Origin: Mustelus asterias
Taxonomy: Eukaryota
Direction: 5' to 3'
Assembly: GCF_964213995.1 (NCBI RefSeq)
Contig: NC_135804.1
Coordinates: 111,724,001 to 111,788,000, forward strand
DNA length: 64,000 nucleotides
Shown here: positions 1 through 64,000 of the stretch, piece after piece
Numbering within the stretch: the stretch's first letter is position 1
How the letters are laid out: every line of letters begins with the position of its first letter
Program-made: the position numbers and the translations under genes
Notes under the pieces: generated by a model
Told to the model about the DNA's origin: nothing
Databases searched by the model: none
Seen by the model: only the letters and a program-made list of their open reading frames with translations

Positions 1-66
1 ATATTTGTTTATGATTGCTTTAAATTGGGCCTGCTCTCTGGAGTGGCTACTCCATCTTCTAGGCAT
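1..66 (-). CDS. Possible start of the coding region of an unidentified minus-strand gene (MPRRWSSHSREQAQFKAIINKY..., open to window edge)
   Basis: ATG at 66-64 with an in-frame upstream stop. Candidate acceptors at 156/155 (pyrimidine-rich ...ccttttctgaAG) or 129/128. Upstream donor at 869 in the CpG island. Peptide not recognised. Confidence 0.25.
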   Translation of the reverse strand, partial: MPRRWSSHSREQAQFKAIINKY

Positions 67-869
67 TTGGAGATCCTCCTACTCAGTCCCCTGCCTATCT
101 CTTCACTGAAAGCGTCAATCTTCACGTCTGCAGTTACATGTAAATACAAACCACCTTCAGAAAAGGTTCACATTAAAGAAAGGAATGAGACAATAATCTC
201 AAAGCAATCAAGTTTCATTTCTTGTTCAAATACAAAACTCGAATTAGGCACACTCGTATTTAGTACACAATTTGGAAAAAAGTCCATTAAACCCTACAAT
301 GCTTTATGTAACTTAATACTATAGCTCATTCTGTTGGAGCAATGGTTTCAGTGTCACAACACTCGCGAACAGCTAGCTACTCTACAAAAAAAATAGAAAA
401 ACCACGCAACTCATTATTTTAAAAGACGGTACTGACAAACCTTGTCTGTAACACCACACGAGTCAGTCCATTAAATGCAAATGACAATCCCAGAAAATGG
501 AAAGAGAATCTAAAATAGCGGAAGGGATGGTGTTTTACTTAAGAGTTGCTTATTAACAAGGTTTGTATATATTTTTTTAAGTTTGTTTTTAGACAATACT
601 GACTTAGTCAAATGAGATTACTGAAGGCATCTGATCATTTCACCCTTAAATATCCCAGGGGGGTTTCCATGGAAACCAGAATGTGAGGGTGGAAAGGAAA
701 AAGGTACCAAGTGAGTGATGTTGCAGCAAAAAAAAACCCCATCAGGACAAGAACAGGGACACCTTGGAAAGCCACTCAGCTGCGACATTAAAAGGTTTCA
801 CAGATAAATAAAATCGCCTTTAGACTTTCATTAATGAAGACAAAAGAGGGAGACATAGACAGGACGTAC

Positions 870-960
870 CTCACACGTCACGCTCCAAGCAAACCACAGC
901 CACTGCCCCGTTCAACCCAACCTGCTGCTGCTGCTGCTGGACACGCCCCGCCCACCCTGA
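870..960 (-). other. Probable first (non-coding) exon of a minus-strand gene
   Basis: Donor GAG|GTACGT (exon ends 870) at the edge of a CpG island; contains a short CAG run. The 5' boundary is a guess. Confidence 0.45.
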
Positions 961-1075
961 CTGACAGCGGCCTCAGCCATTCACACGCCCAGTGCCAGTC
1001 CCGTCCTCCAATCCTTGAAGAGCCACAGGGCAGCCTTCGATCAAGTTCGGTTTCCTCACGCCACGCCACGCCCCG

Positions 1076-1201
1076 CCCCGCCCCCAGGCGCCTCCCCGCC
1101 CCCAGGCGCCTCCCCGCCCCCAGGCGCCTCCCCGCCCCCAGGCGCCTCCCCGCCCCCAGGCGCCTCCCCGCCCCCAGGCGCCTCCCCGCCCCCAGGCGCC
1201 T
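1076..1201 (+). repeat. Minisatellite, 7 perfect copies of CCCCGCCCCCAGGCGCCT (18 bp)
   Basis: Read directly; explains the (PAPRRL)n and (PPPGAS)n ORFs. Confidence 0.97.
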
Positions 1202-2096
1202 CCCCCTCCACCATCTCCTCACCTTCCTGCCCCTATTGTGGAGTAGAAGTGTTCTCCCCCTTCCGCCCCGGTGATAATCCCCACGCTGTCTGCTTCTGTT
1301 TATTTATAGTCAGGAAGCAGGCTCCAAGCTCTCTGTGGCAGGCTCGGAGGGTTGGAGCTGGCGTGTGCGGGTTATCCGGTGGCGGCCACGCCTTAAAGCG
1401 GGGACTACAGCTTCCAGAATGCCGAGACGCGGCGCCTGTGGGCCGGGTCGGCCTCTCCTCCACCCATCCGCAGCCCCGCTCCTGTCACTGGAACCGCACC
1501 AGTTTGCGCTGCACGAAATGGGAATGCAACGCCCACGTAGTCCTTAGTATCCCAGGAAACAGCTGCTCACACATCACGACTTTATAAAACTTGGACCAAA
1601 TGTTATGCTTTCTGACATGGTCCACTTAATTTTAAAGCAAAATCCTGTAGACGGTATAAAATTGTCATTGAAAAGGCAGCATTTCTGACAGCTATTTAAA
1701 AATGTTCAAATCAATCAATTTCGTGAGCATAGTCAATAGTATACCGTGTGGTGTGAGGTCGAATTCGTTTAGAAAAAACAATAACCAGCCTTTATGTCAG
1801 GAAAAATTTAGTCTACAAGGAACATTTTTCACACCTTTGTTGCTAGTCGGATTGGCGATTGTAGACGCGCATACCTTGACTAAAGATTGGAGGGACAAAA
1901 AGAGAACATAAAAAAAAACATTGTTGCTTTGTAGAGGGAAAGGGAACTTTGCACTTTCATCAACCCTTCTAAACTTGTTGGAAATTCATCTCAGTCAAAT
2001 ATGACAACAAGGTTGTGAACAGTCTGTTTATTCTCAGAGAGTTGCCCAGAAGTGGAATGGAGTTGGTAGCTAGAAACAATTTGGACTGAAGACCAT

Positions 2097-2294
2097 GGCT
2101 GGAATTTTCCAGCCGTTCACACCGGCAAGATCTTCTGGTCCTGCCAACGGCGCACCCCAACTGCAGGTTTCCCAGTGGTGAGGGGTGCATTGAACATAAA
2201 ATCCCATTGAACATCAGCAGAATCAAAAGATCCACTACCAGCCAATGACCGGCTGCCTCAAAACACGTGCTGGGTAGTGCGGAAAATCCCAGCC
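2097..2294. mobile_element. MITE-like non-autonomous DNA element
   Basis: 14-bp TIRs GGCTGGAATTTTCC / GGAAAATCCCAGCC (1 mismatch), CAT on both flanks. Confidence 0.6.
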
Positions 2295-3129
2295 CATGTC
2301 TCCAGTCTTCCCAATATTTAATTGGAGAACATTTCTGCCTGTCCAGTACTGGATGTCAGATAAGCAGTCAGTTAATTTAGCAACGTGGAGAAGTTGAGAA
2401 TGCCAGGCAGAGGAAAACCTGGTGATAACAAATTCACTGTTTGAAGTGAAGAGATTTGTAGAGATTTAAAAACCAAAAAGTCACCATGGGAAGTCAGGTT
2501 GATGATTCTCAAGAGACTGAGTGAAGGAACTTTCAAGGACCACTGGAAGACCCGCCCAACATGAACATATTGAATAGCCAAAAGGAGTTTGGGATTATAC
2601 TTCCAAGGCTACATATCTGCTCAGATTGTGGCATAATGTATAAACATGCTGTGGGGTTTTGATTGTGTTAATTTCTTAATGGGGAAATTAATTTTTCTGT
2701 AATTTAGAAAATGGGTTGCCTACCAAGTAACATAAGTCTGTGTTGATTTTAGTTTGTTGCAGTAAAAGTCTTAAAATATGAAATCCTGTCATAATTCTTT
2801 TCATCGGTCGCTAGAAAATGCATATCTCTTCAAAAATTGTTGATCTTTACAGTCAATTATATAATTATTTCCAGAAGCAGTTAACAATTTCACATTACTT
2901 AACTGTTCTAAAAATGCACATTATAAAAGTATGTTATAAAACAATTCTGTGAACCTGAGCAGGACTACTTAAGTCCTGTAGCAAAGATAATATAATGATT
3001 ATGTTCAAATTGACTTAAAAACAATGTCCCGGAGGCATTCAGCAGGGATACACTGACTGTCAATAACACTCCGGTTATTATAATTTAATTTTCGTATTGA
3101 CTGGACATTTCAAATTGGCAAAGGCCGTC

Positions 3130-4900
3130 TCTTTAGATACATTTGTAGAAATTTTTGTCAGCAGTTTCCTGGAACAATACATTGTGGAACCGACTAAGGA
3201 TAAGTCTATTTTAGATCTTGAATTGTGCAACAAGGCAGTTTAATTAGTAATCTCATAGTAAAAGATTTTCTGGAGAAAAAGTGAATATAATACCAGATTA
3301 AGTTTGAAAGCAACATACTCCAGTCCCGAAAAAGAATCTTAAACTTAAAGTCAATTCCGTAGTTACGTTGGGAGCGCTGGTTAAAGTTGATTGGACAAAA
3401 TAGATTAAAAGGTATGGTAAATTAGCAGTGGGAAACATTTAAAAAATGATTCACAATGTTCAATAAAAATACAATGAGGACCTCTGTGCTTGGAAAAGCC
3501 TGAATTTTATCTTGTGTGATGTCTCTTTAAGAACAGGCTGGGGAGTATTTTTATAGGGGGTTAATTGGGTTTCTGATTTTGGCAGTTCTGAAGACTGAGA
3601 ATTTGTGCAAAGAATAAACAAGCTAGGTTCTCTCTGATTGGAACAGTTCGGCAGTCTTTGAACTGATCCTGGTGTTGAATCAGGTCTCTGAAAATAGAGA
3701 AAAGACTGAACTTTCTGTGTTATGCGGTTGGAAAGCGCAAAACTCTGAAGACAGAAAGAGTGAGGGATTGTGGATTGGTGCATTACCGTTGTTGCTGTTG
3801 AAGTGATTCCAGAGCCTAAAAGAATGTTTAAATGAGTTAGAGAAAGAGTTCTAGAGTTCTAAAAGAAGTATTTGCAGAGATCGTGGATACAGTGGCTAAG
3901 ATTATACACTAGTTCCTAGACTTTGGAACAGTGCCAGTGGTCTTGAAGTTGGCAAATGTGACACTGCTATTCGTGAAAGGAGGCAGAGAGAAAACAAGGA
4001 ACGATAAAAGTACAAAGTAAAGTTTATTTATTTGTCACAAGTAAGGCTTATATTAACACTGCAATGAAGTTACTGTGAAATTCTCCTCGTCGCCACAGTC
4101 CAGTGCCTGTTCAGGTCAATTCTCCTAACCAGCACGTTTTTCAGACTGTGGGAGGAAACCAGAGCACCCAGAGGAAACCCATGCAGATACAGGGAGAACG
4201 TGCAAACTCCACACAGATAGTGATCCAAGCCAGGAATTGAACCCGGGTCCCTGACGCTGTGAGGCAGCAGTGCTAACCACTGTGCCACCCAGACCAGTTA
4301 GTCTGACATCAGAGCAACATCAGATGCAGAGACAAGCCAACAGCACAGGTTCAATTCCCGTACCAGCTAAGGTTATTCATGAAGGCCCACCTTCTCAACC
4401 TTGCCTCTCCCCTGAATGCAGTAACCTCAGTTAAATCACCATCAGTCACAGCCTATGGTCATCTGGGACTAGGGTGACTTTCCCTTTTATTCTGACATCA
4501 GTCACCAGAAAAATGCTGGAATCTATTATTGAGATAATGTTAACAATGTACTTTAAAAAACTTAATATTGTATGATTAAAGTCAACAAGATTTTAGGAAG
4601 AGCAATTATGTTTAACAAATTTATTAGAAATTTTTGAGGATCCAATTAATATGGTAGATAAAGGGGAATTAGTAGACTTTAGTAAACTTTCATTAGTAAA
4701 CTTTCATTTCTAAAAGCCATTTAATAAGGTGCCACAAAAAAGCTAATATAGAAGATCAAGACTCATGAAGTTGGCGGTAACAGATTAACATGGATAATTG
4801 ACTGGATAATGGACAGGAAGCTGAGAATAATGATAACTGGGCATTTTCAAGTTGGCAGGCTGTAACCAGTGGAGGACCACAAGGATCAATGTTGGGTCTG
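3130..4900 (+). mobile_element. Old CR1-type LINE ORF2 fragments interrupted by younger insertions
   Basis: Degenerate endonuclease and RT segments (e.g. 3170-3480, 3870-4000, 4490-4900 ending in a PQGSMLG-like motif). Confidence 0.65.
4008..4290 (-). mobile_element. tRNA-headed V-SINE, alternative-tail subfamily
   Basis: GGTGGCACAGTGGTTAGCACTGCTGCCTCACAGC head, V-domain core, tail TTCACAGTAACTTCATTGCAGTGTTAAT..CCTTACTTGTGACAAATAAA. Confidence 0.85.
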
Positions 4901-5530
4901 CATTATTGTTACAAAAGCATAAATTTATTATTGTTATGTTTTAAGATTGCAACTTATGGTTTATAATATATTATCACAGGAGACTGGTTTTAAATGTGGG
5001 ATGGATGAAATAAGGCTTGGTCTGGATAGCTTATTAGACAGGCCTGGAGTAAGGACAAATCAAAGGGAAGCCGATGATATGTTAGTGAAGGCAACTTGAA
5101 GGGTGTTAAACAATGGGAGCCTTGTTAACTATCTCTTGAGGAAACAGTCTATCTTTGAGGGTTTAAATTATCCATGTACTTGAAGGTACCTGGTAAACAA
5201 AGTAATGTTTTAAAGTATCCATATACTTTTCAGATCATAGGACAGGTTTAAAAGTCAATTTGTTGAGGCTAGGAACGTTCTTTTGTACTAATATATAACT
5301 TCTGTTTTGACTGTGAGGCAGTCAGCCTGGAAGCAGTCAACTTGGAAAACAGTCTGTGTCTAGTGGAGCTTGGAGAAGGCAGAGAGAGAGAATCTGCCAG
5401 CAGCAAGAACAAGTGGCAGACAATGGGAACACCAGGAACCAGGGTTGGTTATGATTTGGAATCAGTATACAAGGATGCAAGTGAGGCCCATGCTCAGATT
5501 GGGGAAATCCAAATTAATGGTGTTGAATGG

Positions 5531-6375
5531 GGGGCCGATCTTACCAAAAATATTCTAAGTGCCAAATGAGATTGGAAATGGGAGAGAATTGCGCACATTG
5601 TTTCAGCGAGCTTTCAGACACATGCCACTTACTGCAAAAAAAGGGGCAAAGTGTAATTCATGTCAGAAGGGGGAGTGGGTGGAATCTATGCTCACTGGAA
5701 AGCCGGCTGTTCACAGATAGAGGATGCTATTGTGCATGCACAGATCTCAGTGTTCTGTGTAAAGTGTACATAGAACACTGAAGTTCAGCCATTCACCCAC
5801 CCTCCCCTAGAGATTGCTATGCCGCATTCTCCCGATCACTGGCCCCATTGACTGATCACCCTCCCCCACCACCATCCCCCCTCCGGATATCACCTGATAC
5901 ATTCCCATCCCCGGCTGATTGCTGCCCTGATACCCCCTCCCCCCTGCTGATCAACCCCCCCCCCCCCCCCCCCCCCCATACACCTGGCCGATCGCTGCCC
6001 CGGGCAATCCCTGATTGCAGAGTGTGCAGTTCCCCCAGCCCGCTCCTCCCCTTAGGCTCTGCTCTTTGGCACTGCCTGGTGGGCAGTGCCAGGTGCCTGG
6101 TGGTCACTGCCAGGTTGGCATTGCTGGGGACCATACGTGATCCTCACTGGTGAGGACTTCTACCGGCGAAGTCGCTAAGGCAAATGAGTCTGAACAATTG
6201 CATCCCGGGCTGACTAATAATATTGAAATGAATATTTAAATCACACTGGCAATCCAGGGCCGGTTAGATCACGAGAGGTGAGAAACCGGGCGCAAACCCA
6301 GTTTTTCACCTCTCTCGCGATATTACCGGCTCGCTATGCCAGTCAACTGGTGTGACAAGCTGGTAGGTTCGCCCT
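5531..6375. mobile_element. Non-autonomous DNA element with imperfect TIRs and C-rich interior
   Basis: GGGCCGATCTTACC at left and GGTAGGTTCGCCC at right; CpG-rich interior. Confidence 0.45.
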
Positions 6376-6464
6376 CATGAAGTTTCTAAGTAGGGCTGGA
6401 GGATTTGCCTGGCCAGATGCTAATGGGAGAATCTACAAGAAACCTGTCACCTTGGAAGAGCTTT

Positions 6465-7348
6465 GTTCTTATTCTTTCACTTGATGTGAGTGTCATTGGC
6501 TAGGCCAGAATTTGTTGCCTATACCTAACAGCCCTTGAGGAGGTGGTGGTGGTGAGCTGCATTCTTAAATCGTTGCATTTAATGTTGTTAGTACACCAAC
6601 AATGCTGTTACGAAGGGAGTTCCAGGACTTTGGCCCAGCAATAGTGATGGAATGGTAATATAGATCCAAGTCAAGATGATGTGTGTCTTGGAGAGGAACA
6701 TGCAATTGGTGATGTTCTCATGCACCTACTGCTCTTGGCTGCCTAGGTGGTAGTTGTCGGTTTGGAAAGTGCTGTTAAAGGAACTTTGATGAGTTGCTGC
6801 ATTGCATCTTGCACATGTTTGCCACTGTGCTTTGGCAGTGGAAAGAGTGAATGTTTAAAGTGGTGGATGGGATGCCAATCAAACAGGCTGGTTTGCTCTG
6901 AATGGGAATTCTTGAGTGTTTTTGGAGCTCAATGGCTCCTGGCAAATGGTGAGTATTCCATCACACTCTTGACTTGTGTCTTGTACATGGTGGACAGGCT
7001 TTGGGTGTCTGGAGATGAGTTACCACAGAATTCCCAGCCTCTGATCTGCTCTTGTAGCCACAAGAGTTAGATAGTTCAGTTCAGTTACTGGTCATTGGCA
7101 AGCCCCAGGATGTTGATAGTGAGGGATTCAGGGATATTCAGTGAATATCAAAGGGAGATGATTAGATTCTCACTTGTTGAAATTGGTCATTGGCTGGCAT
7201 TTGTGTGGCATGAATATCACTTGTAATTATCATCCCAAGCCTAAATGTTGTCCTGGCCTTGCTGCATATGGACACAGATTACTTCAGTATCTGAGAAGTC
7301 ACAAATGATATTGATCATTGTGTAATCATCAGCAAACATCTCCACTTG
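6465..7348 (-). mobile_element. 3' part of a CR1/L2-group LINE (second family)
   Basis: MFADD RT motif in ORF 7241-7450; homologous to 52195-54500. Confidence 0.75.
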
Positions 7349-7855
7349 CTGAAGATACAAAGCTAGGTGGGAATGTAAACTGAGGACACAAAGAGGTTGC
7401 AAAGGGTGAAGATATTCACTTTGATAGTTAGAACAGGAGGTGTGCAACACCTAAATACTCATGTTTAGAGAGATTTGGATGTACTTGTACATTCAGCATA
7501 CAGATACAGCAAACAATTAGGAAGGCCAATGACCAGTTGTCTATATTGCAAGGGATTGAAGTATGAGAATAAGGAAGCCTTATACAGACTTTTGGTGAGA
7601 CCACACCTGGAGAACTGTGTGCAGTTTTGGTCTCCATATTTAAGGAAAGATATACTTGCATTAGAAGTGGTACAGTGAAAGTTCACGAGATTGGTTCCTA
7701 GGATGAGAGGATCCTATGTTAAGAGACTGGGTAAATTGGGCCGATTCACTCCGAAGTTTAGGAAAATGAGAGGTGATCATTGAAACATACAAGATTCTGA
7801 AGGGGGCGTGACAGTGAGACACTGAAACGTTGTTTCCCCCAACTGGAAAATCTAG
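7349..7855 (+). mobile_element. CR1 LINE RT C-terminal fragment
   Basis: [29 protein letters not shown]. Confidence 0.85.
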
Positions 7856-7868
7856 ACGACGAAGACGG

Positions 7869-8128
7869 AAGTTTGCACATCTTCCCCTTGTATGCGTGGG
7901 TTTTTTCTGGATGCTCTGGTTTCCTCCCACAGTCCAAAGATTGCAGGTTAGGTGGATTGGCCATGCTAAATTGCTCCTTAGTGTCCCAGGATGTGTGGGT
8001 TATGAGGATCAGCGGGGTAAATATGTGGGGTTATGGGGATAGGGCCTGGGTAGAATGCTTTATCAGAGGGTCGGTGCAGACTCAATGGGCTGAATGGCCT
8101 CCTTCTGCACTGTAGGGATTCTATGATT
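7869..8128 (+). mobile_element. HE1-type V-SINE, 5'-truncated
   Basis: Core plus CR1-like tail ...TGGCCTCCTTCTGCACTGTAGGGATTCTATGATT. Confidence 0.85.
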
Positions 8129-8427
8129 CACAGTTTGTCATGTTGTATTCCATCTGCTATGTTCTTGCCCACTCACCCAACCTGTCTATATTGCTCTGCG
8201 CATTCTCTTCACTGCTTACTTTTCCACCTAACTTTGTATGACCAACAAACTTGGATATGTTACACTCAGTCCCCTCCTCTAAGTTATCAATATAAATTGC
8301 AAACAGCTGAAGCACAAGTATTTATCTTTCCAGTACCTCACTAGTTACAACCATGGTCCCTTGTATCATGTTGTGAATTACTTTTTGTCCTAATTTCTGA
8401 TTTTAAGTAATTAAGCCTCAGACAATT

Positions 8428-8930
8428 AAGCGGTCACGGACATTCGGCCTCTGACCTTCGGGTAAGCGTTCTCCAAGGCGGCCTTCACGACACACGACAA
8501 CGCAGAGTCGCTGAGCAGAGACTGATAGCCAAGTTCTACACACATGAGGACGGCCTCAACTGGGATCTTGGGTTCATGTCACACTATCTGTAACCCCCAC
8601 GACTTGCCTGGGCTTGCAAAATCTCACTAACTGTCCTGTCTGGAGACAATACACATCTCTTTAACCTGTGCTTAATGCTCTCTCCACTCACATTGTCTGT
8701 ACCTTTAAGACTTGATTAGCTGTAAAGACTCGCATTCCAATCATTATTTTGTAAATTAAGTTTGTGTCTTTATATGCCCTGTTTGTGAACAGATCTCCCA
8801 CTCACCTGACGAAGGAGCAGCGCTCCGAAAGCTAGTGGTGTTTGCTACCAAATAAACCTGTTGGACTTTAACCTGGTGTTGTGAGACTTCTTACTGTGTT
8901 CATCCCAGTCCAATGCCGGCATCTCCACAT
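8428..8930 (+). mobile_element. Penelope-like element 3' fragment (family A)
   Basis: C-terminus of the endonuclease region (RRVAEQRLIAKF.THEDGLN.DLGFM), 3' UTR, hammerhead motif, tail ...CCGGCATCTCCACAT; homologous to 10310-10940. Confidence 0.85.
8801..8840 (+). ncRNA. Minimal type I hammerhead ribozyme motif
   Basis: CAC-CUGACGA-A-GGAGC(agc)GCUCC-GAAA-GC-UA-GUG. Confidence 0.75.
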
Positions 8931-10309
8931 GCTGAATCATACCCAGAAGTGCATCTATTTACTGATCTTCTTACTCACTGTTAAAAATTGCATTTCTAAT
9001 TGTGGCCGTTCCCACAGGGAAAATTCAAGAACCCTTGTGGTAAATTGAGACCAGCCAATACTATACTATCAACAAGCTGAAAATCAAGTTTAATTGTTTT
9101 AGATTCTGGCATTTTATGTTAACGTCAGGCACTATTAATAACAAGAGTTGCTGACACAAGCCTGCTAAATCATAAATAAGCACAATTTATAAAGCTAATG
9201 AAATTGATTTTTGAATTACTTGTAACAATTTGATAAAAGCATTTCTGAATATGAAATATCCTCTCAAAACATTTTAATGAATCATCTGTTAAGCTGTCTA
9301 GTGGGTAAACTCCTGCAACAGAAAAGGCTATTTGCATAAGCAAAACCAGAACTTGTTGAGAATTTATTCCCCAATAAAATGGTCCAAAAGGTGAATCTTC
9401 CTTTTTTAAAAAATTATGTTTCATGCCTCAACACCAGACACAGTCCAAAATGACTTACCCAATAGGATTTTCCACATGCTGTATATTTAAACAAGATAGA
9501 TTTGTTACTGAAAGATAGCACAGAAAAAGCACTTAATGGGTAAATGTGGGATTATGCTGTGCTTGGCAACAAGGTAAAGAACTGAAATGGGAATTTTTAA
9601 AAAATCACAAAGCTGAATAACATCAATTCTTTATCTTTTGGCTATTTCTATCCCAGCTTCCTCTCATTCTGAAATAGTATTAATATCAATTTCAGAGCTC
9701 AGAGAGAGTCAATTCTGTAACTATTTTAGTGGAACAGATAATACACTGCAAACGGTTCCCTTTTAGTGCATCTGCTACGCAGTACTTGATAGGCCAGAAA
9801 TTACTGGAAATGTAACGAGAAGTTTAATGCACACACCATTATTAGTGTGTAAACAACCCAGCAATTTCTGGTGAGGCAGAAATACCGTGTGTGTTGCAAA
9901 TCAAGTGTCTTGTCACAAATTGCTGGATGATTTGCACCGCTACACCATTTACCTCATAAAAATGACAGTGTACCATCAAACTCCAAGCGATTTAAGAAAA
10001 TACTGCCCACATTCACCACAAGAAGTTAATTGCGATACTTCACATTAGTTTAGAAAAGTATCCTCTGAAGCGGAGGTGTTAAAGCTGCAAAGGGATTTGT
10101 ATGTATATTAAAGTTATGCACCGGTTCAAGAAGGCAGCTCACCTTCTTAAGGGTATTTAGGGACAGGCAATAAATGCTAGCCTAGTAAGCAATGCCCACA
10201 TCCTTTCAATTTGTTTTTCAAATGTTGGCTAAGCTTGAAGGACATCATGAGTTAAGAGGTCAGGCTCAAGGAACCAAGAGAAGACCTCAGTCCTGGGATC
10301 CATGGGAAT

Positions 10310-10940
10310 ACAGTAAGAGTTTTAACAACACCAGGTTAAAGTCCAACAGGTTTATTTGGAAGCAAATGCCATTAGCTTTCGGAGCGCTGCTCCTTCGTCA
10401 GATGGAGTGGATATCTGCTCTCAAACAGGGCATACAGAGACACAAAATCAAGTTACAGAATACTGATTAGAATGCGAATCTCTACAGCCAACCAGGTCTT
10501 AAATATACAGACAATGTGAGCGGAGGGAGCATTAAACACAGGTTAAAGAGATGTGTATTGTCTCCAGATAGGACAGCCAGTGAGATTCTGCAAGTCCAGG
10601 AGGCAAGCTGTGGTTACTGATAGTGTGACATGAACCCAAGATTCTGGTTTAGGCCGTCCTCATGTGTGCGGAACTTGGCTATCAGTTTCTGCTCAGCGAC
10701 TCTGCGCTGTCGTGTGTCGTGAAGGCCGCCTTGGAGAACGCTTACCCGAAGATCAGAGGCTGAATGCCCGTGACCACTGAAGTGCTCCCCCACAGGAAGA
10801 GGACAGTCTTGCCTGTCGAGCGGTGTTCATTCATCCGTTGTCGTAGCATCTGCATGGTTTCCCCAATGTACCATGCCTCAGGACATCCTTTCCTGCAGCG
10901 TATCAGGTAGACAACGTTGGCTGACTCTCTGCATCTCCAC
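10310..10940 (-). mobile_element. Penelope-like element (family A) with GIY-YIG remnant and 12-bp TSD
   Basis: ANVVYLIRCRKGCPEAWYIGETMQMLRQRMNEHRS; ATCCATGGGAAT at 10298-10309 and 10941-10952. Confidence 0.9.
10369..10410 (-). ncRNA. Minimal hammerhead ribozyme motif
   Basis: CCAU-CUGACGA-A-GGAGC(agc)GCUCC-GAAA-GC-UA-AUGG. Confidence 0.75.
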
Positions 10941-11541
10941 ATCCATGGGAATGACAGGGAAAGACACACTGAATTTGTGTATTGTGTCATGCCTCGACTA
11001 ATGAAGTGTTAAGCATCAGTCTTTATTCTCCAATAAATCTTGTTAGTTTGCCTTCTAAATTAATGCTTGTCCTTTTTGCCAGAATGGTTATTCCTTGATG
11101 AGAAGTTTCTTATTCTGGGGTTTAATATACTCCTTGTGTATCCCTAAACAAAATATTCATTTAATACCTTAGCCCTGCCTCTATGCGCAAATCCACTTTT
11201 TGGACCCTAATCGGCCCCTCTCTAATTTTTACCACTCTTTTACTAAATGAAAAGATTTATGCTTGTGCAATGCCACTGAATCTCTCCAGCCAGAAAGACA
11301 ACAATCTTTCTCTTTCTGTATCTGATTTGTCTCTAATATAACTCGTTTCCTTCTCCATCACTATTCTTTCTCTACTCTCAAATCTCGTTGGTTAAGGAGG
11401 CAGTCTATTAATTCTACCATTCACCAAGGTGCCAGATGCCCCATCAACTTCATTACACCATTTTCTGCTTACACCTCCAGAAATTTACAGCGCAAACATT
11501 TTCAGGCTAAAGGGAGAGAAGTAAAAATCAAATGAGACACC

Positions 11542-12865
11542 TTGTGAAATTATTGGAAGAGATTCTTAGGGACAGGATTTACTCACATTTGGAAACAAAT
11601 GAATTTATTAGTGATTGACAGCATGGTTTTGTGAAGGGGAGATCGTGCCTCACTAACCTGATCATGTTTTTCGAGGAAGTGACGAAGATGATAGATGACG
11701 GTGATGCTGCATACATGGACTTCAGTGAAGCCCTGGTACCTCATGTTAGACTGGTACGAAAGATGAAGTCACACGGGATCAGAGGAGAGCTGGCAAAATG
11801 GATACAGAACTGGCCTGGCCATAGATGACAGAGGGGTGCTTTTCTGAATGGAAGGCTGTGACCAGCGGTGTTCCACAGGGATCAGTTCTGGGGCCTTTGT
11901 TGTTCGTAGTATATAAGATTTGGAGGAAAATGTAGCTGGTCTGATTAGTAAGTTCACAGATGACACAAAGATTGGCGGAGTTGTGGATAATGAAGAGGAT
12001 TGTCAGAGGATACAGCAAGATATAGACCGGTTGGAGACTTGGGCAGAGAAATGGCAGATGGAGTTTAATCCGGACAAGTGTGAGGTAATGCATTTTGGAA
12101 GGTCCAATGCATGTGGGAATTATACAGTAAATGTAGAACCCTTAGGAGTATTGACAGGCAGAAAGATCTGGGCATACGTGTCCACCGATTACAAAGTGAC
12201 AATGCAGGTGGACAAGGTAATGAAGGCGGCTTACAGCATGCTTCCTTCATCGGTCAGGGCATTGAGTATAAAAATTGGCAGGTCATACTGCAGCTGTACA
12301 GAACCTTAGTTAGGCCTCATTTGGAATATTGTGTACAAATCTGGTCGCCACACTACCGGAAGAATGTGGATGCTTTGGAGAGTATACAGAAGAGGTTTAC
12401 CAGGATGTTGCCTGGTCTGGAGGATATTAACTATGAGGAAAGGTTGGATAAACTCGGTTTGTTCGCACTGGAACGACACAGGTTGAGGGGTGACTTGATA
12501 GAGGTTTACAAGATTATGAGTGGCATGGACAGAGTGGATAGTCAGGTGCTCTTTCCTACGGTAGAAAAGTCAAGTACTAGGGGGACATAGGTTTAGGGTG
12601 CATGAGGAAAAGTTCGGAGGAGATGTGCGAGGCAAGTTTTTTTTCACACTGAGGGCAGTGAATGTCTGGAGCGTACTGCCCGGGGAGGTGGTGGGAGCGG
12701 GTACGATAGCCGCATTTAAAGGGGCATCTAGATGAACACATGAATAGGATGGGAATGGAAGGATACGGACTCTAAGTGCATACGGTTTTAGTTTAGGCAG
12801 GCATCATGATCGGCACAGGCTTGGAGGGCTGAAGGGCCTGTTCCTGTGCTGTACCGTTCTTTGTT
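11542..12865 (+). mobile_element. CR1/HER1-type LINE, 5'-truncated and frameshifted
   Basis: [43 protein letters not shown]; 3' end GAAGGGCCTGTTCCTGTGCTGTACCGTTCTTTGTTC. Confidence 0.92.
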
Positions 12866-13615
12866 CAGCAAACGTTCAATTAGTGTTTGCACATTTGGTA
12901 AACCCAAATTGTGTAAAGAAAATGCACTCTAATATTGAGGCATATACAGCAGAACAATCTATACTGAGTAACCTAAACTCAGTTGGGGCAATGTAGGAGG
13001 TTCCATAACTGGCTCAGAGTCCCTCAAAAAGCAATGAGGATAAAAATCAGTCAGGCTTCTTCATAGGACATTGTGAGAAAATAGTCTATGCAATTGATTC
13101 TAAGAAGTTGCTTCAAATATTACCTGATAATAAAAAAGATTGCTTAAAAAACACTTGGTATTAAACAAAGGTGTCTTTTTGAACAATTTATTTATAAATG
13201 TTAATATCTGATACACAAAATAGAAATGCTACCATTTTAGAATTATATTTAAAGAACAATAAACACAAGTCTATTAATAAATTAAGTACATTCCTCATGA
13301 CTTTCAGCATCTTCCCAAAAAACAATTTTATTTTCTACCCTCCACCCACCAATTGCCCCACCTTTCTGAGACATGTCGCAGGTTAGATGGTGGGTAAAAT
13401 TAACTCTACATAAAACAAATGATGGGCTTTGATCACAAACTCAGACTGCACTGGTGTTAAATTCCCATTTATTACACCAAATATCTTTGTTGCCCGAATG
13501 GAATCACCAGTTTAGCACAAGTGGTTGTCAATTTATGGACAGTTTTGAGCTTTAAACCTAGGGCCACTGGAAATTGGGTTAAGACTGCCTGAGTTTCTGT
13601 CACAAAGGATACTTA

Positions 13616-13750
13616 GGGTGTGATCTTACCTGCTGTTCCCACAACGCTCCTGCTGCAGTGATGCCAGAGAATTTGGCGGCCAGCCAAATCTCTGTTCACA
13701 GCAGCAGGATGGAAAAACCCTGCCAGTGTGAATGCTGATAAGACTCTGGG
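13616..13750. mobile_element. Short MITE-like element
   Basis: GGGTGTGATCTTACC end similar to the 5531 and 2097 elements. Confidence 0.35.
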
Positions 13751-14349
13751 CAGTTAGTTGATTCTTACACTAGATTTAAACCCAAGTGCAAAAAGGAAAA
13801 GAATAGGGAGTAAACTAATATCAACACCCAATCCCAGAATTTTGGGTGCCTACTAACCCTTTCCAGCCATCTCTGCTCCAAGACAGGACTGGGGCATGGG
13901 GACGGAGGGCAGACTTCAGTAAAGAAATATTTCATGCTGCACTGGAAAGTGGCAGGTTGAAATATCTATAAAAGTAACACGGCACATGTTCAAGACTAGT
14001 TAATTTCCTCTCAAGAATGTCAACTATAGCTCTCGGCTAACTTTAAGCAGCAAAGGGGAGAGAACATGCTCCTGGTGAGAAAGAAAGCCATTTGTTTGTG
14101 CAAGAGAGATTGGAGAGGGTGGTGCAATTTTTTAAATGCTGTAGTGTTCAATGGGATCTGTTAGCTCGGTCGACTAGATGGCTATTACGTGGTTCAGAAT
14201 TAACACCAACAGTTTGGGTTTGATTCCCATTCCAGCTCAGATAGACTTGGGACCTGCCTCCTTACCCTGTCCCAAGAGTGCAAGAAAATGACAAACCATC
14301 ACTGACAAAATGAGATTGTTCAGTCAGGAATGATTAAGCGACTGATCCC

Positions 14350-14763
14350 TTTACTCTCTCGAGTTCAGAAGATGAGAAGTGGTCTCATTCAAACGTACAA
14401 ATTTTTTACAGGGCTCAACAGGGCAAATACAGGTTGTTTCACCTGGCTGGGATGTATATAACCAGGGCACATGGTCTCAGAATAAGGGGACGGTCATTTA
14501 GGACTGAGATAAGGAGGAATTTCTTCAGTCCAAGGGTAGTGAATCTTTGGAATTCTCTGCCCTAGAGAGGTGCGTGGAGGTTCAGTCATTCAGTATGTTC
14601 CAGAGTGTGATTGATAGATTCCTACATATTAAAAACATCAAGTGATACAGGAATAGTGCCTGAAAATGGTGCTGAAGTAGAAGATCAGCCATGATCTCAT
14701 TAAAAGGTGGAGTGGGCTCAAAGGGCTGAATAGCTCACTCCTGCACCTGTTTCTTATGTTCTT
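14350..14763 (+). mobile_element. CR1 LINE 3' fragment
   Basis: RTEIRRNFFSPRVVNLWNSLP and CR1-type tail TCTTATGTTCTTA. Confidence 0.8.
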
Positions 14764-15437
14764 AAAAACTGCCAAACAGCTCCGGGTAAAGCATCAGCAG
14801 ATAATGAGCCAAGGACCTGCTTTTGGGCAGAGTCAACATGGCACAAGAGCTCAATATTAAAAAGAAATAGTGCGTCAACTTGAATTAACTTTTAACAGGC
14901 CAAAAATGGAAAAGATTACATTCTCCTGGTGTCCTGGTCAAAATTTATCCCCCATCTATTAAATGCTGATTTATCTGATTACTGTTTGTGGGATATGACT
15001 GCATGCAGAAGTTGCTCCCATGTTTGCCGACATACAAAGTGACTGCACTTCCAAAATAATTACTTGGTTGTGAAATATTTTGGGATATCCCAAGAATGTG
15101 TAAGGTTCGATATAAATCAAAGTTTAATACAAATCCTTCATTAAAGAAATGGAAATTTGGACTTTCTCAATCTAGCAAAATTGCAATTGCTATCTAGGGG
15201 CAAGAAACATGGGGACGGTTAGCAAGATAGTTCTAAAGCTGCACTCAATATGCAAACATACTAAATTCAGATAAAGTTTCCTTTAAGATGCACTTTTATG
15301 AATTCTGATTTCCAGCAGTATGCTCATCAGCATTCATTTGAGAATCTGGGCTGCTCAGCAATATCTATTCTTCCTACTGTCTCACTTCATGTCACATCTG
15401 GTTGGAATACTAGTTTTCAAATGCTTGGGATACCAAG

Positions 15438-15625
15438 CCAACACAGAAAATGCTGAGAATATCCAGCAGGTCAGTCAACATATGTGGAGAGACAAAGATG
15501 GAGTTAACTTTGCAGGCTATAGGCCCACATTAACTCTCTTTTGTTTACTATCTTCACAGCTGCTGCCTGACTGGCTGAAAAAATATTTTCTGTTTCATTC
15601 CAGATTTCCGGTAGCAGCAGTACCA
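15438..15625. mobile_element. Degenerate palindromic PLE-end element (family B)
   Basis: ACAGAAAATGCTG..CAGGTCAG..GGAGAG..GAGTTAAC followed by its imperfect inverse and tail TTCCAGATTTCC. Confidence 0.55.
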
Positions 15626-15681
15626 AGCCATGTTTGTTTGTTAGCCTGGTAACATAGCTCTACTCACAATGATAAAATAAA

Positions 15682-16642
15682 TGTTTGTAATATTTATTAA
15701 TGATCTGGATGAGGGTATAGTTGGGTGGATTAGCAAATTTGCTGATGACACCAAAGTCGGTGGTGTGGTAGACAGTGAGGAAGGGTGTCGTAGTTTGCAG
15801 GAAGACTTAGACAGGTTGCAAAGTTGGGCCGAGAGGTGGCGGATGGAGTTTAATGCGGAGAAGTGTGAGGTAATTCACTTTGGTAGGAATAACAGATGTG
15901 TTGAGTATAAGGCTAACGGGAGAACTTTGAATAGTGTGGAGGAGCAGAGGGATCTAGGTGTATGTGTGCATAGATCCCTGAAAGTTGGGAATCAAGTAGA
16001 TAAGGTTGTTAAGAAGGCATATGGTGTCTTGGCGTTTATTGGTAGGGGGATTGAATTTAGGAGTCGTAGCGTTATGTTGCAACTGTACACAACTCTGGTG
16101 CGGCCGCACTTGGAGTACTGTGTGCAGTTCTGGTCCCCACATTACAGGAAGGATGTGGAGGCTTTGGAGAGGGTGCAGAGGAGGTTTACCAGGATGTTGC
16201 CTGGTATGGAGGGGAGATCCTATGAGGAGAGGCTGAGGGATTTGGGATTGTTTTCGCTGGAAAGGCGGCGGCTAAGAGGGGATCTTATTGAAACATATAA
16301 GATGATTAGAGGTTTAGATAGGGTGGATAGTGATAGCCTTTTTCCTCTGATGGAGAAATCCAGCACGAGGGGGCATGGCTTTAAATTGAGGGGGGGTAGT
16401 TATAGAACCGATGTCAGGGGTAGGTTCTTTACCCAGAGGGTGGTGAGGGATTGGAATGCCCTGCCAGCATCAGTAGTAAATGCGCCTAGTTTGGGGGCGT
16501 TTAAGAGATCCGTAGATAGGTTCATGGACGAAAAGAAATTGGTTTAGGTTGGAGGGTCACAGTTTTTTTTTTTAACTGGTCGGTGCAACATCGTGGGCCG
16601 AAGGGCCTGTTCTGCGCTGTAATGTTCTATGTTCTATGTTCT
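15682..16642 (+). mobile_element. Young 5'-truncated CR1 LINE with an uninterrupted 288-aa RT C-terminal ORF
   Basis: [45 protein letters not shown]; (ATGTTCT)3 tail. Confidence 0.95.
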
Positions 16643-16644
16643 AA

Positions 16645-16800
16645 AGGCAAAATACTGCCCTGCTGGGAACTTGAAATTAAAGTACAAAATGTTGGAAATG
16701 CTCAGTGGGTCTGGCAGCATTTGTGGAGAGGAAAACAAAGTTATCATTTCGAGTTGAATATGACTCTTCAGCGTCGTTAATCCTGTTTCTCTCTCTACTT
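16645..16800 (-). mobile_element. Degenerate PLE end (family B)
   Basis: GCAAAATACTGC..AAAATGTTGGAAATGCTCAG..TCTGGCAGCATTTGTGGAGAG. Confidence 0.55.
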
Positions 16801-17343
16801 GAACGATGTAAGGTGCATCTGAATCAAGGTTAACTGGATGTGAACTAAGTTCCCATTTAAAATAAGTTAAATCAATCTGTTTGCAGTTTCTGCAGTTCTT
16901 TGGACACGGACGCTCAGCATTATTTTTTTGACAGTGTCACTCAGTAACCTGCCACTAGGTGGTGCATAAGCATGGTTGGTTAACTCTATTGATTTTTCTT
17001 CCCTCTTGGTTTGGCATGGGGTCTGACAGAAGAAAACCCTTCACCACCTTTGCTGAGCTCCATATCTGAAGAGAAAATGGAATTTAGCGTATTACCATGA
17101 GTCTATAGCCTTTAAAAACATACTGTAGTGCACTGGGGCTTAGAACAACATGTCAGAAATGTACAACAATTCACTTCTTAATTTATGTAAACAGTTAACA
17201 GAAAGAATATAGAACATTGTATGAAAATCTTCGAAACAACATAATTTATGCTATTCCATAATTAAAAGTCCCTTGAGAAAACTGGAAATTTTCCAGAGAA
17301 AGGCATTTCTTCAATAAACAATTTGTTTTTCTTAATCTTCACA

Positions 17344-17462
17344 TCAGAGGTCGATTTTTTCCTCATATGCACACTTGCACGAGGCCCCCTGACTGTCCAG
17401 GTAGGGTTTGCATCCCAAATGCATAACAGCATTGAAAAGTAATTCTACAGCACGATCACAAG
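17344..17462 (-). CDS. PLA2G12A: Group XIIA-type secreted phospholipase A2, last coding exon
   Basis: tttttgtag| (A)CDRAVELLFNAVMHLGCKPYLDSQGASCKCAYEEKIDL*; matches the C-terminus of PLA2G12A. Confidence 0.93.
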
Positions 17463-19116
17463 CTACAAAAAAATAGAAAAATAAAATTAGGCTTATTCCT
17501 TAGAAGCAATTAACATTAAATAAAAATAACTGCTTTTAAATAGAAATAAGGACAGTGGATTTGGAATTTCTACTCTCAATGCGTGATCAGGATTTTAAAT
17601 AATTTTATCTAATTACGGCTCAAAGTTCTCACGTGTATTTGTTCATGACACAGCTTTCCAAATTTTAGCATGGCAATATAACTGGTTGGAAAACACTGTG
17701 CTGCATATTGTAATATCATAATGAAAACAATACTCTGCCTCTTCAATTCAAAATGACTATACTACCCTCTGTAAAGCAAAAATTTTGATGCACTTGACCT
17801 ACATGCCATACTTCTGAAAATAACATTACATCCAACCCACAAAACTGAATTAATTCAGTATCAAGGATAACATTTCTTTGAACTTGTCTTCTCACGATTG
17901 CCTTGTCTCTAACGGAAAACTGCGCATGTTCCCATAAATTTAAGTTCAGTTGCAATTGTAAAATTAAGTATACATAGACTTTGGTGTACCTTACTAAACC
18001 AGACTCAGACATATGTTGTGTGAGACCTTTTAAACTTCATCACTATCTGTAGAGACAACCATGCTTTAAATTTAAAAATAGGCTTTGATATACTGATTGT
18101 ATTATTTAATTAGTGGTTTTCAAAGTCTAAAGCCACATCCCAGTGACTTGGGATCACAGTAAAAGATGGCTTCACATTTGCATTACTGTACCTTCTGCAT
18201 TCCAAAAACACAAACATAAAACAACTTGTCTACAAAGTTGCACCAGGAACAATGGTCTTGGAGGTGTATGAATGAGGGCCATCACCTGTCACATTAGCAA
18301 AGCATCCAGATATTCACCTGGCCTCTCAACTGGCTGGAGACAAACCATTAGACATAGTCAATTGGACAATGTGACTCTGGATGAGAAAGGGATTCCCAGC
18401 CATGATGTAATCAAATTACAACTGGAATATACTGGCCATGACCATATTTGGGTCACTGTGCATTTGGAGGGAGGATCATGTGACAAGCCAACCATCTGCA
18501 TTTAAGCATCTTCTTTCTGCAGATCAGCTCAAGCAACTGAGATGCTGAAGGAACAAGACCTTGAATGGGACTCCCACTCTCAATTTCTCCACCCACGAGC
18601 AAATTTTGAACCCTTCTGCTGCTTTTCGACCCATGCAGCTATCTTCAGAAGAATAGATAAATTGTCCAACTACAGTTTAAACTGCCTTGATGCTAAAACC
18701 AGCAGGACCGAGTGACAGCAGCAAGACTACCTAGTTCAGCCTGAAGCTAGCCAAGTTTCCAACCTACAGGATCCCTATACTCTTTAATTTTACCGGACTT
18801 TAAAATGCTTAATCTATCCTCACACTGTAATCCAGTCATGTGTGTACGAACTTCCAGTGTATGTGTGAGAAAGCCGGAGCATTTTTATTATTTTTAGTAG
18901 TTTTTTTAAGCCGGGTTAACTACAATAAAAACCATCATCTTTTCTTTTTAAAAGCTCAAGAAAACCTGTCTGATTGTATCTCTCATGGTCACAGCACACA
19001 AACAGTTAAGCACTCTCAGAATTGACAAACGTATCCTTTTTTTAAAAAACCTGTTAAGATTAAATGAGTGGGAGAGGGGAACCATTTAACCCTCCTCACT
19101 TGGTCATACAGCAACT

Positions 19117-19186
19117 TCCTCTTAGTGTAGTGGTTAGTATCCCACTTGTCACGCGGGAGACTGGGGTTCAATTCCCCATCGGAGAG
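19117..19186 (+). pseudogene. tRNA-Asp(GTC) pseudogene
   Basis: TCCTCTTAGTGTAGTGGTTAGTATCCCACTTGTCACGCGGGAGACTGGGGTTCAATTCCCCATCGGAGAG aligns to vertebrate tRNA-Asp-GTC with two 1-nt deletions and CpG decay; no oligo-T terminator. Confidence 0.85.
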
Positions 19187-19226
19187 CTGCCAAGTTCCAT
19201 GACAGTGGACTACGGTGTCTGTTTGA

Positions 19227-19779
19227 GTGGCACAGTGGTTAGCACTGCTGCCTCACAGCGCCAGGGACCCAGGTTCAATTCCCAGCTTGGGTCACTTGTC
19301 CCTGTGTCTGCATGGTTCCTTCCCACAGTCCCAAGCTGTGCAGGTTAGGTGGATTGGCCATGCTAAATTGCCCCTTAGTGTCTGGGGGACCAGCTGGGGT
19401 AAATGCATGGGGTTATGGGGATAGGGCCTGGGTGGGATTGTGGTCAGTGCAGACTTGATGGGCCGAATGGCCTCCTTCTGCACTGGATGATTCTATGATC
19501 AGTTACTTGGGTCACTGTCTGTGTGGAGTTTGCACATTCTCCTCGTGTCTGCGTGGGTTTCCTCCGGGTGCTCCAGTTTCCTCCCACAGTCCAAAGATGT
19601 GCAGGTTAGGTTGATTGGCTATGCTAAAATTACCACTTAGTGTCCTGGGATGCGTAGATTAGAGGGTTAAGAAGTAAAATATGTAGGGATATGGGGGTAG
19701 GGCCTGGGTGGGATTGTGGTCGGTGCAGACTCGATGGGCCGAATGGCCTCTTTCTGTACTGTAGGGTTTCTATGATTTC
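19227..19779 (+). mobile_element. Two tandem HE1-type V-SINEs (19227-19499; 19506-19779)
   Basis: First copy has an internal deletion; second lacks the tRNA head. Confidence 0.88.
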
Positions 19780-19844
19780 TTCAAACTGAAACATATACAC
19801 TCCAAGTGTAGAAGACAAAAGTTCAAGTGAAAATATCAGCCATG

Positions 19845-20240
19845 ATTTGGTAGCAAGCCCTTGCCTCAGATTCAGAGGTTGTGGGTCCCACACGAGAGAT
19901 CTGATCTAGGTTGATATTTCAGTACTACCCTGAGGGGGTGCAAAGATTCGGTTTCTCAAATGAGATGTTAAAATAGGACCCTGTTTGCTCTTGCAGATAG
20001 ATTTACAAGATTACAATTTGAGTAGTAATGAACGTCTCCTGGTGTCCCAGCCAATGCTTATTTCTCAAGCAACATTAAAAAAATAGATTACCTGGTAATT
20101 TATCTCACTGCTGCTTGTGGGGCCTTGCTTTGTGCAAATTGACTGTCAAGTTTGGCTAAATTCAAACAAGTATTTTATTGGCTGTGAACTATTTTAGGAT
20201 GCCTGGAGGATGTGAAAGCGTCTATATAAATGCAAGTTTA
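19845..20240 (+). mobile_element. Old Deu-domain-type (SacSINE1-like) SINE
   Basis: tRNA-like head, CTCCTGGTGTCC..GCCAAT core, CTATATAAATGCAAGTT tail; homologous to 42455-42840. Confidence 0.55.
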
Positions 20241-21014
20241 TTTTTATGACTTAGTGACTTCTTAGAGTAAAGAAGAGAATGTTAGATACCATTTAGCCCA
20301 AAAAATTCGTAATCTGATCTTTTCATTTATAAAACAAGCAAAACAGGAGTGGGATTTCAAGCTGGGAAACCCTCTCCATGTGTAAACATTTGACAGAAGG
20401 GTCACCTACCCAATAAAAATGTATTTTTATTTTGTGTTGCAACATGAATTGCACAAAGCTGTCATGTTGGGTACCATGGTTGGGAAAGACTTACTGTGAT
20501 CATAGGAGTCTGGTCAGGCCACACCTTGAATACTTCTTTCCGTTCTATTACATATATTGCAAGAAATAAGGGAATTTTTCCAAAAGCTGGCATCAATGCA
20601 GAGAAAAGCCACAAGGCTGATCAGAAGGCAGCGGAGGAAACATGTTCAGACTAAGGAGGTCATTTTGGGACCGACATTATTCAATTTATGTGAAGAATTT
20701 CCTAGAGTGTATAAGACTGCCAGATAAAGTAGCAAAAAACCTGGTAGTCACCTTGGATGTCGATCCTCATGGGCTGATATACAAATATAAGGTATGGTAC
20801 AAGTCCAAACTGAAGTCAGGATGTTACCAATACTGGATGAGGAGGAACGCCAGACAACAGGATAGGAAACAGATAACTGTTAAAGAGTGTTTAATTCAGT
20901 CATTGTAGTTTAATTGGCAAGCACTTCACTGGGTGTATATAAAGGGGAAACAGGTGAGATAATGTGAGTTTCATGTCAATGTGAATAAAGATCTGTAGAG
21001 AAAACTTGATTTTC

Positions 21015-21162
21015 GTAGAATCCATAGAATCCTATAGTGCAGAAGGAGGCCATTCAGCCCATCGAGTCTGCACCGACCACAATCCCACCCAGGCCCTATC
21101 CCCATACATTTTCCCTAGCTAGTCCCCCTGACACTAAGGGGCAATTTAGCATGGCCAATCAA
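21015..21162 (-). mobile_element. HE1-type V-SINE 3' fragment
   Basis: Reverse complement of the HE1-type tail. Confidence 0.8.
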
Positions 21163-21370
21163 CATATCCGAACTGATAACAAATTTTCTGTCTGTTCATT
21201 ACTTACTAGCCATAGGAATTTAACAAAAAATGCATATGAAGCTTCCATGTACCACACCAAAGCATTTGTAGCCCTTTATGGCTATTTCTTATGAATGGTA
21301 TAAACACATCTTCAGCAGTAACAGCTTTCTACTGAGAGCAGTGAGCAGCAAATGATTTACTTGCACTTGC

Positions 21371-21536
21371 CTTGTACAGTCGAATCCATTCCTAATGTTT
21401 TCTGTACATTTCTGCAGATTGTGGACAGGCAATACTGAAACACTCCATCACAGTCCTGTTTAGTGTTACCACAAGTATCATAACAACGATCATGCTGATT
21501 GCAGCATTTTGTCATTGAAGGAATGCCCACGTCCAG
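21371..21536 (-). CDS. PLA2G12A: Group XIIA-type PLA2, coding exon 3 (catalytic His-Asp)
   Basis: atag|LDVGIPSMTKCCNQHDRCYDTCGNTKQDCDGVFQYCLSTICRNVQKTLGMDSTVQ; 166 nt; donor AAG|GCAAGT. Confidence 0.95.
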
Positions 21537-22874
21537 CTATTTATAAAAAATGGACATAAATGTGAATGAGAGTGGGTAGTATCACATGATAAAATCTGCA
21601 GTCAACAATAAAGATGGAAAACGTTGGCCCTCAGTATGTTCTAATACCAAAAACTGATCATAGGCAGCGCTTGGTGGTTACAACCACAGACATGACGGGC
21701 AGCAGTTGTGAAACAAAAAGATAGCACGGGCAAATTTGGATTCTATCTTTTACTTATTTAACTGGTGTCACTTTTAGACCCTCACACCTCTTAACTTCTA
21801 CCACACTCTTCAGCCAATCAATTTTCTGAAAGAGGAATAGAAACATGGTTACTAACTCTAATCAATAAGCGACATGAAGAAAATAGGGCAGAGAGAGGAG
21901 CAGGATGAGATGGATGTAGATAGATGTGGCAATTTTTCTCCCCTCTTCTCCCTGCAATCTCTTTTTAGGATCCGGTTCTATGGACACCAGCAATCCTTTA
22001 GCATGTTGCCCAAGCATTTATTCTTTGTGTGTGAGCCCTATCAGTTATACAACCAGGGAGGGATGACAGATGACCTCGATCCACAATTTTATTCTCCCCA
22101 TTTTCAAGTAAAAGTTACTAAACAGTAATCAGAATCTAGAACCCAGGCTTCTCGGAACCCACTTCTTGTTCCATAAGATCAAATTTCAATTGTAGCGAAG
22201 TCAATAGAAACATAAAGCTTAAAACTGCGACATTCTGATATGTATGGATCAGAGTAATGCTTTTTACAGGAACCTTCCTTAATATTTTATTTATTGAAAT
22301 GTCAGACATAAAATTGTGAGATCCTCTAATTGATCTTCTTTGTTCGTGACATAACTTTAATACCTTGCTATTCTTTCTCTTCACCTTCCCCTTGCCAGGG
22401 GTTTCATTCTTCCCTCTCTCTACCCTCACCACCCCAAATAAATCAAGTTGGCAGTCCCTCCATCTCTAACGGAAACATTTTGTGACTGGTTAAGTTGCAC
22501 TCTTCCTTCATTCTCTATCTTTTTCTGTGAGGGAGAAGTTTGCCCAGAACATTCGGTCAAGCCTTTACAAGAATCTGTATTTATGTAGCTTGTTTAACAT
22601 AACCAAATACCCAGAGTGTTTCACATGACAGCAGGAATAAAAAAAATTAGGAAAGTTGACTAACAGCACAAAGACTCATGAGAAGATGTATATCTCATGG
22701 ATTAAAAGGGACAGTAGCAACATAGGAACAACATTGGCTGAGTAATAAGAATGGATATTTTTCAGGCTGGAGGAAGGTTTGCAGTGGAGTTTCCCAGGGA
22801 TCAGTATTGGGCCCTTGCTTTTCCGGATATATTTTAATGACCTAGATCTTGGTGTGCAGGGGATGAATTACGAT

Positions 22875-23177
22875 GCAGTGGCATAGTGGTTAGCACTGCT
22901 GCCTCATAGCACCAGGGACCCAGGTTCGATTCCCAGTTTGGGACACCGTCTGTGTGAAGTCTTCACGTTCTCCCTGTGTTTGCATGAGTTTCCGCCTGGT
23001 GCTCCAGTTTCCTCCCACAGTCCGAAAGATGTGCTGGTTAGGTGCATTGGCCATGCTAAAATTCTCCCTCAGTGTACCCGAACAGGCGCCGGAGTGTGGC
23101 AACTAGGGATTTTCACAATAACTTCATTATAGTGTTAATGTAAGCCTACTTGTGACACTAATAAATAAACTTAAACT
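22875..23177 (+). mobile_element. V-SINE, alternative-tail subfamily
   Basis: Same head and tail as 4008-4290. Confidence 0.85.
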
Positions 23178-23194
23178 TTAAAACAATTTCAAAG

Positions 23195-23860
23195 TTTTCA
23201 ATTTGATTGTGTGAATCACATGTATTAGGACACAGTGAAAAGTATTGTTTCTTATGCGCTATACAGACAAAGCATACTGTACATAGAGAAGGAAAGGAGA
23301 GAGTGCAGAAATGTAGTGTTACATTCATAGCTTGGGTATAGAGAAAGATCAACGTAATGCAAGGTAGGTCCATTCAAAAGTGTGATGGCATCAGGGAAGA
23401 TGCAGCAGGGAAGAGTCGGTTGGTACGTGTCCTCAGACTTTTTTATCTTCTGCCCAATGGAAGAATGGAAGAGAGTATGTCTGAGGTGCATGGGGGTCCT
23501 TAATTATGCTGGCTGCTTTTCTGAGACAGCGGGAAGCGTAGACAGTGTCAATGGGTGGGAGGCTGGTTTGAGTGATGGACTGAGCTTCGTTTACGACTCC
23601 TTGTAGTTTCTTGCGGTCTTGGGCAGAGCAGGAGCCACACCAAGCTGTGATACAACCAGAAAGAATGCTTTCTATGGTGCATCTGTAAAAGTTACTGAGA
23701 ATCGTAGTTAACATGCCAAATTTCCTTTGTCTTCTGAGAAAGTAGAGGTGTTGGTGGGTTTTCTTAACTATAGTGTCGGCATTGCGCGGGGGGGGGGGGG
23801 CACGCGCGGCGCGGTGTGTGTGTGTGGGGAGAGACCAAGGCAGGTTGTTGGTAATCTGGA
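23195..23860 (-). mobile_element. Rex1/Babar-like LINE 3' fragment
   Basis: KKTHQHLYFLRRQRKFG..FYRCTIESILSGCITAW.G...QDRKKLQGVV. Confidence 0.8.
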
Positions 23861-24670
23861 CACCCGAAAAGTTTGCGAATGATACAAGACTTGGAAGCAT
23901 TGTAAACTCCGAGGAGGACAGTGTGGAACTTCAAAAGGACATAGACAAGTTGGTGGAGTAGGCAGATAGGTGGCAGAAGAAATTTAATGCAGAAAAGTAT
24001 GAGGTGATTTATTTTGATAGGAAGAACATGGAGGGGCAAGATAAAATAAAGGGTACAACTCTAAAGAGCGCGTAGGAGCAGAGGGTCCTGGTTGTATAGG
24101 TGCATAAGTCATTAAAGGTGGCAGGACATATGGAGAGAACAGTTGATAAAGTATTCACTATCCTAGGCTTAATTAACAGGGGCATAGTACAGTCCAAGAG
24201 TAAAGGAGTTATGCTGAACTTGTATAGGACACTAGTTAGACCTCAGTTGGAGTATTGTGTACATTTCTGGGCGCCACACTATGGGAAGGATGTGAGTGCT
24301 TTGGAGGGAGTGCAAAAATGGTTTCAGGGATCAGAAACTTCAGTTATGAAGATAGATTGGAGAAGTTGGTGCTGTTCTCCTTGGAGAGAAGAAGGCCAAG
24401 AGAAGATTTGATAGCGATGCCCAGTCCCTTGTGATTTTTGATAGAGTAGGTAGGGAGATTAACTTGTAAAAATCTGACCAATTTGAGGAGACTTTTAATG
24501 GCCAAAAAGCTGTAGGCAAATTTAGTGAGGGAATATCAAATGGAAGGGCTGAGACAACAGAAATTTTTTCATCAAATGAAGAACATGAACTAACGAAGGG
24601 TGTAAATTAGAGGATACTAAGGGCTAGAGCTGGATGACCACAGTGCATGATATGGGACATATAACTAGAG

Positions 24671-25018
24671 GAAGCGGCACGGTAGCACAGTGGTTAGCAC
24701 TGCTGCTTCACAGCTCCAGCGACCTGGGTTCGATTCCTGGCTTGGGTCACTGTCTGTGTGGAATTTGCACATTCTCCGTGTGTCTGCGTGAGTTTCCTCC
24801 GGGTGCTCCGGTTTCCTCCCACAGTCCAAAGATGTGCAGGTTAGGTTGATTGGCCATGCTAATATTGCCCCTCAGTGTCTTGAGATGCGTAGGTTAGAGG
24901 GATTAGCGGGCGAAAGTGTATGGATATGGGGGTAGGGCCTGGGTGGGATTGTGGTCGGTGCAGACTCGATGGGCCAGATAGCCTCTTTCTGCACTGTAGG
25001 GTTTCTATGATTCTATGA
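24671..25018 (+). mobile_element. Full-length HE1-type V-SINE
   Basis: A box, B box (GGTTCGATTCC), V core and CR1-like tail. Confidence 0.92.
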
Positions 25019-25754
25019 AGCACCCATGCAAGAGTTCATAAGGAGCATAAGAACTTTAACGTGGATGCACGAGGAAACAACGAACCAATGGAGTGAAGTA
25101 GAGATAGAGCAATGAACAACTGTGACAGCATACGAGAGTTGTGCTGTGGACTGAGCTGGGAGCCGGCTACTCAATAGACAAGGCTGACGTCACAAAAACA
25201 TGGTTTCACCAATTTTTAAAAACTGGTAATAAAGATGTATTGGTTTATGGTAAATATAATATTTTCATTCAAAGCATGAACAGGAAAATCCACGTGATGA
25301 CAGCACAATGCTGGAGTTTGTGTTAAAACCACTGGTAAGAAACTGGAAATCTCAAATTAATTTACTTTTATTCCCAGCTACCGTGCCTTAAAGACAAATT
25401 TATTATTTCATTTTCTTTAATCAAGTACTGGAAACAAAAACAACACTCCCAATATTTAGAATGAGTGATAATTGATGACTCAGTAACACTGAACAAGACA
25501 GGCTCAAGGGAAAAATGAAAATTGCATTTGTGACTTTTAGTAAATTAAATACTGTACTCATCTTTAAAATTAAACCTAAAAAAAAATACAACTGTTTTTA
25601 GTCTACTGACTTTATAGCTGTGCAACACTCCTGCCTGTCATGGGAATAATTAAGGAAACATTCTGTTTAGCCAAATTACACTGTTTATTAGTAAAGGTAC
25701 TGCAGTGTTTAATTTATTACTGAGTCTTAATGAACTTCATTTTTTTTCCCTTAC

Positions 25755-25831
25755 ATGCACTCCAAACATAGGCGAGCCACATCCATTGGGTGGTGGAGGC
25801 TTGTAATTGGATCGAGGAACTGGCTTGGATC
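25755..25831 (-). CDS. PLA2G12A: Group XIIA-type PLA2, coding exon 2
   Basis: ttgcag|(G)SKPVPRSNYKPPPPNGCGSPMFGVH|gtaagg; 77 nt; phases consistent with neighbouring exons. Confidence 0.95.
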
Positions 25832-25899
25832 CTGCAAGGAAAAATAAAAGTTTAATACATTTAATTCCCTTCCAAGCAGCCAACAACAGTCCCCATTGC

Positions 25900-26600
25900 C
25901 TTTCCTCGATGACAGCTAAAATGCCTTGATTATTGGAGTGGTACCAAAGGATTGCAAATGTTACATCCTCATTCAAAAAAGGGGAGGGAATAAAACTGAT
26001 AACAGGTCAATAAATTGGCAGGAGGGGTGGAAAAATTACTAATGGTCATTGTCAAGGACAAAATTAAGTCTCATTTGGAGAAGCGTGGATTAATAAGGAA
26101 CAGCCAGTATTAGTTCATTAAAAGCAAATTGTATCAGACTAAGATTATTGAGTTAATTGAAGAAGTAACAGAGATGCCTGACAAGATTAGTACAGTAGAT
26201 GCTCTTATGTATAAACTTTCAAAATGCATCTGACAAATTTGTTGATTCAGAAAACAGAAGCCCCAGGCACTGAAGGGACAGTAGAGACTTGGTATATAAT
26301 TAAAGCACAGAGGGTTAAAGGACAAAGTTTTTATGACTGAAGTATGGAATGGGTCGGTATTAGGACCAATGTTTGCTTGTTATATATAAATGACCTGGTT
26401 AGACCTCAACTGGTATGCTGTGGACGATCTGGACACTGCAATTTAGGAAGGACAACAAGACCTGGAGAGGGTACAGAGAAGGTTTACTGGGATGATGAAC
26501 TTTGGTCATGTGGACAGATTAGAGAAGAGGGGTTGAGGAGAACGTTGAATACAGATATTCAAAAGCGAGTAGAAGAAACTGTTTCCTTCAGCAAGTGGAT
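25900..26600 (+). mobile_element. Highly decayed CR1 LINE fragment
   Basis: ANVT.FKKG-like, YINDL and LVRPQL remnants. Confidence 0.55.
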
Positions 26601-26758
26601 TGGGAAAAAGAATTAGTGGGTAAAGGAGGTGTGTATAGGATCTGTGGTGGGATAGGTTGTATAAGTACTAAGATTAGACAAGCATGTAGCAAAAGCAAGT
26701 GCTTTTAATGGGGGAGGGCTTGAACTTTTATACAAACTGGGACAAAGCGACCAGCACA

Positions 26759-29700
26759 TATCACAGAATCCTACAGTGCCGAAGAGGCCCTTCAGCTCAT
26801 CAAGTCTGCACTGATGCATGAAATGCCCTGACCTGTCCACCTAATCCCACTTGCCAGCAATTGGCCCATAGCCTTGAATGTTATGGTGTGCCAAATACTC
26901 ATCCAGGTACATTTTAAAGGATGTGAGGCATCCCACATCCACCACCCTCTCAGGCAGCGCATTCCAGACTGTCACCACCCTCTGAGTAAAAAGATTTTTC
27001 CTCAAATCCCCCCTAAATCTCCCACCCCTCACTTTTAACTTGTGTCCCCTTGTAACTGATCCTTCAACTAAGGGGAACAGCTGCTCCTTAGCTACCCTGT
27101 CCATGCCCCTCATAATCCTGAACACCTCAACCAGGTCGCCCGTCTTCTCTGCTCCAACGAAAACAACCCAAGCCTATCCTCTCTTCATAACTTAAATGTT
27201 TCATGCCAGGCAGCATCCTGGTGAATCTCCTCTGCACTCCCTCCAGTGCATTCACATCCTTCCTATAATGTGACGACCAGAACTGCACGTAGTACACCAG
27301 CTGTGACCTCACCAAAGTTCTATACAACCTCATCATGACCTCTGCTTTTGTAATGCGTACCCCGATGCACCACCCTATTTACCTGCCTTTCGGCCTTCAG
27401 ACATCTATGGACAAACACGCCCTTTGTTCTTCGGAACTTCCCAGTGTCAGATCTTTCATAGTATACTTCTTTGTCAAATTACTCCTTCCAAAGCGCATCA
27501 CCTCACTTTTCAGGGTTTAATTCCATCTGCCACTATATCTTCCTGTAACCCAAAACACTCAGCCTCATTGTTAACCATCCAGCCAATCTTCATGTCATTG
27601 GCAAACTTACTGATCCTACCCCCCCCCCCCCCCCATAGTCATCTATGTCATTTATATAACTGATGAACTGGTCGCTAGCCTCCAATCACTAAAGCAGCCG
27701 TCTGTCAACACCCTCTGCCTCCTACCACTAAGCCAATTATGTATTCACCTTGTCAGATCACCCTGAATCCCATGTGCATTAGCCTTCTTCGTAAGTCTCC
27801 CATGTGGGCCTTTGTCAAAGGCTTTGCTGAAATCCATGTAAACTACATTAACCGCACTAACCTCATCCACACACTTGGTTACATGCTCAAAAAATTCAAT
27901 CAAATTTGTTAGGCCTCCCTTTGACAATCCCTGACTATCCCTGATCAAACCTTGCCTCTCCAAATGGAGATGGATTCTCTCCTTCAGAATCTTTTCCAGT
28001 AGTTTCCCAACCACACGCGAGATTCACTGGTCTGTAGTTCCCTGGCTTGTCTCTACAACCTTCTTAAATAGTGCGGCCACATTAGCTGTTCTCGAATCCT
28101 CTGGCACCTCCCCGGTAAGAAGTCTCACAACACCAGGTTAAAGTCCAACAGGTTTACTGGTAGCACAAGCCACCAGCTTTCGGAGCCGTGCCCCTTCATC
28201 TCACCTGATGAAGGGGCAGGGCTCCAAAAGCTGGTGGCTTGTGCTACCAAGTAAACCTGTTGGACTTTAACCTGGTGTTGTGAGACTTCTTGCTGTGCTT
28301 ACCCCAGTCCAACGCCGGCATCTCCACATCATGACTTTCCCGGTGGCCAGGGAGGAATTGAAAATTTGGGTAAAGCCCCTGCAACCGCCTCCCTTGCTTC
28401 CCACACAACTTGGGACACAATTCATCCGGACCTGTAGATTTGTCCACTTTTAAGCCCGCCAATACCTTGTCCCTGTGATAATTTTCTCTAGAGCCTCACA
28501 GTCTCTCTTCCCCCCCCCCACCCCGAGTTGCATAGCTAACTCCTCATTCTCATGAGTGAAGACACATGTGTAATATTCATTTAACACCCTACCAATGTCC
28601 TCTGCCTCCACCCACAGATTTCCCCCTTGGTCCCTAATTGGCCCTACTCTTTCCCTGGTTATCCCCTTCCCATTGATAAATTTATAGAATATCTTTGGAT
28701 TTTCCCTACTTTTACCAGCCAGAGCTTTCTCATATCCCCTTTGCTCTCCTAATTGATTTCTTAAGCTCCATCCTGCACTTTCTGTACTCCACTAATGCCT
28801 CCACAGACTTACTCCCCTTATACCTGTTAAAAGCCTCTTGCTTTCATTGTATCCTGAATATCTCTGGTCATCCATGGTTCTCTGGGTTTGTTACAACTAT
28901 TACCCTAAAGGGAACATGTTTGGCCTGTACCCTCCCCATTTCAGCTTTGAACATCCCCCACTGCTCTTCGGTAGATTTCCCCACAAGTAACTTGTTCCAC
29001 TCTACCTTGGCCAGAGCCTGCCTAATTTTGTTCAAATCTACTCTCTCCTAATCCAAAACCTTTTTCTGCAACTTGTCAATTTCTTTGAGCATAACAAATT
29101 TGAATTGAACCATGCTGTGGTCGCTATCACCAACATGCTCCCCTACTAACACATCAACTACCTATCCGGCTTCCCCAGAATTAGGTCCAGCACAGCTCCC
29201 TCCCTTGTTGGATCCTCTACATATTGACCCAAGAAGTTTTCCTGTATACATTTTAAGAACTCTACTCCATCTAAGCCATTAACACGATGGCTATCCCAAT
29301 TAATGTTGGGAAAGTTGAAATCAGCTAATATAATTACCCTCATTATTTTTTACATCCCTCTGCGAATTGCACACATATTTGCTCTTCAATTTCCCGCTGA
29401 CTATCTGGGGGTCTATAATAAACACCTAGCAACGTAGCTGTCCCTTTTTTATTCCTAAGCTCTACCCACAAAGCTTCATTTGATGTCCCCTCCAACATAT
29501 CCTCTCTCCTTACTGCAGTAACTGCCTCCTTAACTAATAATGCAATGCTTTTACCCCCTCTTTTACCCCCTCTTCTGCGTCGCCTGAACATTCTATATCC
29601 CAGGACGTTGAACTGCCAATTCTGCCCCTCACTCAACCACATCTCTATGATGGCTATTATATCATAATTACACATGTCAATCCTCGCCCTTAACTCATCT

Positions 29701-30615
29701 GTTTTACCTTTAATACTCCTGGCATTTAGGTGGAGGCCCTCCAGCCTTGTCTTACTTCCTTGAAACTTACTACTGCTGTATTCCTTCTGACCTGATTATG
29801 TCTGGGTTCCCTCCCCCTGCCAAACTAGTTTAAACTCTTCCCAACAGCACTAGCAAACCCACCAGATAGGATGTTAATCCCGCTCTGGTTCAGATGTAGA
29901 CCATCCCGTTTGTACATGTCCCACCTTACCCAAAAACGATCCCAGTGGTCTAGGAATCTAAAATCCTCCCTCCTGCACCAACTCTTAAGCCACACATTCA
30001 TCTGTGCTATTCTCCTATTACTGTACTCACTAGCTCATGGCACTGGGAGTAATCAAGGTATTACAACCCGAGAGGTCTTGGTCCTTAGTCTATTGTTTAA
30101 CTCCCTGAATTCTTGGTGCAAGACCTCATCCCTCTTTCTACCTACGTCATTGGTACCAACATGTACCATGACCTCTGCCTTATCACCCTCCCCCTTTAGG
30201 ATGCCCTGCAGCCGTTCAGTGACATCTCGGACCCTGGCACCAGGGAGACAGCACACCATCCTGGAGTCTCTTTCACGATCACAGAAGTGCCTCTCAGTGC
30301 CCCTGCTTATGGAGTCCCCAATGACTATTGCTCTCCTCTGCTTTGACCCTCCCTGCTGAACAACAGAGCCAGCCGTGGTGCCACTGCACTGACCACTGCT
30401 GCTGTTTTCCCCCAATAGGCCACCCCCCCCCCCCAACAGTATCCAATGCGGTATACCTGTTAGAGAGGGGGACAGCCACGGGGGATTCCTGCACTGACTG
30501 CCTGCCCTTATGGCGGTCACCCATCTATCTGCCTGCACCTTTGGTGTGACCACATCTCTGTAACTCATGTCTATGACATTTTCCGTCACCTGCATGCTTC
30601 TAAGTGCACCCAACT
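26759..30615 (-). mobile_element. Near full-length, decayed CR1/HER1-type LINE
   Basis: ORF1 esterase (VIGDS..CLPGA..HVGTND, 30053-30610), endonuclease (YDIIAI.E.W, GVYYRPP, DFNFP), RT ([10 protein letters not shown]), 3' tail at about 26760. Confidence 0.93.
28115..28338 (+). mobile_element. Palindromic mini-PLE (family A) inserted in a CR1 LINE
   Basis: ~86-bp inverted arms 28115-28200 / 28207-28293, then tail ..CCAGTCCAACGCCGGCATCTCCACAT; CCCGGT on both flanks. Confidence 0.85.
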
Positions 30616-30789
30616 GTATCAGAAAGGTAGTTAATTTCCTGAGTGTATCCAGGGTCGTTTTCTGCAACAATTTGTTCAACAAGGGCACATGTCATATAGT
30701 AATGAGCAAAATTACTTAACAGTGAGTGAAATGATCAAATAGCAATCATAAAATTATTTAGTGAGGGTAAAGGAGGGAGACTGCGAAAG

Positions 30790-31170
30790 TAATAGTGACA
30801 GAAGATTCTATAGTTAGGGGAACAGCCAGATGTTTCCGCAACTGTAGATGTGAACCAATCCCGGATGATATGCTGGGTCAACAGCCAGTGGTCGATAACA
30901 GTACCGACGACAGGTAGAAAGAAATGAGGTCCTACAGGCAGATTTTAAGGAACTAGGAAAGAGAGTAGCTAGTGGAACCTCAAAAGGTAATAATCTCTGG
31001 ATTACTCCTGGTGCCCTGCACTAGTAGGTACAGAATAAGGAGATGGAGCAGTTGAATAGATGACTGGAGAAGGTGCAGAAGGAAGGGCTTCATGGTTCCT
31101 AGGCCACTGGGATCAGTTGTGGAGGAGATGCGACCTATACAAGCCAGATAAGTTGCACCTAAACATATTC
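30790..31170 (+). mobile_element. Decayed CR1 ORF1 (esterase) fragment
   Basis: VIVTEDSIVRGT.R.F and KVIISGLLLVP remnants. Confidence 0.6.
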
Positions 31171-31611
31171 AGAGCCAAAGTTCTCCAGTGATTTCAGTTT
31201 ATGAAGTAATATGGGTAGAGTTAAGTCCATAGATCACTGTGACCTCATGGAATGCGATGATTGGTTTCAGTTCTGCTACCATGTCTCACTCTTGCTTTAT
31301 AAGTTGTTTGGAAATCATCTGTCTTCAGCCAAGTCGGTCACAGTAACACAGAATGTGACCTGGTCAAGAGTAGAATAATTAACTGAGGTAAAATGATTTG
31401 TGACATATATCACGTGAATAAAACACATGGCTCACGATATTCTGTAAAGCATTTGTGGTGATAATGTACAGTTTTAAATAATAAACAAGAGCTCAGTATA
31501 TATTTTAGCCAATGTTCATAAACCAGATTTGATTTTTATTGCATCAGCGAACTTTTTATTTGTCTGGAATAAACACACTTTGTACCAAGTGGCTAAATAG
31601 CCTACTCCTGG

Positions 31612-31840
31612 ATTCATAGATTCATAGATCCCTACAGTGCAGAAAGAGGCCATTCGGCCCATCGAGTCTGCACCGACCACAATCCCACCCAGGCCCTACC
31701 CCCATATCCCTACATATTTTACCCGCTAATCCCTCTAACCTACTCATCTCAGGACACTAAGGGGCAATTTTAGCATGGCCAATCAACCTAACCCGCACAT
31801 CTTTGGACTGTGGGAGGAAACCGGAGCACCCGGAGGAAAT
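31612..31840 (-). mobile_element. HE1-type V-SINE, 5'-truncated
   Basis: Near-identical to 52307-52530. Confidence 0.88.
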
Positions 31841-33625
31841 CCTGTTCCTATGTTTCTTAGAGTGAACCTCCTGCAAGCAGATGCATCTTTCTCTACGAGA
31901 ACAGTGAACAGCCCTATTTGTAAGAGTTTTACTTGGGTTACACTGTTAGACAGCATAGCTCCTGTCTCAGCATGACACAAGAGAACCATTGATATTATTA
32001 AAACCAATTAGTACTGACAGCCTAATGACTCACAAGGGTTCCAAACTAATCCAGAACATCCATTACATTTGGAACTTTTCACTGAAGTGCAAACTCTTTC
32101 CCTGTCAGTGATCAAAACAAGATATTCAACATTGGCAAAATGGAAAGCTAAATCCACAACACGATCATTTAAATTGACACAAGGAGGATAAGGAAACACA
32201 AGCAAAAGCCAATATTGTTCCTGGAATCATAAGTTGAAGCAGTCAATTTAAAGAATGCCTATTTCATATCATTCACATTCATTAATTTTTCCTGATGCCT
32301 GGACAAATTTAATAACGGTAAATCTGTGCAACAAAATTAGCTTACAGTAGGTTTCACTTCACTCATTAAACATTGCTATGAATAATGAGTACACTTGTAA
32401 CTGTCACACAGTTAAAATTCCATGTTTAGCACAAATCCTGCATACTCATCAAGCAGAGGCAAAGCCTCCCAAATACAGTACAGATCAACTTCTACCTACA
32501 CAATGGTTCTTTCATAAAGACAACAAGCTGTGTGGGTGAGGTGCTTTCAATCTCTCTGTCTCATGGGCTCAGATTCATTATTTTTACATAACTAAGCAGG
32601 TAGGGAATCCTGACCAGGACAGCATTTCTTTATTGCCTGGCAACAAGAGCTTCAGGCACTGTAGTAGGACAGTTAGTGAACAGCTTACAGATAAGTATAA
32701 CAGAAGTTTCTTTTTAGAGTTGCCATTTAGAAAGATTGATTTCCTATAAAATTTGTTCATTCCACGCATATTGAAAGTTCACCAATAGAATAGAGATCAA
32801 ATCTGCTTTATGGACATCGGCCAAAATATATACTGAGCTCTCACATATTACTTAAAACTGAACACTATCAGCACTCACGCTTTACAGAATATTGCAGGTC
32901 GTGTGTTATACTTGTGTGAGACGCTATCAATCATACAAATTGAAGCTGTACTTTTTACCTAATTTATTATTCTATCCTTGCCCAGGTCACATTCTGTGTT
33001 ACCGTGACCAGCTCGGCTGAAGACATGATTTTAAAACAACTTAGAGCAGGAGTGAGACAAGTTAACAGAACAAGCAACTGACCATCAAATCAAAATCAGC
33101 TGCAATTGGTCCCGATGGCAATAATGTGTCCACCATATGATGGCCAATAAGAATCTTCGAAAGATGGTTTAAGTTATTACAGTCCAATCAATCAGGATCA
33201 TCTGCAACCAATGTGGTGGATATGCTGAGTTTAATCACAATTCATAAGACAGAATGTAACACACTCGTTATACAATAAAAACATACAATCATGACATGTA
33301 GCCTGGGCCAATCCAGATTGAGTAGGATGGCTGGCAAGTATGAACAACTTTTTTTTCTACTTTCTCTTCTCTTTTCATTGCCTTCACAACCTCTAAAAAT
33401 ACCCAAGAGTGTTAACATGGATTTACCCATAGGCATTTCTCTCCACCACCTCTTGCACTGAGATCTCCCAAAGTCTCTTACTTTATATCGTTTTTTTCCC
33501 CAAGGTGAACCTGGACCTTTTATTGATGAGGCTTTATCGCCCTATAAATATTCACTTTATCATGAAATACCCCAGGAAACATCAATCTATTTGCCAAAGC
33601 CATTGGGTTGACAATACTGCCCTTT

Positions 33626-33940
33626 GGGGCAGCACAGTGCTTAGCACTGCTGCCTCACAGCGCCAGGGACTCGGGTTCAATTCCAGCCTTGGGTGTCTGC
33701 TTGTGTGGAGTTTGCACATTCTCCCTGTGTCTGCATGGGTTTCCTCTGGGTGCTCCGATTTCTTCCCACAGTCCAAAGATGTGCGAGTTAGGTTGATTGG
33801 CCATGCTAAATTGCCCCTTAGTGTCAAGGGAATTAGGAAGGTAAATATATGGGGTTATGGGGATAGGACCTGGATGGGATTGTTGTCGGTGCAGGCTTAA
33901 TGGGCCAAATGGCCTCCTTCTGCACTGTAGGTTCTATGAT
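33626..33940 (+). mobile_element. HE1-type V-SINE
   Basis: Head, core and tail present. Confidence 0.9.
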
Positions 33941-34565
33941 TAATGCCATTAAATTATTTAGTCTTCTGTCCTTGATCAATCAGATCTAGGTCTTGCAGTA
34001 TCTTTTCCCTATCACTTCTCAAGAAAGATTCCATCTCTGGCATAAAAATTTCATTATCCATATCTGCCTCGTCACCATTTACTTATGCTCATTCATGAGG
34101 CCTGTTAATGAACTGTATACAATGGCTATCCAGTCCTGTATCCTTGTTTCATACCAAGGGATAATTCACTCACTGAAGAAACTTCTGTTCTACTTCCATG
34201 TACTAATTAACTGACATTCCAACAAGAGTCCTAACTAAGCAAGGCTGAACAAAAATCTTAAGTTTTGTTGTATGGTTATCTATTCATGCATTAATCATGC
34301 TATGGTCACTTATTCAGGTTGGCTATCATTAGCTTTTTTTAACCTACATACACCAAGCATTTTTACCAAATCTTAGCCTTTACTGTTCTAATTCAGATAA
34401 CCACGTGATGGAGGATAAAACTGGAGTCTAACATCTTTACACATTTAAAAGCTTTTATCTACAGAGACACACATTACAAACATTAATCTCTGCACCCAAA
34501 AGTCATAGTTTGTCTTCTCTTCTATATGGAAGCACAAGTAAATCCTCAATTAATACCCACCACTT

Positions 34566-34899
34566 AGAATCACAGAAATCCTACAGTGCAGAAAGAGGCA
34601 TTTGGCCCATCGAGTCTGCACCGACCACAATCCCACCCAGGCCCTACCCCCATATCCCTACATATTTACCCACTAATCCCGCTAACCTACGCATCTCAGG
34701 ACACTAAGGGGCAATTTTAGCATGGCCAATCAATCTAACCCGCACATCTTTGGACTGTGGGAGGAAACCGGAGCACACCCACGCAGACACGAGGAGAATG
34801 TGCAAACTCCACATAGACAGTGACCCAAGCCAGGAATCGAACCCAGGTCCCTGGAGCTGTGGAGCAGCAGTGCTAAACACTGTGCTACTATGCCGCCCC
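34566..34899 (-). mobile_element. HE1-type V-SINE
   Basis: Full length, reverse orientation. Confidence 0.9.
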
Positions 34900-35911
34900 T
34901 TGTGTACTATGCAATTAATACACAACTAACAGCCTCCCTTCTCCTTCAATGAAAATTAAATTTTTGATAAAATATTTAAGAAATGAAATCACAACTTCCA
35001 TATTCTGTATTAGATTGTGACCTGCCTGCCCTCTGGCACCTCTAACAGTTAATCCAAAAATGTATTTCTTTTATTGACAGTTGGTGGCTTGAATCCACTC
35101 ATTTAACTTTAGAAATTATTTTTCTCTGCAGAATGTTGCAAGTTGATTTTTCTCTGCAGAATGTTGCAAGCTGCTGGCAAGTCAATCGGTAACCTTTTCT
35201 CACTCATTTTTCATAGTGTGCATTAACCCACAATGAATGATTATCTACATTACATTTGGATGGTATACTGTTGTCAGCACACCCACTGTACAGGATATCA
35301 TTTAAAATATTTGGCAAACAAATTTCCACTTCCACCGCCTCCACAACACCCAGTGTTTTATCAACTTTTACTTTCTTAGCTTCCCGAGCTAAAAGACAAC
35401 AACATTTTTGATTCGCAGAGATAAAGAATTCTCTGAAACCAAACCAGTTACACCAGTATACCCTTCAGGAAAGTTAGCACTTAGTGAAGCACTGCTAAAA
35501 ATGACTTACTTCATATTCTTTGGGTTACCTAGGAATGGGAGCTTAACTACACACTTATCCAAATTTAATTGACTTGATATTTCACTTGCCTTTAAAATAT
35601 TCTCTACTTTAGGATGTTTCATTGCAGGACTGAACTAAAGTACATCAAAACTAGTATGCTTCTTGCCTGAGCACACAACCAGTTCGACCCACTATGAAAT
35701 TCCTCTCTTATGCTATCAGAGGTCCTTCCTTCAGTTTTTGATCATTTTCTGTTATAAGAATTACTTCCAGACTCAATACCAATGCTTGCACTTTCATCCT
35801 ATTCTGCCAGTCCATGAATCTCACTTCTTGGCCATCAGCCTGAACAATTCAACTAAAATTTAAACTTGCAGTAGTTTTTCCTGCATGTCCCACAATTGTC
35901 ATATCCCTCCA

Positions 35912-37162
35912 GTCATAGAGTCATGAAGGTTTACAGCATTGAAACAGACCCTTCAGCCCAACTTGTCTATGCCACCCTTTTTTTTAAAACCACTAAGCTA
36001 GTCCCAATTGCCCGCGCTTGGCCCACTTCCCTCAATAGCCATCTTACTCATATAACTGTCCAAATGATTTTTAAAAGACAAAATTGTACCCACCTCTACT
36101 GTTACCTCTGGCAGCTTGTTCCAGACACTCCACCCTGTGTGTGAAAGAATTACCCCTCTGGACCCTTTTATATCTCTCCCCTCTCACCTTAAACCTATGC
36201 CCTCTAGTTTTAGGTTCCCCTACCTTTGGGAAAAGATATTGACTATCTAGCTGATCTATACTCCTCATTATTTTATAGACCTCTAAGATCACCCCCAAGC
36301 CTTCTACGCTTCAGAGAAAAAGGTCCCAGTCTATCCAGCCTCTCCTTATAACTCAAACCATCCAGTCCTGGTAGCATCCTAGTAAATCTTTTCTGCACTC
36401 TTTATAGTTTAATAATATCCTTTCTATAATAGGGTGACCAGAACTGTACACAGTATTCCAAGTGTGGCCTTATCAATGTCTTGTATAAGTTCAATAAGAC
36501 GTCCTAACTCCTGTATTCAATGTTCTGACCAATGAAACCAAGCATGTTGAATGTCTTCTTTCACACTGTCCACCTGTGACTCCACTTTCAATGAGCTATG
36601 AACATGTACCCCTAGGTCTCTTTGTTCTATAACTCTCCCCAACACCCTGCCATTAACTGAGTAAGTCCTGGTTCGATCTACCAAAATGCATCACCTCGTA
36701 TTTATCTAAATTAAACTCCATCTGCCATTCGTCAGCCCACTGGCCCAATTCACCGTGGTCTCCGGAAGCAATCCTCGATAACCTTCTTCACTGTCCACTA
36801 TGCCACCAATCCTGGTGTCATCTGCAAACTTACTAACCATGCCACCTAAATTCTCATTCAAATCATTAATATAAATGACAAATAACAGTGGACCCAACAC
36901 CGATCCCTGAGGCACATCACTGGTCACAGGCCTCAAGTTTGAAAAACAATCCTCTACAACCTTCTGTCTTCTGTCATCAAGCCAATTTTGTATCCATTTG
37001 GCTACCTCACCCTGGATCCCGTGAGATTTAATCTTATGCAACAACCTACCATGCAGTACCTTGTCAAAGGCCTTGCTAAAGTCCATGTAGACAACATCAA
37101 TTGTACTGCCCTCATCTACCTTCTTGGTTACCCCTTCAAAAAACTCAATCAAATTTGTGAGT
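35912..37162 (-). mobile_element. CR1 LINE, 5'-truncated
   Basis: [37 protein letters not shown]. Confidence 0.92.
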
Positions 37163-37638
37163 CCTTTGACCTTTCTGAAAATATGTTATCCGAGTAGCAG
37201 ACTGGGTAATTGGCCTCTGGATGTGATAGCCCTGATCACTCTCATTACCACTATCTACTAACATTCTGTTCCTCAGGACCTTCACCTTAAGACACATGAG
37301 CATTTGAAGCACAAGGTACCTTGTTTCCTTTTTTCAACTGCACAGAGTCCAGGATTTTCTAACTAATTCCAATTAATTGTGAGGAATGAAACTTTACGGT
37401 TTGATAAGTATCATCCTTCCATCACAATCTTTTCTGAATTTTACCATTCCTCAAAACTCTACATGATTAAATCTCTTGAATTTAATGCAATGCCTTAGTA
37501 CTTTATCAATATTCTTAGTGAGCACAGTTGTGATGAAACACTCTTCTTCCTTCATGCTTTCAAATGTTCAGAAAAAATGGGAGTAGGTGGATTATTACAA
37601 TGAACAGAAGGCAATTATTTCACCTACAGCCTAGTTGA

Positions 37639-37962
37639 TAAGCCTACTTGTGACTAATGAATTAACCTTAATAATACTTTAATAAATCCATTACAGCCAT
37701 CTCTTTCAACACCCAGGGATATAGATCATCAGGTCCATGGGGATTTGCCAACTTTCAGTCCCATTAATTTCTCCTGTACTATCTTTTACTGCTTTCTTTC
37801 AGTTTCTCATTCATGCTAATTCCTTGATTCTCTCGGATTTCTAGGAGGTTTTTTTATATCTTCCTCCAGGAGAACAGACACAAAGTATTTGGTTAGTTTC
37901 TCTACCATTTCCTTGTTTCCCCATTATAACTTCTCCTGTCTCTGCCTATAATTTGTCTTTGA
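37639..37962 (+). repeat. 324-bp local duplication, copy 1
   Basis: Matches 39266-39589 with 2 substitutions by my reading. Confidence 0.92.
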
Positions 37963-37974
37963 CTATATCATTAA

Positions 37975-39810
37975 ACTAGGTCATGGCTGATCTCCTACCT
38001 CAATGCTCTCCCCATATCCCTTCATGTCCTTAACATCTAGAACTCTATTGATTTCTATTTTGAACAAACTCAATGACTGAACATCCATCGTCTTCAAGGG
38101 CAGAAAATGCCAAAGACTCACCACCCTCTGAGTGAAAAAATTCCTCTTCATCGCAGTCCTAAATGGTCTACCCCTTGTTCTGAGACTGTGTCCTCTGGTT
38201 CTAAGCCCCCAATCAGGGGAATCATCTTTCCTGCAGCTATTCTGTTGAGCCGTGTAATGATTGCTTCAATGAGATCATCTCTCATTCTTCTAACCTCTGG
38301 AGAATACTTTTTTTTTAAAATGACTTCATGGGAAATGGGTGACACCTGCAAGGCCAGCATTTATTGCTCATCCCCAATTGCCTTTGAACGGAGTAAATGC
38401 CACACCATTTCAGAGGGCAGTTAAGAGTCAACCACATTACTGTGGGTCTGGAGCCACATGTAGACCAGACTAGGTAAGGAATGCAAGATTTCCTTCCTTA
38501 ATAGGACATTAGTGAACCCAGATGGGTATTTACGACAAGCAATATTAGTTTCATGATCACCATCACTGAGACAAGCTTTATATTCCAGACTTGCTAATTG
38601 AATTCAAATTCCACCAGCAGCCACGGTGGGATTTGAACCCATACACCCAGAAAGGTCTCTGGATTACTTGTCTAGTGACATCATGACACCACCATCTCCC
38701 TGCAGTGGGATATAGGCCAAGTCTTCTCAGTTGCACCTCATAGAACAGCCTCACCAGCCCAGGAATCAATCTGGTGAACCTTTGTTGCACTTCCTTGATG
38801 GCAAGTATATCCTTTCTTGGATAAGGAGACCTAAACTGTACATTTTCCCTTTTTTGGGATCAAGCCAAGGTTCTATGCAACTGTAGCAAGACTTCCATAC
38901 TCCTGTACTCAAATCTTCTTGCAATAAAAGCCAACATACCATTTGGTTTCCAAATTCCATACTTCACGCGCACATTAGTTTTCAGTGACCCATGAACAAG
39001 GTGGATTACTTCAAATTTTTCCACATTATATTCAATCTGCCTTATTCTTGCCCACTCACTCAGTCAGTCTAAATCCCCTTGAAGCGTCTTTGCATCCTCC
39101 TCACAACTCTCATTTCACCTAGTTTTGTGTCATCAGCAAAGTTGGAAATATTACATTTGGATCCCACATCCAAATAATTGATATTGATTGTGAATATCTG
39201 GGGCTAAAACACTGATCCTTACAGTATCCCACTAGTCCCACAGTAACTTCATTGCAGCGTTAATGTAAGCCTACTTGTGACTAATGAATTAACCTTAATA
39301 ATACTTTAATAAATCCATTACAGCCATCTCTTTCAACACCCAGGGATATAGATCATCAGGTCCATGGGGATTTGCCAACTTTCAGTCCCATTAATTTCTC
39401 CTGTACTATCTTTTACTGCTTTCTTTCAGTTTCTCATTCATGCTAATTCCTTGATTCTCTCAGATTTCTAGGAGGTTTTTTTATATCTTCCTCCAGGAGA
39501 ACAGACACAAAGTATTTGGTTAGTTTCTCTACCATTTCCTTATTTCCCCATTATAACTTCTCCTGTCTCTGCCTATAATTTGTCTTTGATAATCTTTTCC
39601 TTTCTGCAAACCTACAGAAGGCTTTACAGTCAATTTTTATGTTTCTCATTGGTTTACTTTCATATTCAATTTTCCTTTTATTTATCAATCTCTTTATCCT
39701 CCTTTGCTGAATTCTAAAATGCTTCCAATCCTCGGGCTTTTTGGCAACTTTATAAGCCTCTTTCTTTTAATCTAATAAAATCTTTAACATCTCTTGTTAG
39801 CCACGGTTGT
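37975..39810 (-). mobile_element. Decayed CR1 LINE with nested insertions (other-family LINE end at about 38320-38700, SINE tail at about 39238-39290)
   Basis: RRMRDDLIE, QQRFTRLIPGL and FADDTK remnants. Confidence 0.7.
39266..39589 (+). repeat. 324-bp local duplication, copy 2
   Basis: See copy 1. Confidence 0.92.
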
Positions 39811-40147
39811 GTTTTTGTGCCTCAAAAGAATGTATATTTGATGTAAAACTTTTAATTATTTCTTATCTCTCTTGTCATTAACACTCTGACATAACTTCTC
39901 TTCAATGGCGTTGAATGGCCTAACTGGGTAAACTGAACATCAACCGATTTCCCCAAAATAACTGCCTTATTATATTCCATGTTGTTTCATCTGAGCCTTT
40001 TTCATAGAAAGTTTACTGCCAACAGCATTCATATATCACTAGAGACTCAATCAGTACTTACAAAATGGCTTACCTGATCAATTTTACATGGAATTACAAC
40101 TCTCTAGTGATCTCAAAATGTTGTAATTACGGAGCACTTTTACTCAC

Positions 40148-40346
40148 CATCACTGCATTTGTATTTGCAGAGCCCATCCTCTCCACCTAGCAAATCCAGT
40201 GCTGCGTTCAGATACATGTCAATTTTATGAATTCCGTTCCGAATGGTTTTCAGCTTCCCCAGCCAATCTTTGTAGTGTGCCTCTTCTGAGTGGCACCCAT
40301 GACTCCTCAAAATAATTCCCACAAGCACACAAATCAGCAAATGCAT
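40148..40346 (-). CDS. PLA2G12A: Group XIIA-type PLA2, coding exon 1 (signal peptide)
   Basis: MHLLICVLVGIILRSHGCHSEEAHYKDWLGKLKTIRNGIHKIDMYLNAALDLLGGEDGLCKYKCSD|gtgagt; four exons total 561 nt = 186 aa + stop. Confidence 0.95.
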
Positions 40347-41109
40347 GCTCAAGGAAAACTCTGCACTGAACCACTTTTCACTTCAGGTTTTCAGTTGTAA
40401 TGCACAAAACTTCTTGCTGTTTTTTTTTAAAAACACAATACAACGGAAACTACTATTGCAAGAGTTCATTGGCATCCCACATCAAAAAATAAAAATGTTC
40501 AGCAAGTAGAGTCAGTGTCAGAGTAATTTAGCGCGGTCAGACTTCACCAGTTACTAAACTATTGACTGCTGCTGCTGCAAATAGTTTTTCTCTGGCAACT
40601 GTTTGTCAGGCTGTACAAACATCACTGCTGGTCACGTGGATGAGAACAGCAAGCCAAATTGGATGGAAGTGTCACATTTGTCGTATTCCTGTTAAACTAG
40701 AATGGGGGAAAAAAGGAGCACCTATGAAATCAAAATTTATCCAAAATATATCCTTTTAAATTCAAATTTCAATATTTACAAACACAAATTCCTACTTAGT
40801 TAATAACAAAAGCAAGTGAAAGCCTCGAAGACAAATGGATAAAATATTCACTTTATCAAATTTGCCATTCTAAAAGTATAAATAATAGTTTTGAAAACAA
40901 CACAATACAGATCAGAGTAATTCTTTGGGCAGGTAATACAAATTTAACTATTCACTCATTTGTATATCTAAAACCCATTTGAATTCTTCATTACACAGCT
41001 ATTAGATTAGAAACTGAACTATTCCTTCAAGATAGAAACCATACTAAGGCCATTCTACACAACATTTGTCTGAGGTACCACAATTACTGATAATGTAATA
41101 GACTGAAGC

Positions 41110-41780
41110 ATACGGAAGTACGAAAGAAATAGACCATTCAGCCTCTTGAGCCTATTCCGTCATTCTGAGATTATGGTCTAAATGTATCCACTTGACTCCA
41201 TACCCCTTAATATCCTCAGCTAGCTAAAGCTTAGCCATCTCAGATTTAAAATTATTAATTCAAATAACATCTACTGCTTTTGGTTGGAAAGAATTCCACA
41301 CTTCTATCATCCATTGTGTGAGGAAGTGCTTTCTAACTTCTCTCCTGAATAGCATGTTTTTGTTTTGAAAATGTGTGTGCTCTGACAGCCACTACAAGCA
41401 GAAAAAGTTTCCTTTCATTATTTTCAAAATCCTAAAAAACCTCACTTAAATTCTTCTATTTTCTAGAGAATATAAGTCTAGTCTATTTAACCTCTCCTGA
41501 TAATCTAATTCTTGATGCCCTGGTAAAATTCTGGAAAAATTACACTGCTCCTTTTAAGGCGAATATATCCTTTCTAAATTGTGAAGCCCAGAATTGTAAT
41601 CCAGAGCTAACTGTAGCAAACCTTCCTCCCCTTTAAACTCTAGTCCTCTAAGTATAAAGGCTAACATTTCATTAGTTTTTAAACACTTTTTGAACCTTGA
41701 TCACTGCATTTTAATGACTTATGTACATGGACTGCTCTTTGAACCTCCACTATTCTCATCTTTCCATCATTTAAAAATAT
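41110..41780 (-). mobile_element. Old CR1 LINE 3' fragment
   Basis: AGACCATTCAGCCTCTTGAGCCT-type 3' end and decayed RT C-terminus. Confidence 0.6.
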
Positions 41781-42454
41781 TCATCCAACTTTTGGTGTGG
41801 ATATAAATTTTACAACATTAATAGATAATTCCACAACAAACATATAGCAATGTTATATCGAGGGTTGCTAACCATCTGATTTTCAATTAAACTGTTAGAA
41901 ATGTCTATAAAGCCAGACAACAGAAGTTTTAAAATAGGAAGGAGTTAATCCTCCAAGTTAATTTTATGGTGTGGAATGTTCATTCAAACATTCAAAAGTA
42001 CCACAACTCAAATTATGGTTCCACCCTGTCCTAACTTGCCCCATGTTTAATGATAGAGTTGGAATAAAATGGTTACCCTAACATTACAATAGATAAAGGC
42101 CATGAAACACATAGGCAGGCTATAAAACAAAAACATTTTTGTTTACACATCCATTCTGATAATTCTGCCCTGATCTGCATTCCCGCCTTTCCTTCCTTTA
42201 TTCTATGCATCAAGGCCTTCATCCCCATATTGTGGGCTTCTGAACAAAATTAATTTGCCTTTCAAGAATTTGGCTTATCTTCACATTACTCCTTAAAATC
42301 CATTTCTGTGTTTTTGTTGACTTACACTGCCTAATCCTTCTCTGGAGTAACACCCAACTGTGAAACACCTTGGAACATACCAACTCAGAGATACAATAAA
42401 TGTTCTCGATCTTCCTTTTGCCCTCTCCCATTTTCTGTCAAAGTAATCAGTGAG

Positions 42455-42840
42455 AATAGTCCTGCCTCTGAATCAGCGGTCTTTGGGTTCAAGCCTTCAG
42501 CATTTAAACTGACACTTCAGTATCATACTGAAGGTACTATGCTGTTTAGGGGTACTGTTTTTGGATGAGATGCTACAACTGAGATCTGTCATCACAGGTA
42601 GGTGTAAAAAAAATCCCACCAAACAAATGAGAAAGAGCAGCAGAGTTATCCCAATGTCTTTATTAACCTTTAAGCCCTCAACCCCATTACTCAAAACATC
42701 CAATCTCTTATTAATGTTTGTAGGACAGTGCCATGCTCAAATCAGCTGCTTTATTCCCTACAACAATGAATACACTCCAAAAACACTTGATTGGTTCTGA
42801 AGCTAAGATGCTGAAAGGGGCTACATAAATGCAAGTTTTT
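42455..42840 (+). mobile_element. Old Deu-domain-type SINE
   Basis: GCCTCTGAATCAG..GGGTTCAAGCC head; CTACATAAATGCAAGTT tail. Confidence 0.55.
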
Positions 42841-43854
42841 TCTTACTCTAAATCTCCATCAAAATTAACATTATAATGTACGACGGATAAGGTTGAGGAC
42901 TGATTCGAAGGCTAGGATGTGGTCTCAGGAGTGTGTTGGAACAATTACAAATATTCGAAACTTAAGATTGCACAGAGCTGAACTCTTCACTTTGTTGCAG
43001 CCCAAGACACCTCAAACTTAAAAAATAAATGTGTGAGATCGCAAGCAAGTCAGGCTACGATTCAAAATATCACTCAGGGTGTCTCCGATCGCACAGAGTG
43101 TAGTCCAACTACACTTTCAACTCTATCCAATGAGCAACACACAGTGTTGACGTGACCAGCACTACCTATCACCACGCTCCCAAACCACTGATATCACAAC
43201 CAGCAATTAAACTGCCCGCTGTTCTAGATAAGACACAAACTTCTCATTCCATTCAAAATTTAATGTTTTGAGTAGAGGGTTGCTCATGCCTTTTCCCAGA
43301 TTCCAGTTACACCCAAATCACTTTGGGGAATGCTTTTTAACAGGAAATACTTGAAACAGACATCAATGCATATTATAGAGAAAAGTACCTTAAATATTTG
43401 AAAACAATAAAAGTTATGAGAAGAGAACAGGACAGTTGGATTCTTTTTAGTTGCCGAGCAAAAAACACAATTAATCTTGCAACTTACTTCTGTGTCAGCT
43501 CTTTGCTACAGATCCATGGCAGCAAATGTGGGGGACTATTTAAATTTAAGAAGCACAAAAGAACGATTGGTACAACTAATTTTGTTGAGAGCAAAATTAT
43601 ACCAGATTTAAGACCACATTTCCAATATTTACTCAAATGCTGGCCTTTAAATAAATATAACATAGATTAATGTAGCTCAATAGTTTAAAACTTTTCATAA
43701 CTAATTCCATTAAAATATGATGCCTTTCTAATTATTCATATTCATAGAAACATATATTGCTCATTTGAAAAATAATCTATCCTTCACTTGTTTATATTTG
43801 TTTCTTGATTTTCTCTCAATCATCTCCTTCTTACTATCAAAAGAGAAAACACTG

Positions 43855-43992
43855 GAAGCTTTGACAAAGGGTCATCTGGACTTGAAACGTCAGCTCTTTT
43901 CCCTCCTTACAGATGCTGCCAGACCTGCTGAGATTTTCCAGCGTTTTCTCTTTTGGTTTCAGATCCCAGCATCCGCAGTAATTTGCTTTTAT
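43855..43992 (+). mobile_element. PLE end (family B) with decayed hammerhead
   Basis: AGCU-UUGACAA-A-GGGUC(aucug)GACUU-GAAA-CG-UC-AGCU, followed by CAGATGCTGCCAGACCTGCTGAG..GCAGTAATTTGCTTTT. Confidence 0.75.
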
Positions 43993-44290
43993 CGTTCTTC
44001 CTATCCTTGATTTGGTCCAGTCTTGTCTTCCTCGCCTCTTTACTTGTCTCCCATTTCAATTGTCCCATCTTTCTTATTCATCTCTCTCTTCCCTTCTCCG
44101 TCTATCTCCTGTCACCTTGGTTCAGCCGTGAGAAATTTGAGAGTTTAAATCTCACCGTGGGCTTCATCGCAAAACTGACACTCAAGTGTCTTTCAGATTA
44201 AACAGAGTTCTTATCTGCCTGCTCAGGTGGTCATATTCAAATAGCATGGAACACTCCCTCAACTACTATCACCAAAATGATTATTTGATC

Positions 44291-44497
44291 CAAAAACAGA
44301 AAATGTTGGAGAAACTCGGCAAGTCTTGCAGAGAGAATAGACTCAACATTTCGAATCAGAGCTCTGACGAAGGGTTGCCCTGATGTAAACGTTGGCTCTA
44401 TTCTCTCTCCACAGATGCTGTCCGACCCGCTGAGATTTTCCAGCATTTTCTGTTTTTGTTTCAGATTCCAGCAGCCGCAGAATTTTGCCTTTTTATT
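44291..44497 (+). mobile_element. Palindromic mini-PLE (family B) with 14-bp TSD
   Basis: ATGATTATTTGATC at 44277-44290 and 44498-44511; imperfect inverted arms; CTGACGA core at 44364; inserted in an old SINE. Confidence 0.85.
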
Positions 44498-44779
44498 ATG
44501 ATTATTTGATCGTTCACTCACTCATTGACTATTTGTGGGGCATTTATGAGCAGATTATTCATAGTATTTGCTTAAATCGCAAGCGATCGCACTTCCAAAG
44601 TAATCCATCGCTTGTCGAAGTGCTATCTTGGTGATACGAGAAGCACTTTATAAATGGAGTTTGCTTCTTTCCCCTCCCCCTCGCTGTATTCTACTCTCTC
44701 TCTCTATATATATATTTCATTTCTTGGTTAACTTTTCTTTCGCTCTTTCTCAAATCCTGAACATGCACGGAAACTGCTG

Positions 44780-45142
44780 CAGTCTCGGCGTTCACCTCCT
44801 CCTAAGGAGAAAAGCCAACATTTGGAGCCGACCTGCCCCTTTCCCTCAGCCTCCCCCAGTACTCACCCTCTGCTCTTGTCCAATGTTCACTCTCAGCCCC
44901 CGGTGTTGTTTTTTCGCTGCGGGGCCTTCATCTCGGGTGGCGCTGCTTGATGACGACAGGAGCCGCTTTCTGACAGAATATTTTAAGGAATCATCCCACC
45001 AAATAACCTTCCGCCACACAAAGTGAAAAGCTCCACACCGCAATCTCACTGGGTATTAATTAAATCGTCCGTCTGGTTACTTGGCAGCTCGTGTTCTGTG
45101 GGCACTCTGTCAGGTGGCTACTGTCTCTCTCTCCAGGACAAC
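44780..45142. promoter_or_regulatory. Probable bidirectional promoter region (PIN4 / PLA2G12A-type gene)
   Basis: Locally raised GC/CpG; strong minus-strand donor AGG|GTGAGT at 44866; PIN4 ATG at 45143. Confidence 0.55.
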
Positions 45143-45176
45143 ATGCCTCCTAAAGGGAAGTCGAAGAGTGGGAAAG
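45143..45176 (+). CDS. PIN4: Parvulin-14 peptidyl-prolyl isomerase, exon 1
   Basis: MPPKGKSKSGK(G)|gtgt. Confidence 0.9.
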
Positions 45177-46739
45177 GTGTGTTTGCCTTTAAGTTTGTCT
45201 AATCGCATCAGTACTCGGATTCAAGTTAAATCTCAATCCTTGTGAAAATATATATTGAAAAGGATCATGTGCTGTTCTACACCCTCACCCACTTCTATTG
45301 GAGTGCTCATGTAAAATAGAGAGGTGGATATTGAGTAATAAAAGGGAGACGAGATTGATCAACAAATGTATACAATTGAGGGTGGATTTAAACTTGGTGG
45401 GCCTAGATGAAACAGCAATGCCTGGTGACATTTTATATAATTCTTGTTAGTTGTGAGTACACAGGCTGACTTAGTTGCTCTTGGACCCATAGTCTAAGTG
45501 AAAGCATGGTTGCTGTTTTTCAGCAGCCAGTATGTTAATCAAGAAGTGATGATGTATTTATGAGTTTGCAGGTTTCTTCCATGCCCTGACTTTGCAGTTT
45601 TGTGGCTAATTTGATTAGTTCGCGTGCCCTTGCACTTACGAGGGGGAAAACCAGGGCAAGGTATGATTTCTGTGCACTCAGTCAGACAATCCACATATGG
45701 ACCAGAATTTTATCGTCCTGCCCGCCACGGGAATGGGCAAGGGACAGACAATGGGAAGGTCCGTTGACCTCGGGTGGGATTTTACGGTTTCAGGTCGAGC
45801 AAGGCTGTAAAATCCCATTGGGCCAAAATGGGGTGTTCAGTTTTGTGGATCCTTGCAGGCAAGTTGCCTTGTCACACTCACAATGCATACACGTGAAGAA
45901 GAGTATATTACCATTCAAAGAGTATACAATAGGACTGAAAACATTCACAGAACAGTCTCCGATATAAAAGATACTTCTCAGGTCCAGTGGTGTCAGTCAC
46001 TTCTGTAAATGGATCTCATGTCCTTTAAGTGCTGGAGTAAACTCGTATGTGCCAATATCTACTTACATCACAGTGTAATACAGGTTGTAATGTCGATACC
46101 CGTTACCACTTTCAACTGGATATTCACATATTTTGCACTTGTCTTCACCCAGTGTTTTTGAAGGTAAACTCAGGAAGCATCTTGCCAGATATAAATAATT
46201 TAAGTGCTTTATTTCACAACAAGGGAACACAACAGTAATGCTCAGGTTCACTTAATTCAATCAGTACTGCTTATACTCACGTAATAATTCAAAATAACCC
46301 ATGCAATGCTTCTTTATTATATCAATGGGACATTTTGCTGGGATTAAGTGAAATAATTCCTAACTACCCTCTTGAATTCTCCTTCCGAGCTTTGTGAAAG
46401 TTTACCTTTACAACTTTGTTGAAAGACCTGAATGATAGCCTGATTTTGTGTCTCTAACTTTTTATTTCCATGCTCACAATGCAAAAGATGTCCCAATGCC
46501 AAGCACTTAGATCCATGGACATCAAAACAATGAAGCATTTTTCAATTGTTGAGATAGACTCACAAGTTATTGTTGTTAGTCTTTGAGGAATCAAACCGTA
46601 GCTCATTAATAGTAAAAAAACTCAAAAAACAAGATGTAACTTTAGCTCATGCAGCCGTTGGCTGAATCCCTGTGAATTATGAGTTACCGATGCATTTGCT
46701 TTGAAGACAAAGAAACATGTTCCATTTTGTATATTTAAG

Positions 46740-46807
46740 GTGGCGCAGCTGGTGGTGATAATACTGATAAGAAAGATAAAGGGTCCAAAGGAGGTAACGC
46801 AGTGAAG
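46740..46807 (+). CDS. PIN4: PIN4 exon 2
   Basis: ttaag|GGAAGGDNTDKKDKGSKGGNAVK|gtaagc. Confidence 0.95.
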
Positions 46808-47837
46808 GTAAGCGATCAGAGTATCAGCCAGCTTCTTTGATAATATGCTTACCTTTGAGTTATAGGTTATTGGTCAAAAGCCACATCAGGAGTAAATATA
46901 TAACCGAGGCTAATATTTCAGTGCAGTACTGAGGAAATTCCAGCATTGGCAGAGGTTGATTCAGACATAATTTAAACCTGCTTTTCATGATGGTTCAAAT
47001 GAATGTTGAAGATCCAATCTTTTTTTGAACATGAGGAAGAGGGGAAAACTGCCTTGATACCCAGGCAAAGATCAGTACCAATTTAAAAATTAATTAATAT
47101 GGGTGTTTTTGGCAGAATAGTTCCTCTGACTACAAAATAGTTTTACAAAAAGTGATTTATGTATTATTATGTAAAGTCCTTTAATGTGAAAGCTCATATA
47201 AATACAAGCATCATCTTGTATTATTGCTTTATGAAGACAGTATAACCTGCTTTTAATAGAAATATCTAATAATTTCAATTTGTGACCACTAAATTCCCAC
47301 ATTTTTGTGTTATTTATGTTGCTTAATTCAAACTACTAGGTAACTCGAAATTTCTAATACAAGAACAACTTTGAAGGATCAAGAATAGATTATATTGAGG
47401 TACTTAATGCAGTGAATTAGTATGAAAATAGTCTACAATGGAAATTGTAATTGAACTTGTAAATTACAATTCTTTACTACTGTATTATTTAATTGGAATA
47501 GCTATGCTGATGTCGAAAATGTTGAACAAAGCCCACAGAAAACTAGGTACCTGTGTGACTTAATGGTCACACAAAGCAGAGTGGTCACAATGGGAAATGA
47601 GGTGGAGAAGATTCCTATATATTTTTCTGCATTTTGCTAACAATTTTGTTTGATCCAATGTTACTATCACCCCTGAGTCAGTGTTTGTATACTCAAGTCC
47701 CACTCCAGGATTCGAGCACTATCCCATCAAAGAAGTTCTGGTTTCATTTATTTTTTTGTTTAAAATTTCAAGCATGTTTCAAAAAATCCTGATGAACAAC
47801 ATCTATTTGACAGCATTCATCCTGAACACTGTTGCAG

Positions 47838-47957
47838 GTGAGGCACATTCTCTGTGAAAAACACAGTAAAATCATGGAAGCTATGGAGAAGTTGAAATCT
47901 GGCATGAAATTTAATGAAGTGGCTAGCCAGTACAGTGAAGACAAAGCCAGGCAAGGG
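47838..47957 (+). CDS. PIN4: PIN4 exon 3
   Basis: tgcag|[40 protein letters not shown]|gtaagt. Confidence 0.97.
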
Positions 47958-48804
47958 GTAAGTAGTAACTGAAACCGTGTGGAAATAATTACCATACTGC
48001 ATCTGATTCCCAATGGTAATACATATTGCAATTGTTTGTTAGTAAATGCAATATAGCTGCAATTTTTATCTGCTTTTCACTGCTTCCTCTGGCATTTTGT
48101 TGAACTATATGATTTCATGATAAAAAATATTCTGCAAACATTTCAGCATTGACTTGTTGATTGAAGTATAGATGTCTGGATTCACTACATCATTACTTTG
48201 GGACAAGCTGGCAGTGTTCACACTGCCATTGCAGGAGCAGATATGTATTCACTACAAACTGCTTAGTTTATCAGAATGTACAGTCATTGTATTCCATGTT
48301 TTGGTCAGGTTAGTGAAATTCACATTCTTTCAGTGAAGAACTGAAGGATGCCTTCATTTGACTGGATTTATTTGTTGAAATATTATCATTCAGGGTTATC
48401 CTACAAATTTGTCTAGATCAGCTGTGCTGTCATATTTTCCCAATTCCCAATCAGTGGTGACGTTCTGTTATGATAATGCATTAAACTTGTTGAACAAATG
48501 CAATAGCACTCTATTCAAAACCTGTTGTGAAAGATGACACATAATCCCCTGCAAATACCACTCCTGGTTGCAGGATTTCACTCAAACCATTTATTACAGC
48601 CCAGACCATGACTTAATATTCTGTGCGATATTCGGCCAACAAGTACAGTTCAGTTAAAAGTTGGGACCAGGCTGTTTGTGTAACTTTGCTGCGTGCAAGA
48701 CTTGAACACAATTAGTATACAGATGCACATGTACACAAACAGTATATAAATGTTTTCTTTCTACGCTTTTCAAACAAATTGAAAATGATTGTTTTCCCTT
48801 TTAG

Positions 48805-48963
48805 GGTGATCTGGGATGGATGACCAGAGGTTCAATGGTGGGACCCTTCCAGGAAGCTGCTTTTGCTCTGTCCAACAGCACCACAGACAAACCCATTTAC
48901 ACTGACCCCCCTGTCAAAACTAAATTTGGTTATCACATCATCATGGTTGAGGGAAAAAAGTAA
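48805..48963 (+). CDS. PIN4: PIN4 exon 4
   Basis: tttag|[52 protein letters not shown]; total 126 aa. Confidence 0.97.
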
Positions 48964-49262
48964 AATTTATTTTATTTTCAGTTCTCAGTAAAACCATACT
49001 TTTTGAATAGAAATGGAACCCTTTCCACTTCTTTCTACAGACTCAGACCAATGTCAAGAAAGAATGGACAGCCTGCTTTCAGGGTTGCAATAGTATTATT
49101 TTCACTGGCTGCAAAGAAGGACATGAATATGTCAGGAATTACTCCTTTTTTGATGTCCTACCGCTCCTAAAAAAGTGACTATGATATACTATTACATTTC
49201 ATCAAGAGAAACACCATTGCAAGTTATGCTATTTTTTTGGATTTGTTGATGGAACGTGTCAA

Positions 49263-49268
49263 AATAAA
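49263..49268 (+). terminator. Probable PIN4 polyadenylation signal
   Basis: First AATAAA, 300 nt after the stop, with T/GT-rich sequence downstream. Confidence 0.65.
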
Positions 49269-50629
49269 CTGTATGAAGTTAAACACCATTCCTGCATTGT
49301 AAAATTTATTTAGAGGTTGTAAATTTTAGAATTTGTCAGTCTTTGTTTTATGAGATGAAAATCTACGAAGGTTTTGGCAATCTTTCTGCCTCCTTATTGA
49401 GTAACTGACTATTCTGTAATATAGAACTACAAGGAAGAGGAAGGCCACAAGTTTAATCGACAAGTCTGTTCTGAGTTGCTAGTTACCTCATCTCAGTTGA
49501 AGCAATTATACGACTTCTTTAACAGTCAAAATGTGCAACCAAGCATTTTAGCTATGCATATTTGCAATTTAATTACACCAGTGAAATTGTCTTACAGTTA
49601 CAGCACAGAACATAATCACAGATTGCAACATTAGTGCATTGTAAACAGAGTGGGAAGTTTAACATTTGGTAAGTAGTCGGCCTAAAATTTAGTCTTAACA
49701 TTTAGGAGAAGAAACTTATTTGCATAGCACTGTAGTGTTCTTCATTGAAATCAATTGAGGAAATCAGTACAGGCGATGGTCTGTGCGCTCACTCCCAGGA
49801 ATTGAAGTAAATCTGCATAGTGGCAACCGCTATGTGAGCTAATTTCTCCTCAATTTTTTTTAAAGTGCTATAGTCCACCATCTGTCAGCAATTGCCTGAA
49901 TAGAGGGTATTTATTGTGACCTGGAAGCTGACTGAACTGTTTTAACTTGGATGAGGCTCAAAAGATGTATAAAAGTAAAAAGATTTCTGTTGCAACACAG
50001 AGTGTAAGTACAGATTGCCATGTTAATGGGATGGATCATGTTTCCAATAGTACCCTTTCAGCTAGGGGAGTCCAGCCTCAAGAGCTTGTCCAAGTAGCAG
50101 ATATAAACAGCGCACAAGAGCCACCAGAAGCAGCAGAGCAACAAACACCAGACAAGTGGAGAGAAAAGCTCAAAAGGTGATGTTATAATGAGCACGAGTG
50201 TGGAATGTTGCATGTAAGTTAATTAAGTATTTAGTTTATTGGTTTGTGTTTTTAGTGGTTTGTGTTTTAACTTTAAAACTATAAAGAATATATATTTTTA
50301 TCTATAAATAAAAGGCTGAGATATGGCAGAGCAGTCTGTGTGTCTAGACTGCAGTGTATAGGAGTTTGTGGATAGCGAGACTTCCTGAGTGAAAACATAT
50401 GCAGTCGATGTCTCTGCCTCAAATCTCTCAGGCTTACAGTCATTGAGCTGGAGAACAAGTTGGAGACTGGACTGTTTGCTCAGATCTTGGTCACACCTTG
50501 TGGAAAATTGAAAGTTCAGAACAAGTTTGGAGTGACCATTTAATGTACTGAGTAAGGAGAACCAGGTGAAATAGAGGATGAGGATTTTCAGAAAGTGATC
50601 CCATCCAACAGGTACAATATATTGCTGAA

Positions 50630-51455
50630 TAACTTACTATTAAAGCTTTTAATCTTGAACTCATCAGGACACCGACACAAAATATACCATCAGTAAAGGG
50701 AACAACAATTTATACTGCATAAGAAGAGTGCTGATTAGTTGGCAAGTGGAGACTGATTGTTAGAGGCATTGCCTTGGAGAATGCAGCAGAGAACAGTTAA
50801 CTTGTAACTGCTAAGCTTTTATTTCAAATTCAAACCAGATAAGCACTTGGCTGTTCTCTGCATCTGTTCCTATGATGTTACCTTCCATATCAGTGTTTCT
50901 GATGTGTCTTCCTTTTTCTTGAGTCAAGGTTCTTCCCCAACACTGGTTGACAGGGCCCTCACCCTTTTCCCTCTCTTCCAGAACAATGGTAAGGTTCCCT
51001 GCATCCTTACTTTCACCCTAACAGCTTTGCATTCAATGGATAATTTTCTGCCATTTATGCCAACCGCAGCATGATGTTACTACCAAACACAACTTCTCCT
51101 TAGCTCCCCTGTTAGCATTCTGTAGGGACCGTTCCTGGCATAATACCGTTGTCCACTCCTCATCACCTTGCCGTTCAATTGCAGGAGGTTATCTCCTTCC
51201 TCACTGTGGAAGGCCCCAAACACTCCTTTCAGATGAAGCAGTGATTCAGTCGCACTTTTTTTCAATTTGATCTATTGTATTTGCTGCTCCCAATGTAGTC
51301 TCCTCTACATTGGGAAACACAGACTGGGTGACTGCTTTACAGTAACCTTCGCTTAGTTCGTAAGCATGACCCCGAATCTTCCGGTCGCTTGCCCTTTCAA
51401 TTCACCATCTTGCTGTCATGTCCACATTTCTGTCCTCGGCCTGCCACAGTGTTTC
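50630..51455. mobile_element. Decayed PLE fragments
   Basis: 50850-51455 is homologous in opposite orientation to 55520-56260; degenerate minus-strand hammerhead core CTGATGA at about 50660-50666. Confidence 0.7.
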
Positions 51456-51469
51456 AATGGGAATCCAGT

Positions 51470-52180
51470 ATACGCCCTAACTATGATTGTCCAAATTTCC
51501 CTCAATTCAGGAAATGCTCCTTTAGATTGGAAAATGCATGTCATTTTGCTATTTAAGTAAGGTTTAGAGAGAGAAAGCCAGGAATTATAGACCAGTTAGT
51601 CACACAATTATTATTGGGAAATTACTATAATAAGAATAGGCTTGACTGAACATCTTGCAAATTTTCAGCCGTATGGATTAGTAAAGGGTAGATCATGCCT
51701 GGAAAATCTGACTGAATTTTTTGAAGAGCTGATTATTGAACAGGAGAATGTCTGTGGATGTTATTTATAGGAACTTACAGAAGATATTTGATAGAGTCTC
51801 TCATAGGAGATTGTTGCTAAAGTTGAAGTCCCATAGGAATCTATTTTGGGGCCTCAAGTATTCACTATCTATCGATAATTTAGTTGGCAAAATAGAGAGC
51901 CACGTTTCTAGGTTTGCAAATGATACAAGGATGGGTGGCATTGTAAGCAACAACTGGGTAAAACAATGGCATACACATTTCAATATAGATAGGTGAGGTT
52001 TTAAAAGGATAGGTCAGGGTATTTTTTAAATGGTAAAAAGCTATAAGTAGTGTAGTCCAATTAGAACTAGGAATCCCATAAAACAGAATATAATGTTATG
52101 GAACAGGCATGAAAAATAATTAAAAAGACTAATGAAATGCTGGCCTTTCTACCTAGAGGGTGAGAATACAAAAGGGTTAA
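51470..52180 (+). mobile_element. Decayed CR1 LINE RT fragment
   Basis: PGNYRPVS, KGRSCL.NL.EFFEE, SRFANDTRMGG. Confidence 0.75.
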
Positions 52181-52306
52181 AAGTAATGCTTTTTTAAAAT
52201 TCTTTCATGGGTTGTGGGTGTTGCTCATCCCGAAATACCCCAAAGAATGTGGTAATGAGGCACTTTCCTGAACCGCTGAAATCTACCTGGTGCAAGTGTA
52301 CACTAG

Positions 52307-52645
52307 ATCATAGAACCCTACAGTGCAGAAAGAGGCCATTCGGCCCATCGAGTCTGCACCGACCACAATCCCACCCAGGCCCTACCCCCATATCCCTACA
52401 TATTTTACCCACTAATCCCTCTAACCTACTCATCTCAGGACACTAAGGGGCAATTTTAGCACAGCCAATCAACCTAACCCGCACATCTTTGGACTGTGGG
52501 AGGAAACCGGAGCACCCGGAGGAAACCCACGCAGACACGAGGAGAATGTGCAAACTCCACACAGACAGTGACCCGAGTGGGAATTGAACCCAGGTCCCTG
52601 GAGCTGTGAAGCCGCAGTGCTAACCACTGTGCTACCGTGCCGCCC
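52307..52645 (-). mobile_element. Young full-length HE1-type V-SINE
   Basis: CpG-rich, complete head to tail. Confidence 0.93.
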
Positions 52646-53611
52646 TACTACTAGGAAGGGAGTTCCAGGATTTTGATCCTGCAACAGTGAAGGACTGGCA
52701 ATATAGTTCCACAGGGAACTTGCAGGTCGTAGTGTTTCTATGCGTCTCCTGCCCTTGTTCTTCTAGATGGTAGAAGTCAGAGGATTGAAAGGTGCTACCT
52801 GAGGAGCTTTGGTGAGTTGCTGCAGTGCATCTTGTAGATGGTACACACTGTTGTCACTGTGCATTGGTGGTGGAGGGAGTGAATGTCAAGTTGGCGGATG
52901 GGATGTTGAACAAATGGGCTTCCTTATTCTGGATGGTGTTTAGCTTCTTGAAAGCTGTTGGAGCCAGCCATTTGGATAGTATTCCATCACACCTCCTGAC
53001 TTGTAAATGGTGGACAACTTTGGAGAGTCAGGAGGTGAGTTACTCACCTCAGAATTCCCAGCCTCTGACCTGCTCTGGTAGCCAGAGTATTTATACAGTT
53101 GGTTCAGTTTCTGGTCAATGGTAACCCCCCTCCCCAAAGGAAATAGATAGAGGGTATTCAGTAATGGTACTGCCATTGAACGTCAAGGGGAGATAGTTAG
53201 ATCTTCTCTTGTTGGAGATGGTTGTTGCCTGACACGAATATTTATTGACATTTATCAACCCAAACCTGAATGTAGTCCACATCTTGCTGCATATTGGCAG
53301 GGAATACTCCAGCATCTGAGGAGTTATGAATGAACATTGTGCATTAATCAGTGAACATCCAGACTTCGGCATTGTGATGGAGGGGAGGTCATCAATGAAG
53401 CAGCTGAAGATGGTTGGGCCTGGGGCATTACCCTGAGGAACTCCTGCAATAATATCCTGGAACTGAGATGATTAGCCTCCAACAACAACAACCATCTTTC
53501 TTTGTGCTGGACACAACTCTAATCAGAGCAATTTTTTCCATCTGATCCCACTGACTTAAATTTGACAGGGGCTCCTTGATGCCACAGTCAGTCAAGTACT
53601 GCCTTGATGTT

Positions 53612-53941
53612 AGAATCATAGAATTCCTACAGTGCAATGGAGGCCACTCGACCCATCGAGTCTGCACCAACAACAATCCCACTCAGGCCCTATACCCATA
53701 ACCCCACATATTTACCCCGCTAATCCCCCTAACCTACGCATACGGGACACTAAGGGGCAATTTAGCATGGCCAATCAACCTAACACACATCTTCAGACTA
53801 TGGGAGGAAACCAGATCACCTGGAGGAAACCCACACAAACATGGGAAGAATGTGCAAACTCCACACAGTCACCCAAGCTGGGAATCGAACCCGGGTCCCT
53901 GGAACTGTGAAGCAACAGTGCTAATCACTGTGCCACCATGC
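53612..53941 (-). mobile_element. HE1-type V-SINE
   Basis: Full length, more diverged. Confidence 0.88.
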
Positions 53942-54187
53942 CAGGAAGTCACTCTCACCTCCCCTCTTGAGTCCAGTTATTTTGTCAGTGTTTGGCCCAA
54001 TGCTTTAATGAGGTCAGGAGCCACGCGACCCTGGTAGAATCCAAACTGAGCATCAGTGAGCAGCTAATTTCTGTATAAGTACAGCACACTGGCATTGTTG
54101 ACAAAATTTCCATTACTAATGATTGTGAAGAGGCTAATGAGATGGTAATTGACCGGATTAGGTTTGTCCTGCTTTTTGTGGACAGGA

Positions 54188-54441
54188 TGTGGAGATGCCG
54201 GCGTTGGACTGGGGTAAACACAGTAAGAAGTTTAACAACACCAGGTTAAAGTCCAACAGGTTTATTTGGTAGCAAAAGCCACACAAGCTTTCGAGGCTCT
54301 GAGCCCCTTCTTCAGGTGAGTTCTGTTTGTGAACAGAATTCCCACTCACCTGAAGAAGGGGCTCAGAGCCTCGAAAGCTTGTGTGGCTTTTGCTACCAAA
54401 TAAACCTGTTGGACTTTAACCTGGTGTTGTTAAACTTCTTA
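54188..54441 (-). mobile_element. Palindromic mini-PLE (family A): perfect 98-bp inverted arms, 36-bp tail, 14-bp TSD
   Basis: Arms 54224-54321 / 54344-54441; TTTTGTGGACAGGA at 54174-54187 and 54442-54455. Confidence 0.93.
54344..54385 (+). ncRNA. Minimal hammerhead motif (mirror copy on the minus strand at 54280-54321)
   Basis: CAC-CUGAAGA-A-GGGGCU(cag)AGCCUC-GAAA-GC-UU-GUG. Confidence 0.75.
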
Positions 54442-54827
54442 TTTTGTGGACAGGACATACCGCAGCAATCTTCCACTTTGTTGGGTAAATGCCAGAGTTA
54501 AAGGTATGCGAAGCCGTGGTTAAACCACACCTGAAATATTGTATTTAGTTTTGAGCACCACATGTTACAAAGGATATATTGATCTTAGAAAGAGTTTATA
54601 GGTAGATTTATGCGAATTATATCTGGACTCCAAGAGTTAAGCTACAAAGTTATTAAATGATATGAGACAAAGGCAGGTACATCTAGAGAGGATGTCTACT
54701 TGTGTAACAGAACTGACTAGAAAGCTGTTCAACCATGTGAGTTTCAAGTTAAAGTGCAACAAGTTGTCATTGGGGAATAGCTTTGTGCCAATGATGCCAT
54801 ACCAACATTTCATATCAAGGAGAAATC

Positions 54828-54976
54828 ATCTAACCTACACATCTTTGGACTGTGGGAGGCACCCAGAGGACACAGGGAGAACATGCAAATTCCACACAGA
54901 CAATCACCCAAGGCTGCAATTGAACCCAGGTCGCTGGCGCTGTGAGGCAGCAATCATTCCACTGTGCCATCATGCT
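54828..54976 (-). mobile_element. V-SINE 5' fragment
   Basis: Degenerate head and core. Confidence 0.7.
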
Positions 54977-55076
54977 ACCCATGAAGGTTGTTGATAGCTT
55001 CAAATATTTTGGTTTCACAATCACCAGCAATGCCAAAATCTACACATGAATTGCAAAAGATGTAGATGTTATTCAA

Positions 55077-55216
55077 CACAACAAGAACAGAAAATGCTGG
55101 AAAATCTCAGCAAGTCTGACAGCATCCGCGGGAAAGGAATAGAGCCAACATTTCGAGTCCAGATGAACCTTCGTCAGAGCAAAGAGAATCAGCAGAGATT
55201 TATACAATGACCGGAG

Positions 55217-55252
<36 letters not shown>

Positions 55253-57006
55253 GGAATATAAATGAGGATACTGAAGGCTGATAAGACGCTGTCCATTAAG
55301 TGATCAAAATGTGTGAATGTCAGAACAGACTGCCTGGGGATTATGGCTGAAAGGTTGGGGGGGAAGAAGGGGAGCTGGAATGGGGAAGTGGAAATAAGGA
55401 AGTGAGAAAGAAGGATGATAAAGTGGATGAATGAGATGAAACAAAATGAAATAAAATAAATGGAAATGGGGTGAAGGTGGAAGAGAGAGTTCATGCCCTG
55501 AAGTTGTTGAACTCAATGTTCAGTCTGAAAGGCTGTAAAGCACCCATTCGGAAGATGAGGTGTTGTTCTTCCAGTTTGCGTTGGACATTGCAAAAGGCAA
55601 TGTGGACAGGAGAGCAGGGTGGTGTATTGAAGTGGCAAGCGACAGGAAGGTCTGGGTCCTTCTTGCAGACAGACCAAAGGTGTTCAGCAAAGCGGTCACC
55701 CAGTCTGCGTTTGGTCTCTCCAATGTAAAGTAGACTGCATTGGGAGCAGATTGAAGGAGGTGCATGTGAAGCGCTGCTTCACCTGAAAGGAGTGTTTAGG
55801 ACCTGGGGTGGTGAGCAGGGAGGAGGTAAAGGAACAGGTGTTGCACCTTCTACGATTGCATGGGAAGGTGCCGTGGGCAGGGGGTGAGATGTTGGGTGTG
55901 ATGGAGGAGTGGACAGATGTCCCGGAGAGAATGGTCCCTGCTGAATGCTGACGGGGGGGGTGGTGAGGGGAAGATGTGTTGGATAGGGGCATCATGCTGG
56001 AGTTGGGAGAAATGGTGGAGGATGATCTTTTGAATGCGGAGATTGGTGGGGTGAAAAGTGAGGATAAGGGGGACTCGATCCTGCTTCTGGGAGGGAGAGG
56101 AGGGAGGTGAGAGCAGTGGTCAGGGGGATGGGATGGGTTGGACACAGTTGAGAGCCCTGTCAACCACAGTGAGTGGAAAACCATGATTGAGAAAGAAGGA
56201 AGACATATCGGCAGTGCTATTTTGGCAAGTGGCATCATCAGAACAGGTGCGGTGGAGGCAAAGGAACTGAGAGGATGGGATGGAGTCCTTACAGGATGTG
56301 GGGTGTGAAGAGCTGTAGTCAAGGTAGTTGTGGGAGTCGGGTTTGTAATGGATACTAGTGGACAGTTTATTGCCAGAAATGGAGACGGACAGGTCAAGGA
56401 AGGAAAGAGAAGTGTCAGAGATGAACCATATGAAGGTGATAAGAGAGGTGTAAATTGGAAGCAAAATTGATACATTTTTCCAGGTCCAGACGAGAGCATG
56501 AAGCGGCACCGAAATAGTTGTTGATGTACCGATAAAGGAGTTGTGTGGGAGGGGACTGGAGTAGGACTGGAATGGGGAATGCTCCACATAACCCATAAAA
56601 AGGCAGGCATAACTGGAACCCATGCGGGTGCCCATAGCCACATCTTTTATTTGGAGGAAGTGAGACAAGTTAAAGGAGAAATTGTTGAGAGAGAGAACAA
56701 GTTCAGCCAGACGGAGGAGAGTGGTGGTGGATGGGGATAATTCAGACCTCTGTTCAAGGAAGAAATGAAGGGCTTTGAGGCTAACCTGGTGAGCAATGGA
56801 GTTGCAGAGGGATTGCACATCCATGGTGCGGAGGAGGTGGTTTGGGCCAGGGAACTGGAAGATGTTGATATGGTAAAGGGCATCAGAGGAATCGCGGATA
56901 TAGGTGGGAAGGGACTGGACAAGAGGAGAGAATGGAGTTAAGATAAGAGGAAATGAGTTCGGTGGGGCAGGAACAGGCTGACACGATAGGTCTACCAGGG
57001 CTGTCC
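55077..57006 (-). mobile_element. Penelope-like element (family B), RT plus GIY-YIG remnant, 10-bp TSD
   Basis: TMDVQSL..NNFSFN..FLQIK.VAMGTRMGSSYACLFMGYVE; FPCNRRRCNTC..KQRFTCTS; TGTTATTCAA at 55067-55076 and 57007-57016. Confidence 0.93.
55143..55180 (-). ncRNA. Minimal hammerhead motif in family B PLE end
   Basis: GCU-CUGACGA-AGGUUCAUCUGGACUC-GAAA-UG-UU-GGC. Confidence 0.65.
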
Positions 57007-57429
57007 TGTTATTCAAATCTGAATAAGAAAATGTGGCACGATAGGAACCTGACCAAGAACACCATACCAAATTTATGTAATTCGTGCAATTGTCTACAGT
57101 GACAACACATGCTAAGCAGGGGGAAAAGCTGAGCAGTTTCCAACTTGGCTATCTCAGACATATCTCAGCACCTCTTGGCAGGATAGTGTTACCAACTCAA
57201 GAGGCCTAGGAGCGTACTAATTCCATCAGCATATATTCATTGCTAAACTGACTTGTGTCTGCATTGGTTCGGCCGTAGTCATCGGATGATGACGGCCGAA
57301 TACCCAAAGACTCGCTGCATTATGCAAACTGCATATGAAGTTGGCAGACAAATTCTACACTTTCTCAGCCCACTGACTTCATCTTCTGCAAATGTAGCAG
57401 AGAACGGTGCTCCTGAGCCTCCTGAGGTG

Positions 57430-59600
57430 ATGTTTCACACCTCTGGAGTTCAGTTCCTTTGTCCATGTTTGGACTAAGGCTGTAATGAAGGAGCTGTGTG
57501 GTCCTGGCAGAACCCATACAGAGTTTCTTTGAGCAGGTTATTAATGAGTATCTGCTGCTTGATAGCACTGCCAACAACACTTTCCATCGTTTTTCTAATG
57601 ATTGAGGGTAGGCTGATGGGGCAGTAATTGGCTGGGTAGGATTTTTCCTGCTTTTTGTGGGCAGGACCTAACAGAGCAATTTTCCATATTACTGGATAGA
57701 TGCCAGCCAGTGTCGTAGCTGCACTGGAACAGCTTGGCTAAGGGGGTGGCTAGTTCTGGAGCACAAGCCATCAGTGCTATTGCTGGATTGTTGTCGGGAG
57801 GCCTGTTATATATTTTTAAAAGGTTGCAGATTGCTTCAAGAGCTGATCACATGATTTGATGGTGATGTCATTAGGGTGCTGATTTACTTTCCGTTTGTAC
57901 TTGATGCAGAGAACAGCTTTTCAATAAAACCTGTTATGTGTTTCTTTAATCTGTGTGTGAAAACCAAGTCTTTTTCTGTTAAAACCAACAACCCCTAACA
58001 TAGTTAGGACATTGCAGGGACCATAGCTTTTGCAGTACCTGGTGTCGTCAGCCATGAATCGAATTGGCTGAAGACTGGCATCTGTGATGCTGGGGACCTC
58101 AGGAGGCGGCCAAGATGGATCATCCACCCAGCCGTTCTGGCGAAAGATGGGTGCAAATACTTAAGACCTCTTTGTTGCATTGATGTGCTGAGGTCCCCAC
58201 CACTGATGAGGATATTTGAGGTGCCTTCTCCATCAGTTAGTTGTTTAATTGTCCACCATCATTCACGACTGGATGTGGTAGGACTACAGAGCTTAGATAT
58301 GATCTATTAGTTGTGGGATCACTTTGTTTTTTCTATTGCTTGTTGTTTTTGCTGTTTGGCACGCAGGTCGTCCTGTCTTGTAGCTTCATCTGGTTGACCA
58401 CCTCATTTTTTGGAATGACAGATGTTGCCTTTGACATGCCCTCCTGCATGCTTCATTGATCCCTGGTTTGATGGTAATGGTAGAGTGAGTTATATGCCAG
58501 GCCATGAGGTTACGGATTATGCTGCTGATGGCCCACAGTGTCTCATGGATGCCTAGTTTTGAGTTGCTAGATCTGTTCAAATTCTATCCTGGTTAACATG
58601 GTGATAATGCCACATGATGGAGGCTATCCTCAAGAACTGTGTGGTGGTCATGGCAACCAATACTGTCATGGGCAGATGCATCTGCGATAGGTAGATTGGT
58701 GAGGACAAATTCAAGTTGTGTTGGTTCCCTCACCACCTACTCACCACCAGTCTAGCAGTCATGTTCTTTAGGACTCAGCTTGGTCACTGGTGGTGCTAAG
58801 GAGCCACTCTTAGCGATGGACATTGACTTCCCCCACCCAGAGTACATTTTTGTTACCCCCAGTGCTTCCTCCAAATGGTGTTCAATATGGAGGAGTGTGA
58901 TTGATCTACTGGGATCTGGGGGCTGAGGTAGAAGCAGGAGGTATCTTTGCCCATGTTTGAACTGATGCCATGAGACATCGTGGGATCCAGAGTTAATGTT
59001 CAGAACTCCCAGGACAACTCCCTCCTGACTGTATACCACCTTGCCATCACCTCTGATGGGTTTGGCTGTCCTGTGGTGGGACAGGACGTACCCAGGGATG
59101 GCAATGGTGCTGTCAGGAACATTATCGCAAGATATGATACTGAGTATGACTATATCAGGCCTGTTGCTTGACCATTTTGTGGGACAGCTCTCCCTATTTT
59201 GGCACAAGATCCCAGAAATGAGTAAGGAGGACTTTTCAGGGTCAACATGCCTCATTTTGCTCGTCATTTCTGGTGCCTAGGTCAATATCAGGTGTTCTGT
59301 CCAGTTTCAATCCTTTTTTGGACTTTGTAATGATTTGAAGCAACTGAGGGCAGTTAAGAATCAACCACGTTACTGTGGATCTGGAGTCACAGAGGGACAG
59401 CAGGTTTTAATGAACCAGATGGTTTTTACAACAATCGACAATGCTTTCATGGTCACTATTACCAAGGCAAGCTTTTTAATTCCAGATGTATTAACTAAAT
59501 TTAAAATCCCCCCAGCTGCTGGGGTGTGATTTGAACCCATGTCCCCAAGGCATTGGTCTGGTCCTCTGGATTATTAGTCCAGTGACATTACCACTCAGAC
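57430..59600 (-). mobile_element. 5' and central part of CR1/L2-group LINE (second family)
   Basis: Endonuclease-like RPDIVIL...DNVPDSTIAIPGYVLSH; 57450-57700 is homologous to 53985-54180. Confidence 0.7.
57804..58000 (+). mobile_element. Possible short solo LTR
   Basis: TGTT...AACA termini, internal AATAAA, interrupts a LINE; no clear TSD. Confidence 0.4.
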
Positions 59601-62344
59601 TTCACAGTATTTCTTTCTTCCCCATCCTTAGGTCTCCCAGCACACTGATACAATGCCTCTCCCCCTGCTGACTCCCTTCTCAAGCACCCGATTCTCGACC
59701 CGACCTATCGAGCCCCACCAGCCAACTACCCCCTTCCTTTAAGCACTGATTGGCCCCCACCATCTGACTAGCCCCAACCTGACAACCACTCCTGACCTGA
59801 TTACACCAGACCCATTCAACCCCCGCCATCCTACCTCACCCACCTACCACCCTATCCATTTACCCCACCCATCTACTCATTTATCCATTCACTAATATTC
59901 ACACACACATATGGCAGCTGGTGCTGTAAAAAGGTGTCATGTCATTTGTGCTGATTCTCTTCGCTGCTCTCTTGTGTGGATTCCTACACCGAGAGAGTTC
60001 TTCTATGTGGATTGGAACTCTGAAATTTTTAAACGAATCCAGCTGAGGGTAGTTTTCTCCCTGATCAGAGTCAGATGCAGCAGTTCTGAAGCTGATTGGA
60101 ACATTTGGGCCAGTAAATCACCATTTTTAAGTTGTCCCATTTTAGGTCATTGCATGTTAAAGTCAGTGAGTTATTGGATCCGTGTTCACGTGTAGCATCG
60201 GGAGTTTCATTTTAAAGTCGTGCCATTTTGGATTATGTGAGCCAATTGGCATTATTTTTGAGCCAGAGGAGCAGTAAACAGGAGAGGCAATGAGTGGGAG
60301 GTTTAGTGAGTAGGGTCAGCAGCAAGCAGGAGGTAAATAGAAAGAGTGAGCATATTTGTTTTGTATTTTTTTATTTTAAATGTTATTTCATGTACCAACA
60401 TAAGGATTTAGCAATGTAAAGTATAACATACAGAATATATATTTTTTTCTGATGCAAGATTTTATATAACCTAACTACAACTTGTACATAGGGTGTGATG
60501 GGAAAATCTGATTTGCTTAAATTCATTTCACTTAAAGCAGCAACTTTAAGTGAGGGCTTACTGTCCAACCAAAGCTGAATTTTAAAACTGAATATAATAT
60601 GTACATTTTGTCTTTAATGGCTCCATTTCATAGAGTGATTGGTTCTTTATTATTTTTATAACTAAATTTTAAAATATGCATGGCCCCTACTTAACTCACT
60701 TAGAATAAAAATCAGCCCCAAATCGGGTCCAAAATTGTTGCAACTTTCCAGTGATTTGATCTCTATGTTCTTCCAAATTGTGTCCAGTCAAAGGATATTC
60801 TGAAAAAATAAATCTTAACCCATAGAGCAGCTTGTTGTATTACTGCCCAGTAGAGTAATAAAGACTGAGAATCATGATCCTCTGTGTCATTAGGTCCTTT
60901 GTTTGTACCCTCAGCCTTAGCTTTGGAAAGTCGTGAGTGCCTCCAGCTGATTCCTGTGGAATGGTTAGTTCAACTGCCATTTGTAAAATAGTTTGTAACC
61001 ACACATTCTTATATGGGAAATGTGACTGGTTCCATACTAAAATTATTGGACTGAAATTACATTTTTATATTCCATAAGAAGATGTGTTCCTGACTTTTCA
61101 ATCTTGGATGCCATCAGTCTATAATGGAGCAAGAATTGCTGAGTATCTGGGAAGTATTTCTCCTTGTAAACTGGGATTGTTCAGTGAAGTAGAAAAGATA
61201 ATAGGATAATTTGATAGGTGTGTTTAAAATTATATGGGGATGAAACAGAGTAAACGGAAACAAGTTTTTTTGAAATTGAGGGCTCATCAATATAAGATTA
61301 AATTTAAAAGATTTAGGACAGCAGGAAAAAATTTGTTACATAGACCTTTTGTGAAGTGAGAAATATACTACAAGAAGTTAGTGACTGAAACAAAGACCAT
61401 GTTTATTTTGTAGGAATAGGTTAGACAGGTTGTTGAAGGAAAGGAGGATAATTGAAGATGGGAACAGAATGAACACATGGATTAAGACTATTGCTTACGT
61501 AGAGCAGAAACACCAATACAAACTGGTTAAACTGAACAAACTGATTGTGTTGTAATTCTGACAGCATTTTAGAGACGCGGGGTGGTGGCGGGGGGCGGGG
61601 GGCGAGGCTGCTACCTGCTTGCTTTGTTTCCTTTCTTGTTAAGTCAAATAAAAATGATCAAGGTCAAAAATAAATTTGCCCTGACACAAAGATAAAGAGT
61701 AGGCTTAATTTTCCTACTGCTCGGCAGAAATCTCTGGTAATAGGATACAGTGGATTTGAAAACTTCCTTATATCCACTTTGCCCTTTTATGCATGGACCA
61801 CAGAACACCTTCGAATAGACCTTTTGTTTGAATTTCAGTATTGAATTTCACTTTGTCTTTCACATGATAATTCTCTGCTCAACAAGCATCGACAACATCT
61901 ACTTTTGTTGGTTAGAGATGTCTGTTATTACAATCCACAATGTATTTGTCGTAAACAGACTGTTGGGAGAATGTGATGCAAAACTGGAATATGTATAGTT
62001 GCATGATATACATGGAATGTACGAGTTTCTTCCAACTGCTGAAATAAAAACTCAGAATACCGTATTCTTAGACATTCAGTGAGGGGCACCTCGTACAATA
62101 AGGTAGCAAGGTCAGGGATCATGGGCGAGCGGGACTTGGTATAGGACAGGATACTGAAGTTTATGGAGGGTGGGAGCTAGAAAAATGCAAATTGTTGTCA
62201 ACTAGCCTGTTGACATTCAACTTCTAAGTTTGCAAAAAGCAGACAAAGGACAATTGCACCTTTGGAACCATGGCCCAGCAAAATCATCATCTCCAGAAGA
62301 GGAGGGAAGGGAGAAAGATGAGGAAATCTTTTATATGTTTTTTA

Positions 62345-62695
62345 AAAATTCATGAGAATTGCTGGTTGGTCCAGCATTTATTGCCTCTCCCTAATTGCCC
62401 TTGAACCGAGTTGCCTGTTAGGCCATATTGGAGGGCAGTTAAGAGATAACCACAGAATTGTGGATCTGGAGTTGTATGTTGGCCAGACCAGGTAAGGATG
62501 GCAGATTTCTATCCCTAAAGGACATTAGTGAACCAGATGGGCTTTTTGTGACAGTCAACAATGGTCATCATTAGACTTGATTTTAGAATTTTTTTATTGA
62601 ATTCAAATTTCGGGATTCTAACCTGGGTCCCCAGAGCATTACTCTGGGTTTCTGAATTACTGGTCCAGTGACAATGCCACTACGTCACCACCTCT
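62345..62695. mobile_element. Short repeat related to 38320-38700 and 59345-59595
   Basis: CAGCATTTATTGC..CCCTAATTGCCCTTGAAC..GAGGGCAGTTAAGAG..GGACATTAGTGAACCAGATGGG. Confidence 0.7.
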
Positions 62696-64000
62696 CGTTA
62701 CATGTTGAAACATAGGTACAAGTTGGCTGATAACTATGGAGCACAAAATGGTGGTTTAATTTTCATTTTATTCTATTAATATAAATTATGAAACTGATTC
62801 ATTCCTTTGTATTAACATGGAAAGTTTCAAACATCAGTTCAGTAACTATTTAAATATTTTCATTTTATGTCCGAGGAGTTGTTTTGGGAATCCATATTGA
62901 TCAGGAAACAAAACTTAGACGTTGATAATGGACCCATACCACTTTGAAGATCATCCCAAGCCCAGATCCAAGCAACTATTTTTTTTTTACAAACAAAGGC
63001 ACATACTGTTTTTGAGAATATTTATGTTCAGAGACTAGAAAAAATCATTATGAGCCAATCCTAATTTGTTAGCTCATGGGCTAAACAATTTAGTTCAATC
63101 TATATTTCTAAAATTTCTTAAGTTTAAAAGCAATGCAACTTATATGATATTTTGGCGGACAGGACTGCTAATTTGGATTTATGTTCAATAGTTAAGACCT
63201 GTTCCGATAGAACCAAACAAAGGTCCTTACCCCATAACCTTAAGTTTATTGGCAAATTGCTTCAATGGGTAGGAAAATTCTGACCATGGAAGTGACAGTT
63301 GCTTTAACAGTTGTAGATGGTGAATCTGTCATTTTCCCCATTACCCCAGGCTCCAATCCATCAAAGATTTTCTGTTTTACCTTGGGCAGATTTTATGATT
63401 AATAATCCTTTTGAGTGTTGAATGAGTTTTGCTACTTTGATAAATTCACAAATACATTCTTAGAACATCAATCAAAGTTAAATGAAAGGTTCAGCCACAG
63501 AAATGTTCAGAACCATGAGGTTCCTGCTGTTCTTGGAACAGTACTCAAAAGCGTTACAATAAATGTACATACAGCACATGTTTGTGCTGAAGTTGCAGCT
63601 GAGTGAGTTCAAAGTGTGCAGAATCAACATGCCCAATTATTTGTTACACATTAATAAGTTTACTGGACACAAACCCTTTATTAAGAGAAAGATAGAAGCC
63701 AATTGGACAAATAAGTAAAAAAAAAGACTAAAAGAAGTGACAGTAAAAAGAAAATATAATTCACCTTCCAGAAGAAAATAGTGCATGCACTAGCAATAGC
63801 AAGCTTTGCCTGACTGGTACACTGCTTCAATGTGATGCAGTGTACACAGACAAATGGCCAATGATTTATTTTGGAATCAACTAAACTAAAACGCAAATTG
63901 TGTGTAAAGATTGCACAAGACAGTTAGGAGTCATTCCTTGCACTGGGAGCCTTCCTGCTTCACTTGGATCTCAATTCAGTCCAGAAAGTTGTGCTCACCA

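Follow-up and report, generated by a model that had tools for sequence, protein, structure and literature searches.

The class of minimal hammerhead ribozymes carried by PLEs, its covariation and the dimer model have been in print since 2014, when Cervera and de la Peña (PMC4209133) described the layout of these motifs, their occurrence in opposite-strand pairs and their weak cleavage as dimers, and reported them from the fish elements Xena, Poseidon and Neptune. No shark is named in the text and supplement of that paper examined here, and its other supplement may list more species. The role of PLE hammerheads is still debated (PMC8557442, PMC11167929), and in one case cleavage is reported to depend on the element's protein (PMC11167929). 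Non-LTR retrozymes, reported from one chondrichthyan genome, also carry type I hammerheads that stem from the pseudo-LTRs of PLEs (bioRxiv 10.64898/2026.07.22.740005). Our literature search, which lacked most subscription papers and Repbase, returned no paper devoted to shark PLE hammerheads.

Here, we analysed a 64-kb stretch of shark DNA, hereafter the window, in which a preliminary description had placed several hammerhead copies. The window adds examples of PLE hammerheads and not a new kind of system, and its overall importance is modest; nevertheless, very abundant shark families with several subfamilies would be good material for a covariation and selection test. We estimate a probability of roughly 85% that these are the 3' pseudo-LTR hammerheads of two Neptune-type PLE families, selected in the master elements and decaying in the window.

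Minimal hammerhead motifs in the window

A strict minimal-hammerhead descriptor returned 4 perfect sites in the 64-kb window and none in each of 500 block-wise dinucleotide shuffles. The C3 residues (Hertel numbering) lay where copies had been announced, at 8806(+), 10401(-), 28205(+), 43861(+), 44364(+), 54315(-), 54350(+) and 55177(-). The core C3-U4-G5-A6-N7-G8-A9, G12-A13-A14-A15.1, U16.1-H17 was perfect in five of these eight listed copies (8806, 10401, 54315, 54350 and 55177) and altered in the other three. Position N7 varied between C, A and U, as had been proposed, and N17 was A, U or C in 7 of the 8 copies, with predicted cut residues at 8834 (A), 10373 (A), 54380 (U) and 54285 (U). 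All eight harboured an A as the extra nucleotide after A9, a minimal hammerhead feature, and an open helix I of 3-6 contiguous pairs. Predicted helix II pair probabilities were 0.79-1.0 in six copies and near 0 in 55177 and 44364. The three helix II versions quoted in the preliminary description were present, although one of them, GGGUC/GACUU, comes from the 43855 copy that it called dead. An intramolecular helix III was lacking, and the palindromic 15.1-16.1 segment was AGCU in the five listed family-A copies and ACGU in two of the three listed family-B copies; the palindrome claimed for all copies thus holds for seven of the eight, the exception being 55143(-) (C3 55177). Judged by sequence, the flagged sites are minimal type I hammerhead motifs at the 3' ends of two PLE families. 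They derive from 7 insertions, only 3 of which contain a perfect motif, and 5 of the 8 listed copies are damaged or redundant.

Rfam gave 11 matches in the window at E up to 10, none of them to a hammerhead model. With a covariance model (R1) trained on 4 family-A insertions, the 6 family-A copies were the only matches below E = 0.48; family B was not recovered by this family-A model (55141-55183 at E = 6.3). Looser look-alikes at 18648(-), 15330(-), 21315(-), 37732(-), 39136(-), 39359(-), 3745(+) and 17066(+) were rejected, as none of them satisfies the descriptor or carries a PLE tail.

Family-A copies

The family-A features are as follows:
8423..8930, + strand: 5'-truncated PLE end with GIY-YIG C-terminus, 3' UTR, hammerhead and long tail
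8802..8838, + strand: intact minimal type I hammerhead, C3 8806, N17 (A) 8834
10310..10942, - strand: 5'-truncated insertion with GIY-YIG domain, 3' UTR, hammerhead and short 3' end
10369..10405, - strand: intact minimal hammerhead, C3 10401, N17 (A) 10373
28115..28200, - strand: inverted short-ended arm of an insertion, hammerhead without C3, U4 and helix I 5' strand, with G17
28201..28333, + strand: long-tailed arm of the same 28 kb insertion, within intron 1 of the PLA2G12 gene
54188..54321, - strand: long-tailed arm of an inverted insertion, intact hammerhead 54282-54318, C3 54315, N17 (U) 54285
54323..54441, + strand: short-ended arm of the 54188..54441 insertion, intact hammerhead 54347-54383, C3 54350, N17 (U) 54380

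The 8423..8930 end is 87% identical to 10306-10784, was matched at 8420-8581 by tblastn of the relative P0040, and coincides with a read depth confined to 8422-8949 in contigs of public sequencing runs. Its hammerhead contains a helix I of 4 bp, including one G.U, and a helix II of 5 bp. The 10310..10942 insertion, whose shark relatives are 80-88% identical, retains an inverted long-tail remnant at about 10930-10942(+) and is flanked by a 10-bp target duplication (10300-10309 / 10943-10952); helix I of its hammerhead consists of 4 Watson-Crick pairs, with U-A at 2.1:1.1. Upstream of 10401(-) and 8806(+), 44 of 374 aligned bases differ, and both motifs are intact. The 28201-28237 hammerhead, bearing G12 to A plus G17, is likely inactive to judge from these residues. 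Its inverted partner, 28115-28200(-), had been missed earlier and also has G17; a target duplication of about 11 bp with 2 mismatches was recognized around this insertion by eye and was not returned by our script. The arms at 54280/54344 are identical at 98 of 98 positions on opposite strands, between 14-bp target duplications (54174-54187 / 54442-54455); being arms of a single insertion, they are not independent copies. A cis-dimer of the two was discarded, because each strand holds one of the motifs and together they are predicted to form an extended hairpin (about -199 kcal/mol). A microRNA reading of the inverted pairs, raised by sub-threshold Rfam miRNA-hairpin matches, was likewise rejected because each hairpin is made of both arms of one insertion. 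Besides those matches, Rfam gave two weak tRNA matches.

Family-B copies

The family-B features are as follows:
43857..43991, + strand: PLE end, hammerhead 43857-43895 with U3-A8 core, C17 and G.U at 10.1:11.1
about 44283/44291..44357, - strand: inverted, decayed short arm of an insertion
44358..44499, + strand: arm with hammerhead 44358-44399, G12 lost, helix II broken, helix I 6 bp
55080..55180, - strand: 3' end with hammerhead 55144-55180, C3 55177, core intact
16643..16775, - strand: heavily decayed family-B-related end with hammerhead remnant, C3 16771
15421..15540, - strand: heavily decayed family-B-related end, hammerhead unrecognisable
55497..57005, - strand: frameshifted, 5'-truncated Neptune-type PLE reading frame with reverse transcriptase (RT), cysteine linker and GIY-YIG

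Tail-anchored BLAST revealed the decayed copies at 16771(-) and 15500(-), both absent from the preliminary description, and the 44283-44357(-) arm. None of the 5 family-B copies spanning the hammerhead contains an intact motif. Core changes were indeed present in the three copies that had been called probably dead, 28201, 43855 and 44360 (C3 28205, 43861 and 44364), but in 43855 the two "core mutations", U3 and A8, can pair with each other, and this core is described as a natural variant (PMC4209133). Moreover, the 55143(-) copy must be counted as a fourth decayed copy: AUGU replaces its palindrome, its helix II contains a U.C mismatch and its helix I is only 3 bp long. The 43857..43991 end may be flanked by a 14-bp target duplication, with 2 mismatches (43825-43838 / 43992-44005), and a 12-bp one (44279-44290 / 44500-44511) flanks the 44291..44499 insertion. 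A further family-B relic, 50847-51461(+), ends before its hammerhead.

Parent elements

GIY-YIG sequences were found upstream of 8806 and 10401, and RT, linker and GIY-YIG upstream of 55177. In family B, tblastn of P0005 and P0024 located the RT followed by a C-terminal GIY-YIG at 55497-57005(-); in family A, GIY-YIG is present in the window and the RT was seen in the relative P0056. Pfam, run directly on the broken frames of the window, returned no family. The best named relatives are shark proteins with a CX4CX2C linker, and the proteins of the two families are only about 30-35% identical to each other. The cysteine linker occurs at about 55870(-) in family B and in the family-A relatives P0047, P0048, P0053 and P0056; a CX2-5CxxC linker between RT and EN is given as a mark of Neptune and Nematis (PMC8557442), of which the vertebrate distribution favours Neptune. 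Both families are thus most likely Neptune-type PLEs, and the assignment of the motifs to PLE ends of more than one family was confirmed. The exons of PLA2G12 lie at 17-40 kb of the window, with 10401(-) in sense with the gene and about 7 kb past its stop codon.

Architecture of the insertions

All window copies are 5'-truncated or frameshifted, and the motif lies about 70-100 nt from the 3' end in both families. The insertions are often arranged head-to-head, a long-tailed arm facing a short one. Exact target duplications of 14, 12 and 10 bp were found among the 4 inverted insertions; in 3 of the 4, both arms end within about 30 nt of C3, and 3 of the 4 amount to little more than hammerhead plus tail. 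In public-run contigs, 8 of the 10 opposite-strand joints listed have one end at 8785-8807, and two 3' ends were observed, at about 8895-8899 and 8930, matching the PLE "tail" (PMC11167929). As expected for truncated relics, no complete or tandem element with two direct pseudo-LTRs was found in the window, nor any same-strand copies near enough within one element for a tandem dimer; the nearest same-strand pair, 43861/44364, corresponds to separate insertions 79% alike and 503 nt apart. Copies spanning the cut site continue on both sides of N17, so they were made from RNA uncut at this residue. Both arms of the 28 kb insertion bear G17, a hint that poor cleavability of a template did not preclude its insertion.

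These joints invite the rather doubtful idea that the hammerhead fold marks where reverse transcription stops or switches template, and that the shark families mass-produce 200-260 bp head-to-head "hammerhead plus tail" insertions. If true, the PLE hammerhead would gain a structural integration role apart from cleavage, and the genome would be seeded with 90-100-bp perfect RNA hairpins. Joints near C3 are accounted for equally well by 5'-truncation bias and local palindromes.

Covariation and sequence variants

At 2.1:1.1 the 8806 copy has C-G and the 10401 copy U-A, in agreement with the compensatory helix I swap proposed for these two copies. Covariation within family A was not significant, since its 2 double changes were matched by 68 of 500 shuffles and its covariation score was reached by 55 of 500. 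Between families A and B, both partners differ in 7 of 10 pairs, and pairing is kept in 94% of cells, vs 32-45% with partners slid, a signal that represents one phylogenetic contrast with a structure drawn from the same sequences. The pairing kept between families fits the proposed selection on RNA structure; neither significant covariation inside a family nor selection on these particular copies was evident in the window.

Among the variants listed for contigs of four public runs, 6 variable sites fell within 8802-8840, all at positions that tolerate change. N7 C to U accounted for 28-54% of depth, 10.3 A to G for 12-49%, N17 A to U for 8-36% and 1.1 G to A for 1-63%; the 10.3 change preserves pairing as G.U, and the remaining two sites, 1.5 and 1.6, lie outside helix I. 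A C17 subfamily was present in the loose-end consensus of all four runs. The lack of listed variants at 11 core positions was not significant (P = 0.45). The variants listed include G1.1 to A but not its partner change C2.1 to U; the two sides of the helix I swap were therefore not seen linked across the family. Tail patterns chosen outside the hammerhead, which avoids ascertainment, detected no loci in viral contigs or in two metagenome scans.

Discussion

The best reading of these results is that selection acted on the hammerhead of active master elements and that the window copies are passengers. Following the literature, two motifs of an active tandem element would pair through the 4-nt palindrome, forming helix III in trans; the dimer would cleave inefficiently on the 3' side of N17, probably aided by the element's protein, and cleavage would trim the element RNA out of a longer transcript. 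Purifying selection would operate on the transposing masters, which we propose as the reason why pairing, shown here for two families, is kept between families and subfamilies, and the copies in the window are 5'-truncated insertion products, now decaying. Against this scheme, the dimer fold computed for the four intact copies was 10-20 kcal/mol less stable than the best co-fold. The preliminary description would have given up the ribozyme if no cleavage were seen even as dimers, which is too strict, since published cleavage is weak or protein-dependent.

We consider it unlikely that these motifs are hammerheads by descent only, no longer catalytic and kept as an RT-binding or translation-start fold or as riders of the pseudo-LTR. 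Every copy spanning the cut site came from uncut RNA, G17 is common to both arms of one insertion, and in the anole element mutating the hammerhead is reported to leave in vitro insertion unaffected, with no RNA-seq reads terminating at the cut site (PMC11167929); hammerheads may even simply parasitise PLEs (PMC8557442). However, the single-stranded catalytic residues are perfect in 3 of the 4 family-A insertions and common to two families with such divergent proteins, a conservation that a purely structural role would not obviously maintain, and the prevalence of A, U or C at N17 also argues against loss of catalysis.

It is very improbable that at least one genomic copy is itself selected as a domesticated ribozyme cutting a host transcript, for instance the PLA2G12 read-through RNA at 10401(-). 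The sense orientation of this copy and the intactness of both 10401(-) and 8806(+) despite their upstream divergence would fit, but subfamily variants explain the differences between them, no same-strand partner is close enough for a dimer, and the family read depth, five orders above the unique flanks (not a copy number), is so high that intact copies are expected as young insertions. A chance resemblance multiplied by repeat amplification can hardly be entertained: although the copies are not independent and the Rfam models gave no match, those models appear to require helix III, which is absent from these motifs, a hammerhead at that place is known from PLEs, and the comparison of two distant families, with the full layout at the equivalent position and different stem sequences, already contradicts it.

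Master-selected PLE hammerheads, the reading we retain, can be placed among the published systems, as far as the parts of these sources consulted allow. Identity with non-LTR retrozymes was rejected, as these are head-to-tail tandem units and the copies in the window form no same-strand tandem array, in spite of the shared type I hammerheads. As in inverted pseudo-LTR insertions of EN+ PLEs (PMC8557442, PMC3846280), a 5'-truncated inverted copy lies at the 5' end and the tail is one-ended; unlike them, 3 of the 4 inverted insertions hold little beyond hammerhead and tail, and target duplications are 10-14 bp vs about 8-10 bp. PAc, the Poseidon element of Anolis carolinensis (Frangieh et al. 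2024, PMC11167929), similarly has its hammerhead near the pseudo-LTR/ORF junction, an optional 30-40-nt tail from two reverse-transcription start sites and uncut RNA as template, but belongs to the Penelope/Poseidon clade, with an ORF starting inside the hammerhead, whereas both families here have the Neptune-type cysteine linker and a motif ending about 60-95 nt short of the element end. The minimal hammerheads of PMC4209133 resemble the shark motifs in being type I, without intramolecular helix III and with a short helix I, in the extra nucleotide between 9 and 10.1, the G10.1-C11.1 pair and the palindromic 15.2-16.2 segment, in forming families with compensatory changes and a U3-A8 core variant, and in occurring mostly as single motifs of truncated elements or as close opposite-strand pairs; helix II is 5-6 bp here, vs 7-8 bp in the Schistosoma families.

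Hammerhead motifs in the window

All eight sites proposed in the preliminary description were found. The copies are named below by the position of their C3 residue (Hertel numbering), with the other remains of the two families of Penelope-like elements (PLEs) that carry the motif.

8806 (+), family A copy
10401 (-), family A copy
28205 (+), family A copy, in the inverted 28 kb pair (28115-28333)
54315 (-) and 54350 (+), family A copies, in the inverted 54 kb pair (54188-54441)
43861 (+), 44364 (+) and 55177 (-), family B copies
44291-44357, inverted arm, family B
near 16771 and 15500, decayed ends, family B

Also present as first read were the variation at N7, the replacement of C-G by U-A at 2.1:1.1 of helix I and the three versions of helix II. 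The palindromic layout attributed to the copies was retained in the other listed copies but not in 55177, where AUGU replaces the palindrome and helix II, which has a U.C mismatch, is predicted to stay open. A strict descriptor, which required a perfect core, at least 4 pairs in helix II, Watson-Crick 15.2-16.2, H17 and at least 3 pairs in helix I, matched four sites in the window (8806, 10401, 54315 and 54350) and none in each of 500 dinucleotide shuffles in 2-kb blocks; chance resemblance is extremely improbable.

A single insertion, bordered by a perfect 14-bp duplication, supplies both 54315 and 54350; they are its arms and agree at 98 out of 98 positions. With this and the corrections to 55177, 28205 and 43861, the eight copies represent 7 insertions, 3 of which carry a perfect motif. 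Copy 28205, previously considered probably dead, does have G12 changed to A, together with a second defect, G17, described as strongly impairing minimal hammerheads (PMC3884650). Because G17 occurs in both arms of the 28115-28333 insertion, the template RNA probably had a poor predicted cleavage site already; the G12 to A change is confined to one arm. The core changes that had led 43861 to be called probably dead are also present, U3 with A8, but these residues still pair, and such a pair is described among the core variants that PLE hammerheads naturally have (PMC4209133). It is accompanied by C17 and a 4-bp helix I (43861-43867, +), and the copy also has C11.1 changed to U. This change and G8 to A would each fit CpG decay, and the U3-A8 pair may be either the natural variant or two decay changes.

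Two element families

What distinguishes the families is the sequence that follows the motif on its 3' side. Several had been proposed; there is indeed more than one, but as two comparisons between A and B relatives gave identities of 35% and 30%, the number is two. Upstream of 8806 and 10401 lies the end of a GIY-YIG endonuclease, whose 70-residue C-terminus matches 30 proteins among 64 candidates (identity up to 88%), including P0056, a relative that carries a reverse transcriptase (RT). Family-A relatives have a CX4CX2C linker, and such a cysteine linker is described as a mark of Neptune and Nematis elements (PMC8557442). For family B, a frameshifted RT-linker-GIY-YIG frame was found upstream of 55177 (55497-57005), the RT part of which matches 46 proteins among 2091 candidates. 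Relatives of the element proteins that bear a species name are from the sharks Chiloscyllium, Rhincodon, Stegostoma, Mustelus, Scyliorhinus and Heptranchias, so that the genome can be termed shark-like. We infer the Neptune assignment of both families from vertebrate distribution rather than from a tree.

Relatives of 8597-8790 place the family-A endonuclease end inside annotated isoforms of shark host genes (XRCC5, septin 5a, FAM210B, USP8, FSTL5 and others), which suggests frequent exonisation or annotation noise. Another decayed family-B reading-frame relic (50847-51461, +) ends before its 3' end and has no hammerhead, and a run of about 33 G (55218-55251) lies within the 3' UTR of a family-B element.

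Covariation between and within families

The covariation claimed initially is weaker inside the window than stated, being strong in the one contrast between families but not significant within family A. In the family-A alignment A3 (4 rows, one per insertion, and 8 pairs), 97% of cells were paired and two pairs showed two-sided change, 2.1:1.1 and 10.3:11.3 (A-U, G.U and G-C states), a result that was not significant (pair count reached by 68 of 500 shuffles, covariation score by 55). Addition of three family-B rows, to the exclusion of the two B copies in the worst state of decay and of two arms that are redundant or truncated, gave alignment A5 (7 rows, 10 pairs), with two-sided change in 7 of the 10 pairs and 94% of cells paired, against 32-45% for slid partners; its covariation score was reached by 0/500 shuffles and its pair count by 38/500. 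A5 shows real structure conservation, yet is essentially a single contrast on a structure derived from the same sequences. A covariance model of family A alone recovered all 6 family-A copies and missed family B (E = 6.3).

Contigs from four public runs were aligned to 8350-9050. The 6 variable sites listed for them in 8802-8840 are all at tolerated positions.

Variable sites in 8802-8840 (% of depth where given)
N7, C to U, 28-54%
10.3, A to G, 12-49%
N17 (predicted cut residue), A to U, 8-36%
1.1, G to A, 1-63%
1.5
1.6

A C17 subfamily was also seen in contig loose ends in all four runs. The window variants are thus subfamily states, not accidents of single copies. These data call for caution, however: among the 35 sites listed, no variant fell on the 11 core positions, but this lack is not significant (P = 0.45), and none of those listed was a change of the 2.1 partner.

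Proposed working of the motif

We favour, with a probability of about 0.85, a reading in which these are PLE 3'-end hammerheads, predicted to be catalytic in tandem master elements and under selection there. On the basis of the literature, two motifs of a tandem element would pair through the palindrome to form helix III and cut 3' of N17, at a low rate as RNA alone (PMC4209133; review PMC6765202) or aided by the element's protein; protein help is described in a study where in-vitro insertion proceeds without cleavage (PMC11167929). Nearest-neighbour energies predict that 8806 and 10401 form helices I and II as monomers. In each of the four intact copies, the double-hammerhead fold lies 10-20 kcal/mol above the best co-fold, in energies that leave out tertiary contacts; these values agree weakly with poor predicted activity. 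A fold that is non-catalytic in both families, a reading which partly overlaps the preferred one, is unlikely.

Selection on RNA structure, as originally suggested, is best placed on the masters rather than on the window copies. None of the latter has a second motif on its own strand within one element, the inverted pairs are predicted to fold into long hairpins with energies of about -199 and -164 kcal/mol, and none of the five family-B copies spanning the motif is intact. Domestication as a host ribozyme is very improbable.

Insertion structure and genomic setting

The insertions combine 5' truncation, a head-to-head inverted arm and a long tail confined to one arm, with target duplications of 14, 12 and 10 bp, sharing the signature described for PLE insertion (PMC8557442, PMC3846280). 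The four-run contigs pile up only across 8422-8949, where summed depth, which does not equal copy number, is 10^4-10^7 versus about 3-24 on unique flanks. Loose contig ends are concentrated at 8895-8899 and 8930, corresponding to the pair of 3' ends ascribed by Frangieh et al. to two reverse-transcription starts (PMC11167929). Every copy spanning N17 keeps sequence on both sides of it.

In 3 of 4 inverted insertions (28185-28215, 44340-44372, 54310-54352) the ends of the two arms lie no more than about 30 nt from the hammerhead C3, and 8 of the 10 opposite-strand joints listed in the contigs have an end within 8785-8807. The boldest reading, in which the inversion junction of very short insertions would be set by the hammerhead fold, is unlikely.

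The window consists of vertebrate DNA rich in repeats (41.5% G+C), with tRNA-derived SINE-like repeats, LINE relics and a host gene for group XII phospholipase A2 (PLA2G12; minus strand, about 17.3-40.3 kb), the first intron of which contains the 28 kb pair.

PLA2G12 coding exons (-), the last two approximate
about 40148-40346
25755-25831
21375-21540
17343-17470

The tRNA-headed SINE-like repeat, presumably akin to the shark HE1 family, has about a dozen copies (4114-4298, 7870-8129, 19205-19777, 22856-23080, 24660-25012, 31622-31842, 33607-33943, 34567-34898, 52306-52645, 53613-53946, 54813-54975). A 300-bp direct repeat (37639-37938 and 39266-39565; 99% identical, 1627 bp apart) either arose recently by duplication or was duplicated in the assembly, and 18-bp units form a G+C-rich tandem array at 1030-1227.

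Comparison with known hammerheads

No Rfam model matched these hammerheads, and literature searches on hammerheads in sharks and Chondrichthyes turned up no study dedicated to PLE hammerheads of sharks. A 2026 preprint describes PLE-derived retrozymes in one chondrichthyan (bioRxiv 10.64898/2026.07.22.740005); retrozyme identity was rejected here, as the window contains no tandem units. In sequence and context the motifs are those of PLE minimal hammerheads, and they are predicted ribozymes. They are real, correctly named and of a kind already known: those described by Cervera and de la Pena in 2014 (PMC4209133), with occurrences in fish Neptune and Poseidon elements, share the minimal type I layout, the extra base before helix II, G10.1-C11.1, the palindromic 15.2-16.2 and U3-A8 cores, in families 'full of covariations', and likewise occur as close opposite-strand pairs.

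Follow-up and report, generated by a model that had tools for sequence, protein, structure and literature searches.

We identified a palindromic insertion of 254 bp in the window, the whole stretch of 64,000 nucleotides of Mustelus asterias DNA that was analyzed. The insertion consists of a 36-nt tail (54188-54223) and two exact 98-bp arms (54224-54321 and 54344-54441) separated by a 22-nt spacer that contains a hairpin of 6 bp, and it is bounded by an exact 14-bp direct repeat (54174-54187 and 54442-54455). Each strand carries one CUGAAGA...GAAAGCUU hammerhead core (plus strand, 54350-54380; minus strand, 54315-54285). A first-pass annotation made from the letters alone had described this layout, and all of its parts are exact. 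It had also suggested an extremely truncated Penelope-like element (PLE) insertion with an inverted partial terminal repeat, and this is borne out by identity to the parent element at 136 of 136 positions in arm 1 and 123 of 123 in arm 2. The spacer is parent 3' UTR, thus arm 2 is really 123 nt long and the two arms overlap by 3 nt at their junction, which makes the tail-less arm 25 nt longer than the tail-bearing one. The final two letters of the left repeat match the tail as well, and the target rule of the family suggests a true duplication of 12 bp rather than 14. With parent positions numbered such that 0 is the T of the ORF start codon in tandem parents, the features are:

54169-54173, plus strand: left half of the target site, CTG and 2 nt (family rule TG-NN-[12]-NN-CA)
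54174-54187, plus strand: left target duplication, 14 bp apparent, 54174-54185 by the family rule; single copy at empty sites
54186-54223, minus strand: PLE tail, parent positions -2 to -39
54186-54321, minus strand: arm 1, parent 3' end from -2 to -137, 136/136 identical to natural copy L121
54285-54315, minus strand: minimal type I hammerhead core of arm 1, predicted cut after 54285
54319-54321, no strand: head-to-head junction, 3-nt overlap, unique in the genome
54319-54441, plus strand: arm 2, inverted tail-less copy of parent -162 to -40, including the 22-nt "spacer"
54350-54380, plus strand: minimal type I hammerhead core of arm 2, predicted cut after 54380
54347-54349 with 54381-54383, plus strand: stem I of the arm 2 hammerhead
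54442-54455, plus strand: right target duplication (proper, 54442-54453) and 2 nt of the right half-site
54456-54458, plus strand: right half of the target site (CA)
54050-54500, minus strand: host sequence, by its motif probably a decayed LINE-like reverse transcriptase (RT) frame; it reads through a single copy of the duplication

The window element is therefore the last 136 nt of L121 joined to an inverted stretch of the same 3' region (-162 to -40), and the site that it occupies reads CTG-CT-[12]-GA-CAT. The first-pass annotation had proposed looking for an empty site, and contigs of the related organisms B and E do align from 54442 onward without ever entering the element. Pooled loose ends read as left flank; this pool includes paralogues, since the target is an old LINE-like repeat. 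The filled site is present in both organism A samples that were compared, and the A>G differences seen there are subfamily variants in DNA contigs. The whole insert is predicted to fold as a single hairpin (-206.7 kcal/mol, z -28.9), and none of 200 shuffles was equally stable. An Rfam search of the insert matched no hammerhead family; the miRNA matches it returned lie below the gathering score, are generic hairpins, and were dismissed.

Walking upstream in natural copies leads to an ORF with RT and GIY-YIG motifs, and intact 892-aa parent ORFs are present in the genome. One locus, L323 (C1:21601500-21611300, minus strand), is a complete insertion that reads inverted truncated copy, pLTR, 892-aa ORF, pLTR, tail, with a 12-bp target site duplication (TSD), and its ends and target site are the same as those of the window element. 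The pseudo-LTRs are formed by a partial tandem with a unit of 3021 bp in L323 and L322, with more tandems elsewhere, and the parent start codon is located at the tail end. The ORF carries PF00078, and DKG and VVYLIRC..C..WYIG motifs are visible. A Pfam scan of the parent ORF made no GIY-YIG call, and PF01541 is present in several homologues. The ORF also has a CHSNLCKTC (CX4CxxC) linker. The part of PMC8557442 available defines the Neptune and Nematis clades by a CX2-5CxxC linker before the endonuclease, and the linker here points to a Neptune/Nematis type. Among named homologues, shark proteins come closest (80-93% identical), and a sequence search for a relative of solved structure returned none. 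On sequence grounds the parent of the window unit is identified as an autonomous EN+ Penelope-like element. The family is large, with 24,979 exact matches to the tail-end 37-mer in the 3.68-Gb genome and 59,153 matches to an arm 31-mer.

Insertions of EN+ PLEs with an inverted pLTR and a 30-40-bp tail are known from the portions of PMC8557442 and PMC3846280 available. The present family shares with them a single ORF with RT and C-terminal GIY-YIG, partial tandems, an inverted 5'-truncated copy, a tail on one end, and a TSD. The window copy is an ordinary product of this known class; its layout of an inverted copy plus a tail is not new, whereas the literature that we searched contains no report of the family-level rules described below.

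We sampled copies by their tail alone, taking the first 100 matches on contig C1 and 216 of the 283 matches of four flank-restricted patterns; removal of 5 duplicates left 311 copies. An adjacent inverted arm is present in at least 199 of the 311, a lower bound because many loci extend no further than 1.5 kb. A TSD of at least 8 bp was found in 171 of the 311, with modes at 12 (57 copies), 13 (33) and 14 bp (19). The sequence TG-N16-CA occurs in 78 of 142 sites, compared with 0-4 in shifted controls, and 101 sites have N16 or N17. Among the 57 twelve-bp TSDs, TG is found at -4/-3 in 46 and CA at +3/+4 in 41 (backgrounds about 0.08 each), and both half-sites occur in 36 (P about 1e-65). The resulting rule, TG-NN-[12-bp TSD]-NN-CA, is valid in both samples and for inverted and simple insertions alike. 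If both target ends prime cDNA, the nick in each strand would lie 2 nt 5' of CA(G) and produce 3' overhangs of 12 nt, and the two-fold symmetry of the site suggests that the enzyme is a dimer. The sharp TSD mode of 12-13 bp and the symmetric preference distinguish this family from other EN+ PLEs; in the available text of PMC8557442 and PMC3846280, rotifer TSDs are 8-10 bp and targets are AT-rich or microsatellite. In L031 and L066, and in L037, L010, L028 and L399, independent insertions with differing arm lengths have hit one and the same position in paralogous host repeats, which a sequence preference would predict.

The starting points of the arms are fixed. With the nicks set by the target motif, the start of arm 1 falls between -5 and 0, most often at -2, and that of arm 2 at about -34 to -42, so that the two points are about 37 nt apart; the outer end of the inverted arm falls between -27 and -46 in 160 of 199 copies. 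Tail-less arms also occur by themselves. We examined 222 of them at loci that were not picked as palindromes: 175 have an inverted partner, 12 are single insertions with a TSD (two of these with an inverted tail stub of about 12 nt), 31 are single with no TSD found, and 4 ran off the locus. In L240, L288, L280, L309 and L216 the two arms do not overlap or barely touch. These units and the tail-less singles indicate that neither arm need be copied from the other, and such units cannot be fold-backs.

The hammerhead is of the minimal type I form and shows covariation between subfamilies, in agreement with the "minimal hammerhead" of the first-pass annotation. In its stems 94% of cells are paired, compared with 29-54% in slid controls, and there are 20 double-sided changes against 7 when shuffled, a figure that is inflated by related sequences. 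Position 17 of the NUH site is U in 109, A in 31, C in 7 and G in none of 147 sequences. In the monomer fold the hammerhead is not the minimum-energy state. The stem II loop and its closing pairs change rapidly from one young subfamily to the next, while the sequence beside them hardly varies. It had been proposed that a transcript of either strand would have to choose between the ribozyme fold and the long hairpin. This proposed choice is lopsided toward the hairpin, since in a transcript of either strand the antisense copy precedes the core, and stem II can be forced only at a cost of 34 kcal/mol. The hammerheads in the full window unit are thus predicted to be masked, and folding suggests that the unit is most likely an inert, dead-on-arrival stump.

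The ends of arm 1 are enriched about three-fold at -93 to -101, immediately 3' of where the cut is predicted (-100). The interval was chosen in sample A (11 ends, 3.4 expected), and the independent sample B has 20 ends against 6.5 expected (P 6e-5); a P corrected for the scan is 0.03. Genome-wide, 4,494 palindromes turn in this zone, compared with 1,915 in an equal zone downstream. Offsets of the pile-up in individual subfamilies agree with the predicted cut, with many ambiguous. It is possible that RT stalling at stem I or at a local hairpin, or local microhomology, could produce the same pattern, and on this sequence evidence hammerhead cleavage in vivo has about an even chance of being the cause. 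A second peak of arm 1 ends at -124 to -141 includes the end of the window copy (-137), and self-complementary words are hot spots for joins within it. A TATA/Inr-like pair that lies there in young subfamilies would fit a transcription start as the origin of this peak, but the TATA is not conserved in older ones.

The insertion is a 5'-truncated PLE with an inverted tail-less copy, and we consider it probable that two target-primed reverse transcriptions, one from each nick of a single staggered cut, produced it. An RT/GIY-YIG complex with two-fold symmetry, probably a dimer, would nick both strands 2 nt 5' of CA(G) to give the 12-nt 3' overhangs. Priming from one 3'-OH would begin at the tail end and from the other some 37 nt further upstream, with a single RNA or sister transcripts usually serving as template, and both cDNAs would end at RNA 5' ends (probably including the hammerhead cut) or stop early. 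The cDNA 3' ends would then be fused by host microhomology-mediated end joining, and fill-in would complete the palindrome. Arm 1 would represent the first cDNA and arm 2 the second, and the hammerheads of the insertion derive from the terminal repeat of the parent. Dual priming is supported by the 12-13-bp TSDs, the symmetric site, the fixed starts, the tail-less singles and the non-overlapping arms, by the short overlaps and templated inserts at the palindrome centre (given below), and by the cutting and extension of both strands by the anole PLE protein in vitro (PMC11167929). The rarity of two-tailed units (3 candidates in 199, none with a TSD) speaks against it, given that both strands have the start sites in common in the portion of PMC11167929 available.

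The coupling of inner ends also counts against dual priming, and here self-priming must be weighed, in which the antisense strand folds back and copies itself, and unequal arms are later deletions at the palindrome centre. Arm comparisons use 169 of the 199 inverted copies; the other 30 were dropped for an outer end outside -20 to -62 or an inner end at an alignment artefact (-364). The inner ends lie within 10 nt of each other in 74 of 169 copies, compared with 15 by permutation, and kilobase arms are coupled too. Folding back predicts these many near-perfect palindromes directly, whereas dual priming needs a shared RNA end or a synchronous stop. Joins that recur at self-complementary words fit a fold-back as well, as does the shared haplotype of most arms (identical in 45 of 82, against 3.6% by chance). 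Recurrent subfamily alleles distinguish the two arms in 11 of 109 copies, for example an 18-nt subfamily indel in L130, which favours dual priming; such copies are no more frequent when lengths differ (5 of 50 versus 6 of 59), and later gene conversion could account for them. Private alleles (20 shared by both arms, 178 in one arm) are uninformative because most lie in sparsely sampled old subfamilies. However, a fold-back predicts that the tail-bearing arm is no shorter than its partner. In 66 of 169 copies the tail-less arm exceeds the other by more than 10 nt, in 74 the two are equal and in 29 it is the shorter one, and young copies run opposite to the prediction with 12 longer, 15 equal and 1 shorter, as does the window copy with its 25-nt excess. 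The excess shrinks to 34 versus 24 (P 0.24) when both arms are at least 100 nt, and old copies have none (13 versus 13). Self-priming also cannot yield tail-less single insertions, tail stubs or non-overlapping arms, and it leaves the fixed end at -37 and the symmetric site unexplained. We therefore regard it as unlikely, if still the foremost alternative.

Two other origins appear less likely again. A staggered double-strand break could have been patched by host repair with free cDNA pieces of fixed starts, without target priming. The centre of the palindromes does bear end-joining signatures: junctions overlap by 1-8 nt in 72 of 169 copies, and inserts are locally templated in 21 of 33, compared with 5.3 when shuffled. 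Microhomology together with templated inserts is a signature of polymerase theta. A plain double-strand cut is also compatible with the symmetric site. Such patching is nevertheless improbable, as the outer junctions are clean, with arm 2 beginning directly at the nick in 52 of the 60 cases listed and a mean outer microhomology of only 1.3-1.6 nt, and a relative shows target-primed extension in the available part of PMC11167929. The first-pass annotation had offered a non-autonomous retrozyme- or MITE-like family, amplifying as a palindromic unit, as its other reading, with repeated identical junctions as the sign of such a family. At first sight this is favoured by 1,176 palindromes that turn just 5' of the hammerhead, one junction being common to 12 of the first 50 listed. 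This junction is a perfect palindrome through GAATTC; 13 of 20 such loci fetched have it, on 6 stem II haplotypes and with different outer ends, which indicates that it re-forms independently at a self-complementary hexamer. The window junction itself is not repeated: its 37-mer occurs once in the genome, junction positions vary continuously across the 311 copies, and the inserts grade into one another in size (quartiles 164-508 bp). A MITE-like set of numerous copies that share both their ends and their internal junction was not found, and the window element is a single head-to-head unit and not the head-to-tail tandem array of a retrozyme. Amplification as such a unit is largely refuted already and has very little probability left.

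A stronger form of the dual-priming proposal states that a dimer carries out symmetric double target-primed reverse transcription (CTG-N16-CAG, 12-nt stagger, RNA sites 37 nt apart) and that the pile-up at -100 records germ-line cleavage by PLE minimal hammerheads; this could prove right or wrong with equal probability. If true, a symmetric double-priming rule alone would explain the tail, inverted repeat and TSD of PLEs.

The priming of cDNA by both target strands, with head-to-head joining of the products, is known from L1 twin priming, where the second priming is occasional, uses a variable internal site and gives an inversion with little duplication. The proposed PLE route has both features in common with it, but the second priming is here the majority route, uses a fixed site and usually duplicates a whole arm.

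The closest biochemical precedent is Poseidon of Anolis carolinensis (PAc), whose protein, in the available part of PMC11167929, cuts and extends both strands in vitro and has two RT starts that bound the tail. The present family also has two start sites that bound the tail, would likewise cut and extend both strands, and shares a predicted dimer and a hammerhead upstream of the tail. PAc, by contrast, prefers ATT, whereas the present family prefers TG-N16-CA, has a CX4CxxC linker, and uses its start sites asymmetrically. PMC11167929 looked for RNA ends at the site of hammerhead cleavage and found none, whereas in the present family arm ends pile up beside it. Metazoan PLE minimal type I hammerheads, as far as the accessible text of PMC4209133 describes them, share with ours an extra base before stem II, G10.1-C11.1, a short stem I and a palindromic AGCU replacing stem III; the 6-bp stem II of the present family differs. 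That text also notes opposite-strand hammerhead pairs 100-700 bp apart and low dimer activity. Non-LTR retrozymes are likewise short, non-coding, PLE-derived and equipped with a type I hammerhead in the part of 10.64898/2026.07.22.740005 available. However, they amplify as head-to-tail arrays, and the window element is a head-to-head unit with a unique junction.

The published accounts of PLE inverted repeats differ, in the parts available. Arkhipova et al. 2013 proposed self-priming for the inverted copy (PMC3846280), the anole study describes two internal start sites, and PMC8557442 calls the origin of the inverted repeats and tail undefined. Our literature search turned up no account of a symmetric target in PLEs, of PLE palindromes that arise by dual priming, of arms truncated where the hammerhead cuts, or of fixed arm starts about 37 nt apart and tail-less singles; subscription papers and Repbase/Dfam lay outside its scope and may contain such accounts. 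The family is young and numbers tens of thousands of copies, and its intact ORFs, symmetric target and two defined starts open the formation of PLE inverted repeats to a direct in vitro test on a defined substrate. Priming of both strands at a staggered cut with a sequence preference would set a retroelement apart from LINE-type priming. Perfect palindromes are also seeded by this family in the thousands, with 1,176, 4,494 and 1,915 in three narrow junction windows alone.

Several further observations concern the family and the window. The L322 tandem (C1:47984600-47994400) contains two near-complete open frames of 883 and 912 codons that are 99.7% alike, together with inverted pieces, and is a candidate source locus. 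In the youngest subfamily (L121 and L119, including the window haplotype) the 3' UTR has a 60-bp insertion after the stop codon that resembles a local duplication. Just upstream of the hammerhead, L323 has TATA-like and initiator-like motifs about 28 nt apart (parent -166 to -138), a pair limited to young subfamilies. Elsewhere in the window, a second palindromic insertion of an older subfamily (28115-28335) has a tail and a short TSD and turns inside the hammerhead. Truncated older-subfamily copies, 85-87% identical to the parent, lie at 8423-8930 (plus strand) and 10307-10924 (minus strand, without a tail). Hammerhead-like cores of unrelated sequence near 55177, 18648 and 16771 (minus strand) probably belong to other PLE families, and two long overlapping open frames of 316 and 342 codons occupy 55699-57148 on the minus strand.
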